DNA of 61,755 nucleotides, filler included, from Sphacelaria rigidula (lineage: Eukaryota): the NCBI GenBank assembly GCA_964200075.2. It is 9 parts of 9 records of this genome, joined end to end, with 100 filler letters (N's around TTAATTAATTAA, not from the genome) between each part and the next. Parts side by side here need not be neighbours in the genome. Positions count along the whole stretch, not along the records: positions 13,748 to 20,520 come from CAXNAA020018149.1; positions 20,621 to 27,393 come from CAXNAA020018150.1; positions 27,494 to 34,266 come from CAXNAA020018151.1; positions 34,367 to 41,139 come from CAXNAA020018152.1; positions 41,240 to 48,011 come from CAXNAA020018153.1; positions 48,112 to 54,883 come from CAXNAA020018154.1; 3 more parts are not named here. One strand, written 5' to 3'. Shown piece by piece: positions 1 to 61,755 of this stretch (the stretch's first letter is position 1; each line of letters begins with the position of its first letter). The translations under genes were made by a program, and so were the position numbers. Below the pieces are notes generated by a model. That model did not search any database and was not told where the DNA came from. It saw only the letters and a list, made by a program, of their open reading frames with translations.

Positions 1-86
1 GTGTCGTTTTTCTTGGGGACGTCTATCATGAGACCACAGCTGGACCCCTGGGGGGTCAGATTAAGTGCGACAATCAGTCAATCAAT
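1..86 (+). mobile_element. 3' end of a retroelement/SINE with a (CAAT)n-like tail, abutting the LINE RT
   Basis: ...TTAAGTGCGA CAATCAGTCAATCAAT sits exactly where the minus-strand LINE RT frame breaks off (after KAYDT). Confidence 0.45.
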
Positions 87-2560
87 GTGTCATACGCCTT
101 TTGCAAGTCCAGAAAGGAACAGTACTTTGTAAACATGGCGTCTTTCCTGCCTTGAATAATCTTACCTAGTGTGTACACATTGTCTACGCAACTACGGTTC
201 GGTCTGAAACCTGCTTGTCCCTCGCTGATGTTTTCGTCATTTTCTAGCATAGTTCCCACTCCATCATACAGAATCGTACAAAACGTTTTCCCTACCGTGC
301 TCAGTAGCGTCGTCCCTCTATGGTTCCGTGCCTTGTCTCTTTTTTTGAAAATATTGACTATTACTCCTTCTCTCCACCTCTTGGGTGTGTACTCGTTTTC
401 CCAGATCCAGTTATACAGCATGACCATCATGGTAGTCATTCCTCCTCCTCAATGCTTCAGAAATTCATTCATTATTCTGTCTGCCCCTGCTGCCTTTCTG
501 TTCTCAAGTTTAGCTACGCACTCCTTCACTTCATCTCCGGTAAAATGTCTCTGCAATCCTTTTTAGCCTCCATCCTCCCGTTTTGACGTCTCTACATCTG
601 CTTCTACCCACTCGTTGATCTCTTTTTCGAATTCCGTGTCAAGCTCCGTGACAGTTTTTGGTGTTTTGAGTTTACGGTAGTGCTCGACTGGCACTTCTCT
701 CGTACCCTTGGAACTGTTGACCAGTTCACCGTTCTGTGCCCGGAGTATGGCTATCTCCTTGCTTGTCTATCCTGCCTTGTTTTCCATGATCCCTCCTATC
801 CCTACCTACAGTTGTTTCATCCCGCCATCGAAATCTTCATTTTGTTTATTCCATACATCTTCCCACACTCCCGTCCTATTCTTCTACGTCATATTATTTA
901 CTTCCTTCCAAGCTTTAGTATACTCGTCTCATTCTACCGTACTTTTGCTCGACACCCATCTCGCGTGGGCCTCTCTCCTTACTCTTGTAGCCTCTTGTGC
1001 TTCCTCATCCCACCATTTTACTGCTCTGTTGTATACGATCACCTTTCCTATGACTATACTCGCTGTGTTTTTGACCAACTGCTTCCATCCTTCTACAATC
1101 CTCGCTCCGACCCGATTTCTTTCCATTCCGGTATCAACCGTACCTACGCAATCCAACAGTCCGGAAAAATTCACTGCAATTTTGGGCATCTCTTCTTGGA
1201 ACCCTTCGTGTTTTTCTTCCATACCTAGTTTATCGATTCTCCATTTGTACAACTTCCTACCCCGCCTATTTCTTTTAGCTCTCGTCTGTTGGCGTTCTGT
1301 CCGTATTAGGCAATGATCTGTGGTTCCCACATCCTCCGCGCATACATATACTTCCATTTCTGTGCGATTTCTATGCTCCACCACTGCATAGTCAAGAACG
1401 GAGCGTTCTCTCTTTTTTCCTTTGCATTTCCTCGTCCATGTTCATTGCGCCCCTCGTTTCAGTACTACATCATTCAGCGTCTTCATCTCTTGATGCTCAA
1501 GGAACTTCAGCATTTCTACCTCATTCGTGTTCTTCTCATCTTGCCCGTACTGCCCAATGATGTCATCCGGTTAACTTGCTGCTTCTACCTTGCATTCAAT
1601 TTCCCACCAAGAGTACTTCTCCTTGCCTCTTATATTCATATATATGTGCTGCTATCTCTCCAAACCTACGCTGTATACCGTCCACCCTACTCGTCGGTTC
1701 CGGGGGCTTGCAGATGTTCCTTACGAAGAAGTCCTTAGCTCCCCGCTTTTGTCGAATTCCGTGTCATCCATCAATTGGTTAATGTCACACACGAATTCCT
1801 CGACTCTATTCCCCCCGCTGCCCTACTCTTGGACTGCCGTTCCTTCCGCTTTTCCCCTATACATGCTTACGCTTCAACTTCGCATCCTATTTCCACCCCC
1901 TCCTTCTCCCATGACTCTTGGATTCATACTGTATCTATCTCATGCTTCCTTACTTGTTCGAGTATCTCTGTTTTTTTGCGCTCGTCTATGGCGAAGCCAC
2001 ACACGTTTCACGATTCTATTCTCAACTTCCTGTCTGGATTATTAGCTGCTCTCTTGGTTTCTCCTATCCTGTTCCCGTGCCTCTTACTTCTACTTTACCT
2101 CACTTGATTGTTCTGCCCCTTGCCGGTTTGGTCTTTGTCTACTTGCTTCGGGCCGCTATTTCTCCTCCCCTTCCCCTTCCGGGCATTTACCTGTTTCTGC
2201 CTCTCTTTCCCTCCGTTTGCCCGTGCACTAGGTCTCAGGTTTGTTATTCCGTTAGCAGTATATACTCTCCATCCTATACTTCTAACGCCTGCCGACACCC
2301 TACTTGTCTCTATCCTTCAACACTCCTTGCTCGCGCTCTGTTTTAGTATGACTCGGAAGTGTTGACGTTTCCTGTTGCCAAATAGTATAATCCAACCTCA
2401 TCGCATTTTTTTCTGAACTCCTTCCGCGTCATGTCGCTACGGACTCCGAATACCAGCACTACTAGTACTTTACCCGACCACTCTTCACTCCCCCATCCGC
2501 CCTTCCTTACCGTCTCACTCGATCTCCTTCGAGAGAATCATCGGCTCATTCGTTTCAATT
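87..2560 (-). mobile_element. Degenerate LINE (RTE/RTEX-like): ORF1 remnant, APE endonuclease, N-terminal half of RT
   Basis: Minus-strand translation gives the endonuclease start KLRIES*NVCG..IQESW (~2030-1900), TDH motif (EDVGTTDHCL, ORF 929-1384) and RT motifs EGQAGFRPNRSC and FLDLQKAYDT (ORF 74-439). Multiple stops and frameshifts. The 5' boundary is approximate. Confidence 0.9.
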
Positions 2561-3289
2561 GTGAAATTGATTGCTCGTCGATCCTTTACTCACCACGCAT
2601 GGGTCCAGCCGTGGTCGCATGATGGATGTACCCGAAAAAAGCAAAACGGAAACACTCGTTCAAGAAAACGAAGGAGCAGAAAAAAGTCAAATTGTATTTG
2701 CCGGATATCTCGAACGTACTGCGACATCCCAATCCTATTACCCGTTGGGGGTTTGGTGCCTTTCAGTTCTTTTGCTGGCTCACCGACACTAAATAATGAC
2801 TGCAACACGGGCTCGTAGCCTAAAGCCACGTTCAACACCTTTGACACAAGTACCCACGTTTGTGCCAAGCGATCTTTATGAACCATCCAGGGGTCCCATG
2901 ATCGTATCTTCCATCTTCTTGCCCCGCTGCTGTACTGGTTACTTTCCTCCAGGGAGGTTATTTTCACCGTTCAAGGTTCAAGGACGGCTTGCATAACACA
3001 AGGTCTTACTCACACCGGGATGTCCCGTACATCACTCTTCCACTACGTGTACGATTCACCATGGGTCGCTACTCCACTGATGCTTCCAAGTAAACCCTCG
3101 CTGCCGAAAGCTTAGCCAACGATTCCCCCACATTTTGTATCAGCTTCCATCTTTCAAGATATCGAGAAGTCTACGTACCGCTTGGTGCTTCTTCTCGTGG
3201 GTCACGTGGTCAGTCATCGGTAAGGTGTTTGTTTCATGAGTGCAGTAGGTCTTGACATTCATGTCATGCATTGTCCACCCCTTCCCTTC

Positions 3290-4760
3290 ATTAGGCGCCT
3301 TTTGCACCTAATGTCCGAAATTTCTGGAAATGATTGACCAGACTTCCACCGCCTAACGGAAACCGGTAAGGTTTGACGGTGAGGGAGGGGGGGATGAGAA
3401 GATGAGGGTCAAATGAGCACAAGGATCCCGCACCAGCAGCAAACATATTCTGCTTGTACGTATCCCTGACGTCAACCAAGTCCCCGCCTTTCATGTTTAG
3501 TATAGCCCATCGACGAACATGAGCTAGCATGAGCGGGGAAATTGGGGGGGTACTCGAGTATTCTAGGAATGTTATGAAGAAGGTTCCTTACGGTGGATGA
3601 TCGGCAAATTGTTCCGAGTTCGTGATTTGGGAACTGTATGCGTACTTGTTTGCGCCTCGTGCGCCCAACAGGAGATTTTGGATCGTGGGCAGTCGTGACA
3701 GGGTGGTGCTTTACGCCCTGCTCTCACCCATTTCCCCTGGGTGAACAGTAATGGCAACAAAAACTTGAAAACACATCTTCATCCTCCTCTCGCTTACTGG
3801 GAAAGGGCAGTTAACTGCGTGGGCACACAGCACGGGGCTGTTGTTGCTTCACCGCCATCTGACCAACACGATCAGTTGAATACATTCACGGACTAGTCCA
3901 AACTTGAATCGTTCTTCTGAGGTGGCGGGTGAAGACGGTGTAGTCGAAGACTTGAAGGCGTTTCTCGAGGCACAGGCAAGGACATTAAGGAGATTACTGG
4001 TGGAAACGCAAAGGGGTCCGTCGGAGGAGACTAGCCATCATGTATCTTGATGACCCTGGGGCCGGGGAGCGGGCAGGGTCTGCGCTCCGTTGTGGAGGTG
4101 GAATAATCGCCGATAGCCTCCTGCCAGTTGTTGGTGAGGTTTGGATTGCCGGAGGCAGCAATCTTGCAATAGGATCTAGGGAAATAAGCAGCATCACAGG
4201 GGCTGTCCATAAAGTAGGAAGAAGTTTTTAATTCCGGTTATGGTAGAAACGCATCGAGAGCTTTGCCCTATCTCATGATTATATGCACGGGTATACTACG
4301 TACTTCGTATATTGACATGCCAGTAGGTGTTTCGCTCACTTTCCGATTTTGCTTGCTCAAAGTTGCAGCGAGACGAGCAGAAGAGAATCATGTATTGCCT
4401 GGGCGTGTTGGACGAAGAGCATCGCGGACCAGTAATCATTAAGTAGGGTGATTGGCACAAAACCCCCGAGTGCAAGTTGACGTTTTTTATGTTATTCTTG
4501 CCGAGATTCCTCCGAAACGTTGAGATGGAAGCGCATTTTGAACGAGTCACAGATGAAGGAGAAGGAACATCCAGTAAAGTGTTTCCCACGCGAATCGAAG
4601 ATTGTGGATGTACTAATATCATTAGGGGTACATAAGCTTCTAAATGATGTTGACCTCACGGTAGAATAGGTACTCTCCACCAACTACGAGTACGAGCAGT
4701 GTATGATATTGTACAGAGACAACACCACCCCAGCGGAGATAAAGGTTATAGTGATGCACG
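3290..4760 (-). pseudogene. Highly degenerate Mutator/MULE-like DDE transposase
   Basis: Minus-strand frames give E..YWMFLL, FICDSFK/SQRFGG, FCANH (CxxH, ~4460-4450) and NLTNNWQE (TNNxxE, 4135-4118) in MULE order, then a possible SWIM-like and LIPP C-terminal tract. Many stops. Confidence 0.5.
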
Positions 4761-5317
4761 CTCATGGCTAGTTCTCCTTACAAGCAAGCCCACCAGCCAA
4801 ACGCTTCATGAAGACGGCACTTTCAGTGATAGGGTGTTTCCAGTGGTACTATAACGGACAAGAACGACCGAAATAGCAGTACGAAAAACGTAGGCAAGAA
4901 GTACGACAACATGCGAAACAAGTGGCATCGTTATTTAGAGCCAGGACATCCACGGTTTGACTGTACTGTCCACATCATCCCGGCCGCTAAGAAATCGCAG
5001 AGCTGCTCCGGTGGGATCATGGCGTATTTGTCGATTGGCATGAAAAGTGACGAGAATGAGGTGGGAGAGAGCGCGATGAAAGTTAGGGTGGTACTGAAGG
5101 GTGGACAGCTGGTAGTGGTGCAACCTTCTGTATGACGCAATCAGTTGACTTGCTCCGTGGCATGCAACCATCAGAGGATAAGGTTGTACTCGCGTGAGGT
5201 GGTCCGATATTGAGCGAGCAGCAGCCATCGGCGTGGAAGCCTCCTGAAAGGCGATGTCATAATCGGGAACTGTTGAGCTCTTGGAGGTAAGCTGAACGGA
5301 CAACTATTCCTCAGTTT

Positions 5318-6636
5318 GTGATCCCTTGGACACATCACCAGGCATGTGGTTATTCACTATACTGCGAACAACTCCAAGATTCATGTGCATTGACCGCGCC
5401 GCACTACGCCCCGTCATCAAAGACATGTGTAATATGTAGCTGTGGGAGGCTGTACCCTTGGCTGGTGTCTTTCCCCGCGTTTTCAACCTATATCACGCGC
5501 GCTCTTATTTGCATTCAAGGGAGGCGGAAGGGAGTAAAGTGCCGGAGAGCGCTCGTGTCCAAATTTTCTCCCGTCGAAAACCTTTCGAAAGACACATTCT
5601 CAGGCATGCCTTTATGACGAGCGCAAGCGAACATCAAGTTCGAAGTCGAGATTAATGTCGACTTCAAAATGACAATCTGGCTCATCAACCAGTTCCGGCG
5701 GTGTACCGACGGCAACTTCGAACGATGGAAGCCTGATTTGCTAGTTATCACGGAAAGGCAAGGGGCTGCAAAAGTTCTGGTGCAACATATGATTATCCAT
5801 GACGAGGCCAACACCAAGCGGAAGATGGGGTTGATCTCACGAGACGACGGACTGACTCATGCCGACCAAGAAGAGTTGCAAAATAGTGAACAAGAGCAGA
5901 AGGGGCCGGCACCGGCGACTCAAGTATTTCCCTTGCACGTACCTTTGATGCCAACGGCGTGGTTGCTTCCTGAGCGCCGTCAGCCTGCTCGTCGACTTCT
6001 AGCTGATCCGACTCACCGGTGAATTTCGTGACGCCAGCCTACTCAGAGAACAGTCGGGGGCAGGAGGGTTCCGTTCGCGTCAGGTGCATGTTGCAGGGGA
6101 TCGTTTCAGGGACATTGAGCGTACTCTCCGCTTGGACCTAGTGGTCCAAATAGCTTGCCGTTTGTCAGCATTTGAGGGAAGTACCAGACAGGTGATGAAC
6201 GTTGAATTAATGGAACACGGTCGTTAACAACGACGGACCACACACGGCATCCTTGTACCCCGCCCTCTTTCCCGGCGGGAAGACGAATCTCTGTGGCATT
6301 GCTGTACCCCAACAATGCAACCTATCATACGCTTTCTGGACCGCAATTGAGCGCATCCTGGTGAGCTTTACATCTCTTGTACGGCATCGTGTGCGTGACA
6401 GCTACTTGACCTACATCTCCGCGAGTTTCGCTCAGTTGTGGGTCATGGATATTGGTGTGTGTAGGGAATGGTTCCCACCGAATGTACGTCAGAGTTCGCT
6501 AATGATTTAACACCACGTACTCAGGGGGATAGATCATTTTCTCGGTACTCATTTGATGCTCGATGATCAACAGCACGGCAGATACCTGGGAAGATGTGGG
6601 ATCATCACGCGAGACGATGGACAACATTCAATGGAA
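5318..6636 (+). pseudogene. Unknown disrupted coding region with two similar peptide segments
   Basis: ORFs 5318-5617 and 5669-6022 share a frame separated by one TGA. The motif MGLISRDDG (~5825-5850) recurs as CGIITRDDG (~6595-6620). Truncated by a LINE 3' end. Confidence 0.3.
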
Positions 6637-6774
6637 CGGGGGCGCGGGAGGGGCGGGGGCGCGTACTCATTTGTTGCCTTCGTCATTTGGTCATTGGCCA
6701 CGCATCGATTTCGAGGAGGAGCACCGCACCTACTCCTGATAGAGACATCTCCGACATTCGGGCGCTGTTTATGT
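6637..6774 (-). mobile_element. LINE family A 3' end with C-rich tail
   Basis: G-rich tract followed by GCGTACTCATTTGTTGCC...; matches the end of the LINE at 17630-17743. Runs into the contig end. Confidence 0.85.
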
Positions 6775-6874
6775 NNNNNNNNNNNNNNNNNNNNNNNNNN
6801 NNNNNNNNNNNNNNNNNNTTAATTAATTAANNNNNNNNNNNNNNNNNNNNNNNNNNNNNNNNNNNNNNNNNNNN
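6775..6874. other. Synthetic contig linker N44-TTAATTAATTAA-N44 (also 13648-13747, 20521-20620, 27394-27493, 34267-34366, 41140-41239, 48012-48111, 54884-54983)
   Basis: Eight identical 100-nt spacers. TTAATTAATTAA gives stops in all six frames. The intervening contigs are 6774, 6773 x5 and 6772 x3 bp, i.e. size-sorted. Confidence 0.98.
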
Positions 6875-6975
6875 GGTAGAAAAAGCACGCGAATCAGTGC
6901 ATCGGCCTCTTTATCAATTATTGGGTCTCCTACATATATGATGGTCAGGGTCAGACTTTTCATGTACTGTGTGTC

Positions 6976-9900
6976 TCACAGGCCTGAACATGCAAACACC
7001 GAATGGCATGAGGAATACGCACCGCGCGCATAGCTCAGGCACCGACTCACTTTTGTCATGCACAACTGTTCCGTTCCGCCGCCTTCACCGTTCCTTGTCT
7101 CAAAAAAAGTCGTGCGCTCTTCGGTGGTAGCCTCTCGAAGGAGAAAGCCTAGCCCCTTCTCTAGCTTCTGGCACATATCCTCCGAGTTCGACACCACGAT
7201 CCACTGCTGGTTGTCCACCATAGCCCGCACGTATGTCTTCGTTACCGCATCTTCGCTATCCGAGGAGTTCTTGCCGTGGCTCGGACCGAAATAATGGTGT
7301 TCGATGTGTACTGTGTTTTCGGTTGTCACTCCGCCCTCGTCTAGGACGAGTATCATGGCACCTCCTACCCAACCGAAATGATATCGACATTTGAACTACT
7401 TGAAGCAGTTGTCGCTGAGTACGATGGCGGTGGTCATGGGAACCGCCCCGATCTTCCGAAGTAAGGCCGGGATGTCTTCGCTCAGTAACTTCGACAATAC
7501 ATATTGTACCCATGCATTATCTTGAGCCATGTCGTCGCTCAAGATGATGAACGAGTACGCCCACTCACGCCCACTCACGCCCACCCCATCTAAACATGAT
7601 ATAGCAGGGAAAAATGGTCGTCGCGTCGTGGTTCCAGTGTTGACTCTAAACTTGGTGTTGTTCCTTCACTTGCAGTCTTTCCTGGAAGTCAACAACGAAC
7701 AGTACTTCTCCGTCCTTCAAAGTGTGCTTCTTGTCGTCGAAGGCGATGCGCTGCATTTTGTATTGTCTTCTGTGCATGATGAACCGGTAAAATATCTCCT
7801 TAAACTCCAGCATGAAGTCGTCCACTGACCTGCCTCTTTTTCCCGCGACGGCCTGTGGAGGATAATGGGCGACGGTTCAGGATGGGAATGATGGGGGGGG
7901 GGGGGTGAGCATACCGTCGGTCGGGCGCGCTGTGTTGGGTGGCGGTGATCCGCGTGTCTTCAGCGTTTGCCTTCATCAACACGAAAGTTAACACGTGATA
8001 TCTAGTATATTCGGAGTATCGACCTCAAGATGGGGGTGTTTCCTTCCCCCGTGGGTCAGCGTCGCTGACTTCGGACGGTATCTCGTGCGAGATTGAACAC
8101 GCAACGAGATCCTCACGCGATGGTAGGGGTTGCATATCTTGGTCGGGATCATTCCCATTTGAAGCCTGCTACATGTATGACGTGCGCAGCATATGTGTGA
8201 CGATGTTATGCCTTGCAAAATCCATTTGAGGCTTCTCTGTCCCATTGTGGTGGTAATTGTTGCGTGTTGAAAAAAACATCGCGTGGTGACTAGGCTTTCT
8301 TCGGAGGACATCAATGGCTCCCCAAATTGCATTCTTTTTCCCTCAGACTGTTGCCACTCTGCACAACTTTCGTTGTGAAAAGTTGGATGTCGCAAGGTGT
8401 AGCCTTTAATCATTCATATCCACACCTGTCGTTTCCTCGGGTTCGATCTCGCTCGCGGGTTGTACTCGGCGTCGGCGTCTTCGGCTCCCCCCTCCCGGCG
8501 GTTGTTCGGACGTCTTACCGCCGTCGTCGCCATCCCTTTCTCGTTTACATCGTTGTACATATTCCACCGGACCTCTCCGGGCGCCGGTCTTCCTCTCGAG
8601 TTTGCGTCCGAAGCGGCCAAAGCCTCTCCCGATGTCCCGCCCTTGTGTCGTGGGCACTCGACGAAGACATTTTGCATCCGAGTGCATTCGACGCAGCTAC
8701 CACCTACTCACGTCGACTTGTGTGCTCTGACTCGCATTCCGTCACGCGAGGTTTACAGATACTCCTCACTGCACATGTGCTTCTCGCTGAAGTTGGCCAT
8801 GCCGTAGATGGATTTACGTGAGGTGTATGGGAGATAATCCACACACCCGCCGTCCTTGCAGAGGTTGCATTCGCACGTGCAAGCGGAATCGGGGGTGAGT
8901 CCTTGATGAAGCGTAGGCCACAGGTCGTACAGGGCGATGGTAATGAGCTTCGCCTTGTAGCAGGGGGTGCACAGGCACGATCGATTGGACTGCTCGATAA
9001 CGTAGAAGGGGATCAAGTCGTCGAGGGCTTTTCGGCTGATGTTCTCCACCTCCACTGCACCCGTTTGAAAATGAGCGAGAATGCACACATGCAGAAGAAA
9101 AGCGTCCGTGTTTGACAAACCATACGTATAATAATCTTCGCTCCTTCCAACTTCACGCTCCCTCCCTGTTGTTCTGAAAGGAGATGAGCAAGCGTGTATT
9201 CCTGTGTCGATACTCTTACACCAATACTGCACATGACATTAGCTGCACATCTGGGCTCGCTGGGGACCTCCTACGTGTATGACGGGCAGAAGATCGACGA
9301 TTAGGACGAGATTTACATATGAAAACATTCACTAGGGCGAGATGTCATCGCCTGCCCATCGCGGGAGGTGTTAGCGTCCCGCAGTCATGGATGGGGTAGA
9401 GAATACTTTTTCCCGAGTCTAGTATGAACAACGATGCGATCGTCTATATTGTCGAGCAATTGCCATGGTTAGCCATAAACTCCTATGCGACGCCTGTGTG
9501 GCACATGTTGTCTCACCGCCTCTTCCACCTCTGTCATGATGTCATCGTAGAGCTTCAGCTTCGTGCCCATCAAGTACCGAATAGGCATACGAGAGCATAG
9601 CTCGGGTTTAACGCACACCAGCGAGTGGTCTGCGTCTGAGCGTTTGTGGTTGCCGGGTGAATAGTCGTGCTTCCATTTCACCTCACATGGAGACGGCTGG
9701 GTGTGAAATGTGATCCGTTCTTGAATCCAGGCCAGTGCGTAGGGACACGTGATCTCCAGTCGATCTGATAGCGGCTTCCTGTCGGACGCGCTGGGAGACG
9801 GCAGCATGGCATAGGTGGATGCCGGATACGCGAGGGGGGTGGATACGCATCAGACTCTATCTTTTATACACACGGGATGCTCGGCAGCCGACGCATCATC

Positions 9901-10610
9901 GCGACTGAGCGTTGATGAAAGTATTCCATCTTCAGATTGGTGGATGTTGTGATGGATGTCTCTGTCCGTGGCACTTGTAGGAGGAAATACTGCTCGTATA
10001 AGCATCATCGGCATCCATCTCAGTCGTCGTGACTCACATGCGGCGCGGCTCTCCGTTTCCCATGGCGTCCTCTCGCCTCCTCTTCGCGCCATAAAACGCT
10101 TTTCGGGGCAGGAGCCCTCCAATGAACTCTTTGGCATCTGCATATGTTGTGGATTCCCCGCACATAGCGCCTAAAACGGGCCTGCGGATCTGCCTTCCTC
10201 CCTCAGAGGCGACGATATCTGGCTCGGACAGTTTTGCCCAAAGTTCACGGATGCTGTCGCATATCGCGCTATCATCGTTCCTCCTCTTTCGGCCATTTGC
10301 CAGGTTGGGATCAATCAGGTTCACAAACCGCGGGTGTTTCTGGAGGAGAGACGTAGTGAGCTCCCTTATTTCGTCGCATGTCGCCTCTGTATTCAGCCAC
10401 TTCTGCTCTTCCTTTGACTCCACAGCGTTGAGAAATACGTCTGCGGCTTTGCACAGTAATTGTTTTAGGTTCCATGCTGACGTCCTCCCCATTACTTGAG
10501 GTCGGTCTCCCCCTCAATCCTGGGTGATATCAAATACGTATTGAGGTGTGACATCCTTTAGCTTTACCATAGTTCGGCCATGCGAACATATATGTTTCAA
10601 CAAGCCATAC
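6976..10610 (-). mobile_element. Sola-like (Sola2-type) DDD transposase pseudogene with introns
   Basis: Minus strand shows TQPSP, SCLCTPC, CxxGSCxxC, VRW, then VVDFQE...(Q>*)SQHW (D at 7690), LSDNCFK(Q>*)FKC (D at 7413) and YFGPSHGKNSSD (D at 7260). Putative introns ~9480-9140 and ~8420-7830, donor GTGAGT at ~7030. Nonsense TAGs at 7646 and 7396, and a 10-bp duplication frameshift at ~7560-7580. Confidence 0.75.
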
Positions 10611-10649
10611 CTTGTCGGCGCCTAATTTCTTGTTCGAATTTGGAATGCC

Positions 10650-11840
10650 CTTGCCTCGCCGGCGACTGGCGATGGCAAGCCTCGTATACGAAGGAGACTC
10701 TCTTCGAGGTCTTTGTATTTTGATATCCGTTGCGTGCCTTGCACAAAGCGATGAAAAGATGTCGGTTTATTTCTCCGTAGGGCGAGGTGATTCATCTATA
10801 GGTTAGGTTGTGTTGGCGTGTACCGTAGCAACAACGCATATCCTATTCGAGGGCGGCCTCTGACTTGATCAAAGATTGCCACGTTTGGATCTCCTTCGTG
10901 TATGAGGCTCCCATGAGACCCATCCAAGAATATAAATACTATGCTTGCTGCTTTGCCGGCGATTGGTGACGGCGAGCCTCATATACGAATGAGACTCCCT
11001 TCGAGGTTGTTTTATTTGGATATCCGTTGCGTGCCTTGGAGAACGCGATGAAAAGATGTGGGCGTGGGCCTATCTCTTCATAGGGCAAGATGATCCATCG
11101 ATATATTAGGTAACGTTGGCATGTACAGTAGCAACACAACGCGTATCCTACTCGGGGGCGGCCCGTGACTTCATCAAAGATTGCCAAGGTTGGGTCTCCT
11201 TCGTGTATGAGGCTCTCATGAGACCCATCTAAGAATATGCATATTATGCTTGCTACTTCGCCGGCGATTGGCGACGGCGAGCCTCATATGCGAAGGAGAT
11301 TCCCTTTGAGTTCTTGGTATTTTGTTATCCGTTGCGTGCCTTATTTAAGCGTTGAAAAGAAGTGGGCCCATACCTCCGTAGGGCGAGATGATTCATGATT
11401 CATCGATAGATTAGGTCATGTTGGCATGTACCGTAGCAACAATGCATATCCTACTCTGACTTGATCAGAGATTGCCGAGTTTGGGTCTCCTTCGTGTACG
11501 AGGCTCTCGTGAGGCCCGTCTTACAACATTAATATTATGCTTGCTTCGTCGGAGACTGGCGATGGCAAGCCTCATATACGAAGGAGGCTCCCTTCAACGT
11601 CTGTGTATTTTTATTTCCGTTGTGCGCTTTGCAGGGCGCGATGAAGATGTGGGCCTATCCCTTCATGAGACAAGACGATTCGTTGATAGGTTAGGTGATT
11701 ATGTTATTGGCATGTACCGTGGCACCACACTGCATATCCTATTCGGGAGCGGCCTCTGACTTGATCAAAGATTGCCGAATTTGGGTCTCCTTCGTGTATG
11801 AGGCTCTGGTGGGGCCCGTCGAGGAATAAAACTGTTATGC
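10650..11840. repeat. Tandem array of four ~297-bp units at the 5' end of the Sola-like gene
   Basis: Anchor GCCTC(A/G)TAT(A/G)CGAA at 10679, 10976, 11281, 11569 (periods 297, 305, 288). Confidence 0.92.
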
Positions 11841-13074
11841 CACATGTTTCTGCACCGCTATATAGCTGGAATGCCATGGTAGGCATTGGCGTCTCATTTG
11901 ATGTTGCGATTCATTCATGTGTTACTCTTCGTTACAACTTGCTCCAGTTACAATTCCATCCCTGGCATTTCGAAACCGTGCTCTACGGAGAGTGGTTTCC
12001 CCCCTCGGGTGGATGAGGTGAATCGGCATTATTTCCATTGTTTAAAAAAAATAACTGATGCCAGGTCACATAACGGCCCCTGTGTGCAGACACTAGGTTC
12101 GTTGAATACCGGTCCCGACAGAATCGACGCCGCATTCTCGGAATCATTACCGCACCCCTACCATGGCATCACTTAACGTGTGGTCTCCTCCCTTGGTAGG
12201 GTCTACTAATGGGTTGTCACGTCTGTATCTGCCGGGGACAATGGACAATTTTTTAATACGGTCGTCCTGGGTTAGTGAAGGGGAAGGTGCCCATCTGCTC
12301 AAAAATCTGGGCCTATTTTTTCTCGTTGATTAAACCCCATGTCTGGTAATTTCTATACCTAGCGGAGAGAGTCTCCACACTGAAATCTATATGAAACCCC
12401 GAACAATAGATTAAGAGGATGATGACAATTTTTTTGTGGATCTTCGCTGGAGCACGGGAAGACGATAGATACCCTCACCTTTACCTAATTCGTAATCTAT
12501 CTCGAGATATGGCGCACATAAGTTTCATTCTAAAATTAGTACATTGCAATCAGAGGCACCTGATGACCTAAATCTGGATATCGCGTCTCAGTTTTTGAGA
12601 GTTGTGCTATGAAATTTGGTATGGAGAACCGCTAGTATGTAATAAAATCAAAAACACAGCTTTTTTTTTTTCTTTTTTTGTCGGGGGGTTTTTTCTTCAA
12701 TTTTTTCCGTCTTTAGGAGAGTTTCGAGGAGAGATGGCCATTGCTCTTGGGCCTTATCTCAATTCTTCAGCTCAATTTTTATAATTGTGATTTGAAACTT
12801 GGCGTGGAGAACGACAGAGGTATGCTGAGTAAAAATGATGGGCCTTCATTTTTTCTTCTTTCATGAGAGGTTCGGGCGTTCTCGTGAAAAAATGGTCGTT
12901 TCCATAAATAAACGCCCTCAATCAGTGAAAACAAAAAACACCTCACCCACTTTTCTTGGTTCATCATGACCCAGCGAGGTCTCACACAAAGTTGCAACTC
13001 ACAGACACCAAACGTGGGCCGATAAACGGCCTGCAAAATACTGTTCCGAATTTCCGCCGACCCGGTTTTTCGAA

Positions 13075-13355
13075 GGTAAATATGCATTTTTTTTCGTGGA
13101 GTTGGACAGTAAAATTTGGTATGGACAGTCAACAGGGCATGAAGAAAATCTGTCTGTGAGGTCCCGAAGATTTTTCAACCTTTTTCATAAGTTGAGGGCA
13201 ATAATCAGTTTTGAGGTTTGAATAAAATGCCCCAAACTCATGAAAAAATGAAAAAAAAACTTCGGGACCCCACAGACAGCTTTTCTTTATGCCATGTTGA
13301 TTGCCAATACCAAATTTCATCTTCCAGCTCCGAGAAAAAAATTGCGAATTCGCCT
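13075..13355. repeat. Imperfect foldback/inverted repeat (~130-bp arms), MITE-like
   Basis: AAATTTGGTATGG...CTGTCTGTGAGGTCCCGAAG is mirrored by CTTCGGGACCCCACAGACAG...CAATACCAAATTT. Related motif copies at ~12610 and ~12795. Confidence 0.75.
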
Positions 13356-13791
13356 GCAAAGTACAAATCCGCTTGTAGGCTGGCCCAGCCTGAATGTATG
13401 GTGCGCACTACTGTTTCACCACTTCGTTTTTCATTTCACGTCGCAAAGTTGAAAGTTCAGTGACGCATTATTTTTTCCCCATACATATTTGCTCTCGTGC
13501 CCTGATTACGTGCTCAAATTGCTGGCGCTAGGCAACTGGAATATACCGCGATTTCGGAGAGATGTGGAGCCGAATGGCGTAGTTTCCTTGCCTCCGGCGG
13601 CACCCTCTCACCAGCCGGGGGGGGGCGTGGGGGGGGGGAGCGTTTACNNNNNNNNNNNNNNNNNNNNNNNNNNNNNNNNNNNNNNNNNNNNTTAATTAAT
13701 TAANNNNNNNNNNNNNNNNNNNNNNNNNNNNNNNNNNNNNNNNNNNNTTTGGTTTGTTTGTGTGTGTGGGTGGCGGGGGGTGGTGGGGGGT

Positions 13792-13824
<33 letters not shown>

Positions 13825-14192
13825 ACTCATGATCTTGGATGCCCTAGTCATACGACCATTGACCTCGTATCCCTACCAAGCTTGGACGGAGCACGCCGGG
13901 TTTTCGCCGGACCAGGCTCGCAGTCGATCGCCAAGGGCGACGCGCCGTGATATCTCCAGCGGGTTGCATGAAGGGTGAACCGTATTCTGTCAAGATTGTT
14001 CGGCCCGAAACGTACTGAATATCGTGCACCTGGATGACAGCCTTCAACGAGTTGCTTCATTTTCTGGTCTCGCCACTTCCAGAGATAGCCATGGATTCCA
14101 CACTGCCTCATGGGTGCCTTACCATATAAACACGACGTGGTATGATCACGCCTTTTTGAGAAGAACTGAGGTTTTCCCGCTCCGCACAACAT
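13792..14192 (-). mobile_element. Non-LTR retroelement family B 3' fragment with poly(C) tail
   Basis: G32 followed by TACTCATGATC...GACCATTGACCTCGTATCCC; homologous to 20461-20520, 49328-49520 and 52273-52740. Confidence 0.75.
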
Positions 14193-14335
14193 GATCTAGC
14201 TTGATCACCGTCATGATTACCGCAAAAAAATGCAAGGGCAAAAACAAAACGGCAACCTGGTTGGCTAGCTTACGCGGTGAGTGGCGTGTTTCACAGCGTC
14301 GTTGCTGACCGACGCCAACCCCGTGGGGAAGAGAG
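14190..14335. repeat. Dispersed repeat (second copy ~50250-50400)
   Basis: ATGATCTAGCT...CTGGTTG(G/C)CTAGCTTACGCGGT(G/T)AGTGGCGTGT...GACGCCAACC is present at both loci. Confidence 0.75.
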
Positions 14336-14420
14336 TGGAGGGGGTGGGTGGGTAGTCATTTGTTGTTCACGTTAGTCATCTTACCATTGACCACGCATCC
14401 CTCGCGAAATGGAACATCGT
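14335..14420 (-). mobile_element. LINE family A 3' end (short, diverged)
   Basis: G-rich tract followed by TAGTCATTTGTTG...ACCATTGACCACGCATCCCT. GTGGAGGGGG occurs on both sides (possible TSD). Confidence 0.7.
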
Positions 14421-16179
14421 TGGCGTGTGTGTGCGCGCGCGTGTGGAGGGGGGGGGAGCAGCCACCGGGCAGTATAATTAGAAGACGCCCCACATAAATA
14501 AATTTAGTACATCTACGCTTGCCACGGTTGCGGCAGCCCAAGCGGCAGCGGCCGAGCATATCGCACGCAATACGCCCGTGCGTCGGTTCCTACTGCAGTG
14601 TACTGCCTGTACGGGGTACCGTTTTGATCTTACTCAGTGTTTCTATTGATCTGTGCCGTCGCTGCGCGGGCGGCTCGAGCTGTACTGTGCTGTCAGACAG
14701 CAGGTTCTAAACAGAGAGCACCGCAGCTACCGTCGTATGTAGCTGCTGCTCCGAAGATTGAGGGTGGCTCGCACGCTGCGCGCGATGCCTCTCAATCCTT
14801 CAGGAAAACAAGCTGCAAGTACTGAAAACGTCAGCTCGCGCGTACGCAAAGCAAGTTTCCAGTGACGTCGAGGAGCGTATACGTTTACATGTGAGGCTTG
14901 CCTTTGTGCTTCCCAGTAAGCAACAAATCTCACAAGCAATGGGAAACTATGTGTGTAATCACCCCCAAAAAGCAAAGGCCTATTTATTTTCGTCTTCCGG
15001 TCACTTTAGACAAGTTCGGAAATAAACAGGACGAAGGGGTGAGACGAAGGCTCCTACCAACGGTAGGCCAGGAGCCACAGCGGCGGCCCCAACCGTCCCC
15101 ACGGAGGCTGTCGAGAATGAGGCAAAACTAGGGCAGCAGCTTCATAGCTCTTTTCTCGACCATTACATGCAATCGAACATCGCGGTCACCACCCATGAAT
15201 CCCCGTGCGTGATCAGCCCAAAAACGAGGAGTTTCGGTATCTCCCCTGTGGTGAAGAGGTGTATGGGCTCCGATAGCAATCTGGTTCAAGGTCGGAATTA
15301 CCAGCACCCACTTTTGGATCATGGCATTTGCATGATATAAGATACATGTCCACAGCATATCACTTGATCTTAGTTCTTCTATGTTTTCTGCGCCTTTCTG
15401 TAACCCGCCCTAGCCTGGACTTACGACTGCGCTCCAACATACACCCCTAAAACCTCTTGTATCCCACTTTGTCTTCCATGCCCTGAACAGTAGATTAGAT
15501 TGTCAAGAAATCCACTTCGTACAGTGTGGAATCTGTTGTCTATTGCCATGGACGCAATAGTCGCCACTGTACGCAGCGCACTTGCCGACAATGTTGGCTG
15601 CTGTTCAGGGCGTGGTGTCTTCACCCGCCAGCTTCATCTGAGCGCCGCAGCTGTACTGCACAGCACGGCACGGTGCACTGCTGCTGCACTGTACTGCTCA
15701 GCTGTGGTGAATGCGATGGCATGACTAGTTCCGTTCCGTAAACCGATGTCGGAGCAGCAACTTGTGCAACCTAGACTGTTCTACCGGCGGATATATTGGG
15801 TTTTCATATGACATTGCAAGATGTGGCATAGGTAAAATAACTTAGATTTTCACGTAAAGGATATCCTCATCCTCCCGACCCCAAACCTACCCCTGGGTCG
15901 TTGCCCTAGCCCCAGGTCTTACCCCTTGGTCCGCTTTTTTTTTTTTCACACTAAAACCAGGACGACGTCAACCAAGATCAGAAAATGTTTTCTCATACAA
16001 AGGACAATTCCACCCGCACTCTATTTGATGCAGCTTTCATCCTGTACTAAGTTTGATATCCTCATGTGCGGTGGGTACAGTAAACTAGGGAATGGTCGGG
16101 GTGTACGCACAGTTTTTTATTTGAAAAAATTGTTCGTCGCACCTTGAACCCTTTTCCTTGAAAAAAAATCCAAAAAGCC

Positions 16180-17745
16180 AGCCAAAAGGGCTATGATGCT
16201 AGACGGGGAAATATCAAAATATTTGGATAGCTTACAAGGAGTTGCACAAGGGTATACGTCATCATCCCCTCTCTTCTAGTATTCATGATATCAGCAATAG
16301 AAACAGGAAAGCAAGGAGTCAATGTGGGTGAAAATATAGTATCAGGATTGATGTTCGCGGATGATTTCGTGGGGACTTCAGAAACCCCAGAAGGATTGCA
16401 GACACAGATAGACAAGGCGCTGGAATACACTCGGAAATGGAGAGCGACAGCGAACGTCAACAAATACGCGGTACTTGTATGTAACGAAGATAAGAAGAAC
16501 CCGGTAGAGTTCAAATGGAAGTGGGGACAAGAGGAACTGCCGATCGTAGACCAGTATACATACCTTGGCGTGGAGATATATGAAAAGAACGTTCTTGGGA
16601 TGACACATAAACAAAGTATTAGAAAAGGGTAAGGCAGCAGGCAGGATGGACGTGATCCTCAGAGACTCGCACCTGGATACTAGGATTAAGAGATGTATTC
16701 TGATGAACTGATTGTACCAAAGCTGGAATATACAGCACAAGTATGGGAGGGGAACGTGGAGTTGGTGAAGAAGTTGGGAATAATGCAGATGGCAGCAGCT
16801 AAAAAAATACTTGGATGCTTGAAAACGACGAGTAATACAGCACTGGGAGCAGAGTTGGGAATGTACTCACTTCAAACTAACAGCGACGTGAACCAATTGC
16901 GATAGCAATATAGCTTGAAGAACATGCAGAGGAAGAGATTGCCAGCTATAATTGATGAAGCTGTATGGGGGAAAATTACGAAAGGGCAGGCTGGAATAAG
17001 GTGGGATAGAGAAGACGAGAAGTATGGAAGGAGACAGGAGGAAACCAAGACGAAACACTGTCCAAAGGCGAGGGCGCGGGGTACAAGACAAAAGTAAGAT
17101 ACATGATGGAAATGAGGAAACCCGCTGAGACGGAAAGTAGACGAGGAACAACACCTGAAGATATACGGGGAGTTGAGAGAGGGGATCCGGATGAAAACAT
17201 TTTTACATGGCCCAGTGGACGGGGGAAATAATTAAAACTGCGATTTCGGGTTGGGGACCTAGGCCTGCCAGAAAGAAGAATTAATGTACCAGTGGTCGAG
17301 AGGAGGAGGAAGTAGATGCACAGAATTGCCCCTGTCAAAGAAAAAGAGAGCATAACTCACATAGTAGCAGAATGTGAACTATACAAGGAGGAATGGTACG
17401 TGCTAGAGGGGGAAATGCGGGACGTCAACGAAGGTGGCATGAAATCGTTTGATGCAGTAAGTAGACAGTAGCGACAAAACAATGGCTATACTAGGAGATA
17501 GATCGTGGCCACAGACGGTGAAACAGGATGGGGATAACATGTGTCAAAGGCCTTTGTTTAATGTACGGAAGAAATATAGTGAGCACCTAAACGTTGGAGG
17601 TCTCTATCAGGAGTAGAAACGGTACTCGATAGTGAGCACCTAAATGTTGGAGGTGTCTCTATCAGGAGTAGAAACGGTACTCCGTCTCGAAAGGGATGCG
17701 TGGTCAATGATCGAACGACTAAGGCAAGCGACAAATGAGTACGCT
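16180..17745 (+). mobile_element. 5'-truncated LINE family A (RT C-half, CCHC-like finger, 3' end)
   Basis: QGVAQG, MFADDF, YTYLGV, CPC..E..HIVAEC, LGDRSW, and terminal KGCVVNDRTTKASDK* followed by GTACG and a C-rich tract. Internal ~54-bp tandem duplication at 17576-17682. Confidence 0.92.
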
Positions 17746-18045
17746 CCTCTCCCTTCCTCGGGACGAGTCCGTGGTCTCAAGGGATCAACCCATCTCTCCC
17801 TGGCACACGCCTTGCATTTTGGTCTCGCGGATTGGGTCATGACTATCAGCACTGCCGCACCGCGCCAACTCTCCTCAAACAAACGTAGCCAACTACCTCT
17901 TGTTTACCAACGTAACTTTCGACGGTGGGAATCAGCCAGTTCGAGGAAAAACCCCAACGCATCGGGTATCGAACCCACCTTCTCTCCACGCTAGTAGTGA
18001 CAGTCGGACCATTTTAATTCATACCACCGGGGCGCGCCGGCTAGT
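17745..18045 (-). mobile_element. tRNA-derived SINE family 1
   Basis: Minus-strand head with B box GGTTCGATACC; homologous along its length to 22256-22540 and to a fragment at ~47195-47250. Confidence 0.75.
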
Positions 18046-19979
18046 ACGACGCGTTCATGTCTGAACCACGCGTGAATCGAACTGGAGACCTTGCGATGAA
18101 AAGACAACAAAAAAATTACCGATCGCAGTGCAATCTGACAGAAAAGCCACCGCTCGCAGTCCAGTGCAGTGAGTTTGCTTGCAGAGATTTTCATACTGGA
18201 AGCATATCGGTTTTTATTCAAGCATCGAAAAAAAATATTCCCGTGAGGCAAATAAGGGTATTCAAAATCGGGAGGGGGAAGAGAGAGGGGAGGGGTGTGG
18301 TGTGCCGGAATAAAACACTAGAGTGCCACGCATTTCTTGTCTTGATGCAAAGCGTAGGTTTTCGTCATTTTCAGTATTTTAAAACCAAGCGTCGGGGATC
18401 GCCGCCATGATCACACAACTCACTCCATACACACTCTCCATACACACTCAATCCTGCAGCACGTGTCGTGTGGACACTGACACTGGGTCGAGCTCGCAGA
18501 TAGTGCGAAGACCGAAGTGTAGAGCTGCTCAAAGTGGCAGCTGAGTTTAAAATAGTTTCCCACACGCTCTCTATGCTCTTTGTCGAGTGAACGATCCGAA
18601 ATCGCGTCGAAAATGGACCACGCAAGACATCATTGGATCGCCGGCGGCTGCCTGTAGGATCGAAGCAAAGTGCCCTACTGAAAATTGCGTCCTCCCTAGA
18701 CGATTTACATTCCAGGGAAAACAAACCGTGATGTCACACATCTGCACACCATCGGACCAAAAAATCGCAGGGCGGAAATTGGTGATCAGTTTCTTGCAGT
18801 CGTGGGCTGTTCGGTTGCCTGCAGCTCAAATATCGCACTTTCGGAGGCCTGCACCCACTGCGTGTGTACAAACATATCCGAGCATACACTTGAGGTTCAG
18901 ACTAAAAAAAGTTCGCCCTTGACTTTTACCCTTCAGAAGACACAAGCTTCGTACATATCCGCGCAGTCGACAAAACGCGCCATGAAAACTGCTTATGCTC
19001 GGAGTTCCTGAGGAACATGGACTTTTGACATTTGCTGCTCCCATACCACCCCCCCCCCCCTAAAAAACAAAAAACGGCAAAAAAGTATTCTCGCTTCATA
19101 CGGCCCATGTGCAACACAGAGTTTTCCCACAAATCCATACCGCACCCCCTGCTAGATTATGCACACGTACATCCGACGTATAACATTATTCGTCATACGT
19201 TTTTCTTCTGGGTCGTCCTTCCAACCCTTTTCAGCCGCGGGTGCAAACTTCAGTTATCAAAAGCACCCACATGTGGTCGGCGCGCGCCGCCACGCCAATC
19301 CTCTCAGCAACGGCAACCACCTGGCACCCGCTGAGTCGAACCATTGCCGGCTCACTTCCCGTTCACCAAACACAACCACCATACCCGGCGTGTATTGTCG
19401 GGAATCAAACTCCGAGTCTGTCCACTCTCGGCGCTAACGAATTTGTCGGTGTTGTCGTGGAATCATATGGCGACACTGCGATCTCGATTCGCGGTATTTC
19501 CACCACACTAACGGACGGGCCCGGAGAATGAAATGAACGGGTATGTCGTGCCAAAAGCTAATTATGACACAGCTCAGGATAATATTCCCGAAGGAGAGAG
19601 CCACGTTGCAGTCAAGAGCATGAGTGTTGGAGTGAAGCATTGGGCTGCAACGGGTGTCATCCTTCCGTAGAAGTATGTTAATCATTGGGCCACGTGTACG
19701 TTCGATAGCCGACGGATGGGAACATTAGGCAACGTTTCTTCCGCCGCATACTATTCCCTCAGTGTCACATGCGATCGCATGCTACAGGACCGCCAGAAGT
19801 CGGTCGCAGCTCCGACCGTGGATCTGCATAGTCCGACACCGATGTAGCGGTAACATAGATGACCGGGTGTGGCAAGGTCACCCGGACTCGGGTGACACAA
19901 AAATCTCATCTCAAGCACGGCGTCGAGTTGTACAACCGGATCATTACAAAAGTCTTGACAACAGACAACCACTCATTCT

Positions 19980-20330
19980 CTCGATCAAGACGGTCATTGG
20001 CGCAAGAACTGCGGAACCGAGAGACGTGCTATCCCCTCCCGTGTGATGCATTTTTTATTGTCATTCCAGTTTGCGGCCACGTGTTCCATAATACCCAAGT
20101 GCGTGTGAAGGTTGAAGGCGACGCCTTTTTTTCATGCCCGAGGAAAATTATCGGAGGAATGGGGTACCGCGTAGTATATGCTCTGTTGATTATCCTACAT
20201 AAGCACAGGTCAAGCAACTAGGAGGCCAGCGCTGCGAAACTCGAGCAACCAGGCAGCCAGCACCCTTTGCTCTGGTGCGACTCATTTGGGCAGTAAGCAT
20301 TCTACGATCCAGGTGTACAGAGCCAGTCGG
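19980..20330 (-). pseudogene. Possible pogo/Tigger transposase C-terminal remnant
   Basis: CLLPK, YVG(I)INRAYTTRY and FNLHTHLGIMEHVAANWND..ITREGIAR resemble the LPP..QPxDxGII..Y and AW..TI blocks. Frameshifted. Confidence 0.3.
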
Positions 20331-20460
20331 TAGTCTAAGACGCACCATTTGCTGTCGCTCTCGAACAGGATAAAGAATCTCCGCATATCACATCTCGTAT
20401 CAGGCCGATATCGGGAGAGAGATGTGTTCATCCCCAGAGACTACAGGCTCGTCCCTACAA

Positions 20461-20520
20461 GGGGGGGGGGGGGGGGGTACTCTTTATCATTCATGCCCTA
20501 GCTCTTAGGCCATTGCCCTC
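20461..20520 (-). mobile_element. Family B 3' end with poly(C) tail
   Basis: G16 followed by TACTCTTTATCATTCATGCCCTAG...CCATTG, at the contig end. Confidence 0.7.
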
Positions 20521-21000
20521 NNNNNNNNNNNNNNNNNNNNNNNNNNNNNNNNNNNNNNNNNNNNTTAATTAATTAANNNNNNNNNNNNNNNNNNNNNNNN
20601 NNNNNNNNNNNNNNNNNNNNAGTAATAATAATAAAAATAAAAATAAAAATAAAAATAATATTAGATGATCTTTTATGTTTGAAGAAAGGAGGCAAGTCCC
20701 CGACTTTAGAACGTGGTGCGCAAGTATCCGTCCGCTCGAAGTATGGGCACCATCACTGATCCTAGGAGTATACCAACAGCATTCCGTTGTTCACAGTCAC
20801 TCGTACACGATCTTGTTCGAAGCATCAAGTCGTGGCAACAGGATCGATATATATATACTGGATGTGTATGTGTGTGACGAGATGGAACCACCCCCCCCCT
20901 GTAGCGACAGCGGTCGATTCTAGCGAATATACACCGACAGAAATTTCCAGTCTCATACAATGCTGAAAATATTTCTGCTACCGCCGCCTATGCTACGTAG

Positions 21001-21585
21001 GTGCTACTGGATGCCGGAGCAGAACCGTTTGACGAAGGACCCGGCGGAGCCACCGCAATCGACATGGCCGAAATGGGAAGATTTGAGGGTGTTGCCGAGG
21101 TTCTACGGAAACACGCCAAGGGGCGCGGCAGTAGAGGCGCGGATGCTGCGAAGAAGGCATTGGTTGCGTGGCTGGACGCTCTGGGGTGCGGAGAGTTTCT
21201 AGCGCGGTTCTTGACGGCGGGTTACGATGATCTTGCTTTCATGGCATCACATGGTTTGGCCGAGGCAGATTTAGACTGTATTGGAGTACCGCACGAAAAA
21301 TTGGGACTGAGAAAGAAGCTTCTGGCGATGCACTCGGTGCATGATTTTTTGCCGAACACGGAAGCGGAAAAAGAAGAGGAGGAAGAAATCGACAGTGTCA
21401 GGAGCAGTAGGAGCGGCGAGGAAGGCGATACTTCCGCAAGTGATGACCGAGGTTCATCGTCTGGTAGCAGTGATCACGGTTACCACTCTAGCGATAGTGG
21501 GAGGGCTTCTAACACGGCGGATGATACTGATGATGATGGGTCTGACGAATCTGAAACCGAATCATGCAGCAATAATAGCGGTTAG
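21001..21585 (+). CDS. Terminal exon of an ankyrin-repeat + SAM-domain protein with an acidic/Ser-rich tail (5'-partial)
   Basis: Acceptor TAG|G at 21000/21001. LLDAGA...GATAIDMA...VAEVL is an ankyrin end, and WLDALGCGEFLARFLTAGYDDL...ADLDCIGV..LGLRKKLL is a SAM domain. Stop at 21583-21585. Confidence 0.88.
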   Translation: MLLDAGAEPFDEGPGGATAIDMAEMGRFEGVAEVLRKHAKGRGSRGADAAKKALVAWLDALGCGEFLARFLTAGYDDLAFMASHGLAEADLDCIGVPHEKLGLRKKLLAMHSVHDFLPNTEAEKEEEEEIDSVRSSRSGEEGDTSASDDRGSSSGSSDHGYHSSDSGRASNTADDTDDDGSDESETESCSNNSG

Positions 21586-22255
21586 GTATCATGCTTGTAC
21601 ATTCTCGAGTGGTAATTGCTTTCATCACTATATAACGTCGTGTCCGCGTCTTTCTTTTGAAAACCGCCTCGACGCCGCTCGTCGCTTTGCGAGATTTGCA
21701 AATAGCATGTTGCTTTTGGGGCACCAGAGTAGATGTCGGGCGCAGAAATTTGAGGGAGGCCAGGCAACGCCATTGATACCAGCGGTAGATCCTCTCAATC
21801 CCCGACCGGTTATTGCACGATTAAAAATGTGGTCATGGTCGACGCACGTATTGGGCCTATGTGCAAATGGTTGACCAATCACGAGACTAAAAATACGCGC
21901 AAGCGCCGAGAAGGCCTATCCCGCCGGCCTGCTTCGTTAAATCACGAGCACAAAGCGGATCGATAGGCACAACCTGCTGGCGAAACCTACGGTTTATATT
22001 ACTGGTGCAACCCATGATCCCGCACAACTGGACGCGAAACCAACATGATGGACGAGACAGTTTACGGAATCCACCACCAGCAAGACACCTGCGCCTCATA
22101 GCATTGGACAACGAAACCCGTCAAACCAACACTCAACCCCTTCGAGAACGGAATAGAGATTGCAGGATCTCATTTATCTTTCCATTTTCTCGGCATCAGC
22201 ATTTTCTCCGTTTCAAAACCTTCACCATTTTATTACATTTGTCTCTATTATATAT

Positions 22256-22540
22256 AGCCGCCGCGCCCCGGTGTTGTGATGGTTTGACTGTCGTCATTAA
22301 GGTGGAGAGAGTGAAGGTTCGAGTCCCGATGTGTTGGGGTCATTCTTCATAGTGTGTGATTTCCACCGTGGTAAGCGTGAACCAGTGAGTAAACATGGTA
22401 GTCGACTGAGTTTATTTGACGTGAGTTGACACGGTGCGGGAGTGCTGATCCAATCCGCGAGACCAAAATGCAAGGGGTGTACCGGGGAGAGATGGGCTAA
22501 TCCCTTGAGACCACGGACTTGTCCCGAGGAAGGAGAGGGT
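22256..22540 (+). mobile_element. tRNA-derived SINE family 1
   Basis: B box GGTTCGAGTCC at ~22316 and purine-rich end CCGAGGAAGGAGAGGG; matches the reverse complement of 17745-18045. Confidence 0.75.
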
Positions 22541-22656
22541 TTTAAAGTGCGAGAAAATAAATACAATTAATACATAGCACGACGAAATAAAATGTCGCCA
22601 TAATCAACGGCACCATAGCACGCGGCAACAGTCGGACGTCATCGCTATTAAAAAAA

Positions 22657-24308
22657 CTATTCCAACGCGAACATATACACCGGGAATATTTCCCCTGGAA
22701 ATCCTTCTTGCCGCTGCTGGTGCACAACCTTGATTCCCCCGTGGTTAAACAGACTACGAAAGTACCCGAGCGACCGCGTCATGCTGCTGTCCTCGCAATC
22801 CACCTTGAAGGCTCCCTCTTCCGCGCCCACGGGAACCACGTTATCCTTGATCACGACCAAACCACCCTTCTTCAGGGCCCCTCGGCAGCGGTTAATCAAC
22901 TTGATCAAATCCACGTCTGTGAAGTGGCCAACAACCCACTGTATCCAGAAAAGATCGTAGCTATCCGCGGGTGGGAAAAAATCCTGATGTGTCACGTTCC
23001 GCAAGTTTGAAAAACAGTAGAGGTCAGGAGTGGAGATACGTCGATATCGGGAGGGGGGGGGGGAACGGGGTCAGTGATTGAGCGGCGTGCTTTTCAAATT
23101 GGTCATCCTATGGTAACGTGATAGTATATACATCGGCATCCAGTACAAACACAAAACATGTGTTTCTTTTGGCATCTTCCTCCTCTTGAGGTCCGCAGCC
23201 AAGACCACGGGGCTACGCAACAACGGTTCGAAGAAAAGATGGTGAGCTAAAGCTCAACACGAAAATAGTCTTACAAACAGATGCATTCGAGGTCACGCAA
23301 CGTGAACGACACGAGTCATCGCACATCGAGTGCATAATCTAGAAAATTATGATAAAGAGGAATAAAACGAATATCTCACCTGCAGACCTACGCAAATACA
23401 CTCCGTGCGATCTCTATTTCGCCCAACGTACTTCGGTGCCGCTCTGATCAGTCGCGGGCTCTGCTCGATAATCTCGACCGATTCGAAACGATCGAGGAGG
23501 AGGTGCTTGGTCACTCGTCCGATGCCGGCGCCACAATCTGACGCGTATCAGGCGTGAAGCACGATTTGCGTTATTGCCGATTCAAATAACAAAGGAGTGA
23601 CGAGAGAAGAGCTCAAAAGCGTTAATGGAGGACAGAGACAGTGAGAGAAAAGGAAGGGGAATGCAAGACGCACCAACAGTCTAAAGAAAAAATGTACGCA
23701 ACAAATTGGAGTACTTGCGCCTAAAACCTTGAAACGCAATGTTATCGCGTGTACAGGACATGCCTGATCAGGAACAAGGATGGCTCATGTTTCACACGAA
23801 CGCATTTTTACCCTAAATATGATATCTTTGCTATGGATATGGACCACAATCTTCGATGATGCAAAGCGTACATCACGAAGGACAATTAAACAACCCTACC
23901 GCCAAACTATACTAGACCCCCAGTAAGACTTGGCCACCAGCAATAAATGGAGCAAATCTGCACGAGCCAGGCGCTAGAACCGTGCTGTTCTTGGTTTCCA
24001 TCCCAATACTACGGAGCGCTTGTTTGCACTGACATAATCTCACCTGCCGCTTTTTCGTCCCCAAGCTGCGGTCTCATTGTTTTCACATTTTCCAAAAATG
24101 ACGACGAGCCCGCGATGTCTGTCGGAGAAATGTATCCGTATCCACCAAGAACCCCGTCGTCGTCAAGCCCACAATTTTCTTCATCTTCCCAATAGTCGTA
24201 CGCTCGCTCGTACCAGCGCGCCGAACCTTTGCCAGCGGCGGGTGGCGGTTTCGGATTGGCGGCGTTGTCTTCGTCGGCTGTTCTGTCCGCTGCAACGTCC
24301 TTGCCTGT
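22657..24308 (-). CDS. NTMT1: Alpha-N-terminal protein methyltransferase (NTMT1/Tae1 family), three exons, 5'-partial
   Basis: Exons 24308-24044, 23537-23380, 22983-22657 with GT-AG sites and consistent phases. Motifs WY..A..YW, GVLGGYG.IS..DI.GS..FL, DCGAGIGRVTK.LL, YD.FWIQWV.GH.TD, KDNV, D.EDSS.TRS, FP...FPV.MFAL. First exon not found. Confidence 0.93.
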
Positions 24309-24539
24309 CTGTTGAAACGACCGAACCGTGGTACAACACATGAAACGGTTGAAAAGTAAAGTATCATACGGGTACTGAAGCAAAGCGGTAGCACGTAGTG
24401 CATCATGATACAACACCGTTGTTTTGTGTTGAACAAACGGGCTGTGGACTTCGCAACAAATCATTGGACCTCGCTTTCTGCTCTGAACCTAGATACTGTA
24501 CCATGACTTTACGTGCCTTACCTAGCGCGGGGAAGTTGG

Positions 24540-24850
24540 ACCTCAGATCGACTTTTCACTAGTCTCGCCCCTTGTCTACGGACCTAGGACACCCGGGAGG
24601 ATGAACTACCAAGTCGATCTGCCCAGTGCTGTTTGTTTTATGAAACCGTGTGTGGTATGCAATGGTACGAGCCTCCATGAACACTTGGGCCAGTCCTTGA
24701 CAGTTCATTGTAACGCCCGGTCATCTTGAACGAGGATGAGTTTGTCGAGGGTTTGTCTAGAAGGATTGAACGGGTTCAGGCATTTGCCCGGAAAAACGCA
24801 CGAATCACAGGAACTCACACGAAGCTACACGCAAACGCAAACGGTGACGG
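24540..24850 (+). mobile_element. Possible degenerate Ty1/copia integrase fragment
   Basis: EDEFVEG and SQELTRSYTQ/ANG resemble G.EF and QE.T..YTPQQNG. Frameshifted. Confidence 0.3.
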
Positions 24851-24959
24851 TTCGTGTGCTTGCGGGTTTATCTGCAGCGGACCATTTATCGTTGAGATGC
24901 GTGTGTGGGTCTCCTTACAAAAGTCCGCACCTGTAGCCGACAACGGTTTTCCGTTCGTC

Positions 24960-25215
24960 GTGTGTGTGTTGTGTACGCCGATGCGCGTATGTGTGTGTTG
25001 TCATCCCATCTATTCTGGACGCCGGTCTACACCTTTCGGTATATGTGGGCGCACCAGCCGGGGTCACACAGGAGGAGGGCCAACATTTTTTTTTTTTTTT
25101 CAGTTTTCCACCTTCCTTTTGCGGTGCTTGCCTTCGTTTTTTATCGCGAGAGGGGTTCAGCGGTCCCTTTCCCTCGTCGACATGAAGTCGAATTTTGCGT
25201 ATCCCGGAGATAAAC
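24960..25215 (-). mobile_element. SINE family 2 body and (CA)n tail (other copies 32560-32810, 52760-52900 on +, 53737-53965)
   Basis: Shared GTCATCCCATCTATT..GG..GCC...CCGGGGTCACACAGGAG...GAGAGGGGTTCAGCGGTCCCTTTCCCTCGTCGA, adjacent to (GT)n. Confidence 0.75.
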
Positions 25216-26011
25216 GATTCGATGCAGATAACACCACAGCCACTCGAATGGTGACGGCGGGCATTTGGACGTGATGCTGGGGTCGTGCTAAAAAACCCAT
25301 TTCAGGGGAATATATATTTTGAGGAAGCGATAACTTTTCTGATTGGTTGAAACTCACCGCACTATTTTTGAAGAAAGGATGAAGTATATAATGAATTGCA
25401 CGAAGTGGAGCTAGGAACGCAAGAGTGCCAGTGCTTAGAGTCTGGACATTTAGACCACCCAACTGGCGGACGGAACATCGAGCGCGTGATAGTGCGCTGA
25501 CTACGGGTGAAGCGAAGCATCCACGCCCCCACTGATGGAGAACAGGCAGTGAGGTTCCTGCTATTTTCGGGGGTAACGCATAGTCAGACAGCTTTGAGTG
25601 CGAGCCCTGTACAACCTCCGGGTGAAGTTCAAATTGGTGCACGATCACTACTGTGCGGTGAGGACTTACTCCGTTTCCCCGCCCACCCACCCGATGTTTT
25701 TGAGACGGATGTCATTGGAATACAATGGAGAAAGGCATTCCGCAGCCGCGCGAGATATTGAAACTGCCACACAGATGATCTAATCAATAATAATATTTCA
25801 CGACGAAGCACAAGGAGAGCAGGATGCTGTTCGATACGCGCATTATTATAATGAGGTACTGCTAAGTCACGGCATACCGCACAACTCACTCGACGGAAAG
25901 AGGTACCGCTGAGTTACACCACGTACCTCATCTAGTAGAAATGAGTACCCCTGATATGTACCATGTAACTCAGCCAGTGGAAATAGGTACCGCTAAAATA
26001 TGCCGCACAAC

Positions 26012-26490
26012 CCAGGCCGCTCCTTACAGCAAACAAACAAAAAAATCTTGTAAAAATGCTTTTTTGGTCCTTCTTCGTCATTTTACGCCCTAAAAGAGAG
26101 CTGGGCGGAGTTTGACGCCTTGGGATGACTTGCTCTACTCGTTGAGACGATTCTCGGGCATCTTCGCGTTGTCTGGTTGCCGCAGTTTTTACTTTGGCTC
26201 AACTTTAATTTTCATCCAAGAACGATCAAGAACGGTCAAATGTAGAAAAAAATGTCATTTTTCTCTCGACTTGACCGTCTCTGGACAAAAATGCTTGTTT
26301 GACCAAAATAACGACTGCGACCACCGGAAAACGGGAAGATGTCCTGGAATTGCCCCGCCTCAGCGAATAGAGCAAGTACTTCCAAGGTGTCAAACTCCGC
26401 CTAGCTCTCTTGTCGGGCGTAAAACGACGAAGGAGGACGAAAAACGCATTTTTACAAGACCTTTTTTTTGTTTGCCCAGGAGCGACCTCA
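26012..26490. mobile_element. Foldback/MITE with ~190-bp imperfect terminal inverted repeats
   Basis: TCTTGTAAAAATGC...TTTTACGCCC...GAGAGCTGGGCGGAGTTTGAC is mirrored by GTCAAACTCCGCCTAGCTCTC...GGGCGTAAAA...GCATTTTTACAAGA. Confidence 0.85.
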
Positions 26491-27999
26491 GCGCTCAGTT
26501 ATGAAAAAATGGTTCGCCTCGACTCAACCTCGACTCAGGCCGTGTCTTATCCAAAAAATTTCGACTCGAACGAGTTCGTGCGGCGGAACTGATTCAGTCC
26601 GCTTTGCTATGTTTGAGTCCGAGCGAATTTGCACGCTCTGAATCGAAAAGGCTAAGCGAAATTCGTGAAGCGGTACTTCTTTACTTATACTCAATGTACA
26701 GTACAGTACAGAATGTACAACAACAGTGGCGGCCTGTACTATTGTCTAGATAGTGTGTGTGTATGTTTCGCACAGCATGCAGGCGCTATGTGCAAAAGAA
26801 GCGGGCAATGCCACATACAGACATCACAGCCTATTGACTCTCTGCATACAGGAGGATGCGAAGCAGATCTGAACCACGTGCAGTTTTGCACCGCCTCTAC
26901 TGTCCATGAGCGCGTTGGCAATTCGATCGCTCACCCCAACACGCAACTCCGTCGGTGGACCCTGCCACAAAATTAGATGCCCAAGTCTTCGCCAACAAAA
27001 AAGAAACACATCATGCCAAAATAGTGGTGGTGTCGGTTTCCCATCAGCGTAGTGTATGTATCCCTGTGCTCAGTTCGTGATTTATGCCGCAGGGTTGAAT
27101 AGGTGGCTGCGAATGAACCATTTGGGGTTTGCGTAGTTCTGTGAAACGGTGGTATCTGGCACGGTTGTCTGCAACATAGAAGTTACGTGCCCCTTCGTTC
27201 ATTCCGCCGCTCGTTTCGCTCGAAAAAGCGGCACAATGCCCGTACATGGGGATGGGTTTTTGTAGTGAAATGTGAAATTCAACCAATCAGCGGCCCTTCA
27301 GCGAGGAATCGGTGGAATCTACGAGCTGGGCCAGCCTAGAGGCTGCATGAACGTTTGCAGGCGGATGCGCCGGCCAATATTTGAAGTTAGACCNNNNNNN
27401 NNNNNNNNNNNNNNNNNNNNNNNNNNNNNNNNNNNNNTTAATTAATTAANNNNNNNNNNNNNNNNNNNNNNNNNNNNNNNNNNNNNNNNNNNNACAACCC
27501 CGGATTCAACATCACAGACATGACCCATTGTACGAAACAGACTCCAGAAATAGCAGGGCAGTTGAGCACACGACAACCGCAACGTGGCGTTTCTCCGGCT
27601 TCGCCGCCACGATCTGTGGATCGACAGCCAAGGTACATGAGCACCGGTGATAGCTGTGTGCGTTGTGTAAGCTCATGGACTGAGCACGGTAGCAAATCTG
27701 GATCGTAGACACTTTTGTTGAGTGAAATTGATGCCACTTCAACAGATTGCCTAATTTTCGCCGTCAAATGGCTGATGGAAAACGGCGGGAAAAGATTGTC
27801 GTGTCTTCTGACTGTTTCATGAGCATGATGCCGGTTCGATTTTCAAACAAAACTTTTTGTTTGTTTCGTTTTCAGCCCCAAGAGCAACATGGATGATGAG
27901 CATGTACGAAGGCTCAAAAGAACGCATCACAATCAAAAGTGAACCTGAGGAACTAACCGCCCCCGCAAACCAAGAACCCATATAGTGGCAACGAATTTG

Positions 28000-28215
28000 C
28001 CCATTTGACCGCCATGATAGGTCATCTGTTGTTGACCCTTCGAGCGCGAGGTTATAGTCTTCTGTTGAATGGGCATCAATTTCGAGTGGAAAAAAAGTAT
28101 GCATGATCCAGAAAGACTAATCTCGCGGTCTAAGGGTTAAATCGGCATCAGTTACTTGGACTTCACAAACTACAGCGTGGTCGAGATGACCTACCCTACC
28201 GGTCAAAGGCTTAAC
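28000..28215. mobile_element. Nested pair of ~100-bp TTAA-type MITEs
   Basis: Inner element ~28035-28136 ending CGCGGTCTAAGGG-TTAA splits the GGTCATCTGTTG|AATCGGCATC core of an outer related element. Confidence 0.7.
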
Positions 28216-28504
28216 CCTTTTGTGACGGGATCTCCAGAAGCATGTGATGTGCACGCAGGGGCCTTTGTGTATGAATCGACATAATTTTGAATCGTTTCCA
28301 ACTAAAAATATTGCCGATTCATGGAAACGCCCCTGCGTGCAAACCACATGTGTCTAGGATTCCGGTCCCAAAAGGGTTCAAACAGTACAAATGAAGTGAA
28401 GTCGAGACCATGATGATGCGATATCCATGCTGATACAGTAGGTGTGTGCCTTACGTGTAACACAGAAGGGAGGTAGGTCAACACAGGAAATTCTGTGGCG
28501 GTCA

Positions 28505-29023
28505 CCTTACTTTTTCATCGCGAGAGGGGTTCAGCGGTCCCCTTCGCTCGTCGACCATTAAACCGAATTATGTCTACTCACGACAAACTGAAACTGAATA
28601 TTTTCGTGAGATTGAGAATAGAAGATACCATTGAAAGTGGAGAGCGGTCAATTCGTCAATGAATCGTTTCAGTTCCGGGATGCCCCTCCACGAGGCTCAA
28701 GATGCTCTCTGTACTGTAGGAGCTTGCCACGGAGACCCTTGATACCCCTGAGCAAGATATCGACGTGTAGCTGTATGCACACGTCAGTGCCAGAGGCGAA
28801 GAAAAGCAGGCATGGAATGAAAAACTGGCTTCGTTGAAACGTATAGTCAAAGCCACTCTCAATCAGCGCTCTACTCTCAATGTCTCGAGAACATTGTAGT
28901 CGCCGTCCACTGTTGAACATGGTGTGAGATAAAATTCCAGATCGTGTGACTGCACTGAGGTTCGAACCGACGACCCAACCGCCATAAGGTTTGGGGGTTA
29001 CCAACTGAGCCACCAGAGCGACC
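28505..29023 (-). mobile_element. SINE family 2 with tRNA head, interrupted by a MITE
   Basis: A box TGGCTCAGTTGG (29012-29001) and B box GGTTCGAACC (28968-28959). The body continues past the MITE to 28505 and is collinear with 32650-32810. Confidence 0.78.
28596..28896. mobile_element. ~300-bp MITE with TIR CAATGTTTTCGTGAGATTGAGAGTAGAG (copies/ends at 30850-31110, 31550-31712, 41240-41300, 49972-50060)
   Basis: TTTTCGTGAGATTGAGAATAGA at left and CTCTACTCTCAATGTCTCGAGAACATTG-TA at right. The internal sequence matches 30850-31110 in reverse. Confidence 0.8.
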
Positions 29024-29259
29024 GTCTACCGACTAAAACATGAGAAATAGAAGCCGGCACCTCATGACGAAAAAACACATGTATGGCAGAGCAAAAGAAG
29101 CAGCATAGACAGGAGAAGGGAACGACATGCGGGCAAGATCACAACATGCTTCCGGTGTGCGCTGAGGTTGAACGGAGAGTCGCTCCGCGATACAATTTTC
29201 AAGTGACCTGTATACGGTAAGAGGTGGCATCTCTGACGGTCAAAGGGTCACAAAGAGAC

Positions 29260-29640
29260 CCCGTTTCACCGTATTCTAAAAGCAAGTGAAAAAATTCACC
29301 TGTCTCAGAGCCTCTGGTTACTTACCGCCATGGCGAGGAAAGAAGGCGGAAAACACCATGCAGAGCACTGCCGTGGGAGCGATGCTCCCGAAACCTCCTG
29401 AAGGAGAACCATGAAATGCTGCTTTGTCGGAGCTTGAGAAAACGAAATGAACCCGTTCGCTGTTCTCTAAAATCAAGTAAGAGCAAATTCTCGCCTCTCT
29501 GAGCTTCTGAGAACGACCGAATGACACCGTATCGCCGTACTCTGAAATCAAGTGTGAGCAAATGCTGGCCTCTCAGACCTTGTGGGAAAGCCGTTCAGCC
29601 GTACTCTAAAACCAAGTGAAGAAGTGCACCTGCATCCAAG
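29260..29640. repeat. Degenerate direct subrepeats (~65-75 bp)
   Basis: CCGTA(C/T)TCT(A/G)AAA..AAGTG.. recurs at ~29270, 29460, 29535 and 29600. Confidence 0.6.
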
Positions 29641-31676
29641 GCTCTTCAACGGCGAAAAAGATAAATGAAGTGATTGCTACAAGGTTTTAGGCGCTTCGCG
29701 CCCCCGCTCAATGACGCGTTACCCAAGGCAAAGGATGATGTGGAGTGTTGCAACCGACATCAGCCGTCGCCCACATACAGGAGTGCTTAGAGGCGAAGAT
29801 AAGATCCAGAGATAACTCGTTCTCTTCTTTTTGCCTCTTTGGACTTTCAAACATCGTCGACGACGATTAAACCTGACCAAAAAGAGCCGGAAGAAGGCAG
29901 AAGACACTGGTCCTGCACATCTAAAAAAGAACCGTGAAGCTCCACCTATTCTCTGTCCGAGAAATCCAGGCGAAATGAAAGTATTCAACCTTCAAAAAAC
30001 GACAATCCCTGAACGAGAATCAAGAATCGGAACAAGGCAGAAGACACTGATCGTACAGAACTAAAGAATAATCGTCATTCTCCACCCATCCTCCGCGTCT
30101 CAGATATCTGCCCAAATGAACTCATTTCAACCTTCGAACATATACAAAACTCGACCGAAAGTAAAGAATCTTAGCGACGCAGGAGACACTGATCCTGCAG
30201 AAGCAAGAACTATGAAGGAATATGACAGCATCGACAGTATGTTGAGACAACGTGTTAGATCATCTTTTATGGCGACGGATCTCGATTTTTTGACCGGGCC
30301 GCAAATTCGTGAACTCACAATCGGGGGGGGGGACCGTTCTATGGTACAGACGGTATCATAAATTTGTGACAAAGTTCTGTACACAGACGGCCATTTTCTG
30401 CACGAGTGTGGTACTGCGTACTTGTGCATGAAGCCGAAGAGCAGGCAGGGGGGGAATAATCCTTCGAGAACAGTGCCGTACCTTGGTTCCCTAGGGTAAT
30501 ACAGTGCACAATCATGCCGTGTGGTATAGTGCACAACTATGCCGTGTGGTATAGTGCATGATGGCGGCACAGTCGGTATCGCGGGAAAAGTAAACAATCA
30601 GATATGTGCGCGAGAAGAGTTCAGCAGTGCAGTGCCATACACCACCCCTCAAGTACAGCGACAACAGACGAGGAAAATACAGTACCTTTTGTTATAATAG
30701 TAATACATGTGGGAGCGCAGCGCAGCATCAGATATTACCATCGCCGCAGGGTACGGCGTCAGCACTCATTATTCGTTTGTCAAACCCCGTGCAAAGCTGC
30801 TTCAGCAGCTGGTGCGGGCAGGCACGCCCTGCGCTGCCACGAGAAACACCGGTTTCGTGAGATTGAGAGTAGAGCGCTGACTGAGAGTGACTTTGATTAT
30901 TCGCTGTATCTTACTTGCTATTTCATTCCGAGTATGCTTCTCTTTGCCTCTTTCATTGGCGTGTGCTTACAGATACACGTCGATATCCTACTCAGGGATA
31001 TCAAAGGTCTCCGTGGCAAGCGAACACAGTAGATAGATTGGACCTCATAGAGGAGCATTTCGGAACTGAAACAATTCATTCACTGATTGCCCGCTTTTCA
31101 CTCTCAGGCCGGATGTTATGCCAAACAGAATTTTGGCCCACGGATTGTTCACTTTTGGTACATTTGAGTCACTTTTTGACCCCCAAACAGGGAAAATCGC
31201 CAACACACGTCTTGGACACTTTGCATCACCCCACAGAGAGGAGCCCAGTCTACTTTTCAGATTCCCTTGGCTCCGAGGTTTCGAGTTGGCCGCTCAACAA
31301 AAATTCGTGCGCAATACTCTATGCTTGCCGACCCCCGCCAGTTTGAAAAAAAATGAAAGATTGGTGACTGCCATAAAAAAATGTTGATTGATTATCTCAC
31401 ATTAGATTAGCTGATTGCAACAATCTAGCCCGTGGTCAGGAGCAGCAAAAAAAGAACAGAGTGATGAAAGAAAAAAGAAGGGAAGAAACAGAAAAAGACA
31501 AAAGCAACGACCTCAGAAAGGAAAAAAGAAAGGAAGCAGCGATGGTCTAAAACCCTTGGTATCCCTCAGTAGGATATCGACGTCTAACTGTAAGCACACG
31601 CCAGTGATGTAGGCAAAGAAAAGTAAACGTGGAATGAATAATTGGCAAACTTGAAGCGAATAATAGAACCCACTCT

Positions 31677-32232
31677 CAATCAACGCCCTACTCTCAATCT
31701 CACGAAACCATTCATTGCTGCTACCTGCCGCTCACACACGATTGTGAGGTAAAAGGTCCCAAGAGGATTAACCCTTAGACCGCGAGGAGGGTAGTCCATC
31801 TGGATCACGCTTACTTTTTCAAGTGGAATTGATGCCGGTTTGAACAGGTGACCTATACTCTTACTTTGGACCGCAATCAAAGCCCTACTCTCAATCTCAC
31901 GAAACCATTGCTACCTGCCGCTAACACGCGATTGCGAGGTAGACGGTCCCACAAGGGTAAAGAGGAGGGTAGTCCATCTGGATCACGCATACGTTTTCAA
32001 GTGGAATTGATACCGATTCAACAGGTGACCTACTCTTGCCTTGGACCGCAATCAACGCCCTACTCTCAATCTCACGAAAACATTTGTTACCTGCCGCTAA
32101 CAAACGATTGTTGTGAGGTAAACGGTCCCAAGAGGGTCAACCCTTAGACCGCGAGGAGGATAGTCCATCTGGATCACGCATACGTTTTCAAGTGGAATTG
32201 ATGCCGATTCAAATTGTGACCTACTCTTGCCC
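31677..32232. repeat. Tandem triplication of a composite unit (MITE end + spacer + TTAA MITE)
   Basis: CAATCAA(C/A)GCCCTACTCTCAATCTCACGAAA..GCTACCTGCCGCT...GGTAGTCCATCTGGATCACGC repeats at ~31677, 31874 and 32049. Confidence 0.85.
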
Positions 32233-32234
32233 TT

Positions 32235-33435
32235 TAAGGATCAACCCTTAGACCGCGAGGGTAGGTCACCTGCTGAATCGGCATCACTTGAAAAAAGTAT
32301 GCATGATCCGGATGGACTACCCGCACTGCGGTCTGAGGGTACACTTGGACCGCGATGCGGGTAGTCCACCTGGATCACGCATACTTTTTCAAGTAAAATT
32401 GGTGCTGATTCAGCATATGACCTACCCTCGCGGTCAAAGGATCACGGTGCGGGTAGTCCATCTCCATCATGCAATATTTTTTCAAGTGAATATTGATGCC
32501 GATTCAGCAGGTGATCTATTCTCGCCATGTAAGGGTCAAGGACTACACCAGCATCGACACTGTGCGTGTGTGCGTCACACAGGAGAAAGGACAACACAGG
32601 AGGTTTTTCTTGTTTATTTGTCATAGTTGACCTTCCTTCTGCGGTGCTTACCTTTTATTTTTCATGGCGAGAGGGGTTCAGCAGTCCCTTTCCCTCGTCG
32701 ATCGTTAAGTCAAGTTTTGTGTACCCACGACATCGTCTCTCTCCACTGTTGGGCATTGTGTGAGAAAAAATTCGAGATCGCCTCGAGATTTGAACCCACG
32801 ACCCAGTGGAAGGCAATGGCACGCTGACTCTTTCTTGCCGTTGTATCCAGCGGAGACATACCGCACGCATACTGACTCTGTACGCTCTTGACTGCTCGGT
32901 CAAACGGGTCAGGAGTTCCCCGGTACCATATTCTGTATAGATGCCCAGCATCCACATGGTTATGAGAAAGTGCGATTTTGTGTAACGAGAAAAGAGCTGT
33001 TCTGAACCCCAGATGTGGTATAGTCCATCTCAGTCTAATTGCGGGATATCTGAGGGTTAACCCTTTACCCTTAGACCGCGAGATTAGTCTTCCTGGATCA
33101 TGCATAATTTTTTTCACTTGAAATTGATGCCGGTTCAACAGAAGACTAACCTCGCGGTCTAAGGGATAAACCGCGAGGGTAGTCCACCTGAATCATCTAT
33201 ACTTTTTCCAAGTGAAATTGATGCCGATTCAACAGTTGGCCTACTCTCGCCGTCTAAGGGTTAACCCAAAGACCGCGAGAGCAGGTCATCTGTTGAATCG
33301 GCATCAATTTCACCTCAAAAAAGTATGTGTAGTCTAGATGGACTACGTTCGCGGCCTAGGGGTTAACCCTCACACCGCGATGGGAGTCCATCTGAATTAT
33401 GCATTATTGTTTCGAGTAAAAATGATGCCGACTCA
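32235..33435. mobile_element. Cluster of ~100-bp piggyBac-like MITEs (TTAA-CCC...GGG-TTAA) in both orientations
   Basis: TIR CCCTTAGACCGCGAG / CTCGCGGTCTAAGGG. Copies are joined through shared TTAA at 33261 and 33363. Core motif AATTGATGCCGATTC. Confidence 0.82.
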
Positions 33436-33469
33436 ACAAATCGCGGTCTTCCGGGAAATCCCTCTAGCG

Positions 33470-34111
33470 CCGCAGGTGTTCATGCGCGGAATCGGCATCA
33501 TGTTTACTCGAAAAGGGCTGAAAATGATGCCGATTCCACGAATAAATGAACACCTATACTGGGTCGAAGGTTTGTATCCACGCCGTAGAACAAAGCACTC
33601 AATGTCTACGGAGCGATATAACACCCTCGCTGCCCGTGTGTTCGAGGTCTGCCTTTCTCGGGGCACGACTGGGGTTAGTGTTGAAGTGCATTGGGGTCAG
33701 TCTGTCAAGAATGCAGATATTGAGAATAAAGCCTTGTACCGCCGGCGGTGTCCATTTGTTGACGGCATCAATTAATTAACTAGTGAAATCGGCATCATTT
33801 TCAACAAAGTGCCGGAGGTTAATGTGGGATCGGCATCATTTTTACTCGGGAAGGGCCTGAAAATGATGCCGATGCTACCACTGAATGAATACTTCACTGG
33901 GTCGGAGGGTTCGTATCTACGCTGTCGGACGAAGCACTATCTGCCTATGGAGCAATAGAGCACCCTCGCTGCGCGAGTGAGTGTTCGAGGTCTGCATTTC
34001 TCGGGACGCGGCTGGGTTAGTGTTGAAGTGCAGTTGGTTCAGTCAATAAAAGACGCGGATATTGTGAAGAAAGGTGCTGATACGAAGTAAAGCTTGGACC
34101 GCCGGAGGTGT
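33470..34111. repeat. Two diverged ~340-bp direct repeats carrying inverted ATCGGCATCA/TGATGCCGAT pairs
   Basis: 33475-33755 aligns with 33815-34111 (CTGGGTCG(A/G)AGG.., CACCCTCGCTGC, GTTAGTGTTGAAGTGCA). Related sequence at 56220-56390. Confidence 0.8.
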
Positions 34112-34203
34112 TGTGACGGTTTAAGAGATAACCAACTAGACTACTGACGAGTCAGCGCTGACTGAGGTCGGTAGTCTAGTTGGTTTTATCTTAAACCGTC
34201 ACA
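34112..34203. repeat. 92-bp near-perfect palindrome bounded by TG...CA
   Basis: TGTGACGGTTTAAGA..AACCAACTAGACTAC..GTCAGC|GCTGAC..GTAGTCTAGTTGGTT..TCTTAAACCGTCACA. Confidence 0.92.
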
Positions 34204-34366
34204 AAAGTTAGTCGTGGGAGTTTGATACCCGTCACTTTCACTCCGAGGAGGGCGACTCACAATATCNNNNNNNNNNNNNNNNNNNNNNNNNNNNNNNNNN
34301 NNNNNNNNNNTTAATTAATTAANNNNNNNNNNNNNNNNNNNNNNNNNNNNNNNNNNNNNNNNNNNN

Positions 34367-37300
34367 CGCTGTATGACCAGTTTTTTCGTGACCCTTTCAG
34401 CTGGTTTTTGGGGGGGGCTATCGTAAAAAGTATCACGGACTCTAACTGAACGCCTCGCTGCGTTCGACCAGATGCACGACTTCATTCGACGTGATGAACA
34501 TCGTTTGCGTCAATGCACCACGGCCACGGAGACTGCCACCACGGCTCTACGCTTTCTAGATTAGGAGCAATACCTTCCTCTTCTGAGGACCACGCCGAGC
34601 GAGCCAGCGCCTGCACCTTGTGCCGTCATTTCTGACTCGGCGGAAGCACGCCAGCCCTCGCGCCCACACACTGCTGCTGCGGCACCTACCGCCTCGCCTG
34701 CGCGCACCCCGCCATCGCCACCGCAGGACCTTCAGGCCTCGGCGTCCCCTGCCCTCACACCTTGGCTCCGCCTTCAGGGTAGCGAACGTTCTTGGCTTTC
34801 TTGGACGCTACGCCAACTGTCAGGAAAGTACAACCGCAACAACGTTCTCCGCGCCTCCGAGGAGGCTTGGCGCTCGCTTACTCTGCCGATCAACAGCGTG
34901 ATCGTCCTTTTCCTTCAGCAAGGGGGACATCTGCCGCACAACGACCCGGGAGCTCTCAACATTGAACGAATTGTACTCTACCTTACGATTGTTACCGGGG
35001 ACAGTCGCCCCGCTTATGAGATCGCCGTCGCCGCCCTCTTCGCTGCTATGCGTGCAGCTCATAACACGCTGTCGCCCGACGATGATGGGGCCTGGACCAC
35101 ACCCTACCCCCCTCGTCACCGTCGTGATGATGACGACTCTGACGACGACCCTCCCGGGGCCGCACCACGCCGTGGTCAAGGGACCCACCGCAACAACAAC
35201 AACGGTCGACGCACAACCCGGGGCAGCCACAAACGGTCTGGTAATCAGTCTTCAAGTTCATCAACTGCCAGGCCCCGCCAACACGCCTCAACGCGATCCG
35301 TACGGCCCTCACCGGCCGTCAGGCAAGTAACGCCCCCTTTGGCGGCTGCGTCTGCTCGCCTCCCAGGTCTTATTGATAGTGATAGTGACAATTCGGCTCG
35401 CCCATTGTCTTCTACCCCGGCTCGGTCACTAGCTGCCGCCGCCGCCGCAGCCACACAACAAGCTGCCGCTGATAAAGCCGCTTCCGATACTCGTAAAGAA
35501 GCGTCTCGTGTCGCTGCAATCAAGCGTGAAAACTTACAGATGAATGTCAAGAAACTTTGGCATATCAAAATCATGCCTGCTGCAGACATTGAGGACTATG
35601 GTCAGTTTATATCCGCTCTCATTTCCTCAATGCGTCGAACTATGCGCGACATCCTTGAGTTGGCCGACGCAACTGGACAACAACGTTTCGAAGACTCCGA
35701 CTGGATTGATGAATGGCAAACCCCGTTACACAAGGCTTTGCATCGCTCAATCAGCCGTCGCTTCCCTGACGTCGCTGCTTCTTTGACGCAGATTCTCGAC
35801 TCCTTCTTCGACGCAATGGATCAAGATTGTGCTGGCGGGCAAACAGCGCCGCTACGATTCGGCAATTTGGAAAGGCGCATCGTAAGTTATTTTGATACGT
35901 CTGATCAGACTGGCGCCATCAAGCGCCTCAGTTCCTTCGCCGAGGCAATAGACGTGCCCTTTGCTGACTGCCTACGCGAATTCAAGCTAGTGGTGTCTAG
36001 TGTAACTGGTACTGGCCGACAGAATGGCCCTAGTGATGCTATGTGTCAGACATATGTTCGCAATAGTATCGCTCAGCAATTTCCGACGCTGATGCCGTCT
36101 CTGTTTCCGGGCGCTTTGGCGCACAAAGAGGTGTCTTACGCCTCCGTAGATGCGATGTGGACTGCGTTTGTAGATCAAGAACATAATTTAACGCCTGCCA
36201 TTCGTGGCACACAGTGTTCTTCTGGGTCTTCGCAGACCTTGCGTGCCGCATCCACGAGTATCTCCGGGTCTCGTGGACGCACTCACACTTTGTCCAGTAA
36301 TACTTGGACACCCAATTCTGTCGGTGGATCGGTCATGTCTGTTCATAACAAAGAAGACCCCTTCCGAGCAAGCTTCGACGCTTGGCCTTATTCGGCAGAC
36401 ACTTTTGATGACGTTTATGTCGTTTCCACAACTGCTTTCATCACCGATGATCCGCATTTGTGGACCCCCTTGCTTTCGCCTTCGGCTCGCAAGGATGCTT
36501 TTCGACGCCTTGCTAACACATGCATCAACTGCAATGGTACTGACCACAGTATGCGTGACTGCCCTGAACCTTGCATCAATACTTTTTCGCTCATGAACCC
36601 TGGACTTCAGAGCAACGGGCCGGCGTGGCGCCGATGGCAAAAACGCGTGCGCGAGTATCGTACACCGTCTCGCCACCATCGCCAGCCTTACCACAATCAT
36701 AACGACTTTCGCTCAAATCGCGACCGCCGCCACACCACCAACACCGTCTCAGGTACTCGCCATAGAGTTAGTTCTTTCCACCCTTCTCAGTCTTTGCATG
36801 GTCATCACCAGCGAACGGGGCCGACTGACGACAACTCAAACCCCAATGCCAGAACCCCCGGCTCTTTCATGACGGATCGCAACGACCCATGACACGCCGA
36901 CGACGGCGTGAAGTCTTCGGCGCCGTCGATAGCAGAATCGAAGACTCATCCAACACACACCGCCGCTTGGGTGAGAAAACGTTGTCACCCAAATGTTTCC
37001 ACATTATGTAGGAGATCTAATGACGGTCGTTCTTCTTGACCCCCGTCTTTATCTTCATACACACAGCGTAACCGTTGTGTTGACTCACCACCCAGCTCTA
37101 TGCTTGGCTCCAGACTTGGTCCCCTGGAACTAAGTAAAAATCTGAGGTGTGGGAAGACTGACCGCGGACCCTTGAGGCACACGCTTCCCTCAACGACCAC
37201 ACGCACCGGTTGTAGCAGACTTCCTTCGACTGGTTCTGGTGTTGATGGTTCGAAACTGACCACTTCAACCCCTTCGACTCCCACCCAGCCTGATCGCAGT

Positions 37301-40300
37301 CGATCTTTGCGTCACCCTTCTGCCGCGAAACTACCCCGACATACAGCGGACAACACTCGTCCCCTTTCACATTTAGCAGTGCACTTTGTACCGAGCTTGC
37401 CAGCGGACAGTCCACAAGTTTCGGCCAAGCATGCCCCGATGCTGACAACATTACCTCAACTAGACGCAGTTGCAGTTTCCCAAGAAGTTTCGGAAGTTCC
37501 CAGCCATTTTTCACGGCACAAGAAGAAGCCTCGTCGTCATGCCCCCAAGGTCGCGCGAGCATTGACACGCCCCCCTCCCGTCAACGGAAAACTCCGACCT
37601 CATTCTCCCCAAAACGCGGCGACTTTGAGCTCGATGACATTGCCAGGCATCCAAGAGGAACGCAAATCGGACCTTTCAGACGGTACCGCTTCCTCCACTG
37701 ATGACCCACGTGGCACTTCGCAGCAATCTATCTTCAATGATAACCCTTGTACTTCCAAGCCCGTCATCTACGAGATTGATCAAAATCCTCATTCACGCTG
37801 CCCTTCACGATCGGATCATGCCCCCGCGCTGTCTACCGATACCTTCGAACCCCCCGCGGACCACCCGCCATCCGTCTTCACGGTCAGTCCGACTAATCCT
37901 GACCAACTCACGTTATCTGAACATGGCCCTGACCTCGTAGGTGGTAAGGTGTCCATTGACCCTGCCACCTTCACTACCCGCGTAGCATTACACTGCGGCC
38001 CTTACGCCACCACGCGCGCCAAGTATGTCTCGTTGTTAGACAGCGGTAGTCCACAGACATTCATCAAAGAATCCATGTGGAATCACATGAAGCTTCCGAT
38101 GTTTGCGAAATCACTAACCAACCTCGCGTTTGGGGCGGTTTCGGCGACTCCAAAACATCCTTGACGACACGAAAATCTGTTCGTCTTAGTGTGCAGTTTT
38201 TCCACAATGATACACGTTCGGCTAGTCTCGCAGTCTGGGCTTACATCGTCCCTGACAGCACCATGCATCATGCTCTCCTTCTTGCCAGAGATAGCTACAT
38301 GCGGTTCGACCAACGTACGTACCGCACCCTCCCATCACTATCGCCTCAGTCGGCGCCTCGTGGAGAACTCCAACTAGAACATTTATATACCCTCAGTGGT
38401 GCCTTAGCCTACAAAGAGAATGAGTAGGCTACCGGCGCGGCTTACCACCTTCGGTACACTGACAGTTCTGGTGTCACTCGTTCCGACGAGCCTCAACTCT
38501 TGGAAGTTTTGCTTGTTCGCCGCAACGGTATGCCTGCCCTCACCGGCCACCACCTTGCGGAGTTGCTGCCTAAAATTGGTGCGCCCGCTAGCACTGAGCA
38601 TTTTGTCCCGGACGGCGAATAACTCCTGCCTCTCACAGGCCATGCTAATTTGGAACCTGGCGATGTCTTGGGCATCGCCGCGGCTTCTCTCATGCACATT
38701 CCTCTAGATACCTGTGTGGCCGACCCTCCGGCGCCTGATCCCACACCGCCGACTAATGGTTCTGTTCACTGCATTGATGAGCCATACTTTGATCTATCCT
38801 CATCACTCCCGACCCGGATTTCTGCGGTGGAATCCGACCGACCACCTGCTGAAACTCCTGATGAGGTGCTTCAACGCCATCGGTTGAGTCTCGGGAACAC
38901 TTCCTGCAAATGTAGCACCAACTTCCGCCTTATTCGCGTGATATCGATCTCAATCTACATGGTCCGGGCTGGGAGCCCGCTGTCATCCAAGAGTTACACG
39001 ATGTTCTCCTGGATTACCAAGACAGATTTTCCCGATCCACGACGGATCTGGGGAATTGTAAAACATTGCCACTCGAGATAACCTTGCAACCTGGCGTTTC
39101 GCCCATCTAATCTCGACCATATCGAACGAATCCCTTCCTCACCAGAAAAGTCAACGCTATTTTGGATGCATACTTAGTAGCTGGTCTGATTCAACACTCG
39201 TCTTCGCCATGGGCCTCACCCCTCGTGGTCGTCCCCAATATAGATGGCAACATACGCATCACCGTGAAATACAAACGACTGAACCGTGTCACTGTCGTGG
39301 GAAAACTCCCCATACCTCGCATCGACGAAGTCGTCGACTCTCTCGGCGACGGAAAAATATTCAGCACTTTCGATCTCGCATCTGAATTTTCCTAAAATGC
39401 AATTCACCCCTATACAGTTCCATTGACAGCGTTCTGTACATCTTCAGGGCTTTATGAATGGCTTCGTATGCCACAAGGCGCTGCCACAGCACCTGGCTGC
39501 TTTCAACGCCTCATGCAACGCGTTACTGACGGTCTCGAGCATGTTATCATGTATCTGGACGATGCTATCGCTTTTGAAGCCTCCCCCAAGGCGCATGTTC
39601 GCACTCTACGAGAATTTCTCTCCCGCTTGCGTACACACGACTTGAAATTGTCTCCATCCAAAGCTCGATTCGGAGCGACTGCATTGGATTTTTGGAGACA
39701 CTCTATCTCTCCTGCTGGATTGCACCCAGACACGAACAAAGTCAAGGCTATGACTGATATGCCCATGCCCACCAATATTTCGCTGCTTCGCTCGCTATTG
39801 GGCGGACTTTCTTACTATCGTAAATGTTTGCCCAATTTGTCGAAGCGGATCCGGCCCATCACCGATTTAGTGAAGAAAAACGTCCCGTTTGTCTTCACTA
39901 AAGAAATGGAAGCTACCGTCCGCGAATTGCTCAAACCACTGACCGAAAAACCGATTCCTTTTTTACCGGATTGGGATGCAGTACAAGACGGCTCACGTCT
40001 TTTCCAACTGCACACCGATGCTAGCATAGATGGGCTCGGCGCCGTTTTGAATCAGCCTCAACTAGATGGCTCTGCCCGACCTGTTTTGTATATTAGCCGC
40101 ACAACCCTCCCAAATGAGGCAAACTGGAGTCCACTCGAACTAGAAGGCGGAGTCATAACTTGGGCTATTAACAGGCTTCGACAGTACTTGTTCCACGTGC
40201 CTTTCCACATCTATACAGATCACGGAGCTCTTGAACAACTCGCTAAGGTTGGAGAACATAACGCCCGCGTACAACGGTGGCTGGAGTTCTTTACTGCTTA

Positions 40301-41065
40301 CCAGTACGCTGTTAAACACCGTCCGGGCAAAACCAACGGCAATGCTGATCTTCTGTCGCGATTGCCCCTGCCCCCTATAGCGGTAGATTTCAGTCCCGCT
40401 TGCCGCTTGACTAAACCTGAGAACCAGGCGTCTACCCCATTCGGCGTTTTTCTACGCCCATCTACGCGCTTGACTTGCAATGCCCCGAAACAGGTCTGCA
40501 CATGGGGGGCCCCCGCCCTCTGCCCCCTGATGCAGTTTTGGATTGGCTTAGCGCCCACAGCTGCTGACTTTGCCGACTTTCGCACTTTCGGCCCTCGCGC
40601 GAACATCTCGGCGCCGCCACCACCAACTGTTCACTTCATCTCCGACAACACGCGTTTCCGGTCAGCAGAGCGTGCAAATTCTTCGTGTGCCGCGATACCA
40701 CCGCCGCCGTCGGCCGCTTCTAGCAATGCGTCGCCGCCACCGCCGCATGCCCCCACGAGCAGTACAACACCTGCCACAACCGGCCGCGCGACCACTGTTG
40801 TACCGACAAAGTCCGCGCCCCATGCGCGCCCAACGCGCCGATCACGTTCGCCGGTTCGCGCTACCTCCACGCAGCCTTCTGGGAATCTCCCTGCACCTAC
40901 GCCTCTGACTCGCGATCCGCATGGGTCAGATCCGCTTCCGGACCAAACTGTTGACGTCGGCACCCCTGCTTCCTCACCTGTGCCACCCCCTCCTGAGCCA
41001 CCATGTTTGGTCGGCTCTCCGGCTGAAGGACAACTTCGGGAATTTCTCGGAGCCACCCTACGATA
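34367..41065 (+). mobile_element. Ty3/gypsy LTR retrotransposon internal region (gag, PR, RT, RNase H; integrase and LTRs not on contig)
   Basis: Protease LLDSGSPQTFI (~38035), SPWASPLVVVP, FSTFDL, MPQG, YLDD (~39552), LHTDAS, ELE, YTDH, NADLLSR. pol has several frameshifts and stops. Confidence 0.95.
34898..36892 (+). CDS. Gag-like protein with CCHC zinc knuckle (664-codon open frame)
   Basis: Uninterrupted ORF upstream of the protease with CINCNGTDHSMRDC (CX2CX4HX4C). True start uncertain. Confidence 0.85.
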   Translation: MIVLFLQQGGHLPHNDPGALNIERIVLYLTIVTGDSRPAYEIAVAALFAAMRAAHNTLSPDDDGAWTTPYPPRHRRDDDDSDDDPPGAAPRRGQGTHRNNNNGRRTTRGSHKRSGNQSSSSSTARPRQHASTRSVRPSPAVRQVTPPLAAASARLPGLIDSDSDNSARPLSSTPARSLAAAAAAATQQAAADKAASDTRKEASRVAAIKRENLQMNVKKLWHIKIMPAADIEDYGQFISALISSMRRTMRDILELADATGQQRFEDSDWIDEWQTPLHKALHRSISRRFPDVAASLTQILDSFFDAMDQDCAGGQTAPLRFGNLERRIVSYFDTSDQTGAIKRLSSFAEAIDVPFADCLREFKLVVSSVTGTGRQNGPSDAMCQTYVRNSIAQQFPTLMPSLFPGALAHKEVSYASVDAMWTAFVDQEHNLTPAIRGTQCSSGSSQTLRAASTSISGSRGRTHTLSSNTWTPNSVGGSVMSVHNKEDPFRASFDAWPYSADTFDDVYVVSTTAFITDDPHLWTPLLSPSARKDAFRRLANTCINCNGTDHSMRDCPEPCINTFSLMNPGLQSNGPAWRRWQKRVREYRTPSRHHRQPYHNHNDFRSNRDRRHTTNTVSGTRHRVSSFHPSQSLHGHHQRTGPTDDNSNPNARTPGSFMTDRNDP

Positions 41066-41139
41066 GGGGGGGGGGGGGCGTACTCATTTGTTGCTTGCCT
41101 TAGTCGTTTGACCATTGACCACGCATCCCTTTCGAGACG
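41066..41139 (-). mobile_element. LINE family A 3' end with C13 tail inserted in gypsy pol
   Basis: G13-CGTACTCATTTGTTGCTTGCCTTAGTCGTTTGACCATTGACCACGCATCCCTTTCGAGACG directly after the pol frame ...LGATLR. Confidence 0.9.
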
Positions 41140-41314
41140 NNNNNNNNNNNNNNNNNNNNNNNNNNNNNNNNNNNNNNNNNNNNTTAATTAATTAANNNNN
41201 NNNNNNNNNNNNNNNNNNNNNNNNNNNNNNNNNNNNNNNTCACTGATTGACCGCTTTTCACTCTCAATCGTATAATCTACTCTCAATCTCACGAAAACAC
41301 TGTTTTTCGCGGTC

Positions 41315-42370
41315 ATGCCTGGAAATGATGACGTGGTGTTGTTTGGCATGGCGACTATGAAGGACCTCGGGGTAAATTTGTATCCGCTGACTTTGGAAAA
41401 GTTACGCCCGCGTGCTGTGCCGGTGCAGACCGGCGTGAACAACCCTAGTTATCTTCCGGCTAGGCGGGTGATCGTCCCTGAGTGGTCATTTCAAAGTGAG
41501 AGTCAGAAGGATACAGGTGGAAATGAAGAGGAAGCTCCTGAGAGTGGAGCCGTACCGCCTATGAGCGTGCAGCCACAGTCACAGGCGACGGCTGCGAAGG
41601 CCCAGTCTAATTACAACGATCCGGTGAAGGCCGGGTGGCTAGCTTCTTGCGTTGCAGTTTTGGTGGCGTTTGGGTTACTGTACTGCAGTTTGCAGCCAAG
41701 CTTGGAGAGAGCGGCGATGGAAAAGCCGAAAACATTCTGCTCACAACGGGTGAGCGAATCCAAGGTGGGGGCGCACATTCCCCCTCCCCACGAGAATATG
41801 GTGCATGGTGGGGATAAGGTGCAGGGTACTCGCCCGGAGGAGGTGATGAAATTCAATTTCCTCAGCGACGGAGAGAGTGGTCAGCTGGAAAATGGTGGGT
41901 TGGACGGCGGAGATCCGATCCAAGATAATTTGGTGATCAAAGACGACGTGCGCAACTTCGTGTGGTTTGAGCCCGCGGAGTCTAGTATGGAGGCAAAGAA
42001 GGTGGAGCATTTTATGACATGGTTCAAAGCAAAAGCGATGGGGTCGCCGGAGGTATGGGTCGGCGATACGGGATGGCATGTGAAGAATTGTGCGGTGAGA
42101 GCGTTTAATAAGGCGTTGGTGGATCGTAGATTTCGGATGGTCAAATCACCGTTGTCCCATCGTAAATGTAAGCAAATGATGCGTAATATTGCTCATATGA
42201 TGTCACGTCAGGTGCTTAATGAGGATGGTGTGGGGGCCTCGAGAGCTGTTGCTATGCGGGACTGTATGGTTGTTCCCGTTCCACCTCTCGTTTCGCCTAA
42301 AAAAGCGTCTGAAACAGGAGAAATCGTCGATGCGCAAGCTTTTGCGGAGGCAGAGCATTTGTTGCATTGA
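41315..42370 (+). mobile_element. Gypsy-derived 351-aa ORF: protease C-end, hydrophobic segment, degenerate integrase core
   Basis: DDVVLFG..TMKDLGV, AGWLASCVAVLVAFGLLYCSL, LVIKDDVRNFVWFEPA...GSPEVWVGDTGWHVKN. Confidence 0.65.
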
Positions 42371-43229
42371 TTCGGCAGTAAGGATATACTTTTGGTGGCA
42401 TGTTGAGATTCGCCATGGGGATGCTAGAGGTGACTGCTAGGAGCTACCGTACGAAAGGAATTATTGCTCTATGGTGTGCAGAAGGTGGTGTTTCCAGTGC
42501 TGCTACTTCGCAGGAGCGGACTGGAAGCCTACAAAGCGGGGATCCCTTGACATGAGTGATATAGTGGTGAGCTCCGGATTGAATATTGTCGAGGAGCAAG
42601 TACTTGTGAGGGTGCTTGTTGAGCATGAGGACACACATGATGACTGGTATTTCCAAATCGCTTTCTGACGATTACAGGTTGTTATAGTTAGTGTGCTTTT
42701 TGGGTCATATTTATGTTGCTGTTCGCGCATGAAGTATGACAGTAGAGCGGATGTGCTCGTGTTGCGTTCGATGGAAAATGCCGGTGTACGTGTGGAATTT
42801 GGTATGCGTGTGTGTGCTGCTCTGAATAGCATGCATGATGCATGGTTTGTGCAATACGGGTTGCATTGTAGGTCCTGAGTCAAATATTCGCATGGATGTA
42901 CGAATTTTCGTATGCTGAGTGGAATCTTGGCATGCATATGTGGAATTTTCGCTCGAACGCTACTGATGTGCATGGTGTCTGATGACCGTCAGGGTGGGGC
43001 AGTGAACAAAATACTGCTGAATAATGAGCGACATGCGTCGGCTCGTACTGACTGTAGGAGATGGTGACTGCTGCTGATGACGTGAAAATGAGCTGAAATT
43101 ACGAAATGCGTAGGCTGGTTGTCTGTGAGCAGAGATCACACGAGTTTTCGTGTGTTTAAGGATAAAAAACAGTATGCACGTATGAAAACTGATCCTCGTC
43201 CGTGGCACGTTTTTGGCGATACTGTTCAT

Positions 43230-43570
43230 GGTATCGCGCCAGGTGAGGTTGTTCAATTTGATTTTTGAACGTCGGAGGTAGCGAGCTTGTCGGTACTAAC
43301 GGCCTGATGGTTCGCTGTATGTTTGTTATCCCGGACGATTTGTCGAATTTCGTTTGGTTAGAACCAACCGAGGATTGCACTGCCGAGGTTACGGCTGAGT
43401 ATTTGTTGCAATGGTGCAAGACTTTGGGGATGCGGCGTGTGTGGGTCAGCGATACTGCCACGCACTTCGAGAACCAATTACAAGAATCGCGCAGTAGAGC
43501 GACGCGCTGGAGGTGCAACACCCATTTGATGTTGCGTATACCAATTGGTCGAATGGTTCTGAAGCAATGG
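43230..43570 (+). mobile_element. Second gypsy integrase core remnant
   Basis: FDFLNVG...VIPDDLSNFVWLEP...WCKTLG...WVSDTATHFEN, then frameshifted AYTNWSNGSE. Confidence 0.75.
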
Positions 43571-43959
43571 TCATGTTATTGTTTTGGTCGATTGAGATGG
43601 GTTCGGTGCTGAAGAAAGTACGTAGAAGTCTCTTCGAAAGATAAGTTTTTTGCGCCTGAATTTGTTGCGCAGGAATTGCGTAAACTGAGGTTGACTCGGG
43701 CGCTGACGAGTGAATTAGCGTCGGAGTATAGCATTTCTTTGTGATTTGGAGCATGCGAATTTGCCTTGGTTTTTTGTTGGTTGTCAAGCTCGGTCGTTTG
43801 TCTTGAACTCGCTTTGGGGGTGCTGTAGCCAAAATACACCAAGGCGTAGTACTTGTGGCATGCAGGATCCTGGATGATGACCAGGGGACAAGGGCAGTGG
43901 ATTCTGGAGAAGTCCCTCACTGAATAGCCCTCTTGTCCAGATCGTCTGGCAGAGGCTAT

Positions 43960-45092
43960 AGTTTTCATCCCGATCCTTTCTTTTAACCCCTCGTGTGTCT
44001 TCAGGTGATCTTCCTCGTCTACTTTGCGTCTGAGTGCTCCTTCTCCCCTCATTTCCATAATGTATTTTACTTTTGCCTTGTTCCCCATGTCTTCACCTAT
44101 GTATGGACAGTATTTCGTTTCGGTTTCCTCTTTTCTCCTTCCATAGTTTTTCTACTTCTTTATCCCACCTGGTTCCAGCATTCCCTTTTGTACGTTTCTT
44201 CCATACAGCCCAATCAACTAAAGCTGGCAATCTCTTTATCTGCATTTTCTTTACGCTATATTATCACCTCAGTTTCCTCATGTCTCTTTGATTCAACTGA
44301 GTGCATTCCCAACTCTGCTGTCAATGCTGCATTACTAGTCGTTTTCGAGCATCCAAGTACCTTCTTAGCTGCTGTCATCTATACTGTTTCCAACTTCTTC
44401 GCCAACTTCACGTTCCCCTCCCATACTTCTCCTGCACATTCCAGCTTTGGTATAATCGCGTTCATCAGGATATATATCCTAATCCTAGTGTATAGATACG
44501 AGTCTCTGATGACAACGCCCATCCTTCCTATCTGCCCTAACATTTTCTATTACATTTTTTATGTGCGCATCCCAAAAACAGTTTTTCGAGATGTCGACAC
44601 TCAGGTATGCATACTGGTCTACGATCGCCAGCTCCTCTTCTCCCCACTTCCTCTTGAGCCCTACCGGGTTTTTCTTGTCTTAGTTACAGACGATTACCGT
44701 GCATTTGTTAACGTCCGCCGTCACTCTCTATTTCCTGGTGTATTCCGGAGCATTTTCTATCTGTTGTTGCAATCCTGCTGCTATTCCTGAAATCCCCACA
44801 AAATCATCTGCGAACATCACTCCTGATATCACATCTTCACCCACCTTGACTCCTTGGTTTGCTGGTGCTACAGCTAATATCAGGTCATTGAAGAATATCT
44901 CGAATAAAGTGGGTAAGAATATACATCCTTGTGCAACTCCTTGTAAAATATCAAATATTTCGATATTTCCCCGGCTAGCATCACGGTACTTTTGGCACAT
45001 TTTGACATCTTCTTCGCTTTTCTTCACATATTTCCTCTGGTCCAAGTTTCCCACAACTTTTCCAACAGCCCCTTTCTCCATGCTGTGTCAAT
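43960..45092 (-). mobile_element. Internal fragment of a family A-like LINE (RT)
   Basis: DTAWRKG, QGVAQG, FNDL, MFADDF; collinear with 16190-17200. Confidence 0.9.
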
Positions 45093-45346
45093 ATAATCTC
45101 TGCCAGACGATCGGGACAAGAGAACTGTCAGCGAAGGATTCCTCCAGTATCATTGGCCACATGAAGATATGTTGCGTGGTCCATCCTGGCATGACACATC
45201 AGTGATCCCAGGGGCCTTCGTGCCCCTCGCAAGCCTCACTGTTCACATGTCAAACTCATTCCTCTCACAAATGATCATGCCGGGACTCGAACCGGGCATC
45301 TTTTGTTCAAGAAGCGATCAGTTTACCCATTGAACAAGTGAGCGCT
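45093..45346 (-). mobile_element. tRNA-derived SINE family 3 (related 3' ends at 43850-43960 on + and ~45450-45535)
   Basis: Minus head GCGCTCACTTGTTCAATGG...GGTTCGAGTCCCGGC. The 3' end CTCTTGTCC(C/A)GATCGTCTGGCAGAG is shared with 43930-43954. Confidence 0.65.
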
Positions 45347-45383
45347 CACTGGTTCAATGGGTAAACTGTTCGCTTCCTGAACA
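45304..45383. repeat. 80-bp palindrome (37/40 pairs) at the SINE 5' end
   Basis: TGTTCAAGAAGCGATCAGTTTACCCATTGAACAAGTGAGC|GCTCACTGGTTCAATGGGTAAACTGTTCGCTTCCTGAACA. Confidence 0.92.
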
Positions 45384-45739
45384 TCGTGCTCGACAAGTTC
45401 TCTATTCTAACTTGTTATTCTCACGGAGTGATCCTCCACAGATCACATCACGAGCCAGACAGCAAGGGGCTACACAGAAAAGGGCCATCAATCCAGGATC
45501 CCCTGTCCCCTGCCACTGCTCCAATCATGCATGCGATTATACTGAACCCTACGGCTTGGTATCATTTGCTACATCAGCGTAACCATGGAAGAATGCAGAA
45601 GTCGGAGATGGATTTTGGAGGACAGTATACTCCGAATGTGGCCATCTCAAGTGTATATTTGTTGACCACTTCAGCTTGATGGTAGATTCATGCATTTGAT
45701 AATTTGATTTTGAGTACAAAGGGCATTACTTTCGGAGAG

Positions 45740-46913
45740 GCAGTTTACAAGGCTGTCACACATATGCTGATTCAGAGTACGTCGCGATGATCGACTTGGT
45801 GATGGTGTTGCTCTTTTTGAGACAGGTATGGGACTTCATGCCGCCTGAAGATGATCCCGGTGTTCGAGGACAATCAGGGTGCTATTAGATTGGCGCAAAA
45901 CCTCATATTGAACTCCAACTCTAAGCACATCGATGTAATATATCATTTTACCAGAGAGTTAGTGGGAAGGAGGGATATCTCAATTATTCATGTCAAGTCC
46001 GAGTACCAGAGTGCCGGTTTTCTAACGAAGTTTTTATCGGCAGACTCCTTTGAATTTCACCATCAATATGTTATGAGCATCTTTTGATTTCCATGGTGAG
46101 AAAAATATAGTTTCCTTGGTGGTGGATTATGGAATAAATATGGATTGATGCTTTATGCTCCCGAAAGTTGGGAGGTGATATGGGGTCAGGGGGGCATATA
46201 ACTTAGCAGGTGATTTTTCTTGATGATTGTGGTTTTTCGTGACTGGGTTTTGCGTGCCCCACGGCATTTGTATCGTGAGAATTTGTTCGGTTCCATGGAA
46301 TGGAACTAAGATGTATGCCCGCGTGATACGACCAGGGTCAAGCCTCGACAAGGGGGGCTATTAGAATGTTGCCGAGCTAAACACCAGTGCGCACATACTT
46401 GGATTAATTCGGGTACATGAGGGGGTAGATTTATGGTATTTCAAAGGTACCAGAAAATGTATGACGTACCGGATATTGCGTTATGACTGAGTGTATGGCA
46501 TGTAAGGGGACCCACGGTGCAGTCGTGCCTACCTGTTTCAGTTCCTTCTTGTCTTTTTATTGCATACTGCATACTGCGTTTTGGGTGAGAGCGCAGCTCG
46601 GGTGGAGCTTGCACGGTTGATATTGGGTGAGTGAAGGGTATAAGAGATTCGTACAAGAAGAGTTACTTCACATTCCCCTCGGTCCAGAGTGCCTCCTCTG
46701 GGAAACGTTCCTTGTTTGATTAGACGACGACGACGATGACGACGACGATGATGACGGCGATGATGACGACGACGAGCGAGGGCAACGGTGAACTACGATG
46801 TGGATTATAACGCACCATGTACACGACTTTGTTTTTGTCGCCCTTGAAATCCCTCCCCGTCCTTGAGACGATAACCCCCCTCATTTCACTCTCCAAAACT
46901 ACCTACCTCAACA
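45740..46913 (+). mobile_element. Ty1/copia 3' remnant: RNase H, PPT and probable 3' LTR
   Basis: FEDNQGAI.LA.N...SKHIDV.YHF.RE...LTK.L (45851-46087). PPT AAGGGGGG at 46350-46357. Candidate LTR TATTAG(46359)...TCAACA(46913) containing a (GAY)n tract. Confidence 0.8.
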
Positions 46914-47307
46914 AGCTTTTCGGTTCGTTATCAGTCCATCGTTTTGAGAAGAGACTCAGTGTTCTTTGTTCTGTGTTGTCCAAATAAAGCGCTTCAGTAA
47001 ACCATCGACTATCGTACAACGATAGTAACTTGACAGTTACTGTGCACCATCTTCGGAGTTTATACTGTCACCGATACTCTGGCGTCTAGTTCCTCTTGTC
47101 ACTTGATATAGATTGAGCGAGCTCCTGCCTGTAAAACAGGTGGGCAGTTTTCTACATATCTCATGCAGAGAGAGTCATATTATTTTCTATGACAACCCTT
47201 TCCCACCGGCAAACGCCTTGCATTTAGGTCTCGCGTATTGGATCAGTACTGTAATGCGTGAGCAGACCGCGTGCTTTTGGATCTTATCGAAGTTTGAACA
47301 CCCCTAT

Positions 47308-47384
47308 GGTTGGGCTTGGGCTTAGGGTTAGGGTCAGGGTTAGGGTCAGGGTTAGGGTTAGGGTTTTAGGGTTAAGGTCAGGGG
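47308..47384 (+). repeat. Interstitial telomere-like (TTAGGG/TCAGGG)n tract
   Basis: About 12 units of TTAGGG/TCAGGG/TTGGG(C). Shorter tracts at 55633-55657, ~53172 and ~53965, and reverse at ~15880-15925. Confidence 0.85.
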
Positions 47385-48410
47385 CGCGCCCCCCGCAGCA
47401 ACCGGCCTGAGCGGTCTTGAAACACGTCGGTCCCGGAGTGTTTTGAACTCCGATGCGATTGAAAAGGCACGCGGTCCGCTCAAGCGTTACAAATACCCCC
47501 GCACCGCGTCAACTATCGTCACACAAACCCAGTCAACTACTATTATTTGTTTTCACGTGCTAACGCCGTCGACGGTGGGAATCAGGTACTTCGAAGAAAA
47601 AAACATTCATAAAGATTTGACTCACGTTTTCTCCACCCTAATGGTGGCTGTTGGACCATGAGACCATCAAGGCGCGGCGGCCATGAGCCGCAACCAAAAA
47701 GTTAGCTTCCGAGTATTCGACGTTGCAGCCGGCTAATACAGTGAAGGGGTAGTCAATCATCTTCAAAATTACTTGCAATTTTTGCCGCGCAGCTTCAGTA
47801 GAACAGAGGGCCGGTGGGGGATGCACACACATTCATTGGGGGGACCTAGTCACACTCGTTTACCTCCAACATAAACAACTACTTTTGTGCTGATGCTTTC
47901 GTCTGGAAATCCTGTTTCGAGCATAATCTGACTTTTTGGAAAACAACTTGAAACAGCCGATTTTCGAAAATGGGGTTGAAAAAAAATGAGGTTCAACTCA
48001 AAAGCCGTGCTNNNNNNNNNNNNNNNNNNNNNNNNNNNNNNNNNNNNNNNNNNNNTTAATTAATTAANNNNNNNNNNNNNNNNNNNNNNNNNNNNNNNNN
48101 NNNNNNNNNNNCCGAATCATGATTCGAATCAGTTTACTGATGAGCAAATTTCAGACGGGTTATGATCTGCCCGACGTGTGTAAAACTTGGACCGGCTTTG
48201 CCCATTTGACATGACTTTTCTTGGATCTGGCTATTTCCCGCGAATTACATCAGTGCAAAGCAGCAAGTGATTACTCAAACACGCACCGTCGAGGCATAGG
48301 TGACGCAGCTTCAAGAATAACAAAGCGGTATCAAGAGCTTTTCCCGCGTTTTTGAATATGATCCGCCGTTTCTCCGCACTCTTCATTCCCTCGAGTTCGT
48401 ATCCAAACAG

Positions 48411-48570
48411 TGGCGGCTACAAGCCCATTTCGGGCTAGGAATGCTCGTCGTCCGTTTGGCTGCCGAAAGGAATTGGCAGCCTTGCACAAAAAGCAAAGGA
48501 TTTCGACCCAAGAAACGCCCCAAGAATGCGGCGAAAAATGGCATGAGCTTGGACACCGTCAACAGCCCAG
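48411..48570 (+). pseudogene. Possible degenerate HMG-box exon
   Basis: Pyrimidine tract and CAG acceptor, KPISG* and then, in another frame, RKELAALHKKQRISTQETPQECGEKWHELG, resembling HMG helices 1-3. Confidence 0.3.
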
Positions 48571-48971
48571 ACTCATGAGACATGTGTGTTGATGAAATAT
48601 ACCTCGCCTCAAACTCAAAGACAGAGCCTTTCACGTTTTCTTGCAAAAATGTCAATCATTGTGTGGTCCCTGCATGCTGTCCGAAAGTGGTTTTGCTTCA
48701 TTTCAAATATGCTGTATTTCATGACCATCACTCCCAGTTTTACTCTCAACCAGTACGTGTCGTGAGACATATTTCATATTTCATCACACATCGCATAGGT
48801 GCACTTTTTCTCGGGGTGGGGGTGGTTGTTCCGAACTTCAAAAGCAAAGTCAAATATCTCGTCCCTCCTTTTCTTTTCTCTCATTCCTCGCCTTTTCATG
48901 CCCGAGCATCCTAGAAATCCTATTCGCTTTTCCCTCGGGCGCGTACTCTTCATGCGAAGGGCGAGGGAGGA

Positions 48972-49078
48972 GGGGGGGGGGGGGGGGGGGGGGGTCCTTT
49001 TTNNNNNNNAGCGTACTCATTTGTTGCTTGCCTTAGTCATTTGACCATTGACCACGCATCCCTTTCGAGACGGAGCAA
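48972..49078 (-). mobile_element. LINE family A 3' end with poly(C), inside a G-rich tract of a host repeat
   Basis: G23, a few bases plus a short N run, then GCGTACTCATTTGTTGCTTGCC...GAGACGGAGC. Flanks match the uninterrupted repeat at 50664-50900. Confidence 0.85.
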
Positions 49079-49327
49079 GGGGGGAGAGGGGGAACTGACA
49101 CTGGATTTGGAAAGCTCATGGACTCTGCCCGAGGACTTTTCGTTTCTTCTATAAGCAGAAGCAATAATCTAATCTGGGATTTACTGCTCTTTTGATTTTC
49201 AACGCGATAACCAACATGTTGAATTCAGAGTACTTTGCGGTGAAAGCCTCCTGTCGTCAATGCCCCGGGGGATTTCGTTTCCTTGCCTCATGGGTATCTC
49301 ACCATCGTAGAGAGCAGAAGTTGGGGA

Positions 49328-49520
49328 GGGGGGGGGGGGGAAGGTGTACCGATGATCTCGCATGCCAGTGCCATATGACCTTTGACCGCACCAGGCTCGC
49401 ACTCAAACCACCAAGCGCGAAGCGCCGCGGTGTGCTCGGCGAGTCGCATGAAGGATAACCTGCATCCTGCCAAGATTGTTTGGCCGTAGCGTATGGGTAC
49501 TTGAAGGAACATAATACCCT
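49328..49520 (-). mobile_element. Family B 3' fragment with poly(C) tail (internally deleted)
   Basis: G13 followed by AAGGTGTACCGATGATC...CCAAGCGCGAAGCGCCG.GGTGTGCTCGGCGAGTCGCATGAAGG, as at 52480-52525. Confidence 0.75.
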
Positions 49521-50985
49521 TCGTGACGCAGAAAACGACTGGTGGATTACAACATTCAATTCATCGCGACAAATTTCATTATCTGGCAATTAGATGTTCG
49601 AACATGGTACACCAGAGTGATGCTATGGTAGGTGTACAAAAATAAATTCTGAGGTCAGAATTGTTAGGAGCCCTTCATCTCATCCAAAACACGACTTACG
49701 AAAATATGCGAGCGTACGCCAGGATTACTATTTCAATGTACCGGAGATGTCCCGAATAAATCTGCAAACGGGGATGCCCTGGCCCATATTCTTATGCGTC
49801 TGAAATCGTTAGGAGCCCCTGAACCAGACAAAAATGTACGAAAAAAGTGCACCCCTACCGTAGCATTGGTCACCACTACACTGTCTGCAACTGCGTGTGT
49901 ACTGTCCACGAGAGCGCAGTGGCCGAGGTTCGCTCGGTGTCCTTGGATGTAGATGCGTGGATATACGGAACAATATTTTCGTGAGGTTGAGAGTAGAGGT
50001 CAGTCAGTGAATTGAGAGTAAAAAGCGGTCAATCAGTGAATGAAAAATTTCAGCTCCTTTGCGCAGAGTCACGGTTCTTCCAGCCCGCACAAGACTACAA
50101 TCAGGTAGCATATAGGTCATCACACTAATAATGGATTGATCCTATTCAAATGAACAATATGTATTCATAAATTTCTTGCGACCGTATGCTTGTGGCGAGT
50201 GGTTGATGTTTGGGGTTGGAATTTGGATGTATGGGAAAATGGACTTCGATATGATCTAGCTCGACCATGGTCGTGGTTACTGCAACAACGAAAAAAAGCA
50301 AGCGCGCGAAAAAATCGGAAATCTGGTTGCCTAGCTTACGCGGTTAGTGGCGTGTCGTACATCGCATCATCACCAACAGACGCCAACCAGGTAAAGGGGG
50401 TCTGCCCCCTAAAAAGCCGGTACAAAACACGCCGGGTGTTCGTCGGAACAGGCAGAGGGAAGGGTTGCGCTTACGTACTCAGTACCCAATAGCAATCAGT
50501 TGCTAGTAGTAAAGCTTCCTACACAAGACTAACTGACTGTCTCGGTTGATCGTTGGACACCGAGAAGCCACATACACAGTCGGGGCAACAGAGAACACAT
50601 CTTGTCTGGGGTATTACACGCCTTTTCACGCCAGAATAATAAAAATTTCGACCACTTTTTCATCGGACGCGTACACCTCGAGCAGCGGAGGAGGGAAGGG
50701 GAGGGGAGGGGAGGGTGGGGGGAACCGACACCGGATTTGGACAAATTCTAGAGCACGCCCAGGCGCTTCTTGTTCTTATAGCAGCAAAAACAAAAAAAGT
50801 TTTGACGATGACCAGACCTGTTGGTTCCAAAATACGTTGCGGCAAACGCTTCGTCTCATCATCGCCCTGATGAGATGTTTTTTCGCCGTGAAAGCAAATT
50901 CCACAAAATAATGTGACTTTTGTTTCATCCCCCAGTAAACCATCCCACCACCCCTCACGCAACAAATAAGTGCGCCCTTACCCCC

Positions 50986-51057
50986 ATGCTCCTTCTCGAA
51001 AAGGATGCGTGGTTAATGATCACACGACGAAGGCAAACAACAAATCAGTACGCCCCA
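50986..51057 (+). mobile_element. LINE family A 3' end (short)
   Basis: CTCGAAAAGGATGCGTGGTTAATGATC...AACAAATCAGTACGCCCC with a C-rich 5' flank. Confidence 0.75.
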
Positions 51058-51134
51058 CATACACACACGAGAACACGGCAACACACACCAGTGCAGCCGC
51101 GAGCGATCGAACATACGTTCTTCTGGGCCCATAC

Positions 51135-52235
51135 GATGCCACCACCAAGGAAAAAGGCACGCAACAAGGCGGGGCTTTCCGACATTCGTGAAAAATACCA
51201 TGTGAGGGTTATTTTGGCCCAAAGCATTGCGATTCCTTCCCTCTCCCCCCGATATCCTCGGCTACCGACCTCGCTCGACACCGCAACCACTACTGTTGCT
51301 TCACAATTACAGTGGTTCTTCTTCAATAGTCATGAAGCAAAAACAGACATGACAAACCGTCTGACACGGCGCAAAGCACGACCGTACCACGAAAAAGCAA
51401 CACGGCACCGAGCCTTGCTGCTCAACACGGCGGCTACAACTTTTGACGTTCAGGGAGGCATGGAAAGTGACGAAAGCACCAGCACTACTCTACAAGCTTT
51501 CGTCGCCAAGCTGTTGCTGACCAAGCCATATCACACACAGCAGGCTTCATAATTCCGAGAAGCACCGGGTGACGCACGAAATGTCCCTGCGCCGTAGTAT
51601 TCAACACCCGCAGTAGCTCAACTCTGTGTTGACAACAAACGTGCCCCTTACGAGTGTGCGTGAACAAACCTCGTGTGCATCGAGCTGCATGCGCAAATCG
51701 GGGAGCTGTCTCCGACATACTTCTAGCCGTGACAAGCAGTAATCCGAGCGGAGAACAGGGCACTCACGGCTGCGGCTTGAAACGAAAGCGTTGTCGCCGA
51801 CAAGCCCTCGTCAAGGGGTCTTTTATGCTTCGTGGTGAAACGGATACCTGCACCCCATAGGACAAGGAAAAAAACCACACCTCGCTATCCTGCCTGGTCT
51901 ACAACTCATGGAAACTGTACATCGCTCCGGTGAGGCATGTGTGGAGTAAACACTCACCCGTCAGCTGGTTGTTGCCCAAAAACAGCTCCTCCACCGTCAC
52001 AAGCTGGCTCAACTCGGGAGGTATTTCGCCTGCGTGTCACACATCGGAGCAACCAATGGAATTGGCCATTATTTTTACGCGAAAACAAATCAACCATCAA
52101 GTACAGACTCCGTGCCTGGTGCATGCCGTGACTGGATGGCAACACAGGTACGTGTCTGCCCCTGTACGTGGAATCAACGTTGTATCAGGGGCAAGTCACT
52201 TCGGTCTTCGCTAGAAACATTTGCCGATAGCGTGT
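51135..52235 (+). pseudogene. Degenerate pogo/Tigger-like (Tc1/mariner superfamily) transposase
   Basis: MPPPRKK start, LLAVTSSNPSGE, DKEKNHTSLSCLVYNS and ISPACHTSEQPMELAIIFTRK echo the NAxG, LLxDN and PP..TS..QPMD.GII...K blocks. Frameshifted. Confidence 0.5.
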
Positions 52236-52272
52236 AGAAGAACGAATAAATCTTCGGGGGGCTTGGGCCCGA

Positions 52273-52740
52273 GGGGGGCGTACTCATGATCATGCATGCC
52301 ATAGTCATATGACCATCAACCTCGCATCCTCTAGGGCAAAAGCTCTTTAAAGCAGGGCGGCGCGTGCACTGCGCCAAGTTGATACGGGGTTGTAGTGAAA
52401 TTATCCCCCACCCTGCCGCGAGGCGGTCGAGCCGAGCCTTCGGGTGATCGTCTCCCCTGGACCAGGCTCGCGTTCGATCACCAAGCGCGAAGCGCCGTGG
52501 TGTGCTCGGCGAGTCGCATGAAGGGTGAGCTTCATCCCGCTGAGACTGCTCGACCCTCAGCCTGTTGATGATCTTGCATTTGGATAACATACAATGAGTT
52601 GCTACATTTTCTGGTGTCGCCCCTGATAGAAACAGCCACGGCTTATGCACTGCCTCACGGGTGTCTCACCATGTTGACACTACGTAGTACGATCATCCCC
52701 GTTGTGCAGAGTTGAGGTTCTCCCACGCCGCACAACACTA
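52273..52740 (-). mobile_element. Family B 3' fragment with C6 tail
   Basis: G6-CGTACTCATGATCATGCATGCCATAGTCATATGACCATC. Collinear with 13824-14192, with G-rich sequence also at the 5' junction. Confidence 0.78.
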
Positions 52741-54983
52741 CAGGGCGGGGGGGCAGTAGGTGAGGGGGGGACCAACAGAAAAGGAAAGAAAAAAAAAAAT
52801 ACTCCTGTTTGCCTCGCTCCTGTGTGACCCCGGCTGACCCACCCGCGTGTACCGAAAGGTGTATACTGACGTCTGGACTAGGCGGGATGACAACACACAC
52901 ATGTAAATGGCTGGCCTTTGCCACATCGCTTCGGTGGAAAAGGGCTTGCACAGAGCCACCCTATTGCGTAGGATAACACGTCTTGTAACAAGATTTTGGT
53001 ATGTGTATGGTACAGGAAATAATACAACAAGACTGATTGCATCACCTTACCCAAACCATGAATAATCTCACAACTCTCTCTTTCCTGGAATCAAGTAGAT
53101 CGAGTGCCAACCATTAGTAACGGAAATTTCTCCAGGTTTTCGGTTTTAGCGGAGGTAGCAATTTTATTCCAGGGTTGGGGTTGGGACTAGGAGTATTGGC
53201 AGACAATTCCACCATATAAGGTTATACGCTGACATGGCGTTCAAGCCCAAAACAATGGTTCTCCGCACTTCCAGCGATGGTGCCCGATGACTTCTTTGTT
53301 AACCTAATGCCCCTAGATTGCGTGAGTACTCCTTCAGCGCATTTCACCGACTCCGTGAGCTTACAGCCGTGACCGGAACTGTCGTTTCCTCTGTTTTGGG
53401 GTGTTGTATAAGGAGAAATGACGGTTTCGGCCAGCGCTGTAAGCTCGCAAGAGTAGGGAACGAGAGAGTATTCACGAAACGGACGGGCATCAGGCGGACC
53501 AAAAAAGTCATGGTCATGCTGAAGGTGTGTAGACAACACCGTTTTGGTCGTGAACCTCGATTCAGCGTACAAACTTATTTTGGAGAATCGTTTGCGTAGT
53601 ATTCGAATGGTATGCGAATGATTGAGATGGCATGGGATATATATACTCGATCTGGTATATGAGCTTAATAGTTTGTCTTTCTTCTTTTTGTATCTGGTGT
53701 AGTATATGTTGAAAATTCAACAGTTGAAGAGACGTGGTGTGTGTGTGAGTGTGCCGTCCCATCTATTTTGGGCGCCGCTCAACGCTTTTTGGTATTCGTG
53801 GGCACACCGGCCGGGGTCACACAGGAGGAAGGTCAACACAGGAGCTGTGGTTTTGTTTTGTGTTTATAGCACAACTTTGTTGAGCGATGCTTGCCTTTGT
53901 TTTTCATCGGGACAGGGGTTCGGCACTCCTTTTTCCTTGTCGACCGTTGAGTCTAAGTTTGACTTTAGGGTTAGGATTAGTAATTTGAAAAAATTGGCCA
54001 TGAGCACAATTGAATAGCGGCTATACAAGTCGGCTCAACCGAGAAATGCAACGTATCGGAATCTGCGCAAGAACGTTGATATAATCCACCGATTCGCCGA
54101 CGATCACGAGCGGGGAGTGAAATTTGACCAACTGACCGATGAGCGATTGTTGAAGGGCAGTAAACGTCGGGTCATCCGCGAAATTCAACGTACTAAACTT
54201 TGCCCCATAAAAGAGGTAGAACTTATCAAACCATCGTTGAGCGCAATAACCAAACAAATGGCGCGAGGAAAACGTTGAAATTTGCCGATCACCACGAACG
54301 ACTGTCTATGTCGCGTCGTGACGTATCAATTTACATTTACAATTTCGTTCATCATAGCGAACGTACAGCGACAGCGCTAGTCGGATAGAAACATGACAGT
54401 TCCGCCGATGAGCACGAACGAGAAGTCAATATCTTCTCACAGTGCCATTTTAGATTGTATGGCAGTTCGCCGTGTATCGTGGACCTACAGCGGCAGTGCA
54501 CGTCGGGTAAAATCAGTGCTGATTCGCCGATTTCCAGCATTTGTCGATCGACATGAGGGTGTAGTGAAATAAAAGACACGATCGTGTCGGGTCAAGAACT
54601 TACCGCTTCGCGAGCTATGGGTATGTACAGATGGCGAGATGAACACCCACCCTTGGAATGGTGATAAAACAGGGAAGCGATGAGGTATGGCGGGATTAGC
54701 GTTGACGGCGAGACATTTTACCCGAGGGGAAAATATGCTCCAAGACGATGGAAAGCGCGATACGATATGACATCTTGATTCCCACCTTGGCACTCATTTT
54801 GACCTGACAGCGATTGACTGTTCTTGACAGTCGTATACAACGGTACTGTCGTAGTATGTCTGCCGTATTCTTGTATATTTTTANNNNNNNNNNNNNNNNN
54901 NNNNNNNNNNNNNNNNNNNNNNNNNNNTTAATTAATTAANNNNNNNNNNNNNNNNNNNNNNNNNNNNNNNNNNNNNNNNNNNN

Positions 54984-55518
54984 GTGCACGCGAGGAGCAC
55001 ACAGAACTGTCAGCCCCACTAGAATTCCGATTCTCGTCGTTCACACTCAAATCAAGTAATATCAACCATTCTAAAACGTAGCCCAACGCCGGTAAACTCT
55101 ATTGTACTGTAGTGGAGTTTACCGGCGTTGGGTTACCTGTAGAATGGCTGGTATTACTCGATTCGAGTCTGGCCGACAATGTTTCACTAGCCTCGTCTAT
55201 ACCACGGCTCCTGTTCCACCTCTCCCGTACTTCGAGCGTGGGATATCGGGATCCACTTTTTTTTCGGCATGTAGCAGTACAACTCCACCTCTGTCCCATC
55301 CGTGCCCCCTCCTCGATAGAGGGCTTGGCCTACACAAACCGCCGACTGTGCGCATTTCGTTGTCATGTAGCTTGTTGAATATAATGACACGACGTTCCAG
55401 TAGAGTTTACCGGCGTTGGGCTACGTTTTAGAATGGTTGATATTACTTGATTTGAGTGTGAACGACGAGAATCGGAATTCTAGTGGGGCTGACAGTTCTG
55501 TGTGCTCCTCGCGTGCAC
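54984..55518. repeat. Perfect 118-bp inverted repeat (54984-55101 / 55401-55518)
   Basis: The arms are exact reverse complements. The spacer starts with a diverged copy of the same terminus (~55112-55180). Confidence 0.9.
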
Positions 55519-55712
55519 AGAACGCGTTTTCGTTGAAATCGGCGACACAGGCGCCGAGTTGGGGTCTACCAAGGCCGCACTCTGCCTAGGGAATGTACGT
55601 TCCACCCTTGCCCGAGGGTTCTCGGTATGCGTTGGGCTAGGGTTAGGGTTAGGGGTAGCGATACTTGTAAGATTGTGTCAACCATTCTAAAACGTAGCCT
55701 AACGACGGTTAA
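55401..55712. mobile_element. ~310-bp TIR element containing TTAGGG repeats
   Basis: CCGGCGTTGGGCTACGTTTTAGAATGGTTGA ... TCAACCATTCTAAAACGTAGCCTAACGACGG, with internal CTAGGGTTAGGGTTAGGGG. Confidence 0.7.
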
Positions 55713-55814
55713 CCCTCAGACTGCGGTGCGGGTAGTCCATCTGGATCACGCATACTTTTTTCAAGTAAAGAATGATGCTGATTCAGCAGGTGACCTACCC
55801 TCGCGGTCTACGGG
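55713..55814. mobile_element. 102-bp piggyBac-like MITE with TTAA target-site duplication
   Basis: TTAA(55709-55712) CCCTCAGACTGCG ... CGCGGTCTACGGG TTAA(55815-55818); same family as the 31770-33435 cluster. Confidence 0.88.
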
Positions 55815-57462
55815 TTAACTAGCCTCTTATTATGCTACACGTCAAGGTGTCGTGCAACGATTTGAAAGGTGCATATGGCTGTCTTTCGAATAAGTTGTTG
55901 ACTCTCAATCCGATCTCACTCCGGGTGGCCGAACATTCTCCGAAGGAAAGGGTCCACCTCACGGTGGATCACTTCTATAGTCTGACCCCATTCTTGCCTA
56001 CGTAACACAAGAGGAAATCATCGCCAGCCTCGGAGTTCCTTCGCAGGACGACATCTCCAACGACAGTCCTACCAGTAGGTCTCTGTCTACCCGGGTGACA
56101 CATCTTCCCCATATTTTTGTCTTTTAAGAAACGGCTGTTCTGAACCCTAAATGTGGCACCGATTATCTGCGTTCACGTGCTGGAAGTTGGCGGTCAGAGG
56201 GCCGACTCTTTGACCCTTCGACCGCTGGAGGTGTCCATTTGTGGAATCGACATCATTTCCACTGGGGCCTGAAAAGGAATATTGATTTTTATTTTCACTT
56301 GAAGAATGGTTTAAAATTATGTCAACGGTCACGGTCGGAGATGTCTGCTTGTGGAATTGGCATCAGTTTTGCTCGAGAAAGGACTGAAGGGTTGGCAATC
56401 CTCGAGCGTGTTTGATCCTACACGCGTGTCACATTGCCTCAACTGTAGCCCTTCTTACTCCCTGTATTGCTGCTGCTACTCCACCGTACATATCCGGGAA
56501 CGTTTATTACCGCAGGCCGAACACAAAGGCAGGTATGAAACAGTCGACGTACCACCACTCTCCACTGTACACAGTCTGCTTTCGGGGCCGGCCTCACACA
56601 CCTCGATCGTGTTTTAAATTCGCACACACATATTCATCGTCTCGAGTGTGCCCCCCTTTTTACTGCTTGTACTGCTGCTGCAGCCGCTGCTACTCTATCG
56701 CACATACACGCAAACTGTTTTCATCATCAGTGGCTGAGCACATCGGCGAGAGACAGTCAGCGTGTCATCGCTCTCCAGTGAACACGGCCGGCTGCACGCT
56801 GCTCATGTCTTTTTATTATTTCACAACACTACAGTGTGCAGCTATGCTGGCAACACAAGGGGGGTCAAAATGGCGGCAAAGGCTACGAGTAGAGCAAAAA
56901 ACACGTAATTTGCTCACGTTTTCTATGGTTGAGTGGTCGCTACCCAAATGGTCGAACATGACTTCGCTGGGCACCCTGAAGTCAAGCGAAATGTGACCTG
57001 TCAGCAGCCCAGGAATTTTCCCGCGGAATTCCCAGGAAAATACATCTGTCATGAGTTCGTCCTGCGTGGTTTCTCATGCCATGCCATCGAAAAGTCATTG
57101 CAATACTGTAAAGTGTTTCGTTTACTTCTAATGGTGCGTAAGTATAACCGTGTATGGGGCCAACACTACCGCAGCCGTCGGTATCTTCCATCGATCTTGT
57201 TTTTCTAATCTTTGGCAACTAGCGTTCTCACGCTTTGGGAACCATGGCCTTGTTGTCTTACCCTTTGTACTACATTGTATTTTCTGTGAAATTTACTATC
57301 TTCGTGTGTTGTACCGTCACAACATTTCTGTGTACTTTACTGTCTTTGCGTAGTGTATCCTCCATGCGTACTGTGCTCTCCTTGCTTTCCGTACCCTCTT
57401 TGTTTACAATACCCCCATCTCGTGTTGAACCCTCGTCGTGTTTACTTGCATACAATTAACAG

Positions 57463-60274
57463 GCAGGTTTGCCCCCTCTACACGCGGTGCCTGTGGGAAA
57501 GGCGAAGGCTCTGCTGCTGGACCGTCAGTGCAATGTACCTTTTTTCCGTGAGATACATGAGGTGAACCTCACCTGCTTGCTTCGCTTGTTTTTGTTTTTT
57601 TTTTCGTTTAGTTTTTCCCCCCCTCCCCCTCGTCTTGATGCTCGTTTGTTCTTCAAAATCTCTGACATTTGGGGGATTGCATTGCTTTGCTGTATGTGTG
57701 AATTGCGGAATGCTTTCATATACATGACATCCGTACGAATTAGGTTTCTAATTCAAGGGGCAAGATCAACAAAAAACGATTCAGTTCGTTGACATTGTTT
57801 ACTTGACTCAAACGTTACCCACACATGCAATACGAGAAACTACAACGTAGTCATTTCTTCCCCGTCTCCCTCCGCCCCCCCCTTCCACCCCTCCCTACTC
57901 TGTAACCGTCTTTTCTCGATATATCGCGGGTTGTGTTCGATGGCGGCTCGAAACACCACATATGCACGCATGGAATTTTGATGCGCACCCTGGATGGTAA
58001 TACACTGGATTATGACATACGCGCACACGCGCACACGCGTACATACGTCAAGTGCGTGAGGGGTATGCTTGACATGCTCGGCGAGGAGCACCCACAGCAG
58101 CAGCAACAACGTCAACAACCGCCAGGCGAGACCGCCTCGACAGAAAAGGGGGTTGGAGCAGTATCTGGTGCTTTCGCGTCGTCATCGTTGGGGGAAGACC
58201 CGGACGACATTCTCACAGGTGGTACTAGGGCGGCAGTGCCGGCGAAAGGAGGCGTCGTCTTCTCTGACGGGGGTGGGGACGTTTTGACGGCACCCCCTTC
58301 CACTGCTGCTGGCCGCGGAGGAAGAGGCGTTGGGCCCTATTCATCACTTGTGCCGCATTTGTTGGATCTTGTGGGCTACCAAAGCGGGGTGGAGGCGGTC
58401 GAGGTGATCTGGCGTGTGACAAATAAAGATTGCGGTACTCCCTCCACTTTTTGTTTGCTTGCTTGTTTCGTTGTGCTAACGAACGTATGTACACTGATTG
58501 TGGGAAACATTTTTTTTTCTATATTTGTGCTCACTTTTCTCCTTTTTTTTTTGTACGCGAAGATCTACTCCGTACATGCTCCGCTCCGTTCTTTCGTCCG
58601 TACGTTCCATTGGTTTGGTTGGTTCGGTTGGTTCGGTTGGTTCGTTTTTTTTTTTCTAGGATTGTCCTTCAAACATGTGCTACTGTTTTCCCTGCCAGTA
58701 TCGAAGGTTTCCCATTCTCTGTCCCATTAGAAAACACTTGTGGGGGGCGAGTCGTTACCTCGAATCGTGTGTTGAGCTGCGCTGGTCGGTTTTACTCCTT
58801 CTTGACATTTACGAGTAGCCAGTAGCTCTTTCAGCAGGGTTTCATGGAGGATCATGATTGTTTTACCCCCATTTCTGCTGTGATTCCAATTCCAATTCAG
58901 TGGCATGTCACTTTTTTTGCTTCCAACTGAATGGATGCACGGAGGAAGGAATAGACGGATAGACGGACCCAAATCGTTGCTGATATGGGCGCGAAACGTA
59001 CCTTTGTAAGGAATGGTTACTTGGTTGGGTGGGACCGACCTCCTTTTGGGACAACATGCCTCCGTTTGGCCTTCAAGGGCGTCATGTAAGCCCGATACTA
59101 TAGCCGGAGTGCTTCATACCCTGGACAATAGGGTACATTGTCCAAAACTGTGTACTGTGCACAGCATGGAATATATTTTCGTTGCAATAGACGGAATAGT
59201 CGGTACTGTACGCAGTACATTTTTTGGCAATGTGACCTTTTGTTCAGGGTGTGAAGTGATTCTCGCTAATTCTTAGCACCAGGCCTCAATGAGAGAAGCG
59301 TATGCTAAGCATATCGTGTATGATCGGTGGCCCCTAGTCTCCGACGGATTCAACATTGTTTTATAAAAAAAATCAAATGTTGCCACTCGGTTTGTTTCCC
59401 GTGGTCGCTTCAAGATTGGTCTGTTTGTAGCATCAGGAGGTCAAGGATGATTGTTTGAACCTACTACGCTTGGGTCAGTCAGAGTCTTCCCTCTTTCTCA
59501 TCCCGTTTCCTCCGTATCTTTTCCGGGTTTGTAGAAGGGGGCGGAATCACCACAAATTTTGTTGCATACAAGGATATGTTCATTCTTGATTAGTTTCAAA
59601 CACCGTTCTTGCCATTGAAATACGCTGACAGTGGTGATTTGTTAATTGAATGACGGGTTGCCGTATATTAACTGTTCGGAGACGAAATCCAGCCGTGGTC
59701 AGAAAATTGAATGGTGCATCTGGCGAATGAAAGAAACAGTCGCATAAGGAATTGAAGAAGAAAAAATAATCTCGAGAAAGAGAAAGGGAAAGTCATCAAA
59801 AAGTAAGGAGAGGAGTACCGTGCACCGTGTTGTTACGGTACCATTGAAAAAAATAAGAACAAATGAATACAGCTCCTACCACGTACACGAGGTCGCGAAA
59901 ATGACCATTATTAGTCTTCTTCCGTTCAATCAAATACTTTGAAGTATACGTATCCGAGAGGTGGTTCGAGTGTCCTGTTCAAACGTTTGAGATTTTTTCC
60001 GAGTTAGTTTTGCCTTGTTTTTGTTTTTATTTTGTGACGCATATTTCCCGAAAGGCATTCTTGTCAAGAGAGTCCAAGACCTAAGATATCTCCCGCCTCT
60101 TCATTCCCTTCCCCCCCCACCGCCGAAAACAACGGTATACAGGATCACCTCAGAGATCGGGCTGGCGCCGTGATCCGCGCAATCGAAGCAGTGGTTGCGC
60201 CCAACAACGGCGCCGACGAAATTACGTCGGATACGAGCGGTCTGGTCCCGGATTCTTTTTGGAGAAACAACGAG
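57463..60274 (+). CDS. MSH1: Plant-type MSH1 (organellar MutS homologue), three internal exons
   Basis: Phase-0 exons 57463-57561, 58053-58403, 60143-60274 with AG/GT borders. The joined peptide LPPLHAVPVGKAKALLLDRQCNVPFFREIHECVRGMLDM...LVPHLLDLVGYQSGV...AIEAVV...LVPDSFWRNNE parallels the land-plant MSH1 core as I recall it (IPEFTCVSSAKLVKLLE.REAN..EF..I...L...L.M...LL......TG...I...I....VP.EFF..ME). No search run. Confidence 0.72.
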
Positions 60275-61134
60275 GTGAGTGGGTAGGGTGGATGAGCTAT
60301 CCTACATAGAGGTAAATATATCAATATTCAAGAATAGTACTCTTACCACCAAGCCCACAAAAGGTGGCGAGTTGAACCATGTGAGACTACTCTGCTCACT
60401 ATTCTTGGTGTACTTTACTTTGTTTTGTTGTAATTTATCACTATTTGCAGAAGTGTGCCAGTTTTATCATGTTTTTTTTACTAAAAGAACATGAGGAAAA
60501 CAAGAAGCGATTGAAAGAGGTTCAAGCCTCCCAGGCACAGGTTTTGGTGGAGTCACTTCATCTTGCGTCCGATATATATATATATATATAATTAGACTGC
60601 TCTATTGTGCTGAACTAACCGTCAGATATCTTTCAATTGCCTTGTATAGTGCTATGTATTGTCTGTAGCGAGCTTTTACTGAAACGTCTAGAGACGTGAA
60701 GCCAAATGTTTCGCGCACGCACCAAGCCCTGAAGGACAAAGGCGCCACCTCCTGCACCGAAACCCCATTCTTGTGTAGTGTATAGGGAGCTAGCTGCCTT
60801 GTCGGCGAACGATCCAGTAGACCATGATGCATTCAGCTGACATCGTTGCGATCGATAAAATATGTATTTTGGTTGTTGCAGCAACTGTAGTGATACATCC
60901 GAAATCACCGCACCATGTTCACCTGCAAAGTGCCCTAGAGGCAGCTGGAAGCAGCGGTATATGAAATACAGACGATTGGTCATAGGTCCACAGTATGGAT
61001 TTAGGTGGTAAGAAAGCCTGGGAAAGGAGGTATGGCGGGAGCACCCTCCACTCCAGCAAACTGAGCTCCCGACACACCAAATCAAATCACGTGATGGACC
61101 TGCTCCCAGACAACCTGCACCCCCCCCGGCTGGC

Positions 61135-61222
61135 GAAAAGATCTAAAAAAACTGTTCTTGGGACGCACACAGGAAGGATGGACGTGGTCCTCAGAGATTC
61201 GCACCTCGACAGTAGGTGTAAA
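61135..61222 (+). mobile_element. Short LINE family A fragment in intron
   Basis: GTTCTTGGGA.G.ACAC...GGATGGACGTG.TCCTCAGAGA.TCGCACCT matches 16590-16680. Confidence 0.7.
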
Positions 61223-61701
61223 AGTGGGTAAGAGTTCAGACCCAAGTTGTGAAGGGGGTTGAGTCTCCCGAAGGCAGGTTGTTGTGATGTCGCGTCATCT
61301 TGTTCCCAAAATCATTTTCATGGCTCGTAGTTGATGCGTCAGTGCCAACGATTTTGCGGTAAAAATTTCACAGATTTCTCGCAGAGGACTACTGTCAAGT
61401 CCGGTCAGACTGTGTGAGTCGGTTTCTTTCTGGCGACACAAAGAGAAAGAGGGTACTTAGGTGGCTCGTTAGTGGTGTGTGATTCTGTGTGTGTGTTATA
61501 GGGCGTACCAAAGCACACCCTGTAGGAAATCCACGCAATTTTCTGATTGTTATGTGGTGAGCTGTTTATAAGCCTTTGAAGTTCGGCCACTATTTTGTTG
61601 CCGATGATTCCACGGCTTGTTGTTCATCTTCATCTAATTCTCTATCCCCCCCTTTTCGGCACATTTGGTGCTGTTCTTGATGTACTCAGAGGTTTCCTGT
61701 T

Positions 61702-61712
61702 TATTATCATTG

Positions 61713-61755
<43 letters not shown>
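61702..61755. repeat. (TTA)n microsatellite at the contig end
   Basis: Direct reading. A (TA)n tract is also present at ~60572-60591. Confidence 0.95.

Follow-up and report, generated by a model that had tools for sequence, protein, structure and literature searches.

C-tailed LINEs and a short non-coding partner in the brown alga Sphacelaria rigidula

In Ectocarpus the most abundant repeats are RTE-X LINEs, with 16,418 copies making up 3.4% of the genome. Two of them, RTEX-1_Ec32 and RTEX-2_Ec32, measure 5.5-5.9 kb and are annotated with a '(C)n 3'' end and 'C-rich' TSDs in the supplementary tables of Dinatale et al. 2025 (PMC12477816). The same tables list RTEX-N1_Ec32 (~600 bp) and RTEX-N2_Ec32 (188 bp), non-autonomous and SINE-like with a C-rich TSD; both are non-coding, with a head of unknown origin and a last ~60 bp that is ~83% like the autonomous elements, and they 'can be present in tandem' (PMC12477816). 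LINEs that combine a C tail with C-rich targets and a short partner are already on record for Ectocarpus in these tables, as notes only; the initial annotation of the present locus had taken the C tail for possibly undescribed. Other Ectocarpus elements are listed with a (CAA)n tail, as in RTE-1/2, or a (CA)n tail, as in CRE-1 (PMC12477816).

Elsewhere, UnaL2 of eel (TGTAA tail) and the I factor of Drosophila (TAA) are described as combining stringent 3' recognition with slippage on non-A repeats, and L1 as recognising poly(A) without a common 3' sequence (PMC3747384). L1 and Alu are a source of mononucleotide microsatellites (PMC3812793). Beyond the Ectocarpus tables, a literature search outside Repbase, Dfam and most subscription journals found poly(C) tails of LINEs described nowhere; poly-C in PMC9942856 belongs to the inverted repeat of a DNA transposon and in PMC5381506 to internal L1 3' UTR tracts, and both are unrelated.

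We analysed a window of 61,755 nucleotides, in which nine segments of Sphacelaria rigidula are joined by spacers. It contains copies of a LINE, family A, and of a shorter element, family B:
83..3374, minus strand: 5' part of family A, truncated at the segment end, with the APE endonuclease and the beginning of the RT
3374-2717, minus strand: 5' UTR of the preceding copy
3387-3393: C7 run at the 5' junction of the 83..3374 copy
6637..6774, minus strand: 3' end of family A (last base 6663/6662) followed by a C-rich tail with interruptions, truncated at a spacer
13792..14320, minus strand: non-autonomous family B copy, ~500 nt, non-coding, C32 at its end
14322..14421, minus strand: family A 70-nt unit, its C-rich tail directly joining the head of a family B copy
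16159..17744, plus strand: family A LINE, 5'-truncated and decayed, with the 3' part of the RT, a CCHC knuckle and a C/T-rich tract after its end
near 17582-17680, plus strand: internal duplication of 55 nt in the 16159 copy
17736-17738, plus strand: family A stop codon TGA, followed by a 5-nt 3' UTR
20461..20520, minus strand: 3' end of family B, truncated at a spacer, with C17
41050..41065, no strand: 16 nt of non-gypsy filler between C13 and gypsy pol
41066..41139, minus strand: family A 3' end with C13, matching outside locus L005 at 73 of 74 nt
43962..45090, minus strand: internal family A fragment, RT and downstream, with neither a 3' end nor a C-run at either junction
48972..49077, minus strand: family A 65-nt unit (49077-49013) with C-rich 5' flank, a 7-N gap and then C23
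49328..49485, minus strand: 5'-truncated family B copy with a CCTT-C13 tail
50050..50453, minus strand: degraded family B pieces, including a head as in the 13792 copy
50987..51057, plus strand: family A 65-nt unit with a C4 tail, 5' start as in the 48972 copy, C-rich 5' flank
52273..52737, minus strand: family B copy of 458 nt with a C6 tail
52747-52753 and 52764-52770: C7 runs, both at the 5' junction of the 52273 copy

All ten 3' ends of the initial annotation are present where it placed them, and their last 45-65 nt align to a consensus ending in (A/T)GAGTAC(G) or a variant differing by one or two bases. They sit on four of the nine segments rather than on the six unlinked contigs first counted. 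A search of the window with a profile built from these same ten ends recovered no further end; the next match, at 6545 (E 0.6), lacks a C-run.

Nine of the ten ends are followed by at least 8 C within 15 nt, as against 2.9% of all 15-mers in the window (binomial P about 1e-13) and 3 of the 35 remaining GAGTAC sites. The C run or C-rich tract noted after each end is uneven in kind: pure runs of at least 10 occur at four window ends, the longest runs are C5 at 6637 and 14335 and C4 at 51057, and the C/T-rich tract at 17745 contains nothing longer than C3. At 48972, GCT, the 7-N gap and A5GGA lie between the end and C23, so that this run is not demonstrably contiguous with the element. Poly(A) is absent, as had been stated: no A-run exceeds 5 in the 60 nt past each of the ten ends, or across the 15 ends obtained by adding five loci from outside the window.

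Family A is indeed the end of an RT and CCHC zinc-finger LINE, with an ORF at 16159-17742. Its single ORF (APE endonuclease, RT, CCHC) reaches 1,360 aa in intact relatives; in one of these, P0007 (1,360 aa), Pfam places Exo_endo_phos and RVT_1 in one protein, with the endonuclease N-terminal. The CCHC knuckle is an invariant C-x-C...H-x4-C, and the stop codon lies 5 nt upstream of the C run, inside the conserved end. Since the end coincides with the stop of a LINE ORF, a Helitron or LTR end was ruled out. By tblastn, full-length protein matches lie in loci L003 and L005, with pieces spread across the window; L005 spans at least 5,153 nt up to the element end, and the P0009 cluster has contigs of up to 5,664 nt. 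The C-terminal motif APS..G.VVNG occurs in none of 114 longer distant relatives, of which 61 have a C-terminal CCHC. Pattern scans and protein scans found no relative in viral contigs.

Family B had been taken for a second LINE family, independent of A at its 3' end. It is instead a non-coding partner of ~500 nt that has only its last ~50-70 nt in common with family A: 77-81% identity to full elements, restricted to the last 49-52 nt, and likewise 77-81% between the final 50-52 nt of the A and B ends. Family B was rejected as a second LINE. Its body has no RT match among 27 proteins; a single 44-aa match to the N-terminus of P0024 was found. Rfam gave no match at E<=1 for 13748-14500, and ARAGORN, run at a lowered threshold for a tRNA head, made only an implausible wrap-around call.

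The C tail recurs beyond the window, both in loci outside it and in contigs from four public runs, and is a trait conserved across brown-algal samples. All five outside loci, found with a tail-free pattern that ends ~17 nt before the tail, carry C8-C13, a pure run of at least 10 in three of them. At 41066-41070, the consensus is a G-run in 16 of the 16 loose-end matches listed (four runs, two organisms), which favour contigs matching the reference G13 and are followed by 533 further ones. Over the 15 entries listed, joints at which the ~70-nt end unit is repeated in tandem occur in at least 239 of 82,060 contigs (X1), at least 83 of 28,025 (X3) and at least 33 of 8,810 (X12).

Homopolymer lengths are unreliable in short-read assemblies, and the run at 48972 adjoins an assembly gap. 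An artefact, whether poly-G produced by two-colour sequencing or faulty assembly, is nevertheless refuted as the cause of the tails and keeps next to no probability, although long reads might still alter the run lengths. On the element's sense strand the run invariably consists of C, whichever strand was assembled (8 minus and 2 plus in the window, 3 minus and 2 plus outside); it is anchored to a single base past the stop codon, bridged by unique DNA, and found in five unrelated assemblies and four runs. A (C)n end is also curated in the Ectocarpus tables (PMC12477816).

The 5' junctions tell where part of this sequence may come from. C-rich DNA lies at six of ten in the window (2.9% background, P about 1e-7), and much of the tail is therefore probably target DNA. 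The other four, and both in L004, are not C-rich; 16159, 45090 and 49485 are among these. No long perfect target duplication was found in the seven copies tested, and the best words common to both flanks are C-rich 7-10-mers, in three of the seven.

The target could in principle account for everything: the copied RNA would end in ...GTACG without C's, the endonuclease would prefer G tracts, and the tail would be duplicated, slipped target. The six C-rich 5' junctions suit this explanation, as does the variation of tail kind by copy (pure C, CT-rich, CA-rich), expected of targets, and the table note for RTEX-2 reads '(C)n termini/TSD' (PMC12477816). We consider it unlikely all the same. The longest pure C run within 25 nt of twelve 5' junctions is 8; none reaches the 10 or more seen at four window ends and three outside loci, so length was added on the 3' side. 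Moreover, the RNA of any genomic copy would read into its own C-run.

Conversely, the C-run might be borne by the element or added by the RT, with insertion not directed to C/G tracts at all. Junctions that are not C-rich (16159, 45090, 49485, both in L004) fit such an origin, and so do other gypsy copies, which lack the G-run at 41049. It is still less probable than a tail made of target only: six C-rich 5' junctions in ten far exceed chance, and copies are inserted in one another's tails, the tail of the family A unit at 14335 adjoining the head of a family B copy.

The gypsy site had been read as C13 resting directly on pol, a sign that the run came with the element. That argument fails because 16 nt of non-gypsy DNA separate the two. 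Other gypsy copies diverge from the window sequence at 41049 (11 contigs of run X3, agreement 0.8), where one X8 contig likewise ceases to match. They provide no clean empty site, since they part from the window sequence 16 nt short of the run. The suggestion that these elements are a source of the genome's G/C tracts finds modest support in run positions: element junctions hold 5 of the 10 window C/G runs of at least 10 nt, and 10 of the 24 of at least 7 nt.

We consider it likely that family A belongs, as an APE-type LINE of brown algae, to the group labelled RTE-X in Ectocarpus, that family B is a non-autonomous partner using its machinery through the common ~65-70-nt 3' module, and that both are primed at C/G tracts. 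The single endonuclease-RT-CCHC ORF extends to 5 nt before the element end, so the recognised 3' module would also be coding sequence. The protein would bind this module stringently, in its own RNA or in that of family B; a common 3' module points to recognition of a specific 3' end, as in eel UnaL2 or the I factor. The endonuclease would then nick the G-rich strand of a C/G tract, and the freed 3' G's could pair with C's after the module in the RNA, either element-borne or read through from the donor flank. Reverse transcription would begin at this paired site, and poly(A) would for that reason not be copied. C-rich DNA would then flank the product at either end as a blurred duplication of the C-rich target, in partial agreement with the junctions above, and the run may be lengthened by slippage, during or after insertion. 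Each new tail would be a new target, a pattern seen among the copies, so that they would pile up in each other's tails, including as tandem 65-70-nt units. The tail, we infer, is genome-encoded C, not made by poly(A) polymerase. A C-tail/G-tract counterpart of L1, as initially proposed, stands as the best reading in its pairing; its recognition appears stringent, unlike the relaxed L1.

A bolder proposal, possible but doubtful, is that the last 65 nt (TGCTC to GTAC) and a few C's are a complete minimal substrate, mobilised as its own mini-element by C:G priming at G tracts without poly(A), targeting its own tails and so giving rise to tandem arrays and to a substantial fraction of the long C/G homopolymer runs in brown-algal genomes. 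A predicted helix between the first and last five bases would close such a unit. The predicted fold of the 65-nt module does not clearly surpass shuffled sequences, 50 of 500 of which fold equally well (z -1.7 to +0.3). In this fold all pairs of three 5-bp helices are intact in A48972, L001, L003 and L005, B13792 and L004B keep 14 of the 15 pairs, and the helices are broken in older copies; scoring covered copies other than B52273 and B49328. If the proposal is true, TPRT would here be directed to G tracts and independent of poly(A), and its cis signal, located inside the last codons of an ORF, would be among the shortest known. A recurrent 65-nt minimal unit, also in tandem, was not found in the literature searched.

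How does the locus compare with described systems? As described in the supplement, RTEX-1 and RTEX-2 resemble family A in their single EN-RT ORF and (C)n 3' end. Their 5.5-5.9 kb may be compared with the at least 5.15 kb of L005. Their TSDs are listed as C-rich; family A has C-rich DNA at 6 of 10 5' junctions and no clean duplication in seven copies. Of the Ectocarpus proteins, CAB1110456.1 is 75% identical to P0007, with the same C-terminus, and CAB1109165.1 52%; the two Ectocarpus families and family A form one clade among 31 RT domains (FastTree support 1.0). The RTE-X label itself comes from blastp notes of the paper (PMC12477816), the relatives in the tree carrying no clade labels. The window copies belong to another brown-algal genome and are decayed, and the comparison with RTEX is by description rather than consensus sequence. 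Neither a stop codon 5 nt short of the end nor a 65-nt unit is mentioned in the passages and table rows on RTEX-1 and RTEX-2, and no priming mechanism is given there (PMC12477816). What is added here is the conservation of the trait across brown-algal samples, a tail 5 nt past the stop, and a 65-nt unit that recurs and forms tandem arrays.

Family B is like RTEX-N1 and RTEX-N2 in being non-coding and having its 3' end in common with an autonomous LINE (77-81% over 49-52 nt for B); its longest copy is ~500 nt, against ~600 bp and 188 bp, the bodies being compared by description only. The 65-70-nt units are shorter than either. From Ectocarpus RTE-1/2 and CRE-1, as tabulated, family A differs in its (C)n tail and its N-terminal endonuclease, the order in CRE being RT-EN.

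With repeat-tail LINEs of the stringent type, families A and B have in common a specific 3' end present also in a short partner and a simple-repeat, non-poly(A) tail; here, unlike there, the repeat is a homopolymer of C and the putatively recognised end lies in coding sequence. One may ask whether C:G pairing at G tracts can prime TPRT. Like mammalian L1/Alu, family A has an APE endonuclease, RT and CCHC and a homopolymer tail able to pair with a complementary tract, and one may ask whether such elements seed G/C homopolymers as L1/Alu seed A/T ones. Its RT is only distantly similar to that of L1 (E about 1e-20), and unlike L1 the two families lack poly(A) and possess a common 3' module, with one ORF.

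All ten 3′ ends claimed in the initial annotation were found, and they can be aligned with one another. Instead of six contigs, they occupy four segments (1, 3, 6 and 8) of the nine pieces, each about 6,773 nt, that artificial spacers separate in the window.

6637, 14335, 17745, 41066, 48972, 51057: 3′ ends of family A, a LINE
13792, 20461, 49328, 52273: 3′ ends of family B, a shorter element
83–3374: further family A piece
43962–45090: further family A piece

At nine of the ten ends, 8 or more of the 15 nt downstream are C (P about 1e-13), a threshold reached by 2.9% of all 15-mers of the window and by 3 of 35 other GAGTAC sites. At nine ends the longest C-runs are C32, C17, C13, C13, C6, C5, C5, C4 and C3. 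The tract of C4–C32, or rich in C, that every end was said to carry thus holds for nine of them; at 48972, GCT, a 7-N gap and A5GGA come between the end and its C23. Poly(A) is absent as claimed, the longest A-run within 60 nt of any end being A5 at most. On the sense strand the run consists of C in every case and is fixed at one base, so a sequencing artefact as its source is scarcely credible. The element’s last bases, …GAGTAC, recur shortly into the tail at L004:2620–2660 (minus strand; L004 is a locus outside the window) and at window 48940–48950 (minus), a pattern that template slippage or a restart would produce. At 3544–3555 (minus), a lone GAGTAC with C7 precedes the 5′ junction of the element in segment 1 by 170 nt; it has no detectable 3′ module.

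Family A does form the end of an RT and zinc-finger LINE: its ORF terminates in ...GCVVNGQMTKASNK, and the TGA sits inside the conserved end, 5 nt ahead of the run. The relatives found with the window RT piece are intact (1,328–1,360 aa), encode an APE endonuclease together with RT in a single ORF and have an invariant CCHC knuckle. Ectocarpus is among the sources of the protein relatives, and the window is accordingly most likely from a brown alga. The complete ORF is present in the outside loci L003 and L005. Ectocarpus has two related families (CAB1110456.1 and CAB1109165.1, 75% and 52% identical to the relative protein P0007), which form one clade with family A in a tree of 31 RT domains. 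The last codons of the window ORF contain a 55-nt tandem duplication (17582–17680). P0012, a 1,927-aa gene model of Ectocarpus sp. CCAP 1310/34, fuses a gypsy RT/RNase H to the 3′ 450 aa of the LINE family; it is probably a LINE inserted in a gypsy copy.

Family B, presented as a second LINE family, proved to be a different kind of element. Compared with 27 proteins, the body shows no RT similarity, the sole exception being a 44-aa match to the N-terminus of P0024, and it has no match in Rfam. Its last 49–52 nt are 77–81% identical to full elements, and the upstream TGCTCCGTC...GGGAT hairpin region is kept in two copies. The longest copy spans roughly 14320 to 13823; its head is also found in a degraded copy at 50388. 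Family B is a non-autonomous partner of family A, and the ten ends therefore form one system. Downstream of the L005 tail, 15 nt (L005:51–65) match the family B head exactly, possibly a second A-on-B nesting comparable to the 14335 copy followed by B at 14320.

A 32-nt pattern taken from the conserved end, with its last base about 17 nt short of the tail, matched three metagenome contigs and two contigs from prokaryote genome bins, and had no match in viral contigs. All five loci continue to ...TAC(G) and then 8–13 C. L004 and L005 carry algal LINE sequence inside bacterial metagenome bins and are thus probably host (algal) contamination; protein P0003 presents a comparable case. When contigs from four public runs, which represent two organisms, were aligned to window 40400–41139, they gave 82,060, 28,025, 2,270 and 8,810 matches, almost all of them within the 74-nt end. 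At loose ends at 41066–41070, the plus-strand consensus is a G-run in 16 of 16 rows among those listed. These rows are biased to contigs agreeing with the reference run, so the counts of contigs loose at 41066 (for example, at least 1,606 in run X1 and at least 565 in X12) show abundance rather than how often an end carries a run.

Both ends can be seen in four family A copies, of which two have a length of exactly 65 nt and start at the identical base, and a third measures 70 nt. In the public runs, joints link 41139 back to a point near 41066, the element’s next 2–5 bases lying in between (at least 239 contigs in X1, 83 in X3 and 33 in X12); they are head-to-tail units of about 70 nt. In consensus-like copies the two termini of the unit, five bases each, can pair with one another and enclose two hairpins. 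The predicted fold is matched by 50 of 500 shuffles and its helices are broken in older copies, which makes the structure hypothetical.

Among ten window 5′ junctions, positioned by blastn ends, six are preceded by 15 nt with 8 or more C (P about 1e-7); neither of the two L004 junctions is C-rich. Shifting the start of the 13792 copy to 14320 yields a seventh, though its flank is formed by the tail of the 14335 copy. No clean target duplication occurs in the seven copies examined, three of which have C-rich 7–10-mers common to both flanks. At the junctions, C-runs of 10 or more stand only on the 3′ side. Junctions hold 10 of the window’s 24 C/G runs of at least 7 nt and 5 of the 10 of at least 10 nt. 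With C-rich 5′ flanks on one side and long 3′ runs on the other, we consider it unlikely that the target alone is responsible, and more improbable still that the tail alone is.

The argument that the C13 run at 41066 sits directly on gypsy coding sequence fails: other gypsy copies match the window only as far as 41049, so the run is separated from gypsy sequence by 16 nt of different DNA. This filler (41050–41065) has no further copy elsewhere in the window; it resembles L003:84–98, the DNA after C10, at 13 of 15 bases, which could reflect a carried source 3′ flank, a shared target repeat or chance. The gypsy itself (34565–41049, plus) has a long gag-like ORF containing a weak zinc knuckle, followed by RT and RNase H, and is cut at 41049, ahead of integrase. 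Other repeats comprise a dispersed and tandem family of about 180–200 nt with AGGGTTA-like words (27688–33450, 53900–55820), telomere-like (TTAGGG)n (47300–47375, 55615–55680), four copies of a ~300-nt tandem repeat (10652–11840) and a 131-nt inverted repeat, 96% complementary with arms 273 nt apart, possibly a MITE (54984–55518).

The anatomy, the tail, the C-rich 5′ flanks and the nesting are directly visible parts of a mechanism that we regard as probable when taken as a whole: the 3′ module would be bound stringently, nicking would occur at G tracts, C:G pairing would prime synthesis, slippage would extend the 3′ run, and tails would serve again as targets. The 65-nt unit offers a direct handle for testing the priming mechanism.

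In the literature searched, Repbase and Dfam not included, no study addresses the mechanism behind the C tail. A review describes non-A tails with stringent recognition (PMC3747384), and LINEs are discussed as sources of microsatellites (PMC3812793). The tail is already on record: in the Ectocarpus annotation (Dinatale et al. 2025, PMC12477816), RTEX-1_Ec32 is listed with ‘single EN-RT ORF; (C)n 3′’ and RTEX-2_Ec32 with ‘(C)n termini/TSD’, and the RTEX entries all have ‘C-rich’ TSDs. Its novelty is largely gone, and the remaining interest lies in the putative priming mechanism. For Saccharina, an RTEX-1 is also named, in a passage that does not mention a tail (PMC4421812). RTEX-N1 (604–607 bp) has a ‘60 bp 3′ end 83%’ like RTEX-1/2 and ‘can be present in tandem’, and RTEX-N2 measures 188 bp; the short units may already figure in the consensus sequences or Figure 1C of that study (PMC12477816). 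Families A and B share the anatomy of Ectocarpus RTEX-1/2 and RTEX-N1/N2, as matched by description and not by consensus sequence: the feature in the window is real, and belongs to a kind already annotated in Ectocarpus.

Follow-up and report, generated by a model that had tools for sequence, protein, structure and literature searches.

A C-tailed LINE copy within a G-rich host tract in Sphacelaria rigidula, and its possible priming on G-runs

A young, 5′-truncated copy of a LINE (non-LTR retrotransposon), referred to here as family A, sits within the G-rich tract of one of two copies of a moderately repeated host sequence (R1) in the genome of Sphacelaria rigidula. Family A encodes an APE endonuclease and a reverse transcriptase (RT), and the best reading of its insertions, to which a probability of about 0.5 is assigned, is that copying is primed on G-runs, i.e. 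according to the logic of L1 with C:G substituted for A:T.

Results

The window, i.e. the whole stretch of 61,755 nt that was analysed, comprises nine pieces of ~6773 nt, with linkers of the form N44-TTAATTAATTAA-N44 between them. Since it consists of joined pieces, the family A copies at 14335 and 17745 and the repeat at ~50390 are located in different pieces; both members of the 48938/50664 pair are within one piece. Insertion sites with both junctions number three (three to four sites being evaluable), the cases having been picked in the initial annotation, and evidence from reads is in the form of public-read contigs (runs X1–X4) at the joints listed, with rare variants being lost from such contigs. 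Scans of the window with Rfam and for tRNAs returned no matches. G/C tracts break short-read assemblies, and several pieces of the window end at such tracts.

The two copies of R1, one of which is uninterrupted (50613–50880) and the other filled (48883–49250), are separated by 1.7 kb and are ~70% identical, i.e. ~30% diverged, with BLAST alignments of 68% identity over 117 nt and 92% over 24 nt. The initial annotation had claimed that the flanks at 48938–49115 match those at 50664–50745, and this was borne out when the G-tract was excluded from the comparison, in that the left (z=14.7) and right (z=10.6) flanks both align across the insertion point, the observed score being reached by 0 of 500 shuffles in each case. 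A 19-nt motif in the right flanks occurs twice in the whole window, once in each R1 copy. The sequence at 50664–50745 was as first described, save for one G that had been omitted from the tract at 50687–50722 (36 nt), which is followed by AACCGACACCGGATTTGG. The impure G-rich stretches on either side of the insert align with parts of this uninterrupted tract. R1 was considered also as a LINE end starting at CGCGTAC, and was rejected as such because the homology of the two R1 copies extends leftward beyond this motif.

The insert in the filled copy is a family A 3′ end on the minus strand (49011–49079), with G-rich sequence at 48960–48994 and 49080–49093, and its placement inside the R1 G-tract had been correctly annotated. 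It is identical at 66 of 66 nt to the end of the intact element in a related contig (L010), and is therefore a young copy; within the window it shows 98% identity to 41078–41139 and 94% to 17680–17745. The 23-G run at 48972–48994 is read as the C tail of the LINE 3′ end, possibly merged with G's of the host tract. Eight odd bases, TCCTTTTT, separate this run from the element end, together with 7 N and one further base (Table 1). No read contig spanning the left junction (48957–49002) was found, and reads are flagged as being cut there. The right junction is bridged by a 241-nt X4 contig covering 49060–49267, and the loose-end read consensus at 49077 runs on into the full-length element. No empty allele skipping 48972–49079 was present among the listed read joints, and the TSD test of this copy returned a shared word of 7 nt (p=0.21). 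The position of the copy inside the G-rich stretch of R1 fits, without proving, a start of copying at a G-run.

Table 1. Positions of R1 segments, family A copies and adjoining features in the window
Feature	Position	Strand	Basis or remark
Filled R1 copy, left flank and start of G-rich tract	48883..48971	.	Aligns to 50613-50686
23-G run (23 C in element sense)	48972..48994	-	C-run common after LINE 3′ ends
Junction of tail and element: TCCTTTTT (8 bases, 48995-49002), 7 N (49003-49009), one base	48995..49010	.	Sequence
Family A 3′-terminal unit, 5′-truncated, last ~69 nt of ORF plus 6 nt	49011..49079	-	nhmmer E=2.5e-24
Filled R1 copy, remainder of G-rich tract right of insertion	49080..49093	.	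Outside family A consensus
Filled R1 copy, right flank	49094..49250	.	Aligns to 50724-50880, z=10.6
Uninterrupted R1 copy, left flank	50613..50686	.	Alignment to filled copy
Uninterrupted R1 copy, 36-nt G-rich tract	50687..50722	+	Insertion point of paralogue maps inside
Uninterrupted R1 copy, right flank	50723..50880	.	Alignment to filled copy, z=10.6; 19-nt motif
Older family A unit (14350-14420), tail short and impure, 5′ junction with 21 extra bases, flanking repeats	14335..14451	-	Direct repeat
Longest family A copy in window, from C-terminal part of decayed RT to 3′ end, joined directly to SINE tail	16181..17745	+	RVT_1 fragment 16231-16629
tRNA-derived SINE, purine-rich 3′ tail adjoins family A 3′ end	17746..18040	-	Alignment to 22256-22538
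Third short family A unit, C-run just upstream, CCCC at 3′ end	50986..51056	+	nhmmer E=3e-20, model positions 11-78
13-G tail and family A unit within Gypsy-type pol ORF, element cut by piece end	41066..41139	-	Profile match, sequence
Impure G-rich tail and longer family A copy, cut by piece end	6638..6774	-	Profile match

The coding capacity of family A is apparent from L010, which contains an intact ORF of 1382 aa (P0001) with Exo_endo_phos (PF03372, residues 193–415, E=8.1e-11) located N-terminal to the RT (RVT_1, PF00078, residues 763–1012, E=6.7e-32), PF14529 at residues 302–437, and a FADD motif visible in translations. LINE-1 ORF2p and R2 structures in the PDB scored equally against the RT region (E about 1e-21 to 3e-21), and placement in a protein atlas was in generic APE+RT clusters only. 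The stop codon of the ORF (TGA) is 6 nt before the tail, and the element consequently has almost no 3′ UTR; its 5′ end in L010 was sought and not located. The six copies in the window and four external copies have a common 3′ terminus, with lengths of between 69 nt and over 4 kb. The closest named relatives by sequence are LINE ORFs of the brown alga Ectocarpus sp., the nearest (P0005) being 60% identical across 75% of the query, others 42–51%, and one more 77% across 19% of the query; the comparison was made at the level of proteins. Metagenome proteins without names share up to 91% and 75% identity.

A scan of metagenomes yielded three loci, all of them long copies with 3′ junctions only, and only one family A copy is present in the MAG to which L010 belongs; there were 0 family A matches in the viral contig collection. 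Four of five matches to genome contigs span just 20–32 nt of the element and look like chance, short matches of this kind being, by our own estimate, about as numerous as would be expected by chance for a 19-mer. The family A unit has a very high summed depth in public reads, which is not taken as copy number.

A C-run of at least 5 within 20 nt was found at 12 of 15 3′ junctions (six family A copies in the window, four external ones from independent assemblies, and five ends of family B or similar), always on the element sense strand, and is present at the element 3′ end in four independent assemblies (L001, L002, L003 and L010). The C/G runs at 3′ junctions extend up to 13–32 nt, and LINE tails make up 5 of the 7 G/C homopolymers of at least 12 nt in the window. 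Poly(A) tails were absent at all 15 of the 3′ junctions examined, and the last ~80 nt of the element contain no AATAAA. Five of the 15 junctions have a pure C-run that gives way to ordinary sequence, and these count against a G-run target in that none is visible there, although one could be hidden in the tail. The flank beside the tail in L010 counts against it as well, its priming strand being rich in C.

The terminal ~60–70 nt, which are coding, are common to the diverged families A and B (nhmmer E=5.8e-9 and 4e-6). Folding of the last 95 nt gave no support for a 3′ stem-loop (z=-0.39), and the consensus fold of the 3′ end, from an alignment in which one row had wrong coordinates, comprised 4 weak pairs at -0.44 kcal/mol. 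No SINE sharing the family A tail or end was seen in the window. A LINE with a C tail was not described anywhere in the literature that was searched; since 'poly(C)' is unsearchable with its brackets and Repbase-type libraries were outside the scope of the search, any claim of novelty is soft.

The initial annotation had offered the repeat at ~50390 as an empty site for the 14335 copy. This proved invalid because the right flank fails to align, the sequence right of the insertion scoring z=-0.3 against 50389–50560, with 392 of 500 shuffles being as good. Strong homology between 14191–14320 and 50251–50388 (z=40) ends 15 nt short of the direct repeat around this copy. The repeat itself, GTGGAGGGGG, is present as described at 14335–14344 and 14442–14451, on either side of the unit at 14350–14420, and a shared word of this length (10 nt) was obtained in 1.35% of 2000 composition-preserving shuffles (p=0.0135). 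This G-ended repeat could be a TSD, and as a target would leave a primer with a GGGGG end. No convincing TSD was found around the 50986 copy in the shared-word test, which gave a significant flanking repeat for one of the three short copies.

The 3′ end of the longest copy, at 17745, adjoins the purine-rich tail of a SINE, as had been noted, with homology to the uninterrupted SINE at 22256–22538 beginning at 17746. A B-box-like motif is visible in the 17746–18040 SINE, the tail of which ends ...GGGAGAGG at the junction, where there is no added run; the copy itself has 78% identity with 43961–44996. At the 41066 site, the primer side ends ...CGATA and is followed by a pure 13-G run, with no visible target G-run, and the frame of the Gypsy ORF would make the next target base something other than G. 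This counter-evidence is weak, since the Gypsy ORF stretch is of low complexity. The inferred targets of family A are diverse, being R1, a SINE tail and a Gypsy pol ORF. A C-run (element sense) is located upstream of the unit at all three sites with two junctions, i.e. those of the short units, at a distance of up to 3 nt in two of them and ~25 nt in the third.

Discussion

The preference for G-runs at insertion that was proposed initially stands in part: one valid filled and empty pair, one G-ended repeat and the SINE-tail site speak in its favour, whereas the ~50390 site has fallen away. Further support comes from the listed read contigs in which a G-run directly follows the unit 5′ end and G-rich linkers join tandem units, and from the low background, with a strand-specific run of at least 5 G within 3 nt of about 1% of random positions. 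The suggested role for G-quadruplexes in targeting is unsupported, as a G4 motif is present only in the R1 tract (50687–50722), and the 14335, SINE-tail and 50986 sites have at most one short G-run.

In the scheme that is favoured here, family A would insert by target-primed reverse transcription, the primer being a nicked DNA strand whose few terminal G's pair with the C tail of the element RNA. The arrangement would be that of L1, in which a T-run primer pairs with poly(A), but for the swapped base pair. Short G-runs, including those in the C/G tails of earlier copies, would be favoured landing sites, tails would be lengthened by slippage, and the preference could be set by the nuclease, by the annealing step, or by both. 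Priming on G-runs in combination with slippage would account for tandem units and for the location of most long G/C homopolymers at LINE ends.

A competing explanation, which is considered unlikely, is that the RT itself makes the G-runs, either by adding non-templated G's to nicked DNA and to the cDNA end, or by jumping from the 5′ end of a short RNA to the C tail of another, in which case the R1 tract would be coincidental. Such activity would leave an insert flanked by C-runs and would give rise to tandem units. Terminal transferase activity, non-templated addition and template jumping are documented for one non-LTR RT, as outlined in PMC8857657. Moreover, all three short copies in the window begin within 3 nt of one common position, as a discrete short RNA would predict; tandem units joined by short linkers rich in G are present in read contigs (at least 3, 6 and 2 contigs among those listed); and ordinary flank directly follows the pure G-runs at 41066, 20478, L001 and L010. 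Against this, the uninterrupted R1 copy already has the G-rich tract, parts of which are represented by the impure segments that flank the insert; the 10-nt repeat at 14335 and 14442 includes non-G bases, and hence looks like a duplicated target as opposed to added G's; and the run added at the SINE-tail junction is of zero length. The G-runs at both junctions could equally result from RT addition or template jumping, or from the tails of neighbouring copies.

It is also conceivable, albeit rather improbable, that there is no preference, with insertion being near-random and the G-rich cases reflecting visual selection in a window where LINE-made G-runs abound. The small number of evaluable sites (three to four), the loss of one of the two proposed empty sites, the lack of significant TSDs at two of the three short copies, and the absence of a visible target G-run at 41066 are all compatible with this. 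However, a suitably placed G-run is expected at only about 1–1.5% of sites, as compared with a C-run upstream at every two-junction site, and dozens of distinct read contigs have a G-run directly at the unit 5′ end (at least 40, 51, 34 and 1 in X1–X4, respectively, among those listed). As for the long G-runs beside unit 5′ ends in reads, they may belong to neighbouring copies as tails, or may be RT-made.

The flanking of short copies by C-runs on both sides, and the tandem units, would be expected also of a homopolymer-specific LINE, the endonuclease of which recognises (G)n/(C)n and the tail of which is mostly target repeat; that microsatellite-selecting LINEs exist is indicated by the title of Kojima and Fujiwara 2004. 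This is nevertheless a poor prospect, because the inferred target G-runs are short (5 G in the GTGGAGGGGG repeat, 6 G in the R1 tract and no more than 3 G in the tail of the SINE) in comparison with the runs of 13–32 nt at 3′ junctions, and because the long G/C homopolymers of the window are mostly attached to LINE ends and not free, from which long runs appear to be a product of the element and not something that it requires. An artefact, in the form of poly-G from two-colour chemistry or a mis-join at the 7-N gap, is highly improbable despite the gap and the eight odd bases falling, without a bridging contig, exactly where tail meets element, given that a sense-strand run is seen at the same junction in the four independent assemblies and at further junctions, that a read contig bridges the right junction, and that the filled R1 copy is collinear with its paralogue on both flanks.

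Family A can be compared with several known systems. Zepp, a LINE of Chlorella, forms nested clusters, head to tail, in that new copies insert into the tails of older ones; family A would be alike in inserting into earlier tails, but the Zepp tail is poly(A) whereas that of family A is C. Some LINEs reportedly select microsatellites as targets, and family A resembles these in being flanked on either side by one simple sequence and in forming tandem arrays, while differing from them in that its inferred targets are short runs in a host repeat, a SINE tail and a Gypsy pol ORF. In L1, the primer base-pairs with the poly(A) tail, according to PMC11014359. Family A is like human LINE-1 with respect to APE and RT domains, a homopolymeric tail, extensive 5′ truncation, the use of older retroposon tails as insertion sites and, as proposed here, primer-tail pairing, and is unlike it in the C tail, the missing AATAAA, the stop codon adjacent to the tail and the fixed 5′ end of short copies. 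The one long ORF of L010 may be a further difference from L1. For the I element (TAA repeats) and eel UnaL2 (TGTAA repeats), slippage at initiation has been proposed (PMC3747384). Family A has in common with both a short repeat end other than poly(A), and the ~70-nt 3′ end shared by families A and B recalls 'stringent' recognition; the single-C repeat, the unsupported stem-loop, the conserved end that is coding and, in the window, the lack of a tail-sharing SINE set family A apart.

With some reservation, and at odds that we would place a little short of even, family A may represent a brown-alga-like marine LINE lineage in which poly(A) has been swapped for a C tail, priming takes place on G-runs, short G-runs and the element's own tails act as preferred landing pads, and most long G/C homopolymers and tandem arrays of the 69-nt unit have their source in the element. 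If confirmed, priming on G-runs would provide a natural test of whether complementarity between the nicked target and the RNA tail decides where a LINE lands, with C:G replacing A:T, and P0001 would be a compact enzyme with which to study how APE and RT read a non-A tail. A major part of the G/C homopolymers and G-rich tracts of these algal genomes would then also stem from family A, which, if the scheme is true, would be a naturally re-programmed case of the base pairing between tail and primer in target-primed reverse transcription.

Family A copies and their coding capacity

Six 3' ends of family A, the C-tailed LINE under study, were found in the window by nhmmer, with E values from 2e-19 to 2.5e-24. 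Nine pieces of 6772-6774 nt each (~6773) make up the window, joined by linkers of the form N44-TTAATTAATTAA-N44; adjacency is genomic only inside a piece and not across linkers. The pair of repeat copies at 48938-50745 lies entirely within piece 8 (48112-54883); piece 3 holds the 14335 and 17745 copies, and piece 4 the uninterrupted SINE. A junction between a G-run and a LINE end lies within ~120 nt of the end of four pieces and of the start of one, which is the pattern expected if assemblies break at these repeats.

Coordinates of linkers, family A copies and associated features
Feature	Coordinates	Strand	Remark
Linkers	6775-6874, 13648-13747, 20521-20620, 27394-27493, 34267-34366, 41140-41239, 48012-48111, 54884-54983
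Family A, longest copy	16181-17745	+	decayed RT fragment
Family A, cut by piece end	6661-6774	-	nhmmer
Family A, cut by piece end	41078-41139	-	nhmmer
Family A, short copy; unit in filled R1	49011-49079	-	nhmmer; reverse complement
Family A, short copy	50986-51056	+	nhmmer
Family A, short copy	14350-14420	-	nhmmer
G-rich remainder, 14 nt, then R1 right flank	49080-49093
tRNA-derived SINE	17746-18040	-	B-box-like motif
tRNA-derived SINE	22256-22538	+	B-box-like motif

Words of 24 and 19 nt were used to scan public collections for family A, revealing the element in three marine-metagenome contigs (L001-L003) and in one contig (L006/L010) assigned to a bacterial MAG, presumably as algal contamination of the bin. 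The minus strand of L010 holds an intact ORF at 108-4261, whose 1382-aa product (P0001) comprises an APE-type endonuclease (residues 193-415/437), an RT (763-1012) and a C-terminal Cys/His motif. LINE-1 ORF2p and R2 structures match the RT region equally well (~1e-21), so family A is given no clade. Of the named relatives, those nearest are unnamed proteins from the brown alga Ectocarpus sp., which reach 60% identity across 75% of the query. The stop codon, TGA, falls 6 nt short of the element end, hence the L010 element has almost no 3' UTR before its C tail, and the 69-nt 3'-terminal stretch referred to here as the unit consists of the C-terminal coding end plus GTACGC. L010 also carries, upstream of its intact element and in opposite orientation, a diverged LINE 3'-end-like stretch (4742-4800; ...CTCCGTCTC...CATGAGT) without a C-run. 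The related LINE, family B, has a terminal module in common with family A and ends at 13824, 20478, 49347 and 52281.

The window further contains a Gypsy-type LTR retroelement with large ORFs (34565-41066, +), in which pol, with RT and RNase H (39396-41063), is followed by ~250 aa rich in Pro/Ser/Thr and is cut at 41066 by a family A insertion. The sole clear host gene noticed resembles N-terminal proline dimethyltransferases (PF05891) and has two minus-strand exons ~1 kb apart (22660-23070 and 24012-24488; E=5e-36 and 3e-9). Short internal telomere-like TTAGGG/TCAGGG arrays are present at 47300-47375 and 55615-55666, and a tandem array of four ~300-nt units with 61-86% identity spans 10650-11840.

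C tails at 3' junctions

Fifteen 3' junctions were tabulated (ten family A, four family B and one unclassified). A C-run of at least 5 nt, reaching a maximum of 32, was present in 12 of the 15 in the 20 nt that follow the terminal GTAC(G)(C), on the sense strand of the element in every case; the exceptions are 17745 (a C/T-rich SINE tail), 49011 (a gap, then 23 C) and 51056 (only CCCC). Poly(A) was seen at none of the 15 junctions, and AATAAA is absent from the last ~80 nt of the element. Since the tail junction is alike in four independent assemblies, the C-runs are not artefacts of the Sphacelaria rigidula assembly. LINE tails account for five of the seven G/C homopolymers of at least 12 nt in the window (G runs of 13, 13, 13, 17, 23 and 32 nt and a C run of 12 nt). 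Long G/C runs are more numerous than long A/T runs, of which the longest are 11 nt (A) and 15 nt (T), an unusual balance at 48% GC. The other two G/C homopolymers, G13 at 7893-7905 and C12 at 19049-19060, have no end recognisable as family A or B beside them and could be the tails of further C-tailed families. A literature search, in which the bracketed term 'poly(C)' was unsearchable and no TE library was compared, returned no description of a C-tailed LINE.

Insertion sites

The initial annotation had proposed that the loci at 48938 and 50664 are filled and empty paralogues of one host repeat, here called R1, and this is borne out by alignment on both sides of the insertion. With the G-tract excluded, the left flanks (48860-48958 and 50590-50682) align with z=14.7 and the right flanks (49094-49260 and 50724-50900) with z=10.6, no score being reached in 500 shuffles on either side. 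The R1 copies are ~70% identical, indicating an old repeat. The inserted unit matches the end of the intact element in L010 at every one of 66 nt, indicating a young insertion. The G-rich tract of uninterrupted R1 spans 36 nt (50687-50722); in the filled counterpart it is split, and reads in order G-rich host sequence, 23 G (48972-48994), TCCTTTTT, seven N, the unit and the G-rich remainder. The remainder is not element sequence, since the read loose-end consensus at 49077 continues into the full-length element; the 23-G run may comprise both tail and host G's. The best word common to both junctions is 7 nt (p=0.21), and the N gap was bridged by no read contig.

The same annotation placed GTGGAGGGGG on both sides of the 14335 copy, and the repeat was indeed found at 14335-14344 and 14442-14451, enclosing the tail, the unit and 21 extra bases (p=0.0135). 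As a candidate TSD, it would imply a bottom-strand nick inside a G-run and a primer ending GGGGG. The supposed uninterrupted counterpart at ~50390 was rejected as the empty site: 14191-14320 and 50251-50388 share family B body homology (z=40) that stops at 14320/50388, 15 nt short of the direct repeat, and nothing aligns to the right of the insertion (z=-0.3). Both family B body copies stop at the same base, after GACGCCAACC, with a G-run within 15 nt in each, and these may represent another G-run at a LINE 5' junction.

The 17745 copy abuts the purine-rich tail of a tRNA-derived SINE, as had been noted, in a direct base-to-base join with no separate C-run. The SINE tail is GAGGAAGG(G)AGAGG rather than poly(A), and in the uninterrupted copy it ends at 22538, followed by TTTTAAAG. 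Neither SINE copy shares the family A or B end.

The unit in public reads

The sequencing runs containing the piece carry algal labels. Summed contig depth over the unit was 0.7-12 million, as against 4-60 for perfectly matching flank contigs; depth cannot be read as a copy number, yet very high repetition of the unit is clear and agrees with six copies in 61 kb of window. The unit 5' end (49076-49080) was joined to a G-run in at least 40, 51, 34 and 1 contigs of sequencing runs X1-X4, respectively, so a G-run directly at this junction is common, and may be target, a neighbour's tail or RT-made. Tandem arrangements, in which two units flank a short G-rich linker, occurred in at least three, six and two contigs, and the 5' ends of the three short copies in the window (TGCTCC...) all fall within 3 nt of a common position. 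The fixed 5' end and the tandem units suggest a discrete RNA species of ~69 nt, or else a strong RT stop or jump point.

Proposed target preference and mechanism

The make-up of the element, its C tail, the split of one paralogue, a single G-ended candidate TSD, the junction with the SINE tail and the common 5' G-runs are observations, the last four of which favour the earlier claim that the LINE targets G-rich tracts. From these we infer that G-runs may be preferred targets of family A, whether through the nuclease, the annealing step or both. The initial observation is thereby confirmed in part, and its interpretation is supported in part. Given a background of ~1% for a suitably placed run of at least five G's, the few valid cases would be unlikely by chance if unselected, but they were in fact selected. 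Against G-run targets, the insertion at 41066 reads ...CGATA and then a pure 13-G run; by the ORF frame, the target base to follow would have been other than G, a weak argument because this part of the ORF is of low complexity. On the priming strand, the flank in L010 is rich in C, and nothing G-rich lies beyond the pure run at 5 of 15 junctions. The further suggestion of G-quadruplex targeting is unsupported, a four-tract motif being present, among the sites examined, in the R1 tract only.

The main rival explanation is that the RT itself is the source of the runs, through non-templated addition or template jumping; each activity is documented for a non-LTR RT (PMC8857657), and the fixed unit 5' end and the tandem units fit this rival well. 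On the leading reading, in which a nicked target strand ending in G's would pair with the C tail of the element's RNA, that tail would lengthen by slippage, and older tails would serve again as targets. The priming principle proposed for family A would then be that of L1, in which the primer is described as pairing with the poly(A) tail (PMC11014359), with the base pair changed. In its non-A repeat tail, family A also resembles the I element and UnaL2, LINEs for which slippage is likewise proposed (PMC3747384).
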